Part shown: in pieces, positions 1-64,000 of the stretch | Layout of the letters: each line of letters opens with the position of its first letter | Position numbering within the stretch: position 1 is the stretch's first letter | Program-made: the position numbers and the translations under genes | Notes under the pieces: generated by a model | Seen by the model: the letters and a program-made list of their open reading frames with translations, nothing else | The model's database searches: none | Told to the model about the DNA's origin: nothing | Assembly: GCF_030684315.1 (NCBI RefSeq) | Contig: NC_081387.1 | Coordinates: forward strand, 3,700,497 to 3,764,496 | Length of the DNA stretch: 64,000 nt | Direction of reading: 5' to 3' | Source: Stegostoma tigrinum | Taxonomy: Eukaryota

Positions 1-187
1 ACTAGGGCTGATAATTGTGTTAATTCCCTGTTACACACCTTCCATTAGAATTTTGTTTTCTTCCATGTTATGTTGTACCACAGATACACATTGTGAGTCA
101 AGAGATCATATTGAGCCTGTTGTTCCCTCCTCACTGCTTTGAATGCTGTTTTGTCGTCTTCTGATCCAAAGATCCACATTCCACACA

Positions 188-913
188 TGTTGTCAGTTTG
201 AAAACCTCCGAGGATGAAGAATGCTCGTGTATTCCCACACGAGAAATCTGTCAAACACTTACCGGGGAACTGAGACAGCAGTTGCAATAAGTGAGGTTTT
301 ATTCAGATGAGGACAATGGCAAGTTTAAAATCCCCAACTGATCTACTGCTCAAAGTCATCTCCATTTCACCGGTCATTTTCCCAAACTTCGGGAAACTCA
401 TGTTGCCGCAGAAATATTTGGATTGGCTGTGAGAGACGTCAATCAGAGAGCCCACCCACTCTGCCCATTCTCTCCGCTTCCTCTTCCAGAGCTGGTTCAC
501 TTCCTGTAGGGACTGAAAACCAAGTGAGGAGATGGTGAGTGAAGGAGCAGCTTTTATACAAATTGTATCCCATAATATCCACACCAGTCTTCAGGCAGTC
601 TGACTATCCTGTGGGTAATCAGGGGTGGAAATGCCCCTTATGCTGTGTGAGAAGATCCAGCTGAGAGAGCTGTTTACTCGGTGCTTTGTGCTGAACTGTT
701 TGACTGGAGCTGTGTGTTGGATATTGAGTGTGTTTATTGGAAACATTTCCCTTCTGATTTCCAGCCTGAGTTTTGTTGATGGCTCATTCCTGAATATGAG
801 AAGGTGAGGCGTAATTATCTGGGAGGTGCAGAGTGTCTGAGGATTCTTACTGACTTCCTGTTGTTGAGTTCTGTATGTGTGTGTTGGGTGCTGGTTATTA
901 TCCTGTGGGCTGT
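188..913 (+). promoter_or_regulatory. ZF-cluster promoter/first-exon module, copy 1 (upstream of ZF gene 1)
   Basis: Near-identical copies at 6949-7372(-), 15332-16061(-), 16657-17350(+), 35350-36233(+), 47078-47785(+). Contains GATTGGCTG (inverted CCAAT, 421-429), GACGTCA (CRE-like, 435-441), CCCACCC (451-457), CACTTCCT (ETS-like, ~498-505) and ATG|GTGAGT (ATG 532-534, donor 535). Promoter function is inferred from position and motifs. Confidence 0.7.
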
Positions 914-2051
914 GACTTACTCAGTTCATTGGACACAACGTTGTCTTGCAGGAGCGGCCGTGCTGAGGAAGTCTTCCCTCAATACACAGGAATAGGAGTT
1001 AGCCATTTAGTGTGTGGGGCATGTTCCACCGTTCCGTGAGATCATGGTACATTGTCACCTGACTCCATATTCCTGCCCTTCCCTATCCGTTTAACACTTG
1101 AAGAAGAAAAATCTCAACTTTAATATTAACCATTGATTTGGCATATGTTTCATTTGTTAAGTTTCAAACCTCTACAACTTTATTGCGGAGTAGGAATATT
1201 TGCATAGGACTATTCAGCAATTAGCTCAAGCCTGCTACAGCATATTCATTCATGTTAGCTGATCACCTCCCTCAATGCCATTTTCCAGTTGTGATGAAAT
1301 TGGTTTATAAAATTTCTCACATAACTTCTTGAAATTTGATTTCAAGCTTATGGCAAATGGATGGTTATTACTTTTGTAACAGGTTATTGAAAAAAAAGTC
1401 AGTCAATCCTTCCAGAAACATGATCGCACCCAATATGTATAACAGCAGGGAACTGCTGTACTGTTAATGGTAAGCTGTTGGTACTGTGAAGCATTTAGAA
1501 CCGAAAGCATAAACATTAAGAGCCATCAGTTTGTTTTTGACTTGGTAAAATCAGGGCTTAGGAAACCCAAATATTGAAGTTTTCAAGCAGTTTTGAAGAG
1601 ACTGGCTGAAGTACAGGGAATAAATTCCCTGACCAGAAAGTCAGTTTGATTAAATAACAGACAAGGAGTGGTTGGTTCAAAGCTTGCAGTTTTATGGGCA
1701 CTAAAGTAAGCAAAGTTCAGAAGAAAGAACTGAGAGAAGTCAGCTGAATTACATTAGAAGATTTGAGGCAGACCTCTCTGGATTTGGGTCTATAAAGTGA
1801 TAGTTTATGGAGTAAGTGAAAACTTTGTGTGTTTAAGATCTTTTAAACTGTGTGGTCTTTTTAGATTGTTTGGTATGGTTTGTTTTATAACTTTTCCAAT
1901 TATGTAATAAGCTTTAAACTGTTTTAGATAATAACATCATTAATAACTTTTACAGGTAAATATGGCCTTTGCCAGAACAACTTAAGCTCATTGTGAATTG
2001 ACAGCCCATTTTACACTCCACCTGACTGTGTCTTTTTAATTGCCTTCACAG

Positions 2052-2669
2052 TGGCTGGGAACACGGGGTCTGAGTGGTGGAAAGAAGGGAGTTACACTGT
2101 CTGTTCCTGGTCACTATCCACAGTCCCAGCTGGAACCGGACTGTGTGACAGTCAAGTGAGGAAAGAAGAAAGGGGAATAGCACTCACTATGGAACAGTTT
2201 CTTACTGAGGAGTCAGCCCCTTCAGAAAAGGAGTAGAGGGAATTGTAGGAAGTCATGTTTTCTTTTCCTGTTTTACAGAAGGATTGCACCGTTCTAACCA
2301 AAGAATACAGAGAGGATAGACACTTCAGATAGATGCTCGACCATCACAGAAGGAACAACTGTACAACTCTGGAAAGACATCCAGTCCCTTCACAGCATGA
2401 CAGTGAAACCGTCATCTGGAATTCGACCAGATCAGGGAGGTTTATCTTATCATCAGATCTGAAACTGGTCAGTGGTGTGGAGCCTTCCATCGGAATGAAC
2501 CTTTCTGAAGGTTCGGCTGTGGGTGATCAGTCAGGGTGAGACTGGGAAGAAGTGTGAGTGGCTCCAAGTGTGGTGAGAGCTTCTGTTATTCATCAAACAT
2601 CAAAGCGTCCTACAATTCTTTTAATACAAAATGCATTTGTTGTATATCTGTTAATGAAAGGACAACATC
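2052..2669 (+). other. Conserved 5'-leader module of ZF gene 1: candidate exon 2052-2155, then acceptor TTTTACAG (2271-2278) and a non-coding leader with decayed fingers
   Basis: Homologous blocks precede every ZF unit (~13970-14350 -, 17800-18550 +, 34090-34690 -, 36390-36930 +, 59090-59730 +). Polypyrimidine tract plus CAG. CAG|TGG...CAA|GTGAGG borders for the small exon. Confidence 0.6.
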
Positions 2670-3281
2670 ATGGAAGAGAAACGCTTCAAGTGTGAGGTTT
2701 GTGACAAAGCTTTTGTGAAATCTACTCATCTCCTGATACACCAGAGAATTCACACGGGGGAGAAACCATTCAGGTGTCAGGTATGTCAGGCAGCTTTCAC
2801 CCAATCCTCCCACCTCCTAACCCACCAGAGGTTTCACACAGGAGAAAAACCATTCACATGTCAGGTTTGTAATAAATCATTCTCACAGTCATCAGGTCTC
2901 CACACACATCAACGTGTTCACACAGGGGAGAAACCATACATGTGCAAAGTGTGTGACAAATCATTCTCAGTGTCATCTGCTCTCCGCAGGCACCAACAAA
3001 TTCACACAGGGGAAAAGCCATTTGTGTGCCAGATTTGTGATAAATCGTTCTCACGGTCAACCGGCCTCCGTGAACATCAACGCACTCACACAGGGGAGAC
3101 ACCGTATACTTGTGAGATGTGTGACAAATCATTTTCACGGTCAGGGAACCTCCGCACACACCAACGCAACCACACTCAGGAGAAACTGTTCAAGTGCAAG
3201 GTTTGTGACATATCATTTTCAACATCACTGAAACTCTGTGAACATCAATGTAGTGAAGAAATCAGGGGGGATATAATTTAA
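2670..3281 (+). CDS. Poly-C2H2 zinc-finger protein (ZF gene 1): 6 complete fingers + 1 degenerate, no effector domain
   Basis: 203-aa ORF of C-x2-C-x12-H-x3-H repeats with TGEKP linkers; begins MEEKRF. Confidence 0.85.
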   Translation: MEEKRFKCEVCDKAFVKSTHLLIHQRIHTGEKPFRCQVCQAAFTQSSHLLTHQRFHTGEKPFTCQVCNKSFSQSSGLHTHQRVHTGEKPYMCKVCDKSFSVSSALRRHQQIHTGEKPFVCQICDKSFSRSTGLREHQRTHTGETPYTCEMCDKSFSRSGNLRTHQRNHTQEKLFKCKVCDISFSTSLKLCEHQCSEEIRGDII

Positions 3282-3349
3282 TTTCTGAGCTATGTGACAA
3301 ATCATTCTCAGGTTCATGAAACCTTCGTAAACATCAATGCATTCACACA

Positions 3350-4440
3350 AGATATACAAGAAAGGGAAGCAGATGTATGTCACCAACATGCTGTTGCGAG
3401 CTGTACTCTCTCCGAAGGAAGTTGATGCTGCTAGAGTATGGAACCTTCTAAAAGTATCCAGCACTGTATGACATGCTTTGAGATCATCAACCCAGCAGAG
3501 ACATTGAGTCTGACAACACAAACATTTTCCTCAGATAATGGAAACTATACAATGAAATGCAACTCTTCAAATGTTACAGCAAGTTGTGATGAAAAGATGG
3601 CCTGAAACCATCAAAGAAACCCCTCTGACTGAGTATTGGACAGGAGTGAAGTGATCACTCAAGGTGGTATATTAAGCAAAGGAAGCAGGGTCATTATTCC
3701 AAAGAGATGCTGAAGCACATCCCATACAAACCATTAAGGAATTAAGTCAAGTCCGAAGAAAGAAAGTGTCGTCATCTACTGACCAAACATGAGCAGTGAG
3801 ATGCAGGACCACATCAGCCAGTGCAGAACTTATAATGAACATCAAACTAAACAAGATAAAGAACTGCTCATGATTTGTGACATTCCTGGACAGCCTGTGG
3901 ATGAAGCTCGGAGTACAGCTCTTCACTGACACTGGAACTGATTTTCTTGTCACAGTTGGTGATTATTCAGGCAACAGGGAGTTATAGAGCAGCTGATGTT
4001 GGCAATAGTGAGACTGTAGACTATCTGAAAGCACATGACATTCCTGACAGTGTGATGAGTGACAATGTGACAGTCACCTCAGTTCATGAGTGAAGAATTC
4101 AGACACTTCACGGATTAGAAAATCCAGGACCACACATCATCTCCACACAACCCAAGTCAAATGGAAAGGCTGAGACCAAGGTGAAAATTGCCAAAGGATT
4201 GTCAAAAAATCCTCTTGATTCAGCACAGATGTCTACAGTGCAATCTGAGAGGAGGAAACACATTGCCTGAAGGAAGGGAAAGCTGTTTAGTCTGGTGACA
4301 AATGTCACAATGCATCCACAATACTCAATAAGTAAAAATCCATTGAGATCAGAGTATTGACAATGGTGACAGTGGCAGAATGGTTCTGTCACTCGAGAAC
4401 ATATTCTGGTGACAAGAGTATGATTCTCATGGTAGATGAT
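3350..4440 (+). mobile_element. Decayed Ty3/Gypsy pol fragment (RNase H C-terminus + integrase)
   Basis: Reads YKKGKQMYVTNMLLRA (cf. Y.PGK..VADALSR), then remnants such as GSRVIIPK, Y*PNMSSEMQDHISQC, DFLVTV and QSNGKAE, with frameshifts. Confidence 0.7.
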
Positions 4441-5439
4441 GAAATCTGAATTCAGTAAATATCTAGAATAAAGGAAAACTAATCTAAATGATAATCATGC
4501 AACGATTGTCATGAACTTCACACCCCCCCGCCCCCTGCCAACTAGTTCATTGACACATTTGCCATCCTTACCTGGTCTGTGTCAACCGCTGTTTCAGCAA
4601 TAAATTATGGACTAGCCAGGAACACCAAATCCCAATTGATTTTAAACAATGTAACACGATCAAAGTGCTAATTAGCTAAATTTCTTTTCAGCAGGACTGC
4701 CAAATTGTTGTTTGAATTGCATGTTGGGAGCTACTTGGAGTGCCAATATTCAATACACTCAACAAATGAGAGGTCACTTAGCTATTGGGGACCTGTGTTC
4801 TGAAACTGTCACCTCAATTGTCCTGCACTTGAACAATCAGATGCACCACTGTACCTGAAGACATCTCCTTCCACTTGGAGAAGCTGCTCCGTCGCACAGT
4901 TAGCTGACAAGGCAGGTCTGATTTCACTGACTGAGGAGCTGAATGACCATCAATCACAAAGGTCAACCATTTACCAACAAATTGGCAACAACAACACTCT
5001 CCAGAGAGGCAACATCACCTCAGGAACCAGCAGATGCCAGATGAACAGCCAACAATTCATTGGCATGCCTTAAGAAGACACAGTGCTTTAAAGATTATCG
5101 GAGTAACATTGTGCATAAACAGACAAAATTGAAATGGACTGAAGTTTTCTTTCTTGATCTGTAGTAATTTTCATGATAGAATATATATATGTGGATCATA
5201 TTGTAAATATTGTATATAATTTATTTTTCTTTCCATAAAAGTGACCTGTTTTGGTTATTCCCTTTGTATACTGTGGTTTGTCATGTTTATCTAATCTCTG
5301 ATGTACCATGCATTAAAGATTTTTGGCAGTATCCACTTTCCACACTACATGGAACAGTATCATGCTTCAAGGGACTTGCCCTTTTTTCTAGTTCTGTGAG
5401 TTCTCTCCACTTCAGACTGGGTGATTTCCCCTTGCATAG

Positions 5440-6060
5440 TTGTAGAGATATGCAACACGGAAAATGTCACCTCAATTGTACACACTGCAGGTGAACAATG
5501 AGATGCACCATTGTACCTGAAGACATCTACCTCTAGCTGTTCCTCCGCACAGTTAGCTGATGAGGCGGATCTGATTTCACTGGCTGAGGAACTGAATGAC
5601 CATCAGTCACAAAAGTCAACCATTCGTGCTGGCCAGATATCGTAAATTAATTTAGTTCCATTTGCCAGCATTTGGCCCACATCCCTCCAAACCCCTCCTA
5701 TTCAAATACTCATCCAGATACCTTTTAAATGTTGTAATTGTACCAACCCCCACCACTTTGGCAGCTCATTCAATATATATACCACCTCTGCATGAAATAG
5801 TTGTTCCTCAGGTTCCTTTTAAATCTTGCCCTCTCACCTTGAACTTCTAGTTTTGGACTTCCCTACCCTGGGAAAAAGACCTTGACTATTCGCCCTATCC
5901 ATGGCCCTTTTATTTATAAACTTCTGTAAGGTCATCCCTGAGCCTCTGACACGCCAGGGAAAATAGCCCCAGCCTATTCAGCCTTGCCTATAGCTCAAAC
6001 CCTCCAACGCTGGAAATATTCTTGTAAATCTTTTCTGAACTCTTTCGAGTTTAACAACAT
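5440..6060 (-). mobile_element. CR1 LINE 3' fragment
   Basis: Similar to the reverse complement of the CR1 ORF2 end/3'UTR seen elsewhere in the window (e.g. 57300-57845). Confidence 0.7.
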
Positions 6061-6450
6061 TATCATTGGGGATGTACACAAGGTCAGAATTAGAAGACAG
6101 TAGACATCATGTCAGATAGAGGTTGGAGGAGATTAGAGATGGAAAGAGTCGTAGGAGCTAGTGGAGGTTAGAAAGATAGAATTTTAAAATCAAGACATTA
6201 CTTGACCAGACATCAGTCAGTGACCACATGGGTGATACATGATATGAGACTTGCTGCAAATCAAGACACGCAGCAGAGTTTTGAATGCTGTCAAGTTGAC
6301 AGAGTTTGGTATATGGGAGAACAGCTGCAAGCAAGTGGAATAGTTGAGTTGAGAACAAAAAAAGATGCGAATGAGCTGAGATGAAGTGAATTTGGGCTAA
6401 ACATTTATAGCAGGGGAAATTGGCTGTCAGTGATTAGGATGGTTTCTCCA
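6060..6450 (-). mobile_element. L2-like LINE fragment
   Basis: Minus frame gives KLCQLDSIQNSAACL (L2 'LQ.IQN.AAR' motif). Confidence 0.5.
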
Positions 6451-6948
6451 CAAATAACTGAGCAGGTTGATGAGGGGTGCAAAAGGTGAGGACAAGTGAT
6501 ATGAAATAAAGCCTCCTTAACCAAAAGGTAAAGGCTTGCTTTCTCAATAATATACTATAAATAGACTCAATAACTGATTGAATACAATTGAAGGAATTCC
6601 ACACAAGATACAAGGCTTTATTTCTGTTGTAGGTTTTTCACTGCATGAAAGACATGCCAGATTAAATTCTAAAAGCAGACTGCCATTTACGGACGTGTCA
6701 AAATCTAGAAATCTCGGCAGCAGACGGAAGGACCAAAGGTTTTCCCTCAGAATTTAATAGGCTCCATGTCCCGTTCAGACCAGGTGATTCTTGTGCTTTA
6801 GGAATACTGTCTAATCTTGATCAAGTGTTCCCGAGCTTTGGGTTTTAGTCCAGTATTGTGAGTAAATGCAATCGAAAGGATAAAGAAAAAAGCAGTGCTG
6901 GAAACCTGAAATGAAAATGGAACAGATGCTGCAAAAGCTGAATTAATA

Positions 6949-7372
6949 ACCGAGTAAACAGCTCTCTCAGCTGGATCTTCTCACACAGCATAAGGGACAT
7001 TTCCACCCCTGATTACCCACAGGACAGTCAGACTGCCTGAAGACTGGTGTGGATATTATGGGATACAATTTGTATAAAAGCTGCTCCTTCACTCACCATC
7101 TCCTCACTTGGTTTTCAGTCCCTATAGGAAGTGAACCAGCTCTGGAAGAGGAAGAGGAGGGAATGGGCAGAGTGGGTGGGCTCTCTGATTGACGTCTCTC
7201 ACAGCCAATCCAAATATTTCTGCAGCGACATGAGTTTTCTGAAACTTGGGAAACTGACCAGTGAAATGGAGGTGACATTGAGCAGCAGATCAGGTGGGGA
7301 TTTAAACTTGTTATTGTCCCAACTGAATAAAACCTCACTTATTGCTGCTGCCTGTTAAGTGTTTGACAGAGA
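6949..7372 (-). promoter_or_regulatory. Orphan, truncated copy of the ZF promoter/first-exon module
   Basis: Reverse complement of ~245-681; keeps the CCAAT/CRE/ETS-like motifs and ATG|GTGAGT (7099-7091). No leader or ZF ORF follows on the minus strand. Confidence 0.7.
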
Positions 7373-9200
7373 AACTAGGAACAGGAGTTTGGCCCATTGA
7401 GCCCACTCACCATTTAACACAGGTCATATTCTTATTCCCCTACCCTTTGACACATTATCCACAATTTGTTTCTTGAAGATGATCAGTGACTTGGCATCCA
7501 TGATGTTCTGCAGTACAGAATTCCAAATGTCCAATACCCTCTGAGTGAAGAAATGTCTTCTTATTTCAGATCGATATAGTTGACCACGTATCCTGAGATC
7601 ATGACCACATGTTCTGGCCACTCCTGGCCAAGGGGAAACATCGTCCCTGTATCCAGTCTCTCCTACAGAAAATTATACATTTCAATGAGATCTCCTTTCC
7701 TCCTGAACTTCCGTGAATACTGCAGAGGGATATAGATAGGTTAGGTGAGCGGGCAGGGGTCTGGCAGATGGAGTACAATGTTGGTAAATGTGGGGTCATC
7801 CATTTTGGTTGGAATAACAGTAAAATGAACTGTTATTTAAATGGTGAAAAACTGCAGCATGCTGAGGGACCTGTATGTCCTTGTGCATGAATCCCAATAA
7901 GTTAGTTTGCAGGTGCAGCAGGTAATTAAGAAGGCAAATGGAATATTATCCTTCGATGCTAGAGGGATGAGTTTACAAATATGGTTATGCTGCAGCTGTG
8001 TAGGATGAGGAGGCCACACGTGGAATACTGTAATGTGTATCGTTTAGGTCTCATTATTTGAGAAAGGATGTAGAGGCAGTGAATTCAGTTCAGAGGAGAT
8101 TCACCAGATTGATTCCAGGGATGAAAGGGCTGTTGTACGAGGAGCAGTTGAATAGCTTGAGCTTGTGCTCACTGGAGTTCAGAAGATTGAGGGGAGGGGG
8201 GTCTGATATAAAATGCTAAAAAGATACTGATGAAATGGACTTTTAATAGATGTTCCCCCTTGTGGAACAGTCTCAAACAAGGGATCAGATACCGAGCGAG
8301 AGGTGTGAGGTTCAAAACTGAGATGTGGGAAATTATCTCTCTCAGAGGGTTGTGAATCTGTGGAACTCACTGTCCCAGACTACAGTGGAGGAAAAATCAA
8401 TCAATAATTCAAGAAAGAAATAGATTTAATTCTAATGGATATTGGGATAAAGGGCTTTGAGGAACAAAGCAGGAAAGTGGTATTGAGACAAGCAATGATC
8501 CTGTTAAATGGTGGAGCAAGGGTCAAAGGACTAAATTACCTACTCACTCTCCCAATTCCTATATTTCTAACAAGGACCATAATCTCTGGCTGTTCTCTCA
8601 CCACCTTCAGAATATTCTGAAACCACTTAGTGAGATCCTTGACCCTGGCTTCAGGGAGGCAACATACCATCCTGGTGTTATGTCTGTGGCCATAGAATAA
8701 TCTATCAGTTCCCCTTGCAATAGAATCCCTGATCACTATGGCTGTTCCACTCTTCTCCCCACTTCCCGCACTCCTGTTGCCATGATTTTGCTCACTGCAC
8801 TCTCCTGACAAACCATCTCCTTTAGCAGTGTGCAAAATGTAAATTCTCTTAGAGAAGGAGATGAGCCCCTAGTATTCCTGTATGACCTGCCTTGTTTTTT
8901 TAAACTGTCTGGTGGTCACCCAATTCCTTTCTGCCCATGGACTGTTTACCCGCAGCATGACCTCCTCACTTTACATGCTATCAAAGATATCAGCCTTGCA
9001 GAGACTCCACACTGGCCCCACACATGGTTCCAAATCTGATACACGGATTCCAGTAGTTGCAACTAGGGTCACTTCCTCCACAAGGCGTCATCCTGTACGC
9101 TGAATATATCTCTGATTCCCCATGTTGCACAGAAATTGCTGCTATGAGACGACTTATCCTTAAATTACTCTTCTTCCATTTACTTCCTCAAACTTAGTTA
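7373..9200. mobile_element. Cluster of CR1 fragments: 3' end (-, ~7375-7710), ORF2 C-terminus (+, ~7715-8550), ORF1 esterase region (-, ~8550-9200)
   Basis: Motifs RTCGHDLRIRG...RRHFFTQRVLDIWNS; LQRDIDRLGERAGVWQMEYNVGKC; AIVIRDSIARGTDR...MVCCLPEARVKD. Confidence 0.8.
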
Positions 9201-11432
9201 TTAAATATTTAGCATGTACTTTACTCCATTCCTGTGAATTGAAACACTCTTCATCTAAAGACCAGTTTTTACTCAACCTGTCCAGTGGTATTACACTTCT
9301 GGATAACTGGGACTTAAATCTGGGCCTTCTAGCTCAGAGTGAGAGATATTTCCACTGCACCACAGGAGCCTTTCCAGTTTTTACTTTGGCCAGTATTAAT
9401 ATTCACCTCACTCAATAAAGTTATCACTCATCCTGGGCTGGCTCCCAGTCCCACTTAATGAGCTCATGTTTTCTTTGCAATGCCACTTTTGAATATTTCC
9501 AAAACTCACCTCTAATGCACAGCTTTTCAACTCCTGCCCTTCTTGGGGTTGTTTTGCAGTGACTTGACACTTATTATCTATCCTGAAAATTTTCTCCACT
9601 CTATCATGCTGAGTTTTTGGTTCTGCACTCTCCACTACACTCTTGTGGTGCTGCACTGTCAGAGGAACCATCCTCCAGATGAGTTAAACTAAAGCCCTGA
9701 AGTGAAAGCAAAAGATCCTATGACACTATGTCAGAGAAGAGCAGAGGACATATTGCTGTCTTCCTGGCCAAGATAGATTCCACAGTCAATTTTATAAAAC
9801 AGATCATCTAATCATGATCACAGTGTTGATTGTGGGAACTTGCTGTGCATAAATTAGCTGACACTTGTCTTGCTTTACTAAAAGTGACTCTGCTTCATTG
9901 GATATGAAGTGTGTTTTGTTTCCCTAGGTTTGTGGAGGTTGATGTGAGTCTTTCTTTCAGCATTCTGTTTCCTGTGAACTGGTAATTATAAGTCCATTGA
10001 CAGAGAAAATATCCCAACCGACAGTGACATTGGCCAATATGCAGTATACAGGAGACTTACTGTAGGATCCTCAGTATTTCAGTGAGTAGGAACCCATCAT
10101 GCTGACTACTCGTGGTTTGGTTTGTTAAAAATGAATTTATTGTTATCTATAAATATATTCAGAAGTTTGATAAAACAACAAATGACACCACGTTGAGCTT
10201 ACACCAAACTTTGAATCAGCTAAAAGAACAATTCATTTAACAGTAACTTAAATTTGTTCGCAGAACACAAAATGAATTTTTGAGGAGTGTAAGGTGAACA
10301 TAACACCATTATTACAGCCATGTATGATGGATAGAGGAAGCTCAGGTCTGTACAGACTCAACCCTATGCCCTCTCCATACTCAGGATAGTGGTCCTCTCA
10401 GTCAGGACAGCACAGTATAAACATTCCCAATGGTATTAGTCAAACACCCAATACCTGAAGAGGATCCGTCTACAATTCATATTCCTGACTAAAGCAGGGT
10501 GTGATTCTACCCCATACCCACTCCTGACAGCTGGCTCACTTCACTAACACACAAATGTTCAAAATACACAGGGACCATGCTGGTTCTGCCCCAAAAAATC
10601 ATCAATTATCCCTGAAAATCCCCTGACTGAAGCAGCCATTCCTGCCCCACAAACACACAATGGACAGGCTACTCCTCCAATCAAAAGCTTAAACTATCCT
10701 GTGCTTGCTTCTGATAGGTTCACTCATAAGGACACATGCTGGGAGGAGAGAAGGATTCTGCAAGGGAGAAGGAGGGAGGGGGATAACAAGAGTGACGAAA
10801 GGAAAGGAAGGCTGCATGAGTGGAGAAAGGGGAAGGGATGATGCAACTGCACGGAAGGGAGTGGGCTGCAAGGTTGGGAAGTGACAGTGAGACTGCAACG
10901 GGAAAGCAGAACTATGAGCTCCCTACGCCATTAGACTACAACAGTTCAAGAGGTGGTTCCCCACCACATTCTCAAGGGAAATTGGGGAAGGACATTAAGT
11001 TCTGGCCTTCCTGGCAATGCACACTTTCCCTAAAATAACAATAAAGTGTAAAACCTATCGACGGAATAACACTCTATTAACTAGAATTAGGAGAAGTTGG
11101 AATACCTGAGATAATGAATTACATGTAAATGAATGTGAAATCTCTAGTTTAAGACTGCATTTGTTCAATGAATATAATTTCAATTATTAAATTCAAATCT
11201 CAGATGCAGTAAACAGGGTACTAACTACCCGAATAAAGTATTCAGATGTTGTGCATTTGTGGTGGAAATACATTAACTGTATGTCAGTGTATTTAAGATG
11301 TCATCACTATATGTCAATTATTCTGAGAAAAGCCCTGTTGAGAAAATAGACTTATTGAGCCAATTTGAATACGGTAGCATTGATGAAATTAAGCATTCTT
11401 CTCAGATGAATTATTAGAAGAATTAGAATTCT

Positions 11433-11530
11433 CGAAATGAAGGGTCTAGGCCCGAAATGTCAGCCTTCCCTGCTCCTCTGATGCTGCCTGGCCTGCTGTG
11501 TTCATCCAGCTCCACACTTTGTTATCTAGA
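11433..11530 (+). repeat. Penelope-type terminal fragment with degenerate hammerhead motif
   Basis: ATGAAGGGTCTAGGCCCGAAATGTCAGC...GCCTGCTGTGTTCATCCAGCTCC matches 27270-27356. Confidence 0.7.
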
Positions 11531-11829
11531 ACTCTTCTAATACTGCTTCCATCTGAGTCCAAATACCTTTTATGTCAACACAAATACAAGAGGTAACTAC
11601 TTAAGTCAATCACAATAAATGAGTTTATGAGAATGAAAAAGTAGCCTCTGAAAATCCAAAAGTCATCCCCAGAGGAGTCCAAAAGAAATCACATTGCGCT
11701 CTGGTCTGCACTGGTTTTGTTGTCACTAGTTGTTTGATGGAAGTGAAAGCTGCTTCTTGTTCTGTATCCCAGTCCCACTGAACACCCAGCACTGTGAGGC
11801 TGTGTACTGGTTCACATTCTTGAAGACAG

Positions 11830-12490
11830 AGTGGGCAAGAACTTGGCTAGGTAATTCCCACTTGGGTTCACTGATGTTCCAGGAATTCCAGAAAATGTGT
11901 GAAGGCTTTATTGCAGAACTCACAACAAGTGGGGGTTCTCCCCTGTGCATTGATTCACTGGGAGATATGCTGTTTGTGTGAAAATCTGGTCACAAGCTTG
12001 TCATATGAAGAATTTCTCCTGCGTGTGAACTCTGTGGTGTTCCAGGTGGTAGAAGACATTGTGAAGGATTCATCACAAACCGCACACTTGAAGGGTAACT
12101 CCTGAGTAATGCCTCGGATGCAGGAGGAGGTTCCATGATTGGAACAAAGTGTTTTTGCCCATTTGGCTCAGGAATGTTTTCTCCTCTGTGTGATGCAGCA
12201 GCGTTTGTGGTGTCTGACAATGAGAATGATTCACTGCACATGTCACATCTGAACAGTTTTCCCCATTTGAATATACTGGTGTCTGTGTAGGTATGATGAA
12301 TCCGAGAAGTCACTCATTACTTGTGAATGGTTCCTTGCTTTTATGAATATGCTGGTGATTTTGAATGACACTGAGAATAATTTGACATAACCTCACTTAA
12401 TGGATTCTACCCATGTAAATCCTGTGAGAGTGCAGGAACTTCTGTGACCACAGGAATGTTCAGTAACACATATCACTAGTGAAACAATTT
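11830..12490 (-). pseudogene. Decayed C2H2 fingers downstream of the ZF gene 2 stop
   Basis: Minus-strand remnants such as KLFRCDMCSESFS and TCTCCTGTGTGAA-type linker DNA with frameshifts. Confidence 0.7.
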
Positions 12491-13966
12491 TTATGTGTGA
12501 TTGTGATGATGAGCACAGAACTTTGATAACTCAGAGAAAGATTTGTCACATATGTCGCGTGTAAACATTTTTTCTCCTGTGTGGATGCGTCGGTGTCTGT
12601 GGAGATTCCCCAGCTGTGAGAATGATCTGTCACACATGTTGCACCTGAATGGTTTCTCCCCAGTGTGAATGCTGTGATGGAGCAGGAGGCTTGTGGAGGT
12701 GGCAAATGATTTGTCACATAGCTCACATGTGAACAGTTTCTCTCCTGTATGAATACGTTGGTGTCTGCGGAGGTTCCCCAACTGTGAGAATGATTTATCA
12801 CACACCTCACATGTGAATGGCTTTTCCCCTGTGTGAATCCTTTGGTGGAGCAGAAGGCTCGATGAGTCAGAGAATGATTTTGCACACACCTCACACGTAA
12901 ACAGTTTCTCCCCTGTGTGAATGTGTTCATGTCTGTGAAGATGCATTGACAGCGAGAATGATTTAATATGTGCATTACATATGAATGGATTCTCCCCTGT
13001 GTGGATGCGTTGGTGTCTACGGAGATTTCCCAACTGTGAGAATGATTTATCACACACCTCGCATGTGAATGGTTTTTCCCCGGTGTGAATGCTGTGATGG
13101 AGCAGGAGAGTTGATGAGTCAGAGAATGATTTGTTACACACCTTACACATAAATGCTTTCTCTCCTGTGTGAATACGTTGGTGTCTGCGGAGGTTCCCTA
13201 GCTGTGAGAATGATTTGTCACACACCTCACATGTGAATGGTTTTTCTCCTGTGTGAATCATCTGATGGAGCAGGAGGCTTGAGGAATCAGAGAATGATTT
13301 GTCACACACCTCACACTTGAATGGTTTCTCCCCTGTGTGAATTTGGTGGTGAGCATGAAGCTTTGATGACTGTGAGAATGATTTGTCGCACACATCACAC
13401 ATAAATGGCTTCTCACCTGTGTGAATGCGTTGGTGAACATGGAGGGCTGATGAATATGAGAATGATTTGTCACACACCTCGCATGAGAATGGTTTCTCCC
13501 CTGTGTGAATGCGTTGATGTGTACGGAGGTTCCCTAACTGAGAGAATGATTTTTCACATACCTCACAGATGAACAGCTTCTCCCCAGTGTGAATGCGTTG
13601 GTGCGTACGGAGGTTCCCGGATTGTGAGAATGATTTGTCACACACTTCACATGTGAAGGGTTTCTCCCCTGTGTGAGTCCGTTGGTGTGTGCGAAGATCT
13701 GATGACCAGGAGAATGATTTGTTACACACCTTGCACATGAATGGTTTCTTCCCAGTGTGAACAGGCCGATGGTTGACTAGACCTGATGACCGTGCAAAGC
13801 TCTTGTTACATTCCTCACACTTGAATGGTTTCTCCCCAGTGTGGATGCGTCGGTGATTTACAAATGCTGATAACTGTCTGAAAGCTCGATCACACACGTC
13901 ACACTTGAAGGGTTTCTCTTCCATGTAGTCTTTTGTATTATGGTAATCAACAGATGCACTTCGCAT
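12491..13966 (-). CDS. Poly-C2H2 zinc-finger protein (ZF gene 2): 17 fingers, 15 canonical; conserved start probably the MEEK ATG at 13924
   Basis: 491-aa ORF of tandem C2H2 fingers. Acceptor AG at 14297-14296 and promoter module at 15332-16061 on the same strand. Confidence 0.9.
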   Translation of the reverse strand: MRSASVDYHNTKDYMEEKPFKCDVCDRAFRQLSAFVNHRRIHTGEKPFKCEECNKSFARSSGLVNHRPVHTGKKPFMCKVCNKSFSWSSDLRTHQRTHTGEKPFTCEVCDKSFSQSGNLRTHQRIHTGEKLFICEVCEKSFSQLGNLRTHQRIHTGEKPFSCEVCDKSFSYSSALHVHQRIHTGEKPFMCDVCDKSFSQSSKLHAHHQIHTGEKPFKCEVCDKSFSDSSSLLLHQMIHTGEKPFTCEVCDKSFSQLGNLRRHQRIHTGEKAFMCKVCNKSFSDSSTLLLHHSIHTGEKPFTCEVCDKSFSQLGNLRRHQRIHTGENPFICNAHIKSFSLSMHLHRHEHIHTGEKLFTCEVCAKSFSDSSSLLLHQRIHTGEKPFTCEVCDKSFSQLGNLRRHQRIHTGEKLFTCELCDKSFATSTSLLLHHSIHTGEKPFRCNMCDRSFSQLGNLHRHRRIHTGEKMFTRDICDKSFSELSKFCAHHHNHT

Positions 13967-15231
13967 GCAACAAAATTATCTGAGCCTTTCTCACACTTGA
14001 AAAGCCTCTCACCTGTAAGAATGAGTCAATGCTTCATGAGACTCCATGAATGACTGAAGCTGTCACCACAGTTGGAGCCCACTCACACTTCTTCCCAGCT
14101 TCATCCTGACCGATCATTCACAGCTGAATCAGGAGGGGTTCCATTGCCATATGATGATTTTACTGTCCAACCTTCTTTGTGTTGAGCAATGCTGTGAAGG
14201 GACTGGATATCTTCCCAGTTATGCAGTTGTTCCTTGGGTGATGGTCAGGATCTACCTGTGGTGTCTGTCCTCTGGTGTAGTACAGTGCAATCCTTCTGTA
14301 AAACAGGAAAACATGATTTCCTCCAACTCCCTCTCCTTCTTTGCTGACTCCTCAGTTTTTTTTAATTTATACTTTCACAGGACTTGGCGGTCACTGGCAT
14401 TGCCAGCATGTATCGCTCATCCATAGTTTCCCTTGAGGAGGTGGGGGTGAACAAATTGTTCAATGTATTTGATTGTGATCATTTTCATGAGTAACACCAA
14501 GTCTCCAAATTAAAACACACAGAAAATGTTGGAGAAACACAACAGGTTTGACAACACATCACACTTCTTCAGAAACCACATCAGACTTCACACATTAATT
14601 GTATTTCTTGCCAAACCAGAGAAATTTGTTTCTGATTTCAGCATCTGCAGTATTTCGCTTTTACTTTAAACCAATAGCTGTTTTCAGTTCCACAAGATGG
14701 ATTAATGATCAGGAAACAGGACAAAGCAGTGCATCAGACATTTCCATTATTCTAATCGACTGTTCAGAGATGTGACTACATATCTTTGGAGCAGCTGGAA
14801 CTTAAACCTGAGCCTCCTGGGAGAGGGGTAGAGACACTACCACGGCACTACTAGAGGCCTTAGCATTAGATATTTCTAACAAATAAGATGCCATTCAGCT
14901 GATGATGGATGAAGAGGAATGAAAACTTCCAGGAATGATGTCCTGGCCAACAGTAATACTTCAATCAACACCACCGAAACACAGATGACCTAATCATGGT
15001 TATACTGTTGGTTGTGGGAATTTGCCTTGCACACATTCACTGCCGTGATTCCGAAGTGACCACACTTCAGAAGAAAGTGATAACTATCATGATGGTTGCA
15101 CATTTGGAGGTCAGGGAAAGGCTCCGTATAAATGCAAGCCTTTGTTCACTTTCCTGAGGGACGTATAGGGAGGTGGGAAGTCTTGTGAGGGATTGGTTAA
15201 GACAGGAAACATCCGGATCCCATCACGGAGA

Positions 15232-15309
15232 AGGCCCGAAACGTCAGCTTTTGGGCTCCTGAGATGCTGCTTGGCCTGGTGTGTTCATCCAGCTCCAAAT
15301 TTTATTATC
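15232..15309 (+). repeat. Truncated Penelope-type terminal fragment (3' half of hammerhead)
   Basis: AGGCCCGAAACGTCAGCTTT...GTGTTCATCCAGCTCC. Confidence 0.65.
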
Positions 15310-15331
15310 ACGGAGAGAGGTCCGGCTGTTC

Positions 15332-16061
15332 ACAGTCCACGGGACAGTAACCAGCTCCCAACACACACACACACACACAACTTAGCCACATGAAATCAGT
15401 AAGAATCCGCAGACACTCTGCTCCTCCCAGATAATTACCCCTCACCTTCTCATATCCAGGAATGAACCACCAACAAAACTCAGGCTGGAAATCAGGAGGG
15501 AAATGTTTCCAATAAACACACTCAATATCCAACACACAGCTCCAGTCTAACAGTTCAGCACAAAGCACCGAGTAAACAGCTCTCTCACTGGATCTTCTCA
15601 CACAGCATAAGGGACATTTCCACCCCTGATTACCCACAGGACAGTCAGACTGCCTGAAGATTGGTGTGGATATTATGGGATACAATTTGTATAAAAGCTG
15701 CTCCTTCACTCACCATCTCCTCACTTGGTTTTCAGTCCCTATAGGAAGTGAACCAGCTCTGGAAGAGGAAGAGGAGAGAATGGGCAGAGCGGGTGGGCTC
15801 TCTGATTGACGTCTCTCACAGCCAATCCAAATATTTCTGCAGCAACATGAGTTTCCTGAAGCTTGTGAAACTGACCTGTGAAATGGAGGTGACTTTGAGC
15901 AGCAGATCAGGTGGAGATTTAAACTTGTCATTGTCTCCATCTGAATAACACTTCACTTATTGCAGCTGCTGCCTCAGTTCCCCGGGACATGTTTGACAGG
16001 GATTTCAAGTGTGGGAATAGCATTCTTCATCCTCAGAGACTTTCAAACTGACATCAGTGAG
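15332..16061 (-). promoter_or_regulatory. ZF promoter/first-exon module copy (ZF gene 2)
   Basis: Reverse complement of the module; ATG 15716-15714, donor GT 15713-15712. Confidence 0.7.
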
Positions 16062-16656
16062 GGATGTGTATCCTTGCATGAGTTTGACAGCAGATCAGAA
16101 GAGAAAGACCCACAGCATCCAAGGAGCAATGGTGTCCGATGATGGAATCAGCTCATGCACAGGAGGGAGAGATATCAGAGGGAGGTGAATGAAAGCAGGG
16201 ATGTCATTACAAAATTGTCTGCGCATTTGAAGAGTGTCTCGAAGAGTTGCAAAGTAACCCAATAACTTCGGAAATGTAGTAGAGGTTGTTGTGTTAGAGT
16301 AGATCTCCCTCGAGTTGATTACTCAGATTCAGCATTCACTTCGTCTGGTTCTTCGCCTGGGCTATCCGAATCTCAATTGTCTGAGAGTGATATTGTGCAG
16401 CGTGTGTAGCCCGAGGATGATTTTGATCATTCACTCTCTCTGAATACCGTGATCCAACACCAAGGTGTACCGAGTACCTGAAACAGTTCTGTAAAATCCC
16501 ACCGCTTTTCTCTTTGAGCTGCCTCAGAGAGACATGTATGTACACAAACAACCCCTTCTCCTTAGTGTGACCTGCATGAAATGGTGACATCCACCATGGT
16601 AGGAAGGGGAGAATCTAGTCAGCTGACCATCAACTCACTGGACAGAAAATACATGC

Positions 16657-17350
16657 CTCACTGATGTCAGTTTGAAAGTCTCTGAGGATGAAGAATGCTA
16701 TTCCCTCACTAGAAATCTCTGTCAAACATTTACCAGGGGAACTGAGGCAGCAGCTGCAATAAGTGAGGCTTTATTTAGATGGGACAATGACAAGTTTAAA
16801 TCTCCACCTGATCTACTGCTCAAAGTCACCTCCATTTCACTGGTCAGTTTCACAAGCTTCAGGAAACTCATGTTGCTGCAGAAATATTTGGATTGGCTGT
16901 GAGAGACGTCAATCAGAGAGCCCACCCACTCTGCCCATTCTCTCCTCTTCCTCTTCCAGAGCTGGTTCACTTCCTATAGGGACTGAAAACCAAGTGAGGA
17001 GATGGTGAGTGAAGGAGCAGCTTTTATACAAATTGTATCCCATAATATCCACACCAGTCTTCAGGCAGTCTGACTGTCCTGTGGGCAATCAGGGGTGGAA
17101 ATGTCCCTTATGCTGTGTGAGAAGATCCAGCTGAGAGAGCTGTTTACTCGGTGCTTTGTGCTGAACTGTTTGACTGGAGCTGTGTGTTGGATATTGAGTG
17201 TGTTTATTGGAAACATTTCCCTCCTGATTTCCAACCTGAGTTTTGTTGATGGCTTATTCCTGAATATGAGAAGGTGAGGGGTCATTATATAGGAGGTGCA
17301 GAGTGTCTGAGGATTCTTACTGATTTCCTGTAGTTGAGTTCTGTGTGTGA
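16657..17350 (+). promoter_or_regulatory. ZF promoter/first-exon module copy (ZF gene 3), head-to-head with 15332-16061
   Basis: ATG 17002-17004, donor GT 17005; acceptor AG at 18100-18101. Confidence 0.7.
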
Positions 17351-18609
17351 GTGTGAGAGAGAGTGTATGACCTGGTGAAATAATCCTTGAAGAAGAGAAC
17401 AGAGTGGGCAGAGTGGGGAGCTCTCTGATTGATGTCTCACACAGTCAATCCAAATATTTCTAGATCAGGTGATAAGCAGAAATGCCTTTTCAGGGGACAT
17501 TAGGTGAGCACATTAGGGAGAAAGGAATGGAAAGGTCTGCTTATAGGGCGAGATAAGGAGGGGTGAGAGCAGGCTCCGATTAAACATAAGTACCAGCATG
17601 GGATAAATGGCCTGTTGTTCTCTGTATGCAACTTTTTGTGGTTAGATTTGAACTCCCAGCCTCTTGATTGTTTACCCAGCATCACAGCAATTCAGCATCT
17701 GTACTGAGAAACACATTAATTAAAATGTCTTTTTTATGTTAAACAGTCAGTCTGAGTGTAAAATGTCTCCATCAGGACGTCAAAGTTAACTGAATTGATA
17801 ATCTATTTTAGACTCCACCCGACCGTCTTTCCCATTGCCCTCATGTGCCTGGGAAGATCGGGGTCTGGGCTGAGGAACGAAAGTAGCCACATTGTCTGCC
17901 CCCGATCACTATCCAGTGTCCCTGCTGGAAACAGGGTGTGTGACAGTCAAGTGAGGAAAAAGAAAAGACTTGGATATGATCCCCTCCCCTAAAGACAGAC
18001 TGGCAGCCACTGTGGAACAGTCTGTCACAGAGGAGTCAGCCCCTTCAGCAAAAGAGGAGAGGGAGTTGGAGGGACTCATGTTTCCTTTTCCTGTTTTACA
18101 GAAAGATTGCATCGTATTATACCAGAGATTACAGAGAGGATAGACACTGTAGATAGATGCTGACTATCCCCCAAGGAACAGCTACACAACTGTGGGAAGA
18201 CATCCAGTCCCATCACAGCATTACTCGACACAGAAAAGGTTGGGCAGTGAAACTATCATCTGGAAGTCTCGTCAGGGAATTTTTGAGATATCATCAGATC
18301 TGAAACTGGTCAGTGGTGTGGAATCTTCCATCAGAACCAACCTTTCTGAAGATTCAGCTGTGGGCGCTCAGTCAGGGTGAGGCTGGGAGGCAGTGTGACT
18401 GGCTTCAAGTGTGATGACAGCTTTAGTTATTCATTGACCTCATGAACCACTGACTCACTCGTATAAATAAAAGGCTGTTCAAGTATGAGGTATATGAGGA
18501 GGGCTGCACAGGCTCATAAGATCTCCTGACAGCATGACAGAAGAGATACTTGGAAGTGAAGCCATTCACATGTGATGTGTGGAACCGAAACTACACTCAG
18601 TTGAGAGCC

Positions 18610-19311
18610 ATGAGAGACAAACTGATCGATAGAAGCAGCAAGACTTTCAGCTGCAAGCTCTGTGACAAATCATTTTCACAGTCATCATCCCTTCATGTGC
18701 ACCAACGCATTCACACCGGTGAGAAACCATTTACATGTGAAGTGTGTGACAAATCATTCTCAGACTCATCAACCCTCCGTAAACACCAGCGTATTCACAC
18801 AGGGGAAAAACCATTCACATGTGAGGTGTGTGACAAATCATTCTCTGATTCATCAAACTTCCGTGCACATCAACGTATTCATACTGGGGAGAAACCATTT
18901 ACGTGTGAAGTGTGCAACAAATCATTTTTGAAGGTAACAAATCTCCGTGCACACCGACGCATTCACACAGGGGAGAAACCATTCACATGTGAGGTGTGTA
19001 ACAAATCTTTTTCAAAATTAACAAACCTCCGCAGACATCAACACATTCACACGGGGGAGAAGCTGTTCTCCTGCGAAGTGTGTGACAAAGCATTTACACA
19101 GTCGTCAAATCTCCTAGACCATCAGACAGTGCACACAGGAGAAAAACCCTTCAAGTGTGAAATCTGTGATAAAGCTTTTGCCACATCTACAAGGCTGCTG
19201 AGACACCAGAGAATCCACACAGGGGAGAAACCATTCAAATGTTACGTTTGTGAAATGTCTTTTATCCAAACATCAGATCTCCTGAGGCACCAGCGGATTC
19301 ACACAGGGTAA
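18610..19311 (+). CDS. Poly-C2H2 zinc-finger protein (ZF gene 3): 8 fingers
   Basis: The ORF track starts at TTG 18550, the position homologous to the MEEK ATG. The first in-frame ATG is 18610 (GCCATGA). Eight C2H2 repeats; stop falls inside a TG(E) linker. Confidence 0.8.
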   Translation: MRDKLIDRSSKTFSCKLCDKSFSQSSSLHVHQRIHTGEKPFTCEVCDKSFSDSSTLRKHQRIHTGEKPFTCEVCDKSFSDSSNFRAHQRIHTGEKPFTCEVCNKSFLKVTNLRAHRRIHTGEKPFTCEVCNKSFSKLTNLRRHQHIHTGEKLFSCEVCDKAFTQSSNLLDHQTVHTGEKPFKCEICDKAFATSTRLLRHQRIHTGEKPFKCYVCEMSFIQTSDLLRHQRIHTG

Positions 19312-20290
19312 AAAATCATTCACATGCAAGGAGTACAACAAATTGTTCTCACAGTCACCACTGCTCTGTTTACACTAAAGCATTCCCAAAGGGGATAAGC
19401 CATTCAAGTATGAGGTGCGCAATCAAGACTTCAACAGTCAGTCATCGATACTGGTGAAACATCAATGCATTCACACTGGAGTGAGATAAAAATCTTTTTC
19501 AGTCATTCATCCTCTATGTATGCCACCGCAAAGGAGAGAAACTGTCTACATGGGATACCCACAAAGTTAACCAAATTCTGCAGACATCAGCATATTGACA
19601 CGTGTGGTGCATATAAACCCTTTACTAAGTCATTTGAACCTCTTGGTTCACCAGGAAATCTACAAGGAAAGAAACCTTCAAATGTAAAGTTTGTCACAAA
19701 GCCTTTACAGGATCAATGCGGTTTTTGATAAACCAGATGTTTAAGCACAGAAAAAAATCCTTCAGATGTGGGGATGGTGAGATGGCTTTCATCCAATCTT
19801 CAATCGCATTAAGTTCCACGTGATCTGCACACTGGAGAAAATTCTTCAGGTGTACAATGAGCAATTTATACAGTCATTGGACTTTGTGAAAAGCCAGTCA
19901 CATGCAATGTGTGGGACACACCAATCTCTGACTTGCCCAGTCTTCTTGTACACTAGTACATTAACAAAGAAGTCACTATTCATGTGGAAGTTGTGTCACA
20001 AATCATTTTGGTAGTGATGGAAACACATGTAGACCAACGTATTCACACAGGAGAACCCATTCATGTACAAGGTGTATGACAAACCATCCTCTCAGTTGTC
20101 AAAATGCCTCCTCTAACAGAGGATCCACAGAGTAGGTTAGTCCTTCAGGCACAAGGTGTGTGACAAAACTTTCTCACAGTTAGCATGTCTGCTGAACCAT
20201 CAATATATTCACACAGCGAAAGAAGGTAACTGGGGAGAATTCCATTGTAATACCTTCGGACAGTTGAATCTCCTGGAACATCAGTGAGTC
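19312..20290 (+). pseudogene. Decayed C2H2 fingers after the ZF gene 3 stop
   Basis: Repeated ATTCACACAGG / CCATTCA / TGTGACAAA finger-linker DNA with stops and frameshifts. Confidence 0.75.
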
Positions 20291-20329
20291 CACTTGTGTG
20301 ACAAACCCTGCCTGTGTGATATGCATCAG

Positions 20330-20580
20330 GATTGTTTCAGCTTCTCCTTCTCCCTTACAAGACACTGACATCTCCACATGGACTTAGAACGGGGTCCCCG
20401 GCTTTCGTTGCACTGAGATCTGTCTGTGTTGTTTCCCATCCAGTGCTCACATAGGGGAGCTGTCATTCCAAAGCGCACTCTGTCTCAAATCTCTCCCATC
20501 ATCAGTCAAATTTTATCAGAAAGGTCAATTTAACCTTTGACCTGATGGCCAAAGAGCACCAGATGAAGACGTCAATGTGT
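20330..20580 (+). other. Conserved 3' non-coding module of ZF units (also 33260-33510 -, 38470-38700 +)
   Basis: Shared core CTGTCTG(T/C)..TG/ATTTCCC.TCCAGTGCTCACA...AGCTGTC.TTCCA.AGC. Confidence 0.6.
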
Positions 20581-21127
20581 ATAGAAACTCCTCTAGCATC
20601 CTTTCAGTGCAGCGTCAGGTACAAGTCACTCGCTGACTCTCACTTTGACCAAGAAGACAATCAGATACTCAGTGGTTAGAAAGGCTTCAGCTCCTGATCG
20701 ACCAGCACAAGCACTTGGGAGAGAAGCCATTCCTGGGGTAGTAATGGATGTACTTCAATTAGCCTCAGTATCTGAGGGGAGGATCAGCCGGGAATCCTGT
20801 TACTTATCACTGAGTCCAGCTGGGAAGTTAGGGGGAGGTCAGAATGTGTTTCGGCTGTGACAGTCTCCATTGTCTCACAACGTTCACTGTCTGGCTCTCC
20901 ACATGCTGAATGGGCAGTTGGAACAGAGCAGTAGACGCCAATTAATGTCCGCAGTCTGTCCTCCAGGAGGAATTGGAGGGAATGTGGGAGGACAGCAACT
21001 TGCATGTCTAAAGCATCGTAATATAGTAAAACATCTTAAAGTGTTTAACATAGACATCATCAGACAAAAATTAACACTGAAACAAATAGATATTGGGAGT
21101 GGGTGACCAAAAATATGGCCAAAAGGG

Positions 21128-21225
21128 CAAAAACAGAACTTGCTGGAAAAACTCAGAAGGTCTGACAACATCTGTGGAGAGAAATTGAAGTAAATGTTTT
21201 GGGTCGAGTGACCCTTCCTCAGAAC
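21128..21225 (-). repeat. Penelope-type terminal fragment, second family, with decayed hammerhead
   Basis: Reverse complement CTGAGGAAGGGTCACTCGACCCAAAACATT; similar to 24512-24737 and 41090-41220. Confidence 0.6.
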
Positions 21226-21229
21226 ACAT

Positions 21230-21670
21230 ACGGCCAAAAACGTTGAATTTAAGTGAATTCATGATCACGGAGCCTGGAATACGTGGTTGTCAACGGTCCA
21301 AGGAAAGGAGTGAAATAGAGGGATGTACTAAAGGACAGAATTGCAAGAGCATTGTGATTGTGGTGCGTGATGGGTCTAGAGATGACATCGATAGAGACAG
21401 TGAGGCCATGCACTGGAGCATTGGAATTTTAAATTGGAGGTACTGGGGGACTGTAAATCGGTGTGGGTCAGTGAGCACAGGACCAACAGATGTGATCGGA
21501 TGGAGAGTGCAGTGTTTTACTAGTGCTTATGGAGATGAGAAGATGGGGAGCGGGCAGGAGAGCATTGGAATGGTCTAGTCTAGCCAAGAAGCAACAACTA
21601 CATGGATGAGAATTTCAACAGCAGATAGTCTGATGTGGGATGGGAGTTGCTTGGAAAGATGTTAGAGGGA
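21230..21670 (-). mobile_element. L2-like LINE fragment
   Basis: Minus frame LTDPHRFTVPQYLQFKIPML (cf. L2 LHWLPV..RI.FK). Confidence 0.5.
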
Positions 21671-21679
21671 GACACATAC

Positions 21680-23810
21680 AGCCACAGAGATCTGCAACAT
21701 AGAAAAGGGCCCTTCAGCCCATCACAACCGTGCTGGTCAAAAACAATCTCCTAATATTCCATAGAGATAGTAGGAACTGCCAATGCTGGAGAATCTGAGG
21801 TAATAAGGTGTAGAGCTGGTCAAGACCCGAAACGTCAGCTTTCCTGCTCCTCTGATGCTGCTCGGCCTGCTGTGTTCATCCAGCTCTACACCTTGTTATC
21901 TCCTAATATTCTATTTCCATATTCCAGCAGTTAGCCCATTGCCTTGTTTATCTTGTCATCACAAGTGCATGTCTAAATACTTCTTAAATGTTACGAGGGT
22001 TTCTGCCTCGACCACTTTTACAGGAAGTGAGTTCCAGATTCCCACCATCTTCTGGGTGATAAACCTCCTGCCCCTTTCCTTAAACTTATGCCTCCAAATA
22101 TTGATCCCTCCACCAAGGGGGGAAATTTCTCCTTGTCTACGCAGTCTGTGCCCCTCATAATTTTAAGTATTTCAATCATGTCCTCACTCAATTTCCTGTG
22201 CTCTAAGGAAACAACCCTAATCTGTCCAATCTGTCTTCAGAACTAAAATTCTCTAGTCCAGGGAACATCCTGGTAAATCTCCTCTCCAATCATCTATCCC
22301 AGTGCAATCACATTCCTCCTACAACGTGGATTCCAGATCTCTCCATGATGCTCTAGCTGTGGCCCAAACAACATTTCCCACAGTTCCAGCATAACTTCAC
22401 AGTTTTTAAATTCTGTGTCTGAGCTAATAAAGGCAAGTAACCATACGCCTTAACCACTTTATCTACCTGTCTCACTACCTTAAGGGACTGGTGTACATAC
22501 GCTTCGGTGCTTCCGAGGGTCCTGCCATTCACCATATATTCCCTTGCCTGCATTTTGGTACAACAAACAAGGGCTTGGCTTATAAAATTAATGGTAGGAC
22601 CTTGAGTAGTGGTGTAATACAGAGGGACCTGGAGGTGCAGGTACATAATTCTTTGAAGTTTGTGTTGCATGTATAGAGGGTGGTTAAAAAAGCATTTGGC
22701 ATGTTTGCCTTCGTTGCACAGTCCTTTGAGTAAAGGAGTTGGAAAATCATATTGAGGTTGTACAGGACTTTAGTGAGGCCTCTTCTGGAATACTGTGTCC
22801 AGTTTTAACTGGCCTATTAAAGGAAGGATATTATTAAGCTGGAAAGGGTTCGGAAGAGCTTTAGCAGGATGTTGCTAGGTATAGAGGGTTGCGTTATAAG
22901 GAAATCTGGATAGGCTGGGAATTTTTTTACTTAAGCATTTATAAAATAATGAGAGGTATAGATAGGGTTCATGGCAGTCGTCTTTTCACTAGAATGAGGG
23001 ATTTCAAAATAAGGAGACACATTTTTCAGGTGAGAGGAGAATAAGTTAAAGAAGACACGAGGGACAAATTTTTTTACACAGAGGGTAGTTTGTATGTGGA
23101 ATGAACTTCCAGAGGAAGTGATGGATATAGGTACGAATACAACGTTTAAAAGATATTTGGATAACTACATGAATAGAAAATAGGGATATGGGCCAGGAGC
23201 AGGCAGATCAGATTAGGTTAGTTTAGAATTATAGTTGGCATGGACTGGTTAGACCAAAGTATCTGTTTCTGTGCTGTATAACTTTGATTCCATAAGTGTA
23301 TCAATTCATATTTATCCGGATTGAATTCCATTTGCCGTTGATCAGCCCATTTGAACAGTCTGTCTATATCCTCCGGTAATCTGAGGCTATTCACCTCATT
23401 ATTTGCTGCCCCATCAATTTTCATATCATCTGTGAATTTACTGAAAATCTACTATATTTAAGTCCAAATTATTTACATAAACCATAAACAGCAAGTGTCC
23501 CAACACTGCAGAACCCATTGGATATAGGCTTCCAGTCGCAAAAAAACCTCAGCCGTTACTCTCTGCTTCCTACCGTTCAGCCAGTTCTGGATCCCATGGG
23601 CTCTGTCCGTTACTATCAGTCTCCTATGGTGGACTTTATCAAACACCTTGCTGAAGTTCAAGTAGACTACATCCAATGCATTGCCCTTATCTACGTACTT
23701 GCTCCCCTTTTCAAAAAATGTGACCTCCCCTCAACAAAACTATGCTGTTTGTTCTCGATTAATCCCTGCCTTTCCAAATGCAGATTAATTCTTTTCCTCA
23801 GATTTCAGTG
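21680..23810. mobile_element. Nested CR1 ORF2/3' fragments (- ~21680-22560 and ~23290-23810, + ~22565-23290)
   Basis: DVVYLNFSKVFDKVHH, QMEFNPDKYELIH, RDLEVQVHNSLK motifs. Confidence 0.8.
21760..21900. repeat. Miniature inverted Penelope-terminus insertion flanked by a TCTCCTAATATTC duplication
   Basis: AAGGTGTAGAGCTGG ... CCAGCTCTACACCTT inverted arms, internal GACCCGAAACGTCAG; direct repeat at ~21747-21759 and ~21899-21911. Confidence 0.6.
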
Positions 23811-24511
23811 ATCTTTGTGATGGAGAGACTGTAGGTTAGGGAAATTGGTGGTTGAAGAGGATGAGACTGACCAATTATTGTTGGGGATGACAGTGGAGAG
23901 ATTAATTGAAAGGTATTTAAGGAATGTAGGACTGAAGTAATCCTTTGAGCTTGTGACACCATTCAGTTGGACCATGGTTGATCCATATTTTAACCCTGTC
24001 TACCTGCCTTGACTCTGTAACACTTAATATCCTTGTCCAACAATAAACCTATATATCTCAGTTCGGAAATTTTCATTTGACCTCCATGTTCAACAGCCTT
24101 TTGTGGTGAGAGAGTGCCAGATTTCCAGTTGCCTTTTTGTGAAGAAGTGTTTGCTGAACAGCCTCGCTCTAATTTTAATGCCCTGCCCCTTGTTCTGGTT
24201 CTCCTACCACAATGATCATTTCTGTCAAACTGATCACTTAAATAGTACCCTGTTAAACCTAAATATTGTTAAGAAGAGATGCATTGTTGAAGGCTTTGAT
24301 GTTGGTCTCATCAAGACTGGGTGACAAGAACCCAAACTCTCAAAGAGAACACCAATTTATATGGCATAAAAAGGGGGGCTTGAGGCCAAGCCTCTGATGT
24401 CTGAATTTATTTTCATAGAACTTGGGTACAGTGAAACTTGTGCAGTTGTAATGACCAAATAGATGCCATGAGATCCTCTGGAGGACCTGTTCTTGCTGAT
24501 ACCTTAAATAA

Positions 24512-24737
24512 AAACCGAAAGAACTGCGGATGCTGTAAATCAGAAACAAAAACAGAAGTTGCTGGAAAAGCTCAGCAGGTCTGACAGCATCTGTGAATAG
24601 AAATCAGAGTTAACGTTTCGGGTCCAGTGACCCTTCCTTAAAGCCAAACTCAGGAAAGGGTCACTGGACCTGAAACATAACTGTGATTTCATACTCGCTG
24701 CCAAACCTGCTGAGCTTTTCCAGCAACTTCTGTTTTT
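24512..24737. repeat. Head-to-head dimer of Penelope-type termini, with a hammerhead-like motif on each strand
   Basis: AACGTTTCGGGTCCAGTGACCCTTCC (-) faces GGAAAGGGTCACTGGACCTGAAAC (+); outer arms CAGAAGTTGCTGGAAAAGCTCAGCAGG / CCTGCTGAGCTTTTCCAGCAACTTCTG. Confidence 0.7.
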
Positions 24738-24759
24738 CTAGTTGAAATCTTCATTAGTT

Positions 24760-25434
24760 GCTATGAGATGTGTTTCTTTGATGAAATAACCCTGAATCTC
24801 TTACAGCTTGCATTTTTCTGATATGTGCATGATATATTTGTGATGGTTGAATCTGCAACCCCACCATAGAATTTCTTTAGATTGCTTAATAAGCTCCATC
24901 CTGCACTCAAACGTACCATTGGATTGGAGGAATGAAACAAGATCCCTTTCCTTAATTTATTGAGAAATTTGTTGTGTGCTCTTGATCACGACCAGCTGCA
25001 AGCCTACGTTCACTGGTCAATCTATATGTTTGGAATATTACAGTTCCTTGTGCTATAAGATCAGTCTAATTGACAACCTTGTGAATAGAGCTCAAGCCAA
25101 CTGCTCGTCCTTCAAGCTTGATGCTACGATTGGTTTATCAGTACTAGCCGACATGATGATCACTTGTTATAGAGACAAGCTTGTGAAAGTGCCTACATCT
25201 GACCTCAGAACTGCCCGTTGGAAAGGGAAGTTGTCCCAAAACATTGAGCAACATGTGAAACAGCTGTCCCAAGATACTACTTTGCAGTAAATGCGTAAGT
25301 GATTTTCTTTAACCACTGACAAGAAGTTGCTGTTAAATGGTGTGGTCTGTATGTTTCAGTGCGAGTGTGATGCCAGACATGTAGGCTCTATGTCTTGCTG
25401 ATTAGTGGACTGTTTCTAACAATACATCCATTTG
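24760..25434 (+). mobile_element. Old Penelope-like RT/GIY-YIG remnant; host of the younger Penelope insertion
   Basis: KPTFTGQ...YKISLIDNLVNRAQANCS and VVCMFQCECDARHVG remnants. Confidence 0.6.
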
Positions 25435-27356
25435 ACTCAGAGATAATGGGAACTGCAGATGCTGGAGAATCCAAGATAACAAAGTGAGGAGCTGGATGAA
25501 CACAGCAGGCCAAGCAGCATCTTAGGAGCACAAAAGCTGACGTTTTGGGCCTAGACCCTTCATCAGAAAAGGGGAATGGGGAGAGGATTCTGAAATAAAT
25601 AGGGAGAGAGGGGGAGGCGGACTGAAGATGAATAGAAGAGAAGATAGGTGGAGAGGAGAGTATGGGTGGGGAGGTAGGGAGGGGATAGGTCAGTCTGGGG
25701 AGGACGGACAGATCAAGGGGGCGGGATGAGGTTAGTAGATAGGAAATGGAGGTGCGGCTTGAGGTGGGAGGAGGGATAGGTGAGAGGAAGAACAGGTTAG
25801 GCAGGCGGGGAAGAGCTGGTTTTGGGATGCAGTGGGGGAAGGGAAGATTTTGAAGCTGGTGAAATCCACATTGATACCATTAGGCTGCAGGGTTCCGAAG
25901 CGGAATATGAGTTGCTGTACCTGCAACCTACGGGTGGCATCATCATGGCACTGCAGGAGGCCCAGGATGGACATGTTGTCTAAGGAATGGGAGGGGGAGT
26001 TGAAATGGTTTGCGACTGGGAGGTGCAGTTGTTTATTGCAAACCAAGCATAGGTGTTCTGCAAAGCAGTCCCCAAGCTTCCGCTTGGTTTCCCCGATGTA
26101 GAGGAAGCCACAACGGGTACAGCAGATGCAGCATACCACATCGGCGGATGTGCAGGTGAACATCTGCTTGATGTGGAAGGTCATCTGGGGCCTGGGATGG
26201 GGGTGAAGGAGGAGGTGTGGGGGCAGGTGTAGCACTTCCTGCGGTTGCAGGGGAAAGTGCCGAGTGTGGTGGGGTTGGAGGGGAGTGTGGAGTGGACAAG
26301 GGAGTTGCGGAGAGAGTGGTTTCTCCGGAAGTCAGGCAAGGGTTGTGTTGGAAAAATGTCTTTAGTGGTGGGGTCAGATTGTAGATGGCGGAAATGTTGG
26401 AGGATGATGCATTGTATCCGGAGGTTGGTGGGGTGGTATGTGAGGACTAGGGGGATTCTCTTTTGGCGGTCCTCCGAAACTTCTGCCTTCTACAATCCGA
26501 CTCCACCACTAAAGACATTTTTCCAACCCCACCCTTGTATGCCTTCCGAAGAGACCACTCTCTCCGCGACTCCCTTGTCCTCTCCACCCCCACCACACCT
26601 GGCACTTTCCCCTGCAACTGCAGGAAGGGCTACACCTGCCCCCACACCTCCTCTCTCACCCCCATTCCAGGCCCCAAGATGACCTTCCACATCAAGTAGA
26701 TGTTCACCTGCACATCCGCCAATGTGGTTTACTGCATCCGCTGTACCTACATTGCGGAAACCAAGCGGAGGCTTGGGGACCGCTTTGCAGAACACCTACG
26801 CTTGCACCTCCCAGTCGCGAACTATTTCAACTCCCCCTCTCATTCCTTAGACGACATGTCCATCCTGGGCCTCCTGCAGTGCCATAATGATGCCACCTGT
26901 AGGTTGCAGGAACAGCAACTCATATTCCGCTTCGGAACGCTGCAGCCTAATGGTATCAATGGAGATTTCACCAGCTTCAAAATCTTCTCTCTCCCCATTG
27001 CATCCCAAAACCAGCCCAGCTCTTCCCCGCCTGCCTAACCTGTTCTTCCTCTCACCTATCCCCTCCTGCCACCTCAAGCCGCACCTCCATTTCCTACCTA
27101 CTAACCTCATCCCGCCCCCTTGATCTGTCCATCCTCCCCGGACTGACCTATCCGCTCCCTACCTCCCCACCCATACTCTCCTCTCTACCTATCTTCTCTT
27201 CTGTCCATCTTCAGTCCACCTCTCCCTCTCTCCCTATTTATTTCAGAATCCTCTCCCCATCCCCCTTTTCTGATGAAGGGTCTAGGCCCGAAACGTCAGC
27301 TTTTATGCTGCTCAGATGCTGCTTGACCTGCTGTGTTCATCCAACCCCAAACTTTG
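25435..27356. mobile_element. Penelope-like element as a ~0.9-1 kb inverted repeat (GIY-YIG + pLTR on each arm)
   Basis: Both arms encode VV(Y/C)CI(R/C)C...YI(G/A)ETKR.LGD.FAEH; junction ~26470; flanked by ACATCCATTTG (25424-25434) and ACATCCGTTTG (27357-27367). Confidence 0.85.
27268..27300 (+). ncRNA. Minimal type I hammerhead ribozyme motif, intact core
   Basis: CTGATGA-AGGGTCTAGGCCC-GAAA-CGTC-AG: both conserved boxes, stem II GGG/CCC, short palindromic stem III, GUC site. Confidence 0.7.
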
Positions 27357-27519
27357 ACATCCGTTTGCCTGTTGGCAGTGTGCTCACAGTCTCTTGTAAA
27401 GACCATATCATTTTATGTATCTCTATTTTGGTTTTTGGAACAAATAGGGAAAGGACTGTTTTAAAACAAGGACAGTGGAGGTTGTGGCTACACTTCTTAA
27501 AAACAAATTTCTGGAATCA

Positions 27520-28298
27520 TTGTGAATTATGTTTACACTGTTGCTTTGTTCAAGCAGTGCGGAAAGATCTCAAAGATGCCAGTGCACCATGTGTATTTTT
27601 TCAGAGTGAGCTTCCTGCAGGGACTGATTAGTTTGTGCTGTCTGGATCCATTGTGGAGGTCAGAAATCAGAATGATAACAACTCTCTCGTTTCCTTGGCA
27701 AGTGATCCGCTTCTGTGTGAACATTGTAGAGGCAGAAACGGCAAGGCTACAAAAAGACAAGATCTCTCTCCTCCCTGCAGTGAAGTCAGTAAAACCTAGA
27801 TACAGCTAATTGTTCTCAGCCACCAGTGGCTGTAAGCTGTTGCTTCTAAGGAGTGGCTGAAAGACTGTAGACTGTATAATTTATGGTCAACTGTCCTGTG
27901 TCTTCGGCAAAGAACTGAAAGGATATGGGAAAATGAGACTGGCTAGAAAGGGCTCAGAAAAAGCTCAAGGAACATCTCATTGAATCCTATGGACTGGTAC
28001 TTTTCAACAATGTTTCCCTGGCATTTTTGCTTTCATACATAACATCCATGTTTGCTTGCTTGTCAGTCGGCATGTGTGTGTCGGGGCTTAGAAAGGGGTC
28101 AGAGTTAGCATGTGGATAATTTCTAATTTTATTTCCCTGTAATTGGAATTGATTTATTTGTCATAAATAATACAGGTTAATTGTACATATATGGTCAGCA
28201 TTTTCTGTCAGGTGTGTAAATTGGTGATTTGATTAAACCTTTATCTTCTCTGTGAGCCTGGGAGTAGTGAGGGTCAGTTTCATAATTGGGTCGTGACA
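27520..28298 (+). mobile_element. Possible solo LTR
   Basis: TG...GGGTCGTGACA terminus, non-coding; no TSD confirmed. Confidence 0.3.
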
Positions 28299-29094
28299 CT
28301 GCTTGCAAAACACTGATCACAGTGTCAAGAACTCAGTGTGACTCTATCATTAAAGAACATTTTGACTAAATCATCCAGAACTGGATGAGACTGAAAGCCA
28401 ATTTAAGATTATCAATTAGGCTCACAGTCTATTTCAATTTTGTGTCCTAGAAGTTACATATATTCACATAGGACCATGTTCTGTGCAGACAAAGGAGTCT
28501 GTTCATGCACTGCACCGTCTTAATTGAGGAAAAGTTATGGATACATTCAGTCTCTGTTGCATTTACCATGGCAACAACCTGGCCAACAAACACTGCTGAC
28601 TGACAGTACTATGGCTGCCTGTACTCCCGAAATGCAGTAGCAGTTCAAGAAGGTAGATCACCACCACTTTGTCAAGGGCACTTAGGGATGGGCAGTAACT
28701 ACTGGTCCAAGGAGCAATTCCACGTCACACTGACAAATAAAAATATTGGCCTGAGATTACTCAGGGTCACTAAGACTGACAATTAATAATTCCTGCTGCA
28801 TCTTCATGTTCCAACGAATCTGTACCTCTTTTCTCATGCTGAAAATATTGGTGTTCCTTATCATTTTGGTTGCTTGTCTCCGATTCCTGATGAGACCAAG
28901 ATGAAAACCTTCAACTTATTGTCACTTTTTAGCAACTTGTTAAATAATTTTAAACACTTAAATGAGATTGCCCGTTATTTTTCTACAGTCAAGAGAATAT
29001 AAGCTCAGTCCATGTGACCTTTCCTCAAAATTAAAGCACAAGGATTTTAAAGAAACTTATGTCTGTTGTATTCTGAGAGTCTAGAGTCTCCCCT

Positions 29095-29690
29095 GTGAGT
29101 GAGTGTATATGTGTGAGTGAGTGAGTGTATATGTGTGTGTGTGTGTGTGACTGTGAGTGTGTGTGTATGTGAGTGAGTGTATATGTGTGTGTGTGAGTGA
29201 GTGTATATGTGTGTGTGTGAGTAAATGTGTGAGTGAATGAGTGTATATGTGTGTGAGAGTGAGTGTATATGTGNNNNNNNNNNNNNNNNNNNNNNNNNNN
29301 NNNNNNNNNNNNNNNNNNNNNNNNNNNNNNNNNNNNNNNNNNNNNNNNNNNNNNNNNNNNNNNNNNNNNNNNNNNNNNNNNNNNNNNNNNNNNNNNNNNN
29401 NNNNNNNNNNNNNNNNNNNNNNNNNNNNNNNNNNNNNNNNNNNAGTGTATATGTGTGTGAGAGTGAGTGTATATGTGTGTGAGAGTGTATATGTGTGTGA
29501 GAGTGTATATGTGTGTGAGAGTGAGTGTATGTGTGTGTGTATATGTGTGTGAGAGTGTATGTGTGTGTGTATATGTGTGTGAGAGTGTATATGTGTGTGA
29601 GAGTGTATATGTATGTGAGAGTGAGTGTATATGTGTGTGAGAGTGTATATGTGTGTGAGAGTGAGTGTATGTATGTGCGTGTGTGTTAGT
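29095..29690. repeat. Compound (GT)n/(GAGTGTATATGTGTGT)n satellite with an N gap at 29274-29443
   Basis: Directly visible. Confidence 0.95.
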
Positions 29691-32600
29691 AAAGTGAGCC
29701 AGCTGTCAGGAGTAGAATTGGAACCTACTTCTGTTGGTAATGTGAATTATAGACAGATCCTCTTTAGGTAATGTGTGTGTTAGTAAAGTGAAGGTAATGT
29801 GAATTTGACTAATACCATTGGGAATGTTTGTACTGGCCAGTTTGGGAAGATTACTACCCCTAGTATGTTGAGGGAGGTTGGGGGTTGGGGTTGAGGGGGG
29901 GTGAGGGGTGGTGTCTCTGCAGACCTGAGTCCCTCAGGCCATTAGCCCTTGGTGTAATAATGGTGTGATATGTTCACCTTTCCCTTTCCCAAGATTCATG
30001 TTTTGGGAGTCATTTGAGTTATTTTTTAATGTAATTGTTATCTCAATTGATTCAAAGTTTGATATAAGCTGAATACTGTGCTTTGTTCTCTGTTGCTTTG
30101 TCAGTCTTCTGTACAGATTTATTAATGAGAATAAATTCACTTTTTGGCTTAACCCAAAATACCTGATTTATCAGCATGATGTGTTCCTATTCACTGAAAC
30201 TTTTAAGGATCATACAGTAAATGTTCTGTACAAAATATTTTGGTCAATGTCACTGTGCACTGAGAAAACCTCTCCATTACTGGGTTTATAATTTATTGTT
30301 CAGAGGAAGCAGAGAATTTCCCTAGAAAAAAGGAAAAGCTTTTTTTTAAAATTAACTCGGGATGCAGCTGGGCCAGCACTTATCCTTGAGAAGGTGGTAC
30401 CAAGAGGGCTTTCTTGAACCAAGACAGTACATGTGCTGTCGGTAGGCCAACACCATTAGGTTGGGAGTTCCAGGATTTTGACTCAGTGAAGGAATGGCAA
30501 CATTTTTCCAGTCAGGACTATCTGTGGTTAGGAGGTGAACTTGCAGGCGGTGGCATTTGTGTGTATCAGCTGCTCTTGTCCTTCTTGTCAAGGTTGGTTA
30601 ACTCAGTTGGCTAGATGACAGGTTTGTGATGCAGAATGACACCAGCAGTATGGATTCAATTCCAACACTGGCTGAGGTTACCATGAAAGTCGCACTTCTC
30701 AACCTTGCCTCTCTCCTGAGGTGTGATGACTCTTGGTTAAATCATCACCAGTCTAATGAGGGAACAACCTATGGTCCTCTAGGATAAAAGAACTTTCCCT
30801 TACTCTTCTGGGTTTGGAAGATGTTTGTCAAAGGAGCCTTGGTGAATTTCTGCAGAGCAACTTGTAGATGGTATATACTTTTATCTATCTCCCAAATTCA
30901 GCCCATCTTCTCCAATTAAGTACTTTGTGAAGTTTCATTACCATTGTAATGTAGCAAAGATGGCATCCAATTTGTGGAAAATAATCTCTCATAAACAATG
31001 GTGTGATAATGACCACACACACAATTTCTTTTTGTGAGGTTTATTGCGAGATCCATTTTTGGGCAAGGCATCAGAGATTACTGCTTTGCTGTTTATTACA
31101 TATTGTCCTGGGATCTTTTAGTTTACATAACCAAGAGACAGTTTGGTTCAACTCATCTGAAAGTTGTTTCTTCTGAAAAAGCAGCACTCCCTTAGTTCTC
31201 CACTGGATTGTCAGCTTTAGAACTCAGGTCCTAGCGAGACACTTGAACCCACAACTTCCTGAATTAGAGTCTAAAGATGTTGACTATGCCACAGTTGATA
31301 ATAACTTGGAATATTTCCATTGTATTCAATTGCCAAAGAGCAGAGTCCCAAGACAGTGTAAAGGATATTGTGTCCCTATAAACTAGCAGTCTGAAAGTCT
31401 GATTTGATTGAAAGTGGTGACTAGTTAGAGCTGCCAGTGTCAGAACTGTCTTTGTGTCTGGGTTCCTGAAGCTGTGAAAGGTAAAATCCCTGGTATCAGG
31501 AGAAGGAAAGCCGATGGATAAAAGTGGGTTGGCTCAAGGAGCGAGGAACAATTGTCAGATTAGGTCACCACACCTCAGGAAAGATATATTGGCCTTGGAT
31601 GGAGTGCAGTGTAAATTCACCTGAATGTTCCTGGGCTAAACAAGTTAAATTATGAGAATAGGTTGTACAGGTTGAACTTCTATTCCCTTGACTGTAGAAA
31701 TTTAAAGGGTAATCTAATTGAAGTGCTTAAGAAGATTATAAAATTGATAACGTAGTTAAATTATTTCATGTGTGAATCCATTATTGTTTATGGAGATCTG
31801 CTTACCATGACAATGATTTGTCACGAATAATTTCTCCTGTGTTGGTGTGTGCAGAGGTTTCCTCACTGTGAGAATGATTTGTTGCACATCTCTCGTGAGA
31901 GTTTCCCTCCAAACCACCCAGTATCCAGACTTGGAAATATATTGCTGTTCCTTGAGTGTCGCAATGTGAAAATCCTACTCCCTAACTGAGTTGTGGGTCT
32001 ATCTACCACGAATGGACAGCAGCAGTTCAAGAAGACCTTCTCAATGGCAACTAGAAATAGGCAACAAATGCTGACCCAGCCAGTAACATCCACATCTCTT
32101 CAATGAATGAAAAACATCTATGGGAGGTGCAATATTTAACTGGCCAGCTGTGTATTCAAGGACAGTTGGAGAATTGGAGAGATTGAGAGTGGTTTACAAA
32201 TCTGTGACAGAAAGACCAAGGACACTGCTGTGATTTGCAAATGTAGATCATACCCTGGCCAGTTTAGGCTTTGCGCAGAGTGGACCAAGATAAATGAGTT
32301 TCCCATCAAGATTTAATACTAACACCAGAGGACAGTTGATTATTGATGAGGTGAATAGTCATTATCATGTCAACTGTAAATAGAATGGGGCTATGACACA
32401 GACTTGCTTGACACCAGTCTGGATTTTGAAGATTTCTGTTTCAGCTCTCCCACTCAAGACAGTTACAGTCATCTTGTCAAGAAGGAATTGCAAGATTGGG
32501 ATCAAGTTTCTTCACAATCCAAATTAATAGTGCTCATCCACAAAGCCCCACAGTTTATAGAGTTAAATAACTTGGGTCACATTGATGAATGTAATGAAAA

Positions 32601-33519
32601 ATTCCAGGTGTTGGATGTTTCTCGAGAAGGTCTAATGTTGGGGGAATGATGCTGCCAGACAGAACATTGATTCTTTGAATCGGTGATGAACATCCATGCA
32701 GCACCAAGACATCACACAGCCATAGTCCAACCGGAAAAATATCAGTGTTTCAGCTCAATAACAGCCCAAAGACAAAAAATACAGGAATTGCTCACAACAA
32801 ATCTTTACACATCAAATTCAATTCCCAAAACAGTGAGATTAATATAAAGTCGATTATACTAAATTGCTGAACCCAGATCATTGGAATTGAGCATCGCCAT
32901 CACTAAGATTTGAGCATCGCTCAGTGAACACAACCCTCAAATACATGAAGTCCTAAATAACAACAATCAGCTTGTGATTCTGGGCAGAACAATCCAAGAT
33001 CAACTCAAGAAGGCAGCTGCTGTGCGAAGACACATTCAGAAGATAAATGGACATATGGTGGGAAGAGACAGTATGAGAGATCCAACAATATGCTGATCAT
33101 CATCATGTGAAGAGTTTTTAGGGGCACATCTAGACCAAGGTCAGATGGACAAAATCCCTTTCTTTCACAGGATCATGATTAACTTCTTTGCATTGATTAT
33201 CTTATTGGCCACAGTGAGAATCACTTGTACCTGATATTCCACTAAAAGGATGCAGAGTTTATACAGGAGCTTCTATACACTTCTATCAGTGATATTTGGT
33301 GATCAAAGGTTACACATTCTTGAAACAATGGGGCTGATGGTAGGAGAGATTTGAGACAAAACCTGCTGAAACAGAAAGTGCTTTGGAAAGACAGCTTCTC
33401 TGTGAGCACTGGAGGGGAAACAATGCAGACAGCTCTCAGTGCAACAGAAGCAGGTGATCTGGTTCCATGTCCTTGTGGGGACATTGGTGTCTGGTGAGAG
33501 AACAGGAGGAAGTGAAAAA

Positions 33520-34560
33520 ATCTTGACAGATATCATTCTAGAAATTTGTCTTCCGTGTGGGTTCGCTCATGTTCCAGGTGGTCTGACAACAGTGTCAAGG
33601 CTTGATCACAGAACTCACTCCCCTGTAAGTGTACTGCAGGATCAGGAGACAGGCTTACAATGTGAAATCCTAATCACGTTCCTCAGACGTGAATAGTTTG
33701 TCCCCTGTGTGAGTGTGTTGGTGTTGGCAAAAGTGCAGTTAAGAAAATAGTTTGTCATACAGTTTCCACCTTGGAATGCTTTTTCATGTGTGAATCCATT
33801 ATTGTTTATGGAGATCTGCTTACCATGACAATGATTTGTCACGAATAATTTCTCCTGTGTTGGTGTGTGCAGAGGTTTCCTCACTGTGAGAATGATTTGT
33901 TGCACATCTCTCGTGAATACTTTCTTGCCTGTATTATTGGGCCAATGATTCAGCAGGACTAAAGATTGTGCAAACTCCTTGCTATGCATTTTACATTTGA
34001 ACAGTGTAATTGTTCATCATTCCTGAGTATTGGACACCCTGTGAAGGTTCAGTCACACATTCTACAGTTGGAATTCTCTTCCATGCAGTTGCACCCATGT
34101 TGCTGGTTCTACCAAAGATGCACCTTGTGTGTTAGGAGATCTGATGAGTCAGTGGAACCTTCCTCACACACCTCACATCCAAAAACAGCCTCTCCTCTGT
34201 AGCAATTAGTTAGTGGTTCATGAGGCTTGATGAATAATTGAAGCTGTCACCAAACTTGGAGCCACTCACACTTCTTCCCAGCCTCACCCTGACCGATCAC
34301 CTACAGCTGAACCTTCAGAAAGGCTGGTTCTGATGGAAGGCACCACACCACTGACCAGTTTCAGATCTGATAATACATCATAGGTCCCCTGATTTGACTG
34401 ATTTACATATGATAATTTCACTGCCCAACCTTCTCTGTGCTGAGCAATGCTGTGAAGGGGCTGAACGTCTTCCCACAGTTAAGCAATTGTTCCTTGGGTG
34501 ATGTTCAGGATCTATCTGCAGTGTGTGTGTATTCTCTTGTGTCATAAGGGTGCAAACCTT
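33520..34560 (-). pseudogene. ZF pseudogene (unit 4): leader + MEE(N) start at ~34084 + heavily decayed fingers
   Basis: Acceptor AG 34562-34561, leader homologous to the other units, ATGGAAGAGAAT start, frameshifted finger remnants, 3' module at 33260-33510. No promoter copy of its own. Confidence 0.75.
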
Positions 34561-35349
34561 CTGTAAAACAGGAAAAGGAAACATGATTTCTTCCAGCTCC
34601 CTCTCTTCTTTTGCTGAAAGGGCTGACCCCTCAGTTAAAGACTCTTCCACAGTGAGTACCAGTCTGTTATTCCTCTATGTGGAGGATCATACGTAAGTCC
34701 ATTGAACACCTCAGGACGAAGCAGGTTTGATGGCCAATTTGTCAGATCACTATTTTTGCCTGAAAACACAAACTTTTTGTCAACTGTGATGGCAGAGCTT
34801 TGCTCCAATTTGTTGACTGTGAACAGTTTTAGCTCAGTTTATCGCCTGTTACTGGAGATTTTTGTCTTTTGCATATCCCAGTGTCACGAGGAGAGAGATG
34901 GGGAGACAGAGAATGAATGGAAGCGGGTAAAGGAAGAGTGATAGAGGCATAAAAAAGGACAGATGGATCAGAAGAAATATGAGCAGCAGGAGGCTGTTTG
35001 ACATATCTAGTCCACTCCCATCACTTAATAAAATTATGGTTCAACTGATTGTGGCCTTAATTTCATCTTCTGCCTGCCCCACATAATCGTTGACTCCCTT
35101 ATAGTTCAAATCTCTAACTCAGCCTTTAATGTATTTGCTGACCAAGCTACTGCTAATTTCTGGGGAAGAGAATTTCAAAGATCAGAAACCTGCTAAGAGA
35201 AGAAATTCCTCCTCATCTCAGTCTTAAATGGGATTCTCCTGAACTTAAAACTTGCCCTTTGTTCTAGATGTCCCCTCCTTCCACCCTGGTGAAATATGGA
35301 CAGGACAGGCAGGCCACATGATGCCAAACACATCTAAGGATACACATCA

Positions 35350-36233
35350 CTCACTGATGTCAATTTGAAAGCCTGTGAGGATGAAGAATGCTATTCCCAC
35401 ACTAGAAATTTCTGTCAAACATTTACCAGGGGAACTGAGACAGCAGCTGCAATAAGTGACGTTTTATTCAGATGAGACAATGAAAAGTTTAAATTCCCAC
35501 CTGATCTGCTGCTCAAAGTCATCTCCATTTCACTGGTCAGTTTCACAAGCTTCAGGAAACTCATGTTGCTGCAGAAATATTTGGATTGGCTGTGAGAGAC
35601 GTCAATCAGAGAGCCCACCCACTCTGCCCATTCTCTCCTCTTCCTCTTCCAGAGCTGGTTCACTTCCTATAGGGACTGAAAACCAAGTGAGGAGATGGTG
35701 AGTGAAGGAGCAGCTTTTATACAAATTGTATCCCATAATATCCACACCAATCTTCAGGCAGTCTGACTATCCTGTGGGTAATCAGGGGTGGAAATGTCCC
35801 TTATGCTGTGTGAGAAGATCCAGCTGAGAGAGCTGTTTACTCAGTGCTTTGTGCTGAACTGTTTGAGTGGAGCTGTGTGTTGGATATTGTATGTGTTTAT
35901 TGGAAGCATTTCCCTCCTGATTTCCAGGCTGTGTTTTGTTGATGGCTCATTACTGAATATAAATCATAGACTCCCTACAGTGTGGATTGAGGCTATTTGG
36001 CCCATCGATTCAGCACTGACCTCCAAAGTGCATTCCACCCAGTCCCAGCCCCTACCTTATTCCCGTATCGTCACATGGACCCTGAATCCTGGACAGTACA
36101 GACAATTATGGTCAATCCAGTCAATCTGTACATCTGTGAGACGGTAAAGTGCAAGGTGTCTGGGGATCCTTACTGATTTCCTGATGTTGAGTTGTGTGTG
36201 TGTGTTGGAAGCTGGTTATTATCCTGTGGACTG
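35350..36233 (+). promoter_or_regulatory. ZF promoter/first-exon module copy (ZF gene 5), interrupted by a SINE at ~35962-36150
   Basis: ATG 35695-35697, donor GT 35698; acceptor AG 36460-36461. Confidence 0.7.
35962..36150 (-). mobile_element. HE1-like SINE / CR1-tail fragment
   Basis: AATCATAGACTCCCTACAGTGTGGA...GGCCCATCG; similar to 62777-62937. Confidence 0.55.
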
Positions 36234-36933
36234 TCAGTTGTTGAATTCATTGCTTCCCCTGGGGAAAGACCCTCAACTCCCTTTCAGAGCCAATCAATGC
36301 CCCCAGTCCAGGACCACCTGGAGATGAGTAATTAGGGATTGGCAACAGATCAGTTTTAACCACATCCTGTTAAATTTGAATAAGAAAAGACTGAGGAGTC
36401 AGCCCCTTCAGCAAAGAAGAGGGAGTTTGATGAAATCATGCTTCTTTTTCATGTTTTACAGAAGGATTGAACTGTACTGCATGAAAGAATACAGAGAGGA
36501 TATATACTGCAGATAGATTCTGACCATCATGCAAGAAACAACTGCATAACAGTGGGAAGACATCCAGTCCCTTCACCATTGCTCAAGACAGAGAAAGTTG
36601 GACGGTGAAACCATCATACAGAAATCAGTCAGATCAGGGAGGTTTGACTTATCATCAGATCTGAAACTGGTCAGTGGTGTGGAGCCTTCCATTGGAACTA
36701 GCCTTTCTGAAGGTTCGGCTGTGGGTGATCAGTCAGGGTGAGGCTGGGAAGAAGTATGAGTGGCTCCAAGTGTGGTGAGAGCTTCAGTCATTCATCAAGC
36801 CTCATGACCCACTGACTCATTCCTACAAGGGAGAGGCTGTTTTTGATCGGGAGCAGAGTTCCTAACTTGGTAATATCTCTTAATGCACAAGGTGCATCAG
36901 TTGTTTAACTGTTAAGACAGAACTGTTAATTGC

Positions 36934-38205
36934 ATGGAAGAGAAACGCTTCCAGTGTGACATGTGTGACCGAGCTTTTGCAAGGTCTTCAATGCTTGTAA
37001 ATCACCGACACATTCACACTGGGGAGAAGCCTTTCAAATGTGAGGAGTGCAACAAGAGCTATGCGCGATTATCAGGTCTGGTGATTCACCGACGAGTTCA
37101 TACTGGGAAGAAACCGTTCACATGTGAGGTGTGTGAGAAATCATTCTTACAGTCATCAACCCTCCTCATGCACCAACGCATTCACACAGGGGAGAAACCA
37201 TTCACATGTGAGATATGCAATAAATCATTCTCACAGTCCTCAACGCTTGTTGTACACCAACGCATTCATACAGGGGAGAAACCATTCAAATGCAAGGTGT
37301 GTGACAAATCCTTCTCATCATCATCAGAACTTCGTGTACACCAACGTATTCACACAGGAGAGAAACCATTCAGTTGTGACTTGTGTGGTAAATCATTCTT
37401 GAGGTCATCAGAACTCCGTGTCCATCAACGCATTCACACAGGGGAGAAACCATTCACCTGCGAAGTATGTGACAAATCATTCTCATCATCATCACACCTC
37501 CGCGTCCATCAACGTATTCACACTGGAGAGAAACCATTCACCTGTGAAGTCTGTGACAAATCATTCTCATCATCATCAAACCTCCATGTGCACCAACGCA
37601 TCCACACAGGGCAGAAACCATTCCGGTGTGGGACGTGTGACAAATCATTCTCTCAGTCAGGAGACCTCTGCACGCACCATCTCATTCACACAGGGGAAAA
37701 ACTGTTTAAGTGTGAGATGTGTCAGAAATCATTCTCCAATTCATCGAGACTCCTGCGCCATCAGATGATTCATACAGGAGAGAAACCATTCAGGTGTGAG
37801 ATATGTGGCAAATTATTTTCACAGTTAGGAGACCTCCACAGTCACCAACGCATTCACACAGGGGAGAAACCATACACATGTGATGTGTGCATGAAATCAT
37901 TCTCTCATTCATCAACCCTCCGCAGACACCAACGTATTCACTCAGCAGAGAAACTATTTGCTTGTGAGGTGTGTGACAAATCATTTTCAAAGCCATTAAG
38001 CCTCCTGCTGCATCAGAGGACCCACACAGGGAAGAAACTATCTGTGTGTGAAGTGTGTAATAAATCATTCGCGAATTCATCGAATCTCCGCAGACACAAA
38101 AGCATCCACACAGGGGAGAAACCATTCACATGCGAAGTGTGTGACAAATCATTCTCAAAGTCCTGGAATCTCCTGCTCCATCAGAGGATTCACACAGGGG
38201 AGTAA
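36934..38205 (+). CDS. Poly-C2H2 zinc-finger protein (ZF gene 5): 15 fingers
   Basis: 423-aa ORF starting MEEKRF; stop falls inside a TGE(K) linker. Confidence 0.9.
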
Positions 38206-41087
38206 CCCTTCAACTGTAGGTTTGACATTTTGTGCTGGTTTCAACCACTTGGGATACTCCAGGATTTGCACAAGGTAGAAAATCTTCAGGTGTGATATTT
38301 GTGACTGTTTTTGCATAGCCAGTATATCTCCTGGTTCATCAGTGCTTTCACCAGGGAGATGCCATTCAGAGTCAGTTCTGCAATAAAGTTTTTACACTGT
38401 TGTTGGATCTCTTGAAACATCAACGAACATACACCAGAGCCAATGCACTTGTGCCAGGATTGATTCATATCCTCCTCTCACCATATACCAATGTCTCCAC
38501 ACCGACTTGGAGCTGGGTCACCTGCTCCATCAGACTGCGAGCTGTCTGTGTTATTTCCCCTCCAGTGCTCACACAAGGGGGAGCTGTCATTCCAGAGCAC
38601 TGTCTGTCTCAGCGCGTCTATCTCTCTCACTAGCAGACCAATGATTTCAAGGTCAATTGCACCTTTTGATCAGACCACCAAACACCACCAAAAGAAGACA
38701 TTAGCAGAGGGTCATTTTAACGATAATGTTTGTAATGAGTTTAACTGTGCAGGGTGTTCAGTAGTTATGGGGCGTAGAACAAGAGCAGGTTTCACTTACC
38801 ATCAAACAACTAGGGATGACAACAGCAATGCTGAGGGAATATAATATCAATTTTTAAGTTTTGTTTTTTTTTTATTGTCATGTTACAAACAGGTAACAGG
38901 TTTTAAAATAAATCTCTGTCCCTATTCTCACCACTTGTCCAGAAGCAGAATGTGATTTAAATCTTCCCCTAATTTTTAACAATGGGTGTATATCTCCCAC
39001 ACTCACTATTTTTGAGGGCTGTAACTTTGTAAGGACCGCAACAAGACTGTGATCATGAAAAATAGAATACATTTCACACACTGGTTGGTGGTCAGTGAAT
39101 TTTTCACAACACAGGCACACTTATAATCGCACAAGGAGATTTAAAAACAACAAATAGATACAGAGTTTCAGATCAATTTGTAATCAATTAATCATTAAAA
39201 AAGATGGATACCAGTTTATCAGTGTTCTTGCTTTTAAATCCAGAGTTAGATAGACCAAGTTTAGAGTTGGCAGTCTGGAATTTTCATATAGAGTGTGTTG
39301 ATTAGCTTAACAGTAATTGAATTGCAGGTAAGTTATTTTTAAAAATCCCTTTAAAAGTTTTCTGAGGAAGTTTTGCTGAAACACACTTCTACTTTGCTGT
39401 TTTGATGAAAGCAGATTTATTTGCAGAATGCAAAAGTACGGGTCTGTGGCTCCATTTTCCATGCCAGAGGCTTCTCCTTTGTCACCCAGAATTAAGTGTT
39501 GATTTTATCAGTAAATGTGGATTGGAGCAACATTATCCCTTAAACTGTCTGCTGTTTCGGAACTGCAGTTAAGAAGTATTCAATGCTGTGGAAGTCACAT
39601 GACTAAACCTCTTGGTGGAGTAGAAGAAATCACTTTTAAGATAAAGGCTGCCATGCAGAGAGCCAGCTGTTTATGACTCTTTACAAGGGTTAACTGAAAA
39701 GTTATTAATACATCTTCTTGTAGGATGGATGTAACTTTCAGTTCTATTATGCGAGGGATTTTCTTTGAGAGTTGTCCCTGTAGCAAATTAAAATACAACT
39801 GTTCGTCTTCCACATCCATCAGGAGATACCTGGGTGTCAGTAGTCTGGCTGATATTGACTTTGACGAATTTTTTTGGAAGATTTTTGTGAAGTTCAGTTA
39901 TACAATTATAGCAGTCATCTTTGTTGGGCTGTTTACTGTGTTTTTAAGAAGTCATATGTATCAACAATTGATTTGTTTTCTGTGCACGACACAGCATGGA
40001 GCCACCCTGCAGTGTGATGTCAGTGACACAGGACTTGGAGTAATCCCCATGCAGTGAGGGCAACCCGTTGTGTTTGTATTCACAGTGTTAACACACACTG
40101 AACACTACTGTACACAGATTGAGAAAGAGACCCTGCCTATTGGTTTTGCTTGTGAGCTTTTCAAACACTAAAACCACTTCACTGTTTTCCAAAGCATTGA
40201 ACAAGAGTGTTAATATTGTGACCAAGCTGGGAAGACTGCACTGTCACTCTCTCTTTAGTCCCACTCCAAGGGTGCAACATCAATGTAACTGCTTTACCTG
40301 CTGCCAATATGGTCAATCTTATGCTTAGTCAATATTAGACTTAGAATAAAAAGATCCACCAACCAGGTTGCTTAAATCAAGACAAAATTATTGACAACTT
40401 ATTCAGTGAAGATGTAGAACTGGTTAACACACAGTTTGCAATATGAAAATATGAATGTTTACACCTTTAATAACACTAAACATCCACACGCACATTACAT
40501 AGAGGAGAAAATAATGATTTATCTTATAGAAATTCATATTGGACAAAAGCTCTCTTGGTTAATACAGGTTATTTCTTGAAGGAGAAAAGATAAGGTGTGG
40601 AACATCCAGCTGGCTATCAACCTGTTGTTCTGGCACATATAGATAGGTCACTGAATTTTAGTCTTGGCAGATGCATCTTGCCCAAGAAACACAGTATTGG
40701 TAAATTTGTAATACCAAACTGTACCAAAACTGGAATTTCAGTTTTTGAATTTTTCCACATAGGCTTAAGGGTTGTGAATTGTATATACTAGTGATTCCCT
40801 GTAGCAATTGTAGACATATGCTTCAAAATGTTTAAGAGCCAGTTGTAATCCCCTTCAGGTTTCTTTGTCCTCTGTGGATGATCAGTTTTAATGTTGATGA
40901 ACTTTTTGAAAGAGTATTCATTGGCTTCTTTCTGTCTGGCTCATATTCTCATACAGGACTGCATCTAATCACAAGTCACAGCATCAATTACTAACTTTAA
41001 GGGTTTAATGAAATTAGGGCAGCCAATGCTGGTCCATTTATTAAATTGGCTTTCGGTCTCTTTAAAACTGTTTGATAATCTCCTAAA

Positions 41088-41220
41088 CAAAAACAGATAT
41101 TTCTGGAAAAGTTCAGCAGGTCTGGCAGCATCTGTGGAGAGAAATCAGAGTTAAAGTTTCAGGTTGAGTGGCCCTTCCTCAGAACCTTTTGTTTCTGATT
41201 TATAGCATCCACAGTTCTTT
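41088..41220 (-). repeat. Penelope-type terminal fragment with hammerhead-like motif
   Basis: Reverse complement CTGAGGAAGGGCCACTCAACCTGAAACTTT. Confidence 0.55.
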
Positions 41221-42174
41221 TATAGCAGCATACAACACAGAAACAGACCTTTTGGTCCAACCAGTCCACACTGAATATAATCCTGAACTAAATTAATGCC
41301 ACCTGCCTGTGGTTTTGATAATCTCCTAATCATGTTACTTTAACTTTTTTTAGTAGATCTGTCAGTGGAGCAGAAATTTAGGATTGAAACCACATATCAC
41401 TGAAAAACTTCATAATTTCAGCTTTAGTTTTAGGGCCAGGGAATTCAACTTTTGCTGCTCTAAGCAGCAGTTGTCCTTGCCCTACTGTAGGTCCTAAATT
41501 GGTCACCTGCACATTTGCAAACTTTTGACAATGTTAATCATCGAACCAATTGATTGTAATTTTTTAAAAATAGAACTTTCAATTGTTCTTCCATTATTCC
41601 CTATATACCATAATCAAGGTGGACTACACAGTTAGGAACACTGGCTACCACTTGGTGCATCAGTCTCTGGAGGGTGGCTTGGGCACCTTTAGCCAGAATC
41701 ACATCATCACTGGAAAAGACTGTCTAATGTGACAAAGTTTGAAATCTCTTTTAGTTATTGATGTTAAAGCAGCCTGTCAGTATCCCTTTAACAAATCTAT
41801 TTTAGTAAGAAATACTGTAGACTCTAATAACACAGAGTCTGAGTTTGTGAGCATGGAATTGAGTAGGAGGTGCCTTTGTTACCGCATTGACCATTCCATA
41901 GTCTGTGCACACATCACTATTAAACACTAACATTACTGGAGAATTTCAGCCAGGTTCACTCTGGTTTTACAACATGGATTATATTTCTCTTTTCACGTGG
42001 GCCTGTTTTGCTGAACCTAAATGATAGGATGTTATTTTGTTGTGATAAAGAGTTACAGACTCAAAACATTAGCTCAGATTTCATCCCACAGATGCTGCCA
42101 AACCTGCTGAGTTTCAGCAATAATTTCTGATTTTGTTTCAGATCTTCAGCATTTGCAGTTCTTTGTTTTATTTA

Positions 42175-42990
42175 GACCATAGGACCATAAGATATAGGAG
42201 TGGAAGTAAGGCCATTCGGCCCATCAAGTCCACTCCACCATTTAAATCACGGCTGATGGGCATTTCAACTCCGCTTCCCTGCACTCTCCCCGTAGCCCTT
42301 GATTCCTTCTGAGATCAAGAATTTGTCGATCTCTGCCTTGAAGGCATCCAACATCCCGGCCTCCACTGCACTCCACGGCAATGAATTCCACAAGCCCACC
42401 ACTCTCTGGCTGAAGAAATGTCATCTCATTTCAGTTTTAAATTTACCCCTCTAATTTTAAGGCTGTGCCCACGGGTCCTAGTCTCCCCACCTAACGGAAA
42501 CAACTTCCTAGCGTCCACCCCTTCTAAACCATACATTATCTTGTAAGTTTCCATTAGATCTCCCCTCAACCTTCTAAGCTCTAATGAGTACAATCCCAGG
42601 ATCCTTAGCCGTTCATCATACATTAAACCTACCGTTCCAGGGATCATCCGTGTGAATCTCCGCTGGACACGCTCCAGGGCTAGTATGTCCTTCCTGAAGT
42701 GTGGGGCCCAAAATTGGACAGTATTCTAAATGGGGCCTAACTAGAGCTTTATAAAGCCTCAGAAGCACATTGCTGCTTTTATATTCCAACCCTCTTGAGA
42801 TAAACAACAACATTACATTCACTTTCTTAATTACGGACTCTACCTGCAAGTTAACCTTTAGAGAATCCTGGACCAACACTGCCAGATCCCTTTGTATTTC
42901 TGCTTTGCGAATTTTCTCACCATTTAGAAAATAGTCCATGCCTGTATTCTTTTTTCCAAAGTGCAAAACCTCACATTTACTCACATTTCA
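42175..42990 (-). mobile_element. 5'-truncated CR1 LINE
   Basis: SKCEVLHFGKKN...LYKALVRPHLEYC...RRLRGDLMETYKIM; short tandem tail GACCATAGGACCATAAG. Confidence 0.9.
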
Positions 42991-44509
42991 GGCCTCTTTG
43001 TTGGTCTGTATCTGAATATGAGGGTATAATGTCTGTCCTTTCTAACAGTTCAGTATTACCTAACCAGATGGTAATTTCAACATATTGACATGACACAGCC
43101 TGTTCTTCTGGTAATCTGGGGTGTCAGTTCGAAAAATTGCTTTAGCAATCCTTTTGACTATCACAGAGGGACCTCTGAACTACACTTTCAATGGACAATG
43201 CTTGATATCTGTTGGGGGAGCTCTTAGATTCAATAATTAAGAAGGTAACAGCTGAACACTTGTGAAGAGTCAGCATGGGTTTGTGAAAGAGAAATCATGT
43301 TTAACCAACTTATTGGAGTTTTTTGAAGGAGTAATGTACTATGGACAAGGGAAAGCCTGTTGAAGTATTACCCTGATTTTCAGAAGGCATTTGACAAGGT
43401 GCTACAGGAAATTGGGACAATTCTGATGTCGAGATGTCTAACGTTTTGACTAAATGTAACTTTTATATTAAAGTAAACTTTGTAAAGTTTATAATTGTAT
43501 GGACTTTAGATTTTCATCGCACAAAACAATGTATTAGGTTAGTAATGTGACTACTTCATTATTTTACATAACTGTTCACAGTTTGCTGAGATTAGCAGTT
43601 TGTGACTTTCTGTATTGTTTTAGTTTTTAAATAGTTTTGAAGTTATGAACAACTTTTTGTGCTGTCTTTGCCCTTTTCAAAAAAATATAAACTCTTTCCA
43701 CATCGAGTGGAAACACAGGAGAAACCAACATGAGTGAACAGATGGCCGTAAGAGAAACAAAGGTTAGCCATAACTTACCAATTTATTGGAAGCTCCGTCA
43801 AATAAGTGAGAATTGAGACATGAGCTCAAAAATTCAATCATTGAATCCTGACTGCATATGGTTCCCTTTTATTCGACAGAAACACATAGAACATTTCAAT
43901 CAACCCACTAAACAAACAGTCATAAAGTAACAATTAACAGACCGTAGTGAAGAGATGACATTAATGAATGTCCATCACACTTAACAGCCAATTAGAAATT
44001 GATTATGCATCCCATAAACCAGTTAGCAATAAACACTGCAAAACCTAGGTCAATCAATAATGATGTAATTAATCATGTTGCGGAATATGGTTTAGAAAGA
44101 GTTAAGAGTTTCGACGACAGAAGTTCGTATCAAGTTTGAAAACAAAGCTATGCTGCTATCAAAGTGGAACAGAAGACTCTCAATGTGTTTCAGAGAGACC
44201 AGAGACCGAGTAATGACCTACTCCCTAAGCTGAAATCGAAAGCAAGTGCTATAGTATTCCAGTAAAGTCGGTACCTTACTTTCATAGGTATTATTTATAA
44301 TCTAAGTAAAGGTCACTTAGTTATTGCAGTAGACGGTCTTCTGTTGCTTAATAATTAAAGTATCAAATGACAAAGTAATAGATCTTACACCAACTTTCCA
44401 CACTCTTCAAACTGAAGTCCGCAAAAATGAATAAAAATGAAGCCAATGCACCAATGGGAGCAGTTTTTTTTGTTGCTTTGACCATCTATATGAACAGTGC
44501 TTCATAAAG

Positions 44510-45600
44510 CCAAGATGTGGAGGTGCTGGTGTTGGACTGAGGTGGACAAAGTCAGAAATCACACAACATCAGGTTATAGTCCAACAGGTTTATTTGAAAA
44601 CACAAGCTTTCGGAACCTCAGTACTTCTTCAGATGTTAGTGAGAGAGCTAGTATCGGACACAGAATTTATATGGAAAAGATCAACGGTTGACAACATTGA
44701 TGAGGATGTACTAAACAAACCTAAGATGCTGTTAAATCTTTAATCAGTTGGAAGGTTTTAATTGATTAATACGCATATGTATATATCCCCAAATTCCTTT
44801 CAAGTCACTGTCTTGAGAAAACTAAAGGTTTTATCAGTGCAAAAAAGAAGAGGTGACATTTTAGGTCAGACAATGCATGTTAGGTGTGAGGCCTTGTTTA
44901 GAATGTGTTTGTGTTTTAGTTTGGAGTCAGACTGGTTTTATTTCTAAAGTAGGAATTTATAAAACTCCATATTGACTGTCAATAAATTGTGTGCTTTTTG
45001 AACAAAATATAAATATAAATTCACCCTATAGATTCACATGTGCGTGTGTGCATGCAAGTAAATGGAGTGAGAGAGAGAGACGGTGTGTGTGAGAGTGGAG
45101 AGGGAGTGTGTGTGGGTGGGGGCAGGAGACAGTGTGCATGTGGAGTGGGGGGAAGAGAGAATGTGTGTGTATGTGTGTGTGGGAGAGAGTGTGTGTGTGA
45201 GACAGACGACATTGGCTGAATCACATGAGTATCTGCCGTGCACATGGTGGGTGGTGTTCCCATGTGTGGTGGTAGTATGCATGTTGAAGATCTGATATGT
45301 CTTGCAGAGATTACCATGACAGCGTTGTATATGTTGTGGTCGATGTTGTCACGAAGGCTGGGTAGTTTGCTGTGAACAACGGTCTGTTAAAGATTTGGCA
45401 ATTGTTGGTCGGTGAGAAGTGGAGGCGTAGGGAAGATCTTGGCGAGGTGCTCATTGTCATCGATAATGTGTTGAAGGCTGCGAAGAACATGGTCCAGTTT
45501 CTCCGCTCCTGGGAAGCACTGGATGACGAAGGGCCCCCTATCGGATGTATCCGATGTCTGTCTTCTGAGGAGGTCATTACGGTTTTTTGCTGTGGTACAC
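44510..45600 (-). mobile_element. Penelope-like element fragment (third family) with hammerhead-like motif at ~44600-44633
   Basis: LDHVLRSLQHIIDDNEHLAKIFPTPPLL and HVHGRYSCDSANVV; reverse complement CTGAAGAAGTACTGAGGTTCCGAAAGCTT. Confidence 0.7.
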
Positions 45601-46351
45601 TGGAACATAAAACCAAGAAATCTCTTTTCTCGTTCAGGAATAGGAACTTTTCACTTCAAATGGACTTTCATTGTGATTGGGCTTCTCACAACTACTGGAT
45701 GTCTCACATCTCTCTGAAGGCAACAGGCTGCAGTCATTGTAATGTAGGAAACACAGCTGCTCACTACCAGCTCCCATAAAAATCACTGCAATAATGCCTA
45801 GATAACCTGTCTTTTGTGTTTTGTATGAAGGACAAGTACTCTGCAGGAAACTATGGACAATTCCCTTGCCCTTGCAAAAGTTATAAGGGATCTTTTAAGT
45901 CCACTTGAGAACATTCTGGTCTTTGGGTTCTAGTTGAGACAGCACGTCTGACAGTGCAGCAGTCTATTTACTGCACCTGAGTACCACACACAATAACACA
46001 CCCTCAAACAGATGTTCTAGTTCCACATATACATCCAGTGTCTGTTTGTTAGGGTGGGCAAAAGACCAGTGTTGATGAGACTTCTGTAGTTTCTGGCACA
46101 AAATTATGACTCTTTACTGAAAAATTCATGTATGGTACAGTTATTTTGTTAAGATTGGTCTGGAATCCATCCAGCATGGTGAATTCTCACCAATCATTTC
46201 CTGATTCATATTCTACTAGCTTCCAGCTTTGAGAGAAAATCTATGACAAAGTGCATGTGAATTCTATCATCATTGATCTTTCAGTTACTAAAGAGCAATT
46301 ATTCCACTCAGTGATGGGGGAGCTATGCCTGAGATCAAAAGAAGTATTTGC

Positions 46352-46445
46352 AATAACAAGGTGTAGAGCTGGATGAACACAGCAGGCCAAGCAGTATCAG
46401 AGGAGCAGGAAAACTGACGTTTGGGCCTTGACCCTTCTTCAGAAA
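46352..46445 (-). repeat. Penelope-type terminal fragment with degenerate hammerhead
   Basis: Reverse complement CTGAAGAAGGGTCAAGGCCCAAACGTCAG. Confidence 0.65.
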
Positions 46446-47077
46446 TCATTTCTGAATGTTATGCAGCACAGACTGAGCAGGACATGTTGTTTATTCACAC
46501 TGTGTCTCTCTGAGGTAGCTCACAGAGAGAAACAGGATGTTGAGGAACTGTTTCAGCTATTGGCTACACCTGGGGATGTATCACAGTATTCCAAAGAAAG
46601 AGAGAATGGTCACAATCATTCTGGTATACTGAACGCTGAAAAAGAGTCTAGTCTGGGACAGCCAGGTTAGGAACAAGAAGAGATGAATAGAATGGGCCAT
46701 CCCAATAGAGGTAAATGGATCAGGAAATCCTGAGAAAGGTGAATGGACCAGCAGACCCCAGTAAAGATGAACAGACTGGCTTGGTTCAGGATAGGAGTCA
46801 GACATATGAAGCCTGAGAAACTGGAACTAAGGACAACTGAAGCTCCAAGAGGTGGTCATTGTACAGGGCAGGACACATTAGGTCATGGGACAGCTACATA
46901 TACAATAAGCTCAACACCCCTCCCTCCAACCATTTTATCTCACAAGAGTCACTGAATCTCTCTAAGCACCCAGTAATTCTTCTGTCGCACTCCCTCCCAT
47001 GCCCCCCTCTCCTGTGCTTCTGCCAATCCCATCACCGCACATCACCTCTGCTCTAGATGCTGTGGGTCTTCGTCTTG

Positions 47078-47785
47078 CTCACTGACGTCAGTTTGAAAGT
47101 CTCTGAGGATGAAGAATGCTATTCCCACACTAGAAATCTCTGTCAAACATTTACCAGGGGAACTGAGACAGCAGCTGCAATAAGGGAGGTTTTATTCAGA
47201 TGGGACAATGACAAGTTTAAATCTCCACCTGATCTGCTGCTCAAAGTCACCTCCATTTCACCGGTCAGTTTCCCAAGCTTCAGGAAACTCATGTTGCTGC
47301 AGAAATATTTGGATTGGCTGTGACAGACGTCAATCAGAGAGCCCACCCACTCCTCTTCCTCTTCCAGAGCTGGTTCACTTCCTATGGGGACTGAAAACCA
47401 AGTGAGGAGATGGTGAGTGAAGGAGCAGCTTTTATACAAATTGTATCCCATAATATCCACACCAATCTTCAGGCAGTCTGACTGTCCTGTGGGTAATCAG
47501 GGGTGGAAATGTCCCTTATGCTGTGTGAGAAGATCCAGTGAGAGAGCTGTTTACTCGGTGCTTTGTGCTGAACTGTTTGACTGGAGCTGTGTGTTGGATA
47601 TTGAGTGTGTTTATTGGAAACATTTCCCTCCTGATTTCCAGCCTGAGTTTTGTTGATGGTTTATTCCTGAATATGAGAAGATGAGGTGTAACTGTCTGGG
47701 AGGTGCAGAGTGTCTGAGGATTCTCACTGATTTCCTGGTGTTAGTTGTGTGTGTGTCGGCCGCTGGGTATTATCCTGTGGACTGT
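47078..47785 (+). promoter_or_regulatory. ZF promoter/first-exon module copy (unit 6)
   Basis: ATG 47410-47412, donor GT 47413; downstream 47900-48000 resembles 990-1080 of unit 1. Confidence 0.7.
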
Positions 47786-49390
47786 AATTTATACACTTCC
47801 TCTGAGGAAATGTGCTCATTTGGAGGTTTGTACTGAGGGAGAGCTATTCCCTGGGGAGAATTAAAATGACAGTGAGCTGCCTCATTTTGGGGGCTAAATA
47901 GAGGAATAGGAATCTGTCATTTAGTGTCTCCAGTATGTCCCATCGTTCATTGAGGTCATGGTACCTTTGTGATCAAATTCCATATTCCTGGCCTTCATGT
48001 CCTCCCAAACCTTTGGTGAGTGGAAAGCTGTCAATCTCAGATTGAATGGTATCAGTCGATGTTACATTGAAGAAGGTTTGTGGACGTGAGTTTCAATTTT
48101 ATTTCACCCATTGTGTCTGAGACTCTGTCCTGATTTTACTCTCAAAAGTCTGGCTCTAAATTTCCAATGATAGCACTGGTCTTGGACTCCCCAACTAATA
48201 AAAATTGATGATGTCTATCTCTTTTCTACTGAAAACTTTGATCATGTCAGCTTCTGAAGTGTGAGGCATATAATCTGACTCTAATCTCTTCTCATAATTT
48301 AAATCTTGCTAACGATGGATCATTCCAGCAAATCTACTCAGTACTCCCTCCAAGAACAATATATCTTATTCTGACGCAATGACAGGATTGTCTAGATCTT
48401 GCTGATTTTCACTCATTCTTAAACTTTGCAGCGATTGTTTATCATTGTTTGCTCAGCCATTTTAGAGGCCAGTTCAGTGTTAGCGATGTTGTGTGGGACT
48501 GGAGACACAGGTAGACCAGTCCAGGCAGATGTAGCAGGTTTGCGTTATGAAGGACAATATTTACGCTTAAGAACAAGATTTTTATATTTTGATTTTGCTC
48601 CACATATTCTAAAATTTATTAAATTTGCCTTCACAACATGGAGTTGTTGAGGTGATCAGCAGAGACACCTTTAAGAGGAAACTAGAGTCACGAAATGGAG
48701 GATGGGACAAAAAACTGTGGTTCTAAGAGCTGCTGCTTTTTTGGGGGTATTTTTAGTGTTGGAGCTGATTTCTGCAAATTTTAGGAGCAGTAATTGCTTT
48801 TTGATAAGCTGTTGTATTGTTTTGGAACTGTAGGTAAAAATGATTAAAACAATGGCACTTTCTAAAAGGAGGAAGAGAGAAAGAGCAGATACCAAGTGGG
48901 AAGTGAAATAATTGGAAAAATAAACCTGCACAGCTGTCTGACCCAGCAGTGAACCTCACACCTGACGGCCTCTGCTGTTCAGCTTCAAGTGTCTATAGAC
49001 ACAGAGTTGGTTCTAAGAAAAATAAACAAGTGGTAAAATTCCCAGCTGACCTTGGAGAAACCTGTGTGGAGTAGTTCACAGCAGGGGAGCAGCTAAGTGG
49101 CTAGTTTTTAGTGTAATCTTACCGTTCATTTTTGTAAATCTACAACAGTGAGAAGAGTGGTTCTTTTTTGATTATATGTTTTTATTGAGACCTGTCTCTT
49201 GATTAAATTTTAAAAATATACAACATAGGTACTAAGTTACCCTTAGAGCAGTATTTTTAGAGCAGCAAGACTGGGCTATTTTCTGGGTCTGTAGATTGTT
49301 AAGGGATGGGGCCAGGGGTTCCATCTGGCCTGCTCCCACTCGCTCAAGTGGCTGCCGGAGGGTTTTAAATAAATGTACATAAATGCAAAG

Positions 49391-49640
49391 TTTCATCGAA
49401 ACATCTCTCAAGTCAGCAAAGTGAAATCTGTTCAGTTAGATGCCTGGGAGGATGATGAAGTTAAGTTTATGGCCTCTAATGGGAACAGTGCAACCAAAGC
49501 AAAATATGAGTTGAAGTTGCCGGCATTTTATTATAGACTAATGTTTACAGATGGTCAAGTACTTTGGGAACAGTGGATCCATACCAAATATGAAAGAAAG
49601 GGATTTGTTTGCATTGAGAAACAAGAGCCTCACTCTGCAG
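49391..49640 (+). pseudogene. ADAP1: Processed fragment of ADAP1 (centaurin-alpha1, ArfGAP domain)
   Basis: HRNISQVSKVKSVQLDAWEDDEVKFMASNGN...FYYR...EQWIHTKYERKGF..IEKQEPHSA matches my recollection of human ADAP1 HRNIPQVSKVKSVRLDAWEE..VEFMASHGN...FYYRP...EQWIRAKYERQEF..PEKQEPYSA. Colinear, no introns. Confidence 0.85.
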
Positions 49641-52600
49641 AAAGTGAGTATCCGAAGACTTGACAAACGCAAGTCAGAGAGACTGAGCCGGCATTCCTGG
49701 CTGAGGCCTTCTTCGGCTTTTGGAAGGTTGATGATTGTGTGGTGTAATGCTTTAGAGGGACCCGGAACAGGACTTAAGAGAAGGAAAACTCTGATTTTAA
49801 ACCTCCACTGCCTTGCGGCCATAACCAATCATGGGAAAGGCTTCGGGAGTAAACCCTGAGGATAAATCTGGAGCCGGAGTCCCTAAGACAGTCTGATGTT
49901 ATATCCAACCTTGTTCTGGCAACTCCTGCGACGATGCCAGTGCCAAGTTGTATCGGCCCCTGCCCTTCCCTTGGACAACACTGGTGGTGTTGAGAGGGGA
50001 GACGTGCTGCATGGGCAACTGCCGATCTCTCATAAAACCCTGCCCAGGCCTGCGCCCTGGAGAGGACACTCCAGCGTCACCTCATTGTGGCGGCAAAACA
50101 CGGAAAGTAGCAGTCTACCAGTTATAAGCCGCGCTCGAGTGGCGTAGAGCAAGGCGCCAGGGGTTGCTTTCAACAGAGGGAGAGGCCATCGCGCCTGCCT
50201 GCCAATTAGGTGCTGTCCTGCCACAGTCTGCCCACTCCACTGGGTGCGTGGGGCTCAGCGGTACAAGTATCCTGAATCGTGGACTGTAAACACTGCACCA
50301 AGCAAAACAACAAGGAAACAAAGAAGGAAGCCAGCATTCAGACTTGGATGCTGGAACATATGGGCCATGACAACTGGTCTATCAGACGGCCTTCGAGAGA
50401 TCAGCGACACCAGCAAGGCAGCAGTGATAAACAACAAACTGCTACAGCTTCAAGTGGACATTGCAGCACCCCAAGGGACAAGGCTCCCAGAATCGGTGAC
50501 CTTATGTGAGAGAGACTATACCTTCTTCTGGCAGGGGAAAGGCATAGACGAGACCAGAGAGCATAGTGTCAGCTTTGCCGTGAAGAACTCGCTGTTGAAG
50601 AACCCAGCGAAGATGGATTGGAGCGGATCCTCTCACTTCGACTGCACACCTTCGATGGGCCTGTTAACCTTATCAGCACTTATGCCCCAACCCCCTATTC
50701 CATACAAGATGCGAAGGATGAGTTTTAAAGATCAGCTTTCAAGGAAAGTACAGGCGATCCCAAATCAGGAACAGTTGCTGCTACTTGGTGACTTCTACGC
50801 CAGAGTGGGTGCCGACCACAACTCCTGGCCAGGCTGTCTGGGACTGTATGGGATCGGCAACATGAATGAAAATGGACAACAACTGCTCAAGCTTTGCATG
50901 CTCCACGCACTATGTGTCACCAACACCTACTTCCAGGCCAAAGTGCAGCACAAAGACTCATGGCAACATCGCTGCTCCAGACACTGGCACCAGCTAGATC
51001 TGATCCTCACAAGATGCATCCATCTGAAAAACGTGCTCATGATTCGGTCCTTTCAGAGTGCTGACTGTGACATGGATCACTCCCTGGTTTGCTGCAAATT
51101 CAGACTCCAAGAAAAGAAGATGCACTACGCCAAGCCTGCAGGCAAGCAGCGTGTCAATGTTACTACGACCCAACATTCAGACAAAGCGGCAGTATTCATC
51201 AAGTCACTGGAGGATGCCCACCTTGTAGACCCACCAGAAGGAGCTGCTCAGCAGAGATGGGACTCTCTAAGGGACACTATCCTCAGCACTGTGTTGAAAA
51301 CTTTTGGGAAGAAGCGGAGCAAGACACAGATTGGTTCAAAGCAAATGCAAATGAGCTCAACACGAGGCAAAGCGCACTGCACTGTTGAAACACAAACACC
51401 AACCTACCCAGGTAACACTGCAAGCGCTGAGGACAGCAAGAAACAACGCACAGAAGACAGTCAGATGCTGTGCAAATGACTACTGTTTATAACTATGCAA
51501 AAGCATCCAGTTATCATTTAACACAGGCAACATATGTAGAATGTATGAGGGGATCAAGAAAGCCATCGGTCCAACCCAGAGCAAGACAGTTCCACTAAAA
51601 TCCAGGACAGGCGAGATCATCAAAGAAAAAAGCAAGCAGATGGAGAGATGGGTGGAGCATTACTCCGAACTCTACTCCCGGGAAAACGACATCTTGGACA
51701 ACGCGTTAGACACCATGGAATGCCTACCGGTCATGGAGGAGCTGGACGCATTGCCAACTGCTGTCGAGCTGAGCAGAGCCATCGACAGCTTACCCACAGG
51801 GAAGGCACCAGGGTTGGATGGCATCCCATCAGAGGTCATCAAGTATGCAAAGGGAGTTCTGCTTAGCCACCTGCTGGAACTACTGTGCCAGTGCTGGGAG
51901 GAGGAAACGGTGCCGCAAGACATGAGAGACTGCAACATTGTCACCCTCTATAAGAACAAAGGAGACAGAAGCGACTGCGACAACTACAGAGGAATCTCGC
52001 TGATGAACATCGTCGGGAAGGTCTTCGCCCGCATGGTCCTGAACAGACTACAGAAAATTGCCAAAAGGGTGTAGCCTGAATCCCAGGACGGTTTCAGGTC
52101 AGAATGCTCCACACAATCGACATGGTTTTCTCCCTCCGACAGCTACAAGAGAAATGCCGAGAGCAAAGACAACCACTCTGCATCGCTTTCGTTGACCTCA
52201 TGAGGGCATTTGACCCTGTGAGCAGAGACGGCTCGTTCAAAATCCTCGCCAGGGTTGGTTGTCCTCCCAGACTCCTCAGAATAGTCCAATTGTTTCACGC
52301 GGATATGAAAGGCATCGTTCAATTTGATGGCTCTTGGGAGGCTTTCAACATCCGCAGTGGCGTGAAGCAGGGCTGTGTGCTTGCCCTCACCCTGTTCGGC
52401 ATCTTCTTCACCGTCATGCTGAAACACACATTTGGAACATCAACTGCTGGGGTCTACCTCCACACCAGATCGGACGGAAGGCTGTTCAGTCTGTCCCGGC
52501 TGAAGGAAAAATCCAAGGTTCGTGAAGTACTCATTAGAGACATGTTGTTTGCAGATGACGCAGCGTTGGCAGCACACTCTGAAGAGCAACTGCAGCACCT

Positions 52601-53529
52601 CATGGACAACCTCTCCAGAGCCTGCCAGGAATTCAGCCTGACCATTAGTCTGAAGAAGACCAACGTGCTGGGTCAAGGTGTTGAGCACCCCCCTATCATC
52701 ACCATCAACAACTACGAGCTGGAGGTAGTCCACGATTAACATACTCGGCTCAACCATCAGAGTCAGCCTCTCCCTGAACTCCGAGATCAACAGGCAGATC
52801 AGACAAGCAGCCTCCACATTTGCCAGGCTGACTGACAGAGTCTGGGAGAACAAAAAGCTGACTACAAACACCAAGATTGCAGTCTACAGGGCATGCGTCC
52901 TCAGCACACTGCTTTACGGCAGCGAGACCTGGAGCCTGTACTCCAGACAAGAGCGGCGTCTCAACGCTTTCCACCTTCGCAGCCTGAGACACATTCTGGA
53001 CATCAAGTGGACTGACCAAGTCACCAACACCGAAGTCCTCACCTGCGCCCAGGTACTCCGCCTCTTCACCCTACTCTAACAACACCACCTCCGCTGGTTA
53101 GGCCACGTACCTCATATGCCGGACGGGAGGATCCCGCAAGATGTGCTGTACGGGGAATTGGCCATCGCTAAGAAAGCACAAGGACGACCTCATCTTTGTT
53201 TCAAAGATGTCTGCAAAAGGGACATAAAGTCAATGGACCTGTACATCAAGAGATAAGAAGACATCACAAACGATCGCTCACGCTGGAGACGGGAACTACG
53301 CAGAGGCCTGGAGCAAGGAGAGGAGAAACTGAGACTTGCCGCTGAGGAAAAGTGCGCTCGACAGAAAGACAGCAACACGGCAACACTGGAGGACAGTGTC
53401 TTCAAACATAGTCACTGCAACCGAGACTGTCACTCCCGTGTGGGCCTGTACAGCCACAACAGCAGCTGAATCAAAACTCTCCGGGCGCAGATCCATGGTC
53501 TCTCGACACTGACGGATGCCACAACACAC
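49641..53529 (+). mobile_element. Near-full-length RTE-clade LINE (APE endonuclease + RT), with stops and frameshifts
   Basis: LGCWNI..., LLGDFYARVG, WHQLDLIL, DCDMDH; NYRGISL, AFVDLMRAFD, GVKQGC, MLFADD, LYGSETW, LRWLGHV; 3' end CCATGGTCTCTCGACACTGACGGATGCC + (AC/AAC) tail. Confidence 0.9.
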
Positions 53530-55225
53530 AGATTGTTAAGGTGCAAAGATGGCCTTTAGTAGAGTGATGTGTTCTTCCTGTCGGATGTTATAGATTAGGC
53601 AGACTTTCCATGTTACTGATGATTACGCCTGCAGGAAATGTGTTTGATTGTGAATCCTATTGGATTGCATGGGTCCGCTAGAGTGCCAGTTAGAGTCCAC
53701 GAAGAGTTGACAGAAGGTAGGGGATACGATGGATGGCAGTTGCAAGAAGGGAGAAAAACCACATATGTAGTCAGGTAGGAGTAGTAGGCAGGACATGCAG
53801 GAGTTTCCTGTGGCTATCCCCATCTCAAACAGTATGCTGTTTTGGAAAATGTAGGGGGCAAGACACTGTCAAGAAATGTAGCACTGACAGCCAGGTTCCC
53901 AGTACTGAGACTGGTTCTACTGTAACAAGGGGTACGTCAGGTTCAAAGGATCGATTGTGATAGGGGACTCTCCAAACAGAGGTACAGACTGATCTTTCTG
54001 TGGCCGACAATGAGATTTCAGAATGGTGTGTTGCCTCCCTGGTGTCAGGATCCAGGATATCTCGGACAAAGAGCGCAGAATATTCTCAAAGGGAAGGGGG
54101 ACCAGCAAGAGGTGGTTGTACACACTGGAACTAATGACATAGGAAGAGAAAAGGACAAGATTCTGAGGTGAGAATACAGGAAGTTAGACAGGAATTTTAA
54201 AAGTAGGTCCTCGAGGGTAGTAATATCTGGATTATTCCCGGTGCCATCAGCTAGTGAGAGTAGGACAGAGCAGATAAATGTGTGGCGGAGGAGCTGATGC
54301 TGGAGAGAAGGATTTACATTTTTGGATCACTGGAATCTCTTCTGGGGTAGAACTGGCCTGTATAAGAAGGACAGATTGCACCTGAATTGGAAGGGGACTG
54401 ATATGCTGGCAGGGAGATTTACTAGAGCTGCTTGGGAGGATTTAAACTAGTAAGGGGACGGGGGTGGGGTCAGACGCAAGGAGACAGTGAGACAAGAGAT
54501 CAGTCAGAGACTGGTACAGTTGGGAAAAGGAGTGGGTCAAACAGTCAGCGCAGGCAGGAACAAAGAAGAGAACGAGGTAAGGCTGATAAATTAAACAGCA
54601 TTTCTTTCAGTGCAAGAGACCTGACACGTAACGCAGATGAACTCAGGGCACAGTTGGTAACAATGGGACTGGGATACCAATGCGGTTACAGAGGTATAAC
54701 TCAGGGATGGACAGGATTGGCAGCTTAATGTTTCCATGTAATAGATGCTATAGGAAGGATAGAAATGGCAGCAAGACAGGAATGGGAGTGACGATTTTGA
54801 TTAGGGATAATATTACGGTTGTACCTGGGGAGGATGTTCTAGGGAGTATGTCCAGTGAAGTTATTTGGATGGAACTGAGAAATAAGAAAGGGATAATCAT
54901 TTTATTGTGGTTGTGCTGTCGTCCCTCCAATAGTAAGCAGGAAACTGAGAAACAAATTTGTAAGGCAATCTCAGTTACCTATAAGAATAATAAAGTGGTT
55001 ATGGTAGGGGATTTTAACTTTCCAGACAAAGACTGGATCTGTCATAGTGTTGGATGCTTGGATGGTGTGGAATTTTGTTAAGTGTGTACAAAAGAATGTT
55101 TTGATTCAGTATGTGGACGTACATGCTAGAGAAGGTGTAAAACTTGACCTACTCTTTGAAAATAAGGCAAGGCAAGTGACTAAAGTGTCAGTGGGGGAGC
55201 ACTTTGGGACTAGTGATCATAATTC

Positions 55226-55931
55226 CCTGCAGAGACTGTGAGAAACGCTACATCAGACAAATAGGAAGGAAACTAACTGAAATGGAAGTTGAAATGCTGT
55301 AACTGGATACCAAGAAAGTTGTTTACAACCTGGGAAAATAGCATGTGTATTATTGAGCTGAGTATAATGTAGCTTTTTGGAATAAAAAGAAGGAAAAGTC
55401 ATGACTCAAGAGCACTGCTAAATTTTCATGTTACAAAAATACACCTGACAACAGCTTTCTGATTGGTTGAACTACAGAGTGTTAAAGCTGTAGGCATGAG
55501 CACCAACAACAGTACATGAGCACCAACTGGCTACAAAATGACGCGACCAGTACTCACTCATGTCAATATAAATGAACAAGGAGAGTGACCACTTTGACTG
55601 GGACAACATGAAAATCCTGGGACACACTAGGCAGAAACAGGGACGAGAATTCCTAGAAGCCAAGCACTCCACGAAGCATGCTATTAATAAACACATTTAC
55701 TCGACCCCATATACATTCCACTATGAAGAAAAACCGGAAGTGAGACAATCCATCTCAACAGACTCCAGAGTTTAAAAACCAGGTGGTAAAACACGCCAGT
55801 GCTTCATAGGAGGCTGCGCTGAGGATGTTACCCAGCATGGTAACAAAACGTCTGCGAAACAAGAAACCAGCTTGGTGAGCCAACCAACCTCAATACCTTC
55901 AACCTGAGGTACAAATCTACTCCAAAACCTA
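55226..55931 (+). mobile_element. Penelope-like 3' fragment inserted in CR1 ORF2, with hammerhead-like motif at 55819-55852
   Basis: HEHQLATK...HFDWDNMKILGH...REFLEA; flanked by AGTGATCATAATTC (55212-55225) and AGTGAGCATAATTC (55932-55945); CTGAGGA-TGTTACC-CAGCAT-GGTAAC-AAAACGTC. Confidence 0.75.
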
Positions 55932-58900
55932 AGTGAGCATAATTCTGTTAGTTCTAAAATAATGATGGAAAAGGATGGACCAGATCTAAAAGTTAAATTG
56001 GAGAATTTGGAGAAAGGCTAATTTTGATGATATTAGGGAAGACACTTTTGAAAGTTGACTGGATGGGTAGGGATTGTGGATATTTGTAGGTAAAGAGACA
56101 GCTGGAAAAAGGGAAGCTTTTAAAAATGACATATTGAGAGTCCAGAGACAATCATGGTTTTGGGTCAAGAATGAAAATGGAAGAACATGTCAGCAGAGAT
56201 CAAATGAACCCCTACAAGAGCATAAAAGCAGTAGGAGTATACTTAAGACGGAAATCGGGAGGACAGAAAGGGGACTTGAGATAGCATTGACAAATAGGGT
56301 TATGGAGAATCAAAAGGGATTCCACAAGTACACTGAGGACAAAAGAGCAACAAGGGAGTGAATAGGGCCCCTTAAAGATTAGCAAAGTTGCCTATATGTA
56401 GAACTGTAGGAGATGGAGGAGATATTAAACAAGTATTTTGCACCAGTGTTTGCTGTGGAGAAGGATATGGAAGATCAGAACAAGGGGAAATAAATAGCAA
56501 CATCTTAAAAAAATGCCTACATTACAGAAGAAGTGGTGCTGGACATCTTAAAATGCATGAAGGTGGATAAATCCTTGGACCACTCAGATGTACCCTCAAA
56601 TTCTGTGCGAAGCTAGGGAAGTGATTGCTGGATCCCTTGCTGAGATACTTATATCATCAATAGCCTCAGATCAGGTTAGTCAGAAGACTTGAGGGTCGCT
56701 AAAGTGGTACCACTATTTAAGAAAGGTGGTAAGGAAAAGCCAGGGAACTAAAGACCAGTGAGCCTGACATCGGTGGTGGGCAAGTTGTTGGAAGGAGTCC
56801 TGAGAGACAGGACTTACATGTATTTGGAAAGGCAGGGACTGATTAGGGATAGTCATCATAGCTTTATGTGTGTGAAGTCATATCTCACTAACTTGGTTGA
56901 GTTTTTTAAAGAGGTAACAAAGAAGATTGATGAGGGCAGAGTGGTGGAGATGATCTATATTGATTTCAGTAAGGTGTTTAGCAAGGTTCCACATGGTAGA
57001 CTGGTTAGTAAGGCTGGATCACAGGGAATACGGGGAGACCTAGCTATGTGGATACAGAACTGGCTTGTAGGTAGAAGACAGAGGGTGGCGGTAGAGGGTT
57101 GATTTTCAGACTGGAGGCCTGTGACCAGCGGTGTGCCATAAGGATTGGTGCTGGGTGCACTGCTTTTGTCATTTATATAAATGATTTGAATGTGAATATA
57201 GAAGATTACCTCAGAGTGCAACGGGACCTTGATCAGATGGGCCAATGAGCCAAGGAGTAGCAGCTGGCATTTAATTTATTCGGAAGGATATTGTGAAACC
57301 TGAAAGGGTTCAGAAAGGGTTTACAAGGACGTTGCCAGGGTTGGAGGGTTTTAACTGTAGGGAGAAGTTTAATAGGCTGGGGCTATCTTCCCTGGAGTGT
57401 TGGAGGCTGAGGGGTGGATCACAGGGAATACAGGGAGACCTAGCTATGTGGATACAGAACTGGCTTGTAGGTAGAAGACAGAGGTTTATAAAATCATGAG
57501 GGACATTGATAGGGTGCATAGCTAAGGTCTTTTCCCTTGGAGTGAGGAAGTCCAAAACTAAAGGGCATAGGTTTATGGTGAGAGGGAAAACATTGAAAGG
57601 GGAGCTAAAGGGCAACTTTTTCATGCAGAAGCTAGTGCATGTATGCAATGAACTGCCAGAGGAAGTGGTGGAGGTACAATTACAACATTCAGAAGGCATC
57701 AGGTTGGATACATGAATAGGAAGGATTTGGTGGGATATGGGCCAATTGCTGGAAAATGGGACGAGATTAATTTAGTATTGCTGGTTGGCATGGAACAGTT
57801 GGACCAAAGGTTCTGTTTCCATGCTGTACTATCCCTTCATAACTCTGAATGAGTTCATGCTCTTTAAAGGTGAAGACAAACAAAAATACAGGCAATTTGA
57901 CACATCTAATATCGGTGGAAAATTGCTAGAGACAGTGAACAAAACCCCTAACATCAAATGTTCAGACCACGAGGTGGAAAATTCTTTTACTCTTGCAGTC
58001 CTTTTTTATTTTTGTAATGATGAGAATGTTGTGTCTCTACAGTAATGATCATCTTTAATTTGATGGTTAGTCAGATGAACTGAAATCTTCTCTTGTATGA
58101 TATCTTTCTTTTAAAATTTCTTGGGTTTTCTATCTTTTTCTGCATGAGCAGACTGAGAAGGAGAAGGATGCATTCTGTCTGTAGGCTCTGGATCATTTTA
58201 CTCTCTGCTACCTTTGGCATCTACAGCTTTAACACTCTGTAGTTCAACCAATCAGAAGGCTTTTGCCAGATATATTTTTGTAACATGAAAGATTATCAGT
58301 GCTATTGAGTCATAACTTTTCCTTCTTTTTATTCCAAAAAGCTACATTGTACTGAGCTCAATAATACACATGCTATTTTTCCAGCTTGTAAACAACTTTC
58401 TTGCTATTCAGTTATAGCATTTCAACTTCCATTTCAGTATATAGTCTGAAAACTGGAAAAAAAAGAGTCTCTTACATGAGATATGCATATGAAGAAGGGA
58501 ACAGAAGGCTATGCTGACAGAATGGGATGAAGTGGGGTAAGAGGAGGCTTGAGTGATGCTTAAACTAGTTGAACCAAATGGCCTGTTTTCACCGTAATCC
58601 AATGTTTTGTACTTCCCATGATTGGATTTGAACTCTCAAACTTTGCATTGCTAATCCAACACCATTGTAATTCAACTGCCATACGTGGAGATACATTTAT
58701 TGAAACGTCTTTTAATGCCTTTTTTAAAGATTTTACCTGAAGGTGTTAGCCTTTCCCCTAAACCTAGACTTCATTTGCACAGTGTTGTAGCTGAGAGTTG
58801 AATCTGGAATGTGCATTCTGACAGCTTGCAGTGTTTCTGATTTCCCAGAGTAAATCGGAGCCCTTCAATCAGCTACGCTGAAGCAATATTTTCCTCACCT

Positions 58901-59089
58901 TCTCGCACTTCTTGCCCAGTTTATTTTCTTTAAATAATTTTCAAAAATGAGGGGAGGAATTTCTTAAACACCATCGAATTTTAAAGTCTCCGGAGTATTT
59001 TTGCATATTAAACACATACTCTTAAGTGTAAAGCTAGTCTTCACCAGCAAAACACAAACTAATAATGAATTGAGAGCCTGTTTTATACT

Positions 59090-59730
59090 TGGCCCAACTA
59101 TTTTTCCCATTGTCCTCTTAGTGCCTGGGAAGATGGGGGCCAGAGTCAAGGAAATGAAATAGCCTTACTGTCTGCTCCTGATCATGATGCAGTGCCCCTG
59201 CTGGACACAGTGGTGAATGACAGTCAAGTGAGGGAAAAGAAAGAACTTGTATCTGATCCCCAACACAGGGAAATAGCAGACTGGCACACACTGTGAAACA
59301 GTCTCTAACTGAGGAGTCAGCCCCTTCAGCAAAGGAAAATCACATTTGCTTTTCCTGTTCTACTGAAGGATTACACCATATACACCAGAACATAGACAGG
59401 ATATACTTCGTAGATAGATGCTGACCATCACCCAAGGTACAACTGTGGAAAGACATCCAGCCCCTTCACAGCATTGCTCAACACAGAGAAGTTTGGTTAG
59501 TGAAGCCATCATCTGGAAATCGGTAGGGTCAAGGGAGCTTTGACATATCATCAGATCTGAAAATGGTCAGTGGTGTGGAGCCTTTGATTAGAGCCAACTA
59601 TTTTAAGGTTTGCGTGTGAGTGATTGCTGAGAGTGAGGCTGGCAAGTGAGTGTGAGGGACTCCACGAGGTGACAAGACCATCAAACACACAAGGTGCATT
59701 TGTTGTATACCTGTTAAGGAAAGAGCAACA
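59090..59730 (+). other. Leader module of ZF unit 6, main acceptor mutated (AG>TG at 59364-59365)
   Basis: Homologous to 2030-2665. Confidence 0.7.
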
Positions 59731-61062
59731 GAGAACATAGAACAGTACAGCACAGAACAGGCCCTTCAGCCCACGATGTTGTGCCGACCATTGATCCTCA
59801 TGTATGCACCCTCAAATTTCTGTGACCATATGCATGTCCAGCAGTCTCTTAAATGACCCCAATGACCTTGCTTCCACAACTGCTGCTGGCAACGCATTCC
59901 ATGCTCTCACAACTCTCTGTGTAAAGAACCCGCCTCTGACATCCCCTCTATACTTTCCTCCAACCAGCTTAAAACTATGACCCCTCGTGTTAGCCATTTC
60001 TGCCCTGGGAAATAGTCTCTGGCTATCAACTCTATCTATGCCTCTCATTATCTTGTATACCTCAATTAGGTCTCCTCTCCTCCTCCTTTTCTCCAATGAA
60101 AAGAGACTGAGCTCAGTCAACCTCTCTTCATAAGATAAGCCCTCCAGTCCAGGCAGCATCCTGGTAAACCTCCTCTGAACCCTCTCCAAAGCATCCACAT
60201 CTTTCCTATAATAGGGCGACCAGAACTGGACGCAGTATTCCAAGTGCGGTCTAACCAAAGTTTTATAGAGCTGCAACAAGATCTCACGACTCTTAAACTC
60301 AATCCCCCTGTTAATGAAAGCCAAAACTCCATATGCTTTCTTAACAACCCTGTCCGCTTGGGTGGCCATTTTAAGGGATCTATCTATCTGCACACCAAGA
60401 TCCCTCTGTTCCTCCACAATGCCAAGAATCCTATCCTTAATCCTGTACTCAGCTTTCAAATTCGACCTTCCAAAATGCAACACCTCGCATTTATCCAGGT
60501 TGAACTCCATCTGCCACCTCTCAGCCTATCTCTGCATCCTGTCAATGTCCCGCTGCAGCCTACAACAGCCCTCTATACTGTCAACGACACCTCCAACCTT
60601 CGTGTCGTCTGCAAACTTGCTGACCCATCCTTCAATCCCCTCATCCAAGTCATTAATAAAAATTACAAACAGTAGAGGCCCAAGGACAGAGCACTGTGGA
60701 ACACAACTCACCACTGACTTCCAGGCAGAATGTTTTCCTTCTACTACCACTCGCTGCCTTCTGTTGGCCAGCCAATTCTGTATCCAGACAGCTAAGTTCC
60801 CCTGTATCCCATTCCTCCTGACCTTCTGAATGAGCCTTATCAAATGGGGAACCTTATCAAATGCCTTACTGAAGTCCATATACACCACATCCACAGCTCG
60901 ACCCTCATCAACTTTTCTAGTCACATCCTCAAAGAACTCGATAAGGTTTGTGAGGCATGACCTGCCCCTCACAAAGCCATGTTGACTGCATTTAATCTAG
61001 CCATGCTCTTCCAGATGGTCATAAATCCTATCCCTCAGAATCCTTTCTAACATCTTGCAGAC
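59731..61062 (-). mobile_element. Young 5'-truncated CR1 LINE
   Basis: Long ORFs 60526-60972 (YMDFSKAFDKVPH, KFADDTK) and 59812-60510; AGAACAT-type tail. Confidence 0.92.
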
Positions 61063-61065
61063 ATC

Positions 61066-61992
61066 ATAGAAGAGAAGCGCTTCAAGCGTGAGTTTTGTGA
61101 TAAAGCTTTTGTGAATTCCACTCGCGTGTTGATACACCAGAGAATTCACACAGGGGAGAAACCATTCAGGTGTCAGGTACGTCTGGCGGCTTTCATCCAA
61201 TCCTCTCACCTCCTAACCCACCAGAGGTTTCACACAGGAGAAAAACCATTCACATGTCAGGTGTGTAATAAATCATTCTCACGGTCTTCAAGCCTTCTTG
61301 AACACCAACGCATTCGCATAGGTGAGAGGCCATTCAAATGCAGAAGTTGTGAGAAATCATTCTCAGTGTCATCTGCTCTCCACTGTCAATAACCTACTCA
61401 CACAGGGGAAAAGCTATTTGTGTGCAAGATTTGTGATAAATCATTCTCGCGGTCAACCGGCCTCCGTGAACATCAATGTACTTGCACAGGAGAAAAACCA
61501 TTCAAGTGTGAGGTGTGTAACAAATCATTTTCACAGTCAGGAAATCTCCACGTACACCGATGCATCCACATTGGGGAGAATCTGTTCAAGAGTAATGTGT
61601 GTGACAAATTATTCCCTGACTCATCAAGACTCCTGCTCCGTCAGAGAATTCACACAGGGGAGAAACCATTTATATGTAAGATATGTCACAAATCATTCTC
61701 AATGTCATCAAAACTATGTGCACACCAGCATATTCACACTGGTGAGAAACCATTCACATGTGACACAAGCTTGTTTGGAGAATTGGATATAGTGGGAGGC
61801 TGCTAAGGTGAGTTATGTTTTTAACAAGGCATTTAACTTGCTGCCTGTGAAAAGCAGGAAAGATGGAGTGAGTTGCCTCTGGCACTGAGATGGACCTCAC
61901 TGTCCCAATTCTGCCAAACAGCTTGCCATAGAGGTATGTGACAAATCTTTTTCAGAGTCATCAAACCTGCATAAACATCAACACCTTCACAC
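61066..61992 (+). pseudogene. ZF pseudogene (unit 6), closest paralog of ZF gene 1
   Basis: ATG>ATA at 61066, lost Cys residues, internal TAA at 61390-61392; first three fingers closely match gene 1. Confidence 0.85.
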
Positions 61993-62775
61993 AAGTACAA
62001 GCAAGGGAAGCATATGTACATCACCAATATGCTGTTGAGAGCTGCTGTCTCTTAAGGAAGTTGACGCTGGTCGAGAGCAAAACAGAAACATTGAATTGGA
62101 CAGAAGGCGTCTTGATCAGATCAAACTATACAAGGACATACAAGTCTTCAAATGTTGCAGGCAGTTGTGATGAATAGATGGCCTGAAACAATCTGTTGCT
62201 GTAAGAGAGAATTGGATAGAGACAAGGATGTACAAAGAGACCTTATTCCTCTTGTAATGGAAAATCAAACCCAGCCAGGATCTCAGTACAGTATAACAAT
62301 GGTCTTAATTCAAGTGTACACAGAGAGAGCGGCCAAGAGGATTCCAGTTCTTCCACAAACAGATCTTACTTTTATGTTCAGAAACCACAATAGGCTATGT
62401 GTTCTTTTGCATGTAAACGTTTACTGAGAAAAATCACATAGCTACTGTCTACCACTTTAATGATAGAAGTTGGTTTTGACTCCTATTGATAAAGGTCTTG
62501 CTTTGCTTGATGGCACCAGTTGTAGTTTGTTGTCTAGCTTCCAATGTTCTAACTCAACCCAGTTCTTGGAGCTCTCAGCATTTGTCAACGTAAGTCAAAC
62601 TCACTTATGCTTTATGTTGCCCCATGCTTGATATCTCAAAAATCCCAAAAGAGACAGAAAATGAGATATTGAAGTGTAATCAAGTCAATGAGTGTAATCT
62701 GATGAAAGTAAGATAAATACCCTACTGAGCATATATCAGCAATGAATGTAAGGACCACATCAGCAAGTGCTATGT
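61993..62775 (+). mobile_element. Gypsy pol remnant homologous to 3350-3830, interrupted by other sequence at ~62200-62620
   Basis: YKQGKHMYITNMLLRA; GCAGTTGTGATGAATAGATGGCCTGAAAC; AGGACCACATCAGCAAGTGC. Confidence 0.65.
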
Positions 62776-62776
62776 G

Positions 62777-62937
62777 TAGAATCATAGAATCCCGACAGTG
62801 TGGAAACAGGCCCGTTGGCCCAACAAGTCCACGCCAAACCTCAGAGCATCCCACCCAGACCCATCCCCATAACCCACCTAATCTACACCCCACACCCCCC
62901 CGAACACTGCAGACAATTTAGCCCAGCCAGTCCACCT
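62777..62937 (-). mobile_element. HE1-like SINE 3' part
   Basis: TAGAATCATAGAATCCCGACAGTGTGGAAACAGGCCC tail. Confidence 0.6.
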
Positions 62938-63811
62938 TGTAGTATGCCTTATTGGTGTAAAGTGCTGTAAATGAAGCATTGGTTTTTGCAGATCATTACA
63001 AAACTTAAAGATTTTTTTGTAAGTACACAGGATTTTCAAAACTACCTGTCTTTTAAACCAAGCGTTCACAGAAAGTACAGACCCGGTTTCTGTTCTTAAC
63101 CAAAATTACTATTATTAGAAACAAATACTGTCACTAGAGATAAACAATTGTGAACTATCAATATAAAACTGTAACCCATGTGCAAAACTCCCCCTCTGCA
63201 CACACAACCAAATGGACACAAAAAATATGGATATTATGGGCAGAGAGAGAAAGATTGGACAGACAATGCAGTGATCTTTGGTTACAGCTTTTGCTAAGAT
63301 GATCCCTTCACTGATCAGAACACTGCTTCTTGATCTTCCCTCTCCAGGTCCTTTCACTTGCTTACAGGAGGCACTGGGTGACACCTATAAAGGTCTGAAG
63401 TATTAATTACAAATCACAGCTTACTCAACTGGTTAAGGGAAATCAGTTATCTTCAGGCTTCAGGTACTTTTTACTACAAAACAAAAACAACACTTTTCCT
63501 TCCAGAGGTCTGACACTTCTGCCCAAACATTCCTTCTCAAAATCTGTTCACCTAGCTTGCAACCAGTCATATTGTTGTTGATAAACTGGAAGCCTTTGTC
63601 ATTGATAACTAATCATTAGTCCACAGACTAATCAGCAACTGGTTGCTAGCCAAAGCTCTGTTTGTACAGAGCTTTCCCTACTGCTTGAACCAACAGCTAT
63701 GTAAAACAGCACTTAACTGACTTTCAGGTTATTTGCTGTTATAAAATACAACAAGTGCAGTAGATTCAATAAATCTTGACTTTTAAAAGTTATTTTCCCA
63801 GGGGAGGATCT

Positions 63812-64000
63812 TAGAACATAGAACATAGAAAAGTACAGCACAGTACAGGCCCTTCGGCCCACGATGTTGTGCCGTGGAATAATCCTAATCCAAAATTTAA
63901 AAATAACCTAAAGTACATTCCCCTCAATTCACTGCTGTCCATGTGCATGTCCAGCAGTCGCTTAAATGTCACTAATGACTCTGCTTCCACGACTACCACT
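63812..64000 (-). mobile_element. CR1 3' end, runs off the window
   Basis: (TAGAACA)n tail; similar to 59731-59880. Confidence 0.85.

Follow-up and report, generated by a model that had tools for sequence, protein, structure and literature searches.

The question raised by this locus is whether a group of zinc-finger genes with a common promoter, intron and leader was multiplied as one cassette, or whether these parts have separate histories. The window, i.e. the whole 64 000-nt stretch of Stegostoma tigrinum DNA that was analysed (contig NC_081387.1, positions 3,700,497 to 3,764,496), was described in a sequence-only reading as holding six C2H2 zinc-finger units built from a reusable cassette. 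All six units were found (U1, U2, U3 and U5 intact; U4 and U6 dead). The single cassette copied as a unit was not borne out, as its parts have separate histories: units differ by 4% in the module core (promoter, exon 1 and intron start) and by 20% in the leader, and the closest arrays by dS ∼0.48. Sequence comparison indicates that this is probably an old cluster of two-exon, finger-only genes, in which short, repeated gene conversion events between copies have kept the predicted promoter, exon 1 and intron start similar while leaders and arrays diverged.

Extent and composition of the cluster

The window covers a small part of a single 3.4-million-base cluster (1.55–4.95 Mb of contig C44, genome G000). 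A search of the whole 3.2-Gb genome for exact module matches, a count that the sequence-only reading had proposed, gave 81, every one of them on C44 at 1.55–4.89 Mb, a single 3.3-Mb stretch. Reversed-pattern controls gave no matches, compared with 81 and 69 for the true patterns; chance is thus excluded. A count by finger-DNA pattern was not usable because the pattern was too specific (one match). Along a nearly continuous 298 kb of the cluster, 16 of 18 modules face a same-direction leader within 16 kb. For six leaders not near a module one was observed further upstream, and for a seventh only a fragment.

Intact finger-only ORFs, with 5–23 fingers each, are present in 57 of the 84 cluster units examined; 21 of the 84 are dead, so that the gene death suggested for the family is common. 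All 57 ORFs have at least five 28-residue fingers with TGEKP-type linkers (641 fingers were profiled), and Pfam zf-C2H2 matched all four intact ORFs of the window. The decayed fingers noticed behind the reading frames recur in the cluster, with remnants no more than 600 nt behind the stop codon in 26 of the 50 scorable intact genes.

A second finger family, sampled at 12 ORFs over 200 kb of contig C55, has neither module nor leader in common with the C44 cluster; within 7 kb upstream of these ORFs no comparable common block was found, except repeat-like pieces. A leader copy on contig C1 was considered as a retrocopy; this was rejected, since the copy retains the intron end and neither exon 1 nor an array lies in the 10 kb examined.

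Organization of the window

On the plus strand, U1 comprises a module (161–915; upstream ATG at 532–534, donor GT at 535) with 7 of ∼300 core bases off the cluster consensus, an acceptor and non-coding exon-2 leader (2265–2669; AG ends at 2278; spliced uORF of 18 codons) and a coding region (2670–3281) for 203 aa with six C2H2 fingers, followed by a decayed finger to ∼3352. U2 lies on the minus strand, with its module at 15330–16082 (upstream ATG at 15716), leader and acceptor at 13967–14310 (AG ends at 14296) and coding region at 12491–13966 (491 aa; 15 canonical and two degenerate fingers, 17 in all; decayed fingers to ∼12225). Its module stands back-to-back with that of U3 (16651–17354, plus strand; upstream ATG at 17002–17004), whose motifs at −110, −97, −81 and −34 we take to be CCAAT-, CRE-, GT-box- and ETS-like. 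U3 continues with acceptor and leader (18088–18609; AG ends at 18101; 14-codon uORF) and a coding region (18610–19311) for 233 aa with eight fingers and decayed fingers behind.

The dead unit U4 (33150–34575, minus strand) consists of an acceptor (34561), a leader and a dead array (∼33150–34130); it has no module of its own and stands back-to-back with the U5 module (35332–36252, plus strand; upstream ATG at 35695–35697), which is interrupted near 35960–36150. The U5 leader (36448–36933; AG ends at 36461), with a uORF that stops after three codons, precedes a coding region (36934–38205) for 423 aa with 15 fingers. In U6, also on the plus strand, the module (47078–47799; upstream ATG at 47410) is only 3 of 286 core bases off consensus despite the dead gene. 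Its intron contains a broken LINE (50148–52739, plus strand) with a reverse transcriptase (RVT_1, E 2.5e-18). Its mutated acceptor, which reads TG at 59365, and its leader span 59308–59730, and a further LINE fragment, presumably CR1-type (59812–60996, minus strand), is inserted between leader and array. A CR1 reverse transcriptase in the window shares 83% identity with a zebra-shark record, in keeping with a shark origin. The dead U6 array (61061–61800) is a paralogue of U1 (84% over 554 bases) that has lost its start and Cys residues and gained stop codons.

The common acceptor, mutated in unit 6, is thus as described earlier, and so is the leader of ∼400 nt: within the window it runs for 329–508 nt from acceptor to main ATG, and the median over the cluster is 459 nt. 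Five units do have their own module with ATG|GTGAGT (532, 15716 on the minus strand, 17002, 35695 and 47410). A sixth module had gone uncounted, an orphan truncated copy (6949–7372, minus strand; ATG at 7099; 4 of ∼300 core bases off consensus) with no leader or array behind it within the window.

Splicing and upstream ORFs

Two-exon splicing was seen in contigs from sequencing runs of four related organisms, presumed to be RNA: exon 1 ends in ATG and is joined directly to the ∼450-nt leader. The U3 donor is used in such contigs (runs X1 and X16; joint 17003/17004 to 18101, GT..AG), and joints corresponding to U5 start from 35697. The module may also be used bidirectionally: back-to-back leaders and modules were found in several places, and at −268 there is a donor-like site on the minus strand, but contigs cannot show strand.

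The finger ORF begins at an ATG of its own, not at that of exon 1. The exon-1 ATG opens a short uORF instead (14 codons in 34 of 84 units, 61 at the longest) that is never in frame with the fingers; therefore no effector exon is joined by this route. The uORF peptide as a constrained product was not supported (pN/pS 0.66, frameshifts common), and the leader as a hidden coding linker was rejected, with 18% of its indels in multiples of three and no codon phase. Upstream ORFs of this kind would hold protein output low, via re-initiation or leaky scanning.

Absence of effector domains

An upstream coding effector exon had been named as an observation that would count against a finger-only family; the spliced contigs of the four organisms show no extra coding exon. 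No domain besides the fingers was detected in any of the 57 intact ORFs, an OZF-like composition, and the residues ahead of the first Cys number just seven in 37 of the 57 (47 at most). Among 58 KRAB candidates scored genome-wide the one match falls in a PRDM9-type gene on contig C53, outside the cluster. Among the 150 of 863 SCAN exon candidates that were scored, one match lies inside the cluster span and carries a stop codon; leader frames close before the fingers, and no SCAN exon fused to an array was found. Judged from the spliced contigs and from the N-termini, which are 7–47 residues of linker or of a degenerate finger, a FiNZ domain is absent.

Selection and diversity of the fingers

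The fingers differ at helix positions −1, 3 and 6, as the earlier reading had it, and these are the most variable positions (3.2–3.4 bits), with 390 distinct four-residue signatures in the 641 fingers. The live finger ORFs are under purifying selection, base-contacting residues included. In 31 colinear finger pairs from paralogues dN is 0.072 against a dS of 0.48, which speaks against neutral evolution, the other observation named as adverse. At the helix contact residues, a check named beforehand, dN/dS is 0.28 (0.15–0.48), below 1, for these pairs, which were picked by flank similarity, a choice that favours conserved ones. Nearest-neighbour finger pairs were discarded for this estimate as saturated. 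In protein searches for shark orthologues, the matches listed (at least 120 in each) included no named shark protein and none above 61% identity; such a listing favours long arrays and is no evidence of absence.

Homogeneity of the module

Across 64 paired units, the mean pairwise difference is 4.2% in the module core (−150 to +150 of the ATG) and 20.2% in the leader. No two of the 64 leaders differ by less than 11.9%, and distances between modules do not track those between leaders (rho 0.013, p 0.29). Both observations speak against whole-cassette copying. The module is thus a 5′ element with its own history, far more alike between paralogues than its neighbouring parts. Consensus identity is highest (0.99) just inside the intron and declines both ways, being still 0.97 to +205 and 0.87–0.91 at the acceptor and leader start.

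In eight dead units, zinc-ligand and Phe codon bases have decayed at 36 of 440 positions (8.2%), the core at only 36 of 2258 (1.6%); core deviation in 48 live units is 1.4% (separate dead–live comparison, p 0.73). In one dead unit the core is clearly decayed (17/271). The promoter of dead genes could alternatively be retained for an antisense or non-coding transcript.

At most one copy deviates at 176 of the 300 core sites. Elsewhere there are high-frequency non-CpG variants, e.g. 55:44 at +55, 73:24 at +74, 65:30 at −106 and 50:31 at −150. These show no linkage (r2 at most 0.11), and 23 of the 24 pairs listed have all four combinations. Majority letters differ between species at +74 and +84 (this genome against related runs) and, only in organisms C and D, at −124 and −62; they come from contigs of expressed copies of other species (1–10 contigs per site, best 40 rows). 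This suggests that modules would group by species, judging from contig majority letters. Among 393 strong-to-weak and 218 weak-to-strong differences no excess of AT-to-GC change of the kind left by GC-biased conversion was seen.

Core likeness, its persistence in dead genes, unlinked variants and species-level shifts together point to ongoing gene conversion and not to recent cassette duplication. Conversion tracts would centre on the transcription start, where open promoter chromatin probably attracts breaks, and conversion would give the ∼100 copies one common on-switch. Breakage at promoters is the weakest step, because the genome has a PRDM9-type gene, and PRDM9 in mammals and salmonids steers hotspots away from promoters as described in PMC11703093.

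Alternative explanations

The module could be alike purely from strong purifying selection on promoter, exon 1 and an intronic enhancer. Factor-like motifs are conserved in the core (CRE-like in 84 of 96 covered copies, the ATG-donor in 96 of 103), so selection probably contributes, and modules of different organisms differ little as well (2–5 differences in ∼230 bases). Selection with no exchange at all is nevertheless unlikely: dead units retain the core, the CCAAT-like box has changed in 29 of the 95 copies covered, and unlinked high-frequency variants and species-level shifts require exchange. Low divergence and the occurrence of orphan and partial copies would also fit a young non-autonomous mobile element inserted as a promoter donor before older zinc-finger genes. 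We give this very little credence, since the module lacks genome-wide dispersal, all exact matches being in one stretch of one contig, most modules in the 298 kb face a leader, and identity fades gradually with no sharp termini. Still less credible is an artefact of assembly or polishing that collapsed similar promoters; this is a single assembly with no reads of its own species compared, but copies are 1–4% apart with common variants, unique flanks and internal insertions, and the module recurs in contigs of four other organisms.

A further proposal, compatible with conversion, concerns function: the family may be an arms-race repertoire that recognizes transposons, equivalent in sharks to the KRAB- and FiNZ-ZNFs. 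The variable contact positions and the LINE fragments in the window are consistent with it, as are the tracking of retroelement number by ZNF number across animals (PMC10547256) and LINE-1 binding by finger-only ZNF146 (PMC8896011). Against it stand the lack of an effector domain, the absence of young whole-gene duplicates among the 64 leaders, the failure of L1 to be derepressed after ZNF146 loss in the cells described in PMC8896011, and a contact dN/dS of ∼0.28, and therefore an arms race is not demonstrated; surrounding TE density is uninformative on targets. We regard it as possible though doubtful. Each protein would bind its own DNA target and may act by mere occupancy of that site or through partners that the fingers recruit, by analogy with OZF/ZNF146, and not through a KRAB-type domain.

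Comparison with known systems

All fingers of KRAB-ZNF genes lie in one exon, as in the shark cluster. Unlike KRAB-ZNFs, the shark genes have no KRAB exon, and the exon-1 ATG meets a stop within 61 codons, not an effector exon. TGEKP linkers, variable −1, 3 and 6 positions and many dead copies are shared with tetrapod KRAB-ZNF clusters, as characterized in PMC10547256.

Precedents exist for every part: the BGW element, OZF and the zebrafish ZNF clusters. The BGW element of the mammalian BEX/WEX/GASP genes is a first 5′ UTR exon homogenized by gene conversion, in clustered single-coding-exon genes with divergent coding parts; copies without a coding gene occur, and a role in translation control was suggested. 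The proteins are unrelated, BGW has ∼23 human copies compared with ∼100 in the shark, its G+C is raised whereas the shark module shows no such bias, and the shark tract also covers the predicted promoter and ∼200 intron bases and includes the upstream ATG (BGW as presented in PMC1274310).

The FiNZ-ZNFs of zebrafish chromosome 4, as portrayed in PMC10547256 and PMC11620358, are likewise a lineage-specific tandem C2H2 cluster without KRAB, with promoter classes in common and a 5′ UTR stretch so conserved that one morpholino hits over 200 genes. They have an N-terminal domain that the shark ORFs lack, and positive selection in four of seven young clades, whereas the shark contact dN/dS is <1 and no young clade occurs among the leaders compared. 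ZNF146/OZF, according to PMC8896011, also has C2H2 fingers only (10) and no KRAB, and it binds LINE-1; it is a lone gene in humans, whereas the shark genes form a large family.

Significance

Speculatively, and we think improbably, the cluster could be a shark-specific genome surveillance system, in which ∼100 effector-less finger proteins form one regulon; a conversion hotspot at the start site, stable across species despite the PRDM9-type gene, would rewrite all promoters and upstream ATGs, so that family expression would evolve in step while each array silenced its own repeat target without KRAB. The analysis provides a portrait of a large tandem ZNF family, finger-only and uORF-laden, in a vertebrate lineage without KRAB-ZNFs, and of probable concerted evolution centred on the promoter and involving ∼100 copies. 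The near-identical exon 1 and donor offer a single knock-down target for the whole family, and control of TEs by effector-less arrays outside tetrapods and cyprinids thereby becomes testable.

Zinc-finger units and promoter modules in the window

Six-frame scans and self-BLAST of the window identified six zinc-finger (ZF) units, U1 to U6, as the sequence-only reading had proposed, together with a 700-base module (a promoter/exon-1/intron-start block in which exon 1 ends with ATG before the donor) that is present six times. Intact ORFs are present in U1 (6 fingers), U2 (15 fingers and 2 degenerate ones), U3 (8 fingers) and U5 (15 fingers); above the cut-off, Pfam matches of these four ORFs are of finger type only, save for hits due to composition (BolA, for example). 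Two units, U4 and U6, are dead, in agreement with the earlier count. The earlier module tally was correct in that U4 alone among the units has no module of its own; it missed an orphan module at 6949-7372.

Directly behind the U3 module, at 17389-17461, part of the promoter core is repeated in inverted orientation, and the module at C44:4019407 is followed by a similar partial copy. Leaders (exon-2 stretches between the acceptor and the ATG of the finger ORF) that have no detected module of their own stand back-to-back with a module at window 34561-35695 and at C44 positions 3200252, 3605580, 3922110 and 4747760, an arrangement possibly reflecting bidirectional module use. The window also contains a 135-base perfect duplicate (31764-31898 and 33782-33916, one copy within the dead U4 array), two copies of an abundant repeat in inverted orientation at 25388-27631 (87% over 932 bases) and a LINE reverse transcriptase with 83% identity to a zebra-shark record, in keeping with a shark origin.

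Extent of the cluster

A 31-base module motif, searched for without mismatches, occurs 81 times in the 3.2-Gb genome, always at 1.55-4.89 Mb of C44, the contig carrying the window (at 3700497-3764496). A 29-base leader motif (at most 2 mismatches) has 69 matches, 68 in the C44 cluster and one on contig C1; control patterns for both motifs had 0 matches. The lone C1 leader (G000:C1:36987163-36987496, minus strand) has a decayed acceptor, and the 10 kb examined there contains neither module nor array.

We mapped 1.05 Mb of the ~3.4-Mb cluster, picked around motif matches together with one continuous block, and cluster counts are therefore lower bounds: at least 103 modules spanning the donor and at least 84 leaders whose acceptor could be scored. 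Behind 57 of the 84 leaders the ORF is intact, with 5-23 fingers; 21 are dead and 6 unscorable, as the sequence examined ended. The fraction of modules followed by ZF ORFs, suggested as a check along with the genome-wide count, was 13 of 18 in a nearly continuous 298 kb, where three other modules lead to a dead unit, one is an orphan and one is ambiguous.

Gene structure and effector domains

Splice evidence comes from contigs of four organisms other than Stegostoma tigrinum, from runs presumed to be RNA. In these contigs the base after the exon-1 ATG is joined to the leader start, with an exact GT..AG joint in runs X1 and X16. Nine of the 12 spacer sequences listed begin at the exon-1 donor and resemble starts of different paralogous leaders; some minor alternative donors occur. 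A short upstream ORF (uORF) begins at the exon-1 ATG; it has 14 codons in 34 of 84 units and 61 at the longest, and is in frame with the fingers in none of the 84. Only two units have any frame open from acceptor to array, and it is out of phase with this ATG. The leader is non-coding, has a median of 4 further ATGs and ends in two decayed fingers. The first Cys is preceded by 7 residues in 37 of the 57 proteins and by 11-47 in the others; tails do not exceed 35 residues.

The sole KRAB match genome-wide, among 58 candidates scored, is in a PRDM9-type gene (G000:C53:4201628-4225148), which combines a KRAB exon with PR/SET exons and an array of 10 near-identical fingers. Given the short N-termini and tails, the out-of-frame exon-1 ORF and the restriction of KRAB to this gene, the description of the family as effector-less holds; an upstream effector exon, which the sequence-only reading had named as grounds for refuting it, is likewise not seen in the relatives' joints. 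PMC8455134 notes that cartilaginous fishes have lost KRAB-box families. Contig C55 carries another ZNF cluster (2.28-2.62 Mb and 8.78-8.80 Mb), unrelated to this one, whose ORFs appear to encode fingers only (12 ORFs seen in 200 kb); the C44 module and leader are both absent from it.

Probable concerted evolution of the module

Across 64 units with both parts scored, paralogues differ by 4.2% in the module core (-150 to +150 of the ATG) vs 20.2% in the leader (minimum 11.9%), and the identity profile is tent-shaped, with its maximum a short way into the intron. Distances between cores do not correlate with those between leaders, and where two genes have colinear arrays their leaders lie at an average distance (0.18-0.22 in 7 pairs, a further 3 being unscorable). 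Thus the cassette, previously described as a reusable unit, is not copied whole today. Taken alone, the non-correlation is weak evidence for conversion, since leader halves are also barely correlated with each other (rho 0.04).

In dead units, decay reaches 8.2% at zinc-ligand codon bases vs 1.6% in the core (8 units with enough data), while the core of 48 live units shows 1.4%. The core is otherwise nearly fixed, yet it holds high-frequency, non-CpG, unlinked variants. At module +74, G is present in 73 of 97 copies here and A predominates in all four relatives' runs of one comparison; at +84, T is present in 85 of 97 and C is the sole letter in the four runs of another. Letters of two relatives, organisms C and D, at -124 and -62 occur in 7/92 and 2/96 copies here. 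Among the listed rows checked (32 more exist, and four single-contig rows at 18062-18066 were omitted), relatives depart from this genome's consensus in 8/21 module rows and 1/15 leader rows. The dead-gene core, the unlinked variants and the species letter shifts point to gene conversion more strongly than the non-correlation does; most probably the module is kept alike by this process. Of the 95 copies covering a CCAAT-like box at module -106 (window 16896), 29 have it altered, 27 of them by one shared change.

Selection on fingers

Finger positions -1, 3 and 6, at which the sequence-only reading saw differences, vary most. For 31 colinear finger pairs, picked by flanking fingers only from 11 gene comparisons, dS was 0.48 vs dN 0.072, with dN of 0.085 in the framework vs 0.135 at -1/3/6. 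Contact-residue dN/dS, the proposed test against neutral evolution, was 0.28 (bootstrap 0.15-0.48) in these paralogous pairs, whose choice favours conserved arrays; selection is purifying, and by this test the C44 finger genes are functional. Finger specificity appears to be mostly retained after duplication. Episodic positive selection may still be compatible with the data, as the pairs come from few comparisons favouring conserved arrays. Finger 2 of C44:3638563 and finger 7 of C44:3651926 are 1.2% apart in genes otherwise diverged, and four between-gene finger pairs are within 5%; such pairs may stem from conversion on a local scale or from fingers being shuffled from one array to another.

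Proposed mechanism and precedents

A literature search, with most subscription papers outside its coverage, found no description of the C44 cluster and no promoter conversion in a ZNF cluster. Sharks are unmentioned in the main text of PMC10547256, whose supplements with per-genome ZNF counts may cover them; the accessible parts of PMC11603059 and bioRxiv 10.1101/2025.03.01.640934 contain nothing on this finger-only family. Within the literature covered, the BGW element, FiNZ-ZNFs and OZF are the closest precedents. Transposon recognition would be a candidate function of the finger arrays.

Gene layout, the splice joints of relatives, the uORF, purifying selection on the fingers and the decoupled divergence of the parts are observed directly; the remaining steps of the mechanism are inferred. 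Gene conversion between copies would, with strong indications, homogenise the module; breaks at open promoters might conceivably trigger it. Promoter-like hotspots despite PRDM9 are reported for snakes and many mammals and not for salmonids (PMC11703093). The uORFs would reduce protein output; in zebrafish, translation of tandem fingers leads to ribosome collisions and mRNA decay (PMC11620358), which could favour such uORFs. A real finger-only ZNF cluster in this shark, with a promoter/exon-1 module that evolves in concert and carries a uORF, is well supported.

Follow-up and report, generated by a model that had tools for sequence, protein, structure and literature searches.

How can exons of several protein-coding genes come to lie, spliced and in the sense orientation, in front of a retrotransposon that brings no such sequence of its own? 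This question is raised by an insertion at 49293..53541 of a 64,000-nt stretch of the genome of the shark Stegostoma tigrinum, referred to here as the window. The original prediction had read it as a single event in which an ADAP1 mRNA fragment, transcribed from the host promoter, was spliced to an RTE element residing in an ADAP1 intron.

One insertion, three host genes

At the structural level, the insertion is a real, single, old and dead copy of an RTE-type element (Table 1). A 12-bp target duplication encloses the whole chimera within the 5' untranslated region (UTR) of a LINE that we take to be of the CR1 type. As anticipated, the 12-mer occurs only twice in the window, at 49293 and 53530, and a match comparable to this duplication arises at 13 of 3000 random positions. 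The expectation that excision would restore a CR1-type 5' UTR running into the ATG at 53549 is confirmed by the empty site, since 18 of 19 other CR1-type copies are continuous across it and contain the 12-mer once. One target duplication surrounds all parts, with neither poly(A) nor an inner duplication between its two halves, and the proposal of one insertion event for the whole chimera is thus borne out. Short-read contigs span every joint with zero mismatches (two runs of one sample, possibly the same as the assembly sample).

Table 1. Components of the insertion and of the interrupted element (window positions).
Feature	Position	Strand	Remarks
CR1-type LINE 5' UTR, left flank	48700..49292	+	72-85% match to sister copies; contiguous with right flank in 18/19
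Target-site duplication, left copy, 12 bp	49293..49304	+	
Extra 2 bases, outer 5' joint	49305..49306	+	Absent from matrin-3-like parent
Matrin-3-like first exon, 3' 54 nt, to its donor	49307..49360	+	C15:77082327-77082274; CpG-rich, non-coding
17 nt from matrin-3-like intron 1, spliced to exon 1	49361..49377	+	Acceptor C15:77079904; 17/17 identical
14-nt filler	49378..49391	+	Weak resemblance to matrin-3-like bases at joint
ADAP1 exon 2 (3' 74 nt), exon 3 and exon 4, spliced	49392..49640	+	Ends at donor of 48.1-kb intron 4
SMARCC2-like exon 1, last 3 nt, and 155 nt of intron 1 with 22-nt deletion	49641..49776	+	C5:94354950-94355109
RTE-type LINE lacking first ~40 nt (terminal hairpin)	49775..53529	+	Broken single EN-RT ORF 50367-53460; short CA/CAA tail
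Target-site duplication, right copy	53530..53541	+	
CR1-type element remainder	53542..57100	+	ATG 53549, decayed ORF1, EN and RT remnants, one further insertion

The inserted LINE encodes remnants of an EN-RT protein, residues 1-1037 of a 1044-aa homologue aligning to its reading frame in four pieces, and the RVT_1 domain is detected; the best matches of the RT are unnamed or "uncharacterized". A single ORF of about 1050 aa with apurinic endonuclease and RT and no ORF1 fits the RTE clade, to which the family presumably belongs on this architecture. Copies of the family end in CA/CAA tails without poly(A) and have target duplications mostly of 8-13 bp. Their native 5' end has a terminal hairpin only, with folding no better than that of shuffled sequences, and a search for self-cleaving ribozymes there detected no Rfam family in six loci at E<=1, one chance match aside.

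The head in front of this element measures about 470 bp and consists, all in sense, of matrin-3-like sequence, the filler, ADAP1 and SMARCC2-like sequence, the parents being three unrelated host genes on three different large contigs (C15, C27 and C5). The intronless ADAP1 segment that had been recognized matches, at 90-96% identity, three exons of the C27 parent gene joined by splicing. Its 3' end was suspected to be a phase-1 exon end and coincides in the parent gene with a phase-1 donor (CAG|gt); its 5' end lies inside exon 2, where there is no splice site. It resembles a processed pseudogene in having its introns removed and differs from one in ending, without poly(A), at the exon 4 donor rather than at the mRNA 3' end. 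At this donor the earlier reading fails: instead of the RTE 5' UTR, a match to the end of exon 1 and the start of intron 1 of the SMARCC2-like gene spans 49639-49776, and RTE-family sequence begins only at about 49773-49776. The AG before the SMARCC2-like exon piece is common to the ADAP1 exon end, follows a poor pyrimidine tract in SMARCC2 (9/22) and is equally readable as a 2-nt microhomology; cis-splicing, trans-splicing and a template jump may all fit this joint. The 85 bp that had been left unassigned are mostly exon 1 of the matrin-3-like gene, which differs from its parent at four positions, all at CpG, and is spliced to 17 nt lying behind an intronic acceptor. This acceptor is located 2.4 kb downstream of exon 1 and has 18/22 pyrimidines before its AG; in an RNA-like contig, exon 1 is joined instead to the coding exon 23 kb on. 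None of four contig sets covers the acceptor, a result that speaks neither for nor against its use. The adjoining filler matches matrin-3-like bases at the joint in 10 of 11 positions, a non-significant result given that 25 of 434 control windows were equally good. On direct reading, a 23-nt deletion could account for 7 of its 14 nt.

The ADAP1 piece decays neutrally. Its 249 nt contain 16 differences from the parent, with non-synonymous change in 12 codons (197 sites) and synonymous change in 2 (49 sites), and on these figures a function of the 96-aa open frame at 49373-49663 was rejected. The window copy is without sign of function.

Heads on sister copies

Foreign heads are present on at least 26 of the 40 near-full-length family copies sampled. 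The same SINE-like head is carried by 17 of the 40, other heads contain COG3, BTB or BORCS6-like exons, and three of the headed copies have heads with multiple parts. The SMARCC2-like piece recurs in a second copy at C20:13414471, with the same joint to the RTE in spite of a different contig and different flanks, which indicates that a template already carrying this head was inserted repeatedly; a target duplication of this second copy was searched for and not found. One further head, not SMARCC2, is common to two copies, and the ADAP1 and matrin-3-like pieces occur in a single copy, that of the window. The two SMARCC2-headed copies have two common differences from the parent, both at CpG; they are not sisters, with only five rare alleles in common, like unrelated copies. 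The tree of 26 family copies, built after removal of CpG-like and gappy columns, is a star without support for ordering rounds of insertion. Heads considered on copies L122 and L127 were not supported.

The joints of these heads differ in kind. In the COG3 head, splicing has joined exon 1 to an acceptor within the intron (16/22 pyrimidines), leaving 18 nt between this acceptor and the joint; these 18 nt are situated 5.8 kb ahead of the true exon 2, and their reading frame soon meets stops. The filler that follows copies an intron segment reaching from 59 to 44 nt ahead of the joint; this segment lies upstream of the acceptor and is missing from the spliced RNA. Among filler tests, which were chosen after looking at the data, none of 621 control windows matched the COG3 filler as well (0/496 in another run). 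By the same tests, the filler at the BTB joint is a copy of neighbouring host sequence (0/246 control windows as good), as is the filler at one true integration joint (3/624), and a second terminal filler has no local template (339/624 as good). All of the joined sequence is present in partner RNA for the window copy, whereas for the COG3-headed sister it is not, the filler matching spliced-out intron. For three independent heads, the joint lies at the 3' foot of the terminal hairpin, and the end of the BORCS6-like head falls within a coding exon. Identified gene pieces are all sense and five derive from CpG-rich regions (CpG o/e 0.72-1.26); no identified head is rRNA or snRNA, and for the window copy all three partner genes code for proteins. 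The parent of a myosin-tail-like piece in the COG3-headed copy was searched for and not found.

A source element was sought in eight parent regions of 40-240 kb (ADAP1, SMARCC2-like, matrin-3-like, COG3, BORCS6-like, a gene on C19, the BTB gene and a region of C22). An RTE of the family was present at the joint in none of the eight, including the three parents of the window copy, and none lies in the 240 kb around ADAP1, where the intronic source had been placed. Upstream of COG3 there is one 35-aa protein match with no DNA match.

Origin of the stacked head

The head was probably acquired by serial 5' transduction from host promoters, through intronic source copies that have since been lost. 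In each round, a parent copy in sense within a host intron would be read from the host promoter and copied onward, and for the window copy we infer four rounds. A copy whose truncation fell at the foot of the 5' hairpin would have landed in intron 1 of SMARCC2, 155 nt from its start, and been read through from exon 1. Its daughter would have landed in the 48-kb ADAP1 intron 4, where exon 4 was spliced to the AG at the daughter's 5' edge. A further daughter, truncated inside ADAP1 exon 2, may have entered intron 1 of the matrin-3-like gene 17 nt behind the acceptor, leaving the filler, so that exon 1 would be spliced to that acceptor. The resulting RNA would then have been inserted into the CR1-type 5' UTR of the window. 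The three source alleles would have trapped their host genes and been lost; C5:94355109, C15:77079888 and, for COG3, C14:74391374 are predicted as former source sites. Stable capped RNA would come only from sources adjoining a donor or lying just behind an acceptor, which would yield the two kinds of head.

This serial scheme draws on two heads, matrin-3-like and COG3, in which exon 1 is spliced to an acceptor lying, respectively, 17 and 18 nt ahead of the joint, on the COG3 filler copied from intron DNA that splicing removes, and on the host-copied fillers at the BTB joint and at one true integration joint. The repeated insertion of headed templates (the SMARCC2 joint twice, the SINE-like head in 17 of 40) argues in the same direction, as do the sense orientation of all gene pieces, the CpG-rich origin of five, the lack of rRNA or snRNA among them and the end of the ADAP1 piece exactly where a 48.1-kb intron begins. 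Use of host promoters has also been reported for an RTE-clade element of Schistosoma (PMC8501958). The general mechanism of the original prediction, a host promoter with cis-splicing from an intronic source, is supported by the matrin-3-like and COG3 heads; its ADAP1 specifics fall. In favour of a single round, with one source in the ADAP1 intron and direct splicing of the ADAP1 donor to RTE 5' sequence, is the fact that the joint coincides with the donor of an exon followed by a 48-kb intron. Taken as the whole story, this reading is refuted and deserves hardly any credence, because that donor joins SMARCC2-like sequence, the head begins with a piece from a third contig and the 240 kb around ADAP1 hold no RTE of the family; it survives as one step of serial transduction.

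A different and possible, if rather doubtful, origin is assembly at the RNA level before one insertion, by jumps of the RT between RNA ends or by trans-splicing or ligation of RTE RNA, SMARCC2 nascent RNA, a free 5' exon of ADAP1 and matrin-3-like RNA, for which one headed master would be the only source needed. Serial transduction demands three lost sources for the window copy alone, and the source-free state of all eight regions weighs against it and for RNA-level assembly. The same applies to the star tree, to the BORCS6-like joint in the middle of a coding exon and to the clustering of joints at the hairpin foot, which resembles hot spots of template switching described before (PMC2104539); the multi-part heads of three copies also favour assembly of RNAs. 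The weak AG at the ADAP1 joint, the non-significant window filler and the terminal filler with no template count further against serial transduction, as does the fact that the two SMARCC2-headed copies are not sisters and agree against the parent only at CpG. Outside sharks, 15 of 17 human mRNA/L1 chimeras lack an intronic L1 and are read by their authors as trans-splicing, and template switching has been invoked for the U6-RTE chimeras of Anolis and for tripartite LINE chimeras. However, RNA-level assembly requires, for two genes, RNAs whose ends lie 17-18 nt past an intronic acceptor that is rarely used, leaves the COG3 filler unexplained, involves ordinary genes rather than abundant small RNAs, and must still supply a genomic headed template for the identical SMARCC2 joint in two copies. 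A patchwork made at the DNA level (separate insertions, repair-templated capture of cDNA at one break, nested retrocopies or an assembly chimera) is improbable. Short fillers and microhomologies are marks of repair too, but the single target duplication without poly(A) or inner duplication, the sense orientation of every piece and the recurrence of a like layout in sister copies speak against it; the mismatch-free bridging of all joints by short reads, possibly from the assembly sample, largely refutes an assembly chimera.

Beyond the window copy, it is possible, and we put it forward tentatively, that in sharks the family had no promoter of its own that it could use and spread mainly by way of short-lived copies within host genes and SINEs, with the 5' exons of the host retained in each generation. 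If so, stacked heads would preserve the succession of source loci since lost (in the window copy SMARCC2, ADAP1 and matrin-3-like, in this order), and a LINE other than L1 would routinely shuffle exons of multiple genes.

Relation to known chimeric retrotransposons

Both 5' transductions by L1 and SVA and tripartite LINE chimeras have already been published; no report of RTE 5' transduction of protein-coding exons was found in the open-access literature. Like L1- and SVA-type transductions, the shark chimera has host and element in sense under one target duplication and a head common to several daughters, and it differs in having no source element at the parent locus. With template-switch retrogenes (U6/L1, MINE) it has in common a joint at a pause site in LINE RNA, and its partners are protein-coding genes rather than small or repeat RNAs.

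A close likeness is to human mRNA/LINE-1 5' chimeras (Law and Burns, bioRxiv 10.1101/2025.02.02.635956), of which 17 cases are described, with donors before long introns (median 48 kb). There too, a target duplication surrounds sense host exons and a near-full-length LINE, the exon stops at a donor before a long intron and the source is mostly absent. The RAP1GDS1/L1PA2 source described in the same work has a cryptic acceptor 15 bp upstream of the intronic element, a layout repeated in the matrin-3-like and COG3 heads (17 and 18 nt). The shark case differs from the human one in its RTE-type element, in three genes per head, in filler evidence for a DNA-level joint and in frequency (at least 26 of 40 sampled copies against 17 cases in the human genome). 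In the human chimeras a missing source was taken as a sign of trans-splicing; the shark family offers many more cases per copy, and fillers from spliced-out introns together with intronic acceptors just before the joint make a lost genomic source distinguishable from RNA-level joining. It also shows that LINEs other than L1 can bring together exons from more than one gene, here in a lineage whose retrocopies have received little study.

Similarly, SVA_F1/MAST2 (Kirby et al. 2025, PMC12593883) acquired a host exon by splicing or by read-through from an upstream promoter, and its headed lineage became a subfamily, as the SINE-like head did here. SVA is non-autonomous, L1-driven and young with often traceable sources, whereas the shark RTE is an autonomous-type LINE, old and sourceless. 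PMC3434034, considered as a precedent, deals with DNA-level duplication, a different matter. Tripartite MGL retrogenes of Magnaporthe, attributed to a double template jump (Gogvadze et al. 2007, PMC2104539), and U6-RTE chimeras of Anolis, explained by template switching (Doucet et al. 2015, PMC4476161), likewise combine several transcript pieces under one target duplication in one orientation, with joints at a hairpin in LINE RNA. The partners of MGL and U6-RTE are abundant non-coding or repeat RNAs; in the shark they are coding-gene exons, intron starts and intronic acceptors, in four components. RTE derivatives turned SINEs (Kojima 2020, PMC7245038) have also gained and inherited foreign 5' heads. 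Those heads are tRNA, 5S, 7SL, 28S, snoRNA or unknown GC-rich sequences on deleted derivatives, whereas the shark heads are mRNA pieces on full-length elements.

Composition of the insertion and its head

The interval 49293-53541 represents one insertion with target duplication, since a 12-mer is paired at 49293-49304 and 53530-53541, and since the interrupted CR1-type element, compared in 19 further copies, has in 18 of them a single-copy site whose left flank runs through into the ATG. The 12-mer has no further occurrence within the window, and a comparable match at equal spacing was obtained for 13 of 3000 random positions. The single TSD-flanked insertion of the original prediction is thus confirmed. 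The joints of the head, that is, of the foreign sequence 5' of the RTE-type LINE, are spanned without mismatches by short-read contigs (49276-49511, 49482-49728 and 49699-49802) that come from two runs of one sample, possibly the sample used for assembly.

The head consists of pieces of three genes from three contigs, every piece in sense orientation. A genome search with 49305-49700 retrieved six matches: the window, three ADAP1 exons on contig C27, one match on C15 and one on C5. The genome is that of a shark, judging by the names of homologues. The ADAP1 piece begins within exon 2 (last 74 nt) and continues through exons 3 and 4 with the introns removed, ending in phase 1 at a CAG|gt donor that in the parent is followed by a 48.1-kb intron, just as an intronless segment closing at a phase-1 exon end had been proposed. 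The C15 match is to a non-coding, CpG-rich exon from a matrin-3-like gene. It stops at the donor of this exon, to which 17 nt from behind an acceptor 2.4 kb downstream have been spliced; an RNA-like contig connects the exon with another partner, the coding exon 23 kb away. In intron 1 of this gene, the stretch that separates exon 1 from the intronic acceptor contains a long C-rich tandem array. The C5 match takes in the final 3 nt of the first exon of a SMARCC2-like gene together with 155 nt of its intron 1. RTE family sequence sets in only at 49773-49776; this point lies at the foot of the terminal hairpin, about 40 nt in from the native 5' end. Consequently, part of the presumed RTE 5' UTR is host sequence, and ADAP1 is not joined directly to the RTE. 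The original observation is real, its parsing was wrong, and the content is richer: the head holds three genes, and foreign heads are a habit of the whole family.

Heads across the family

The 40 copies considered are the best-scoring ones retrieved with the 5' region and hence a biased sample; 17 of them have the native 5' end, 17 a shared 550-nt head, two the SMARCC2 head and four other ends. The 17 native-end copies include six with a head of at least 100 nt, five with a TSD at or up to 40 nt from the native end, and six that could be assigned to neither class. Foreign heads are thus present in at least 26 of the 40 sampled copies; six derive from host genes, three of these being multi-part. 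The second SMARCC2-headed copy, on C20, has a joint identical to that of the window but different flanks, and retains 22 nt missing in the window. The COG3 head is two-part, with a front piece that we take to be myosin-tail-like, in agreement with two weak matches, and whose parent was searched for and not found. The BTB head is three-part: its BTB piece is preceded by non-coding sequence from C22 and by 87 nt that were not placed.

The shared head consists of a SINE-like repeat that also exists in hundreds of free copies; it ends short of the repeat's tail and is connected by a repetitive linker. Because the TSD of one such copy (L132) immediately precedes the SINE-like start, this element likely supplies a promoter. 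Another SINE-headed copy (L097/L222) is split by an element, presumably R2/NeSL-like, with a 530-codon open frame and two zinc-finger-like motifs. L076, reduced by internal deletion to about 350 nt of 5' end and 110 nt of 3' end within a 10-bp TSD, is a putative bipartite non-autonomous form. L179 is a decayed intronless BORCS6-like copy with a SINE insertion and no RTE link within the extracted locus. Loci L138-L144 represent a region of which at least 35 copies occur, 80-86% identical to the L073 head; it looks like a large multi-copy duplication.

Family heads and associated loci (L, extracted locus; C, contig of the same genome, prefix G000)
Feature	Location	Description
Filler of window head		14 nt, directly after matrin-3-like piece
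COG3 head	L116:1101-1397 (G000:C6:51088100)	exon 1 with 18 nt spliced on from behind intronic acceptor
BTB-gene head	L121:1023-1630 (G000:C43:917523-918130)	exon end and ~200 nt of intron; TSD imperfect
C19-gene head		exon end and ~75 nt of intron
BORCS6-like head		one 'other' copy; spliced exons joined at same hairpin foot
Head from 36-copy region		one native-end copy
Repeat-like head		common to two copies
SINE-headed subfamily	L132:947-1499 and 16 further copies, e.g. G000:C1:37714447-37715000	SINE-like element in place of RTE 5' end
Matrin-3-like intron 1	G000:C15:77081750-77080000	
L076	G000:C3:34227024-34227565	
L097/L222	G000:C27:4079521 onward	
L179	G000:C37:10746873	
L138-L144	C13 and many small contigs	
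Decayed RT	window 52080-52736	
CR1-type 3' end	window 59727-60838	

Origin of the joints

We lean towards serial 5' transduction from host promoters via genomic sources. The source RTE expected in the parent ADAP1 was not found, and none of the eight parent regions holds the element today; gene-trapping source alleles would have been lost from the parent loci over a long time. Genomic sources are favored by the two heads (matrin-3-like and COG3) in which the intronic acceptor used lies 17-18 nt ahead of the joint, as in the RAP1GDS1-L1PA2 source, and by the COG3 filler, which copies intron DNA upstream of the intronic acceptor that is missing from spliced RNA (0 of 621 control windows as good, in the strongest of the filler tests, all of which were picked after inspection, and from a sister copy rather than the window). 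Shared heads require headed templates, which also leans towards genomic sources. However, the empty parent regions also fit joining of the pieces at the RNA level, which we regard as less probable, and serial transduction requires three lost sources for the window copy alone. The AG at the ADAP1 joint is weak as an acceptor (9 of 22 pyrimidines), the BORCS6-like joint lies mid-exon, and the tree of 26 copies gives no support for serial rounds. No significant template was obtained for the filler in the window itself (25 of 434 controls as good) or for one of two fillers tested at terminal joints (339 of 624). Moreover, some of the joints lie at hairpin hot spots, resembling those of MGL chimeras (PMC2104539). 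At R1/R2 5' joints, extra bases are known to be copied from the target (PMC2718515). A mixture of serial transduction and RNA-level joining is likely, the ADAP1 joint being the least settled.

In its working the family is like L1/SVA 5' transduction (bioRxiv 10.1101/2025.02.02.635956; PMC12593883), but no present source element was found at its parent regions. With template-switch chimeras (PMC2104539; PMC4476161), it shares the single TSD, piece orientation and pause site, whereas the partner RNAs differ. RTE derivatives are known to have gained small-RNA heads (PMC7245038); no report of RTE elements with protein-coding exons in 5' heads was found in the open-access literature. The class of process is known; the element, the stacking depth and the testable trace are new.

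Decay and age

The direction of copying is fixed by CpG loss, which sits on the copy side. Relative to its parent, the ADAP1 piece has changed at 11 of 235 non-CpG and 5 of 14 CpG positions (12 non-synonymous and two synonymous codon changes); for the SMARCC2 piece the corresponding counts are 7 of 114 and 7 of 24, and the matrin-3-like exon differs at CpG only. The single EN-RT frame of the window element is broken into four pieces, and the copy is dead DNA. The tree of these elements, built from 26 copies, is a star in which each copy is 3.4-5.4% (non-CpG) away from the column majority; this would represent one old burst. The decayed RT has 76-80% protein identity to lancelet elements, high for such a distance, which may hint at horizontal transfer. 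Elsewhere in the window, a young CR1-type 3' end is 97% identical to a C27 copy and carries a 237-codon open frame.
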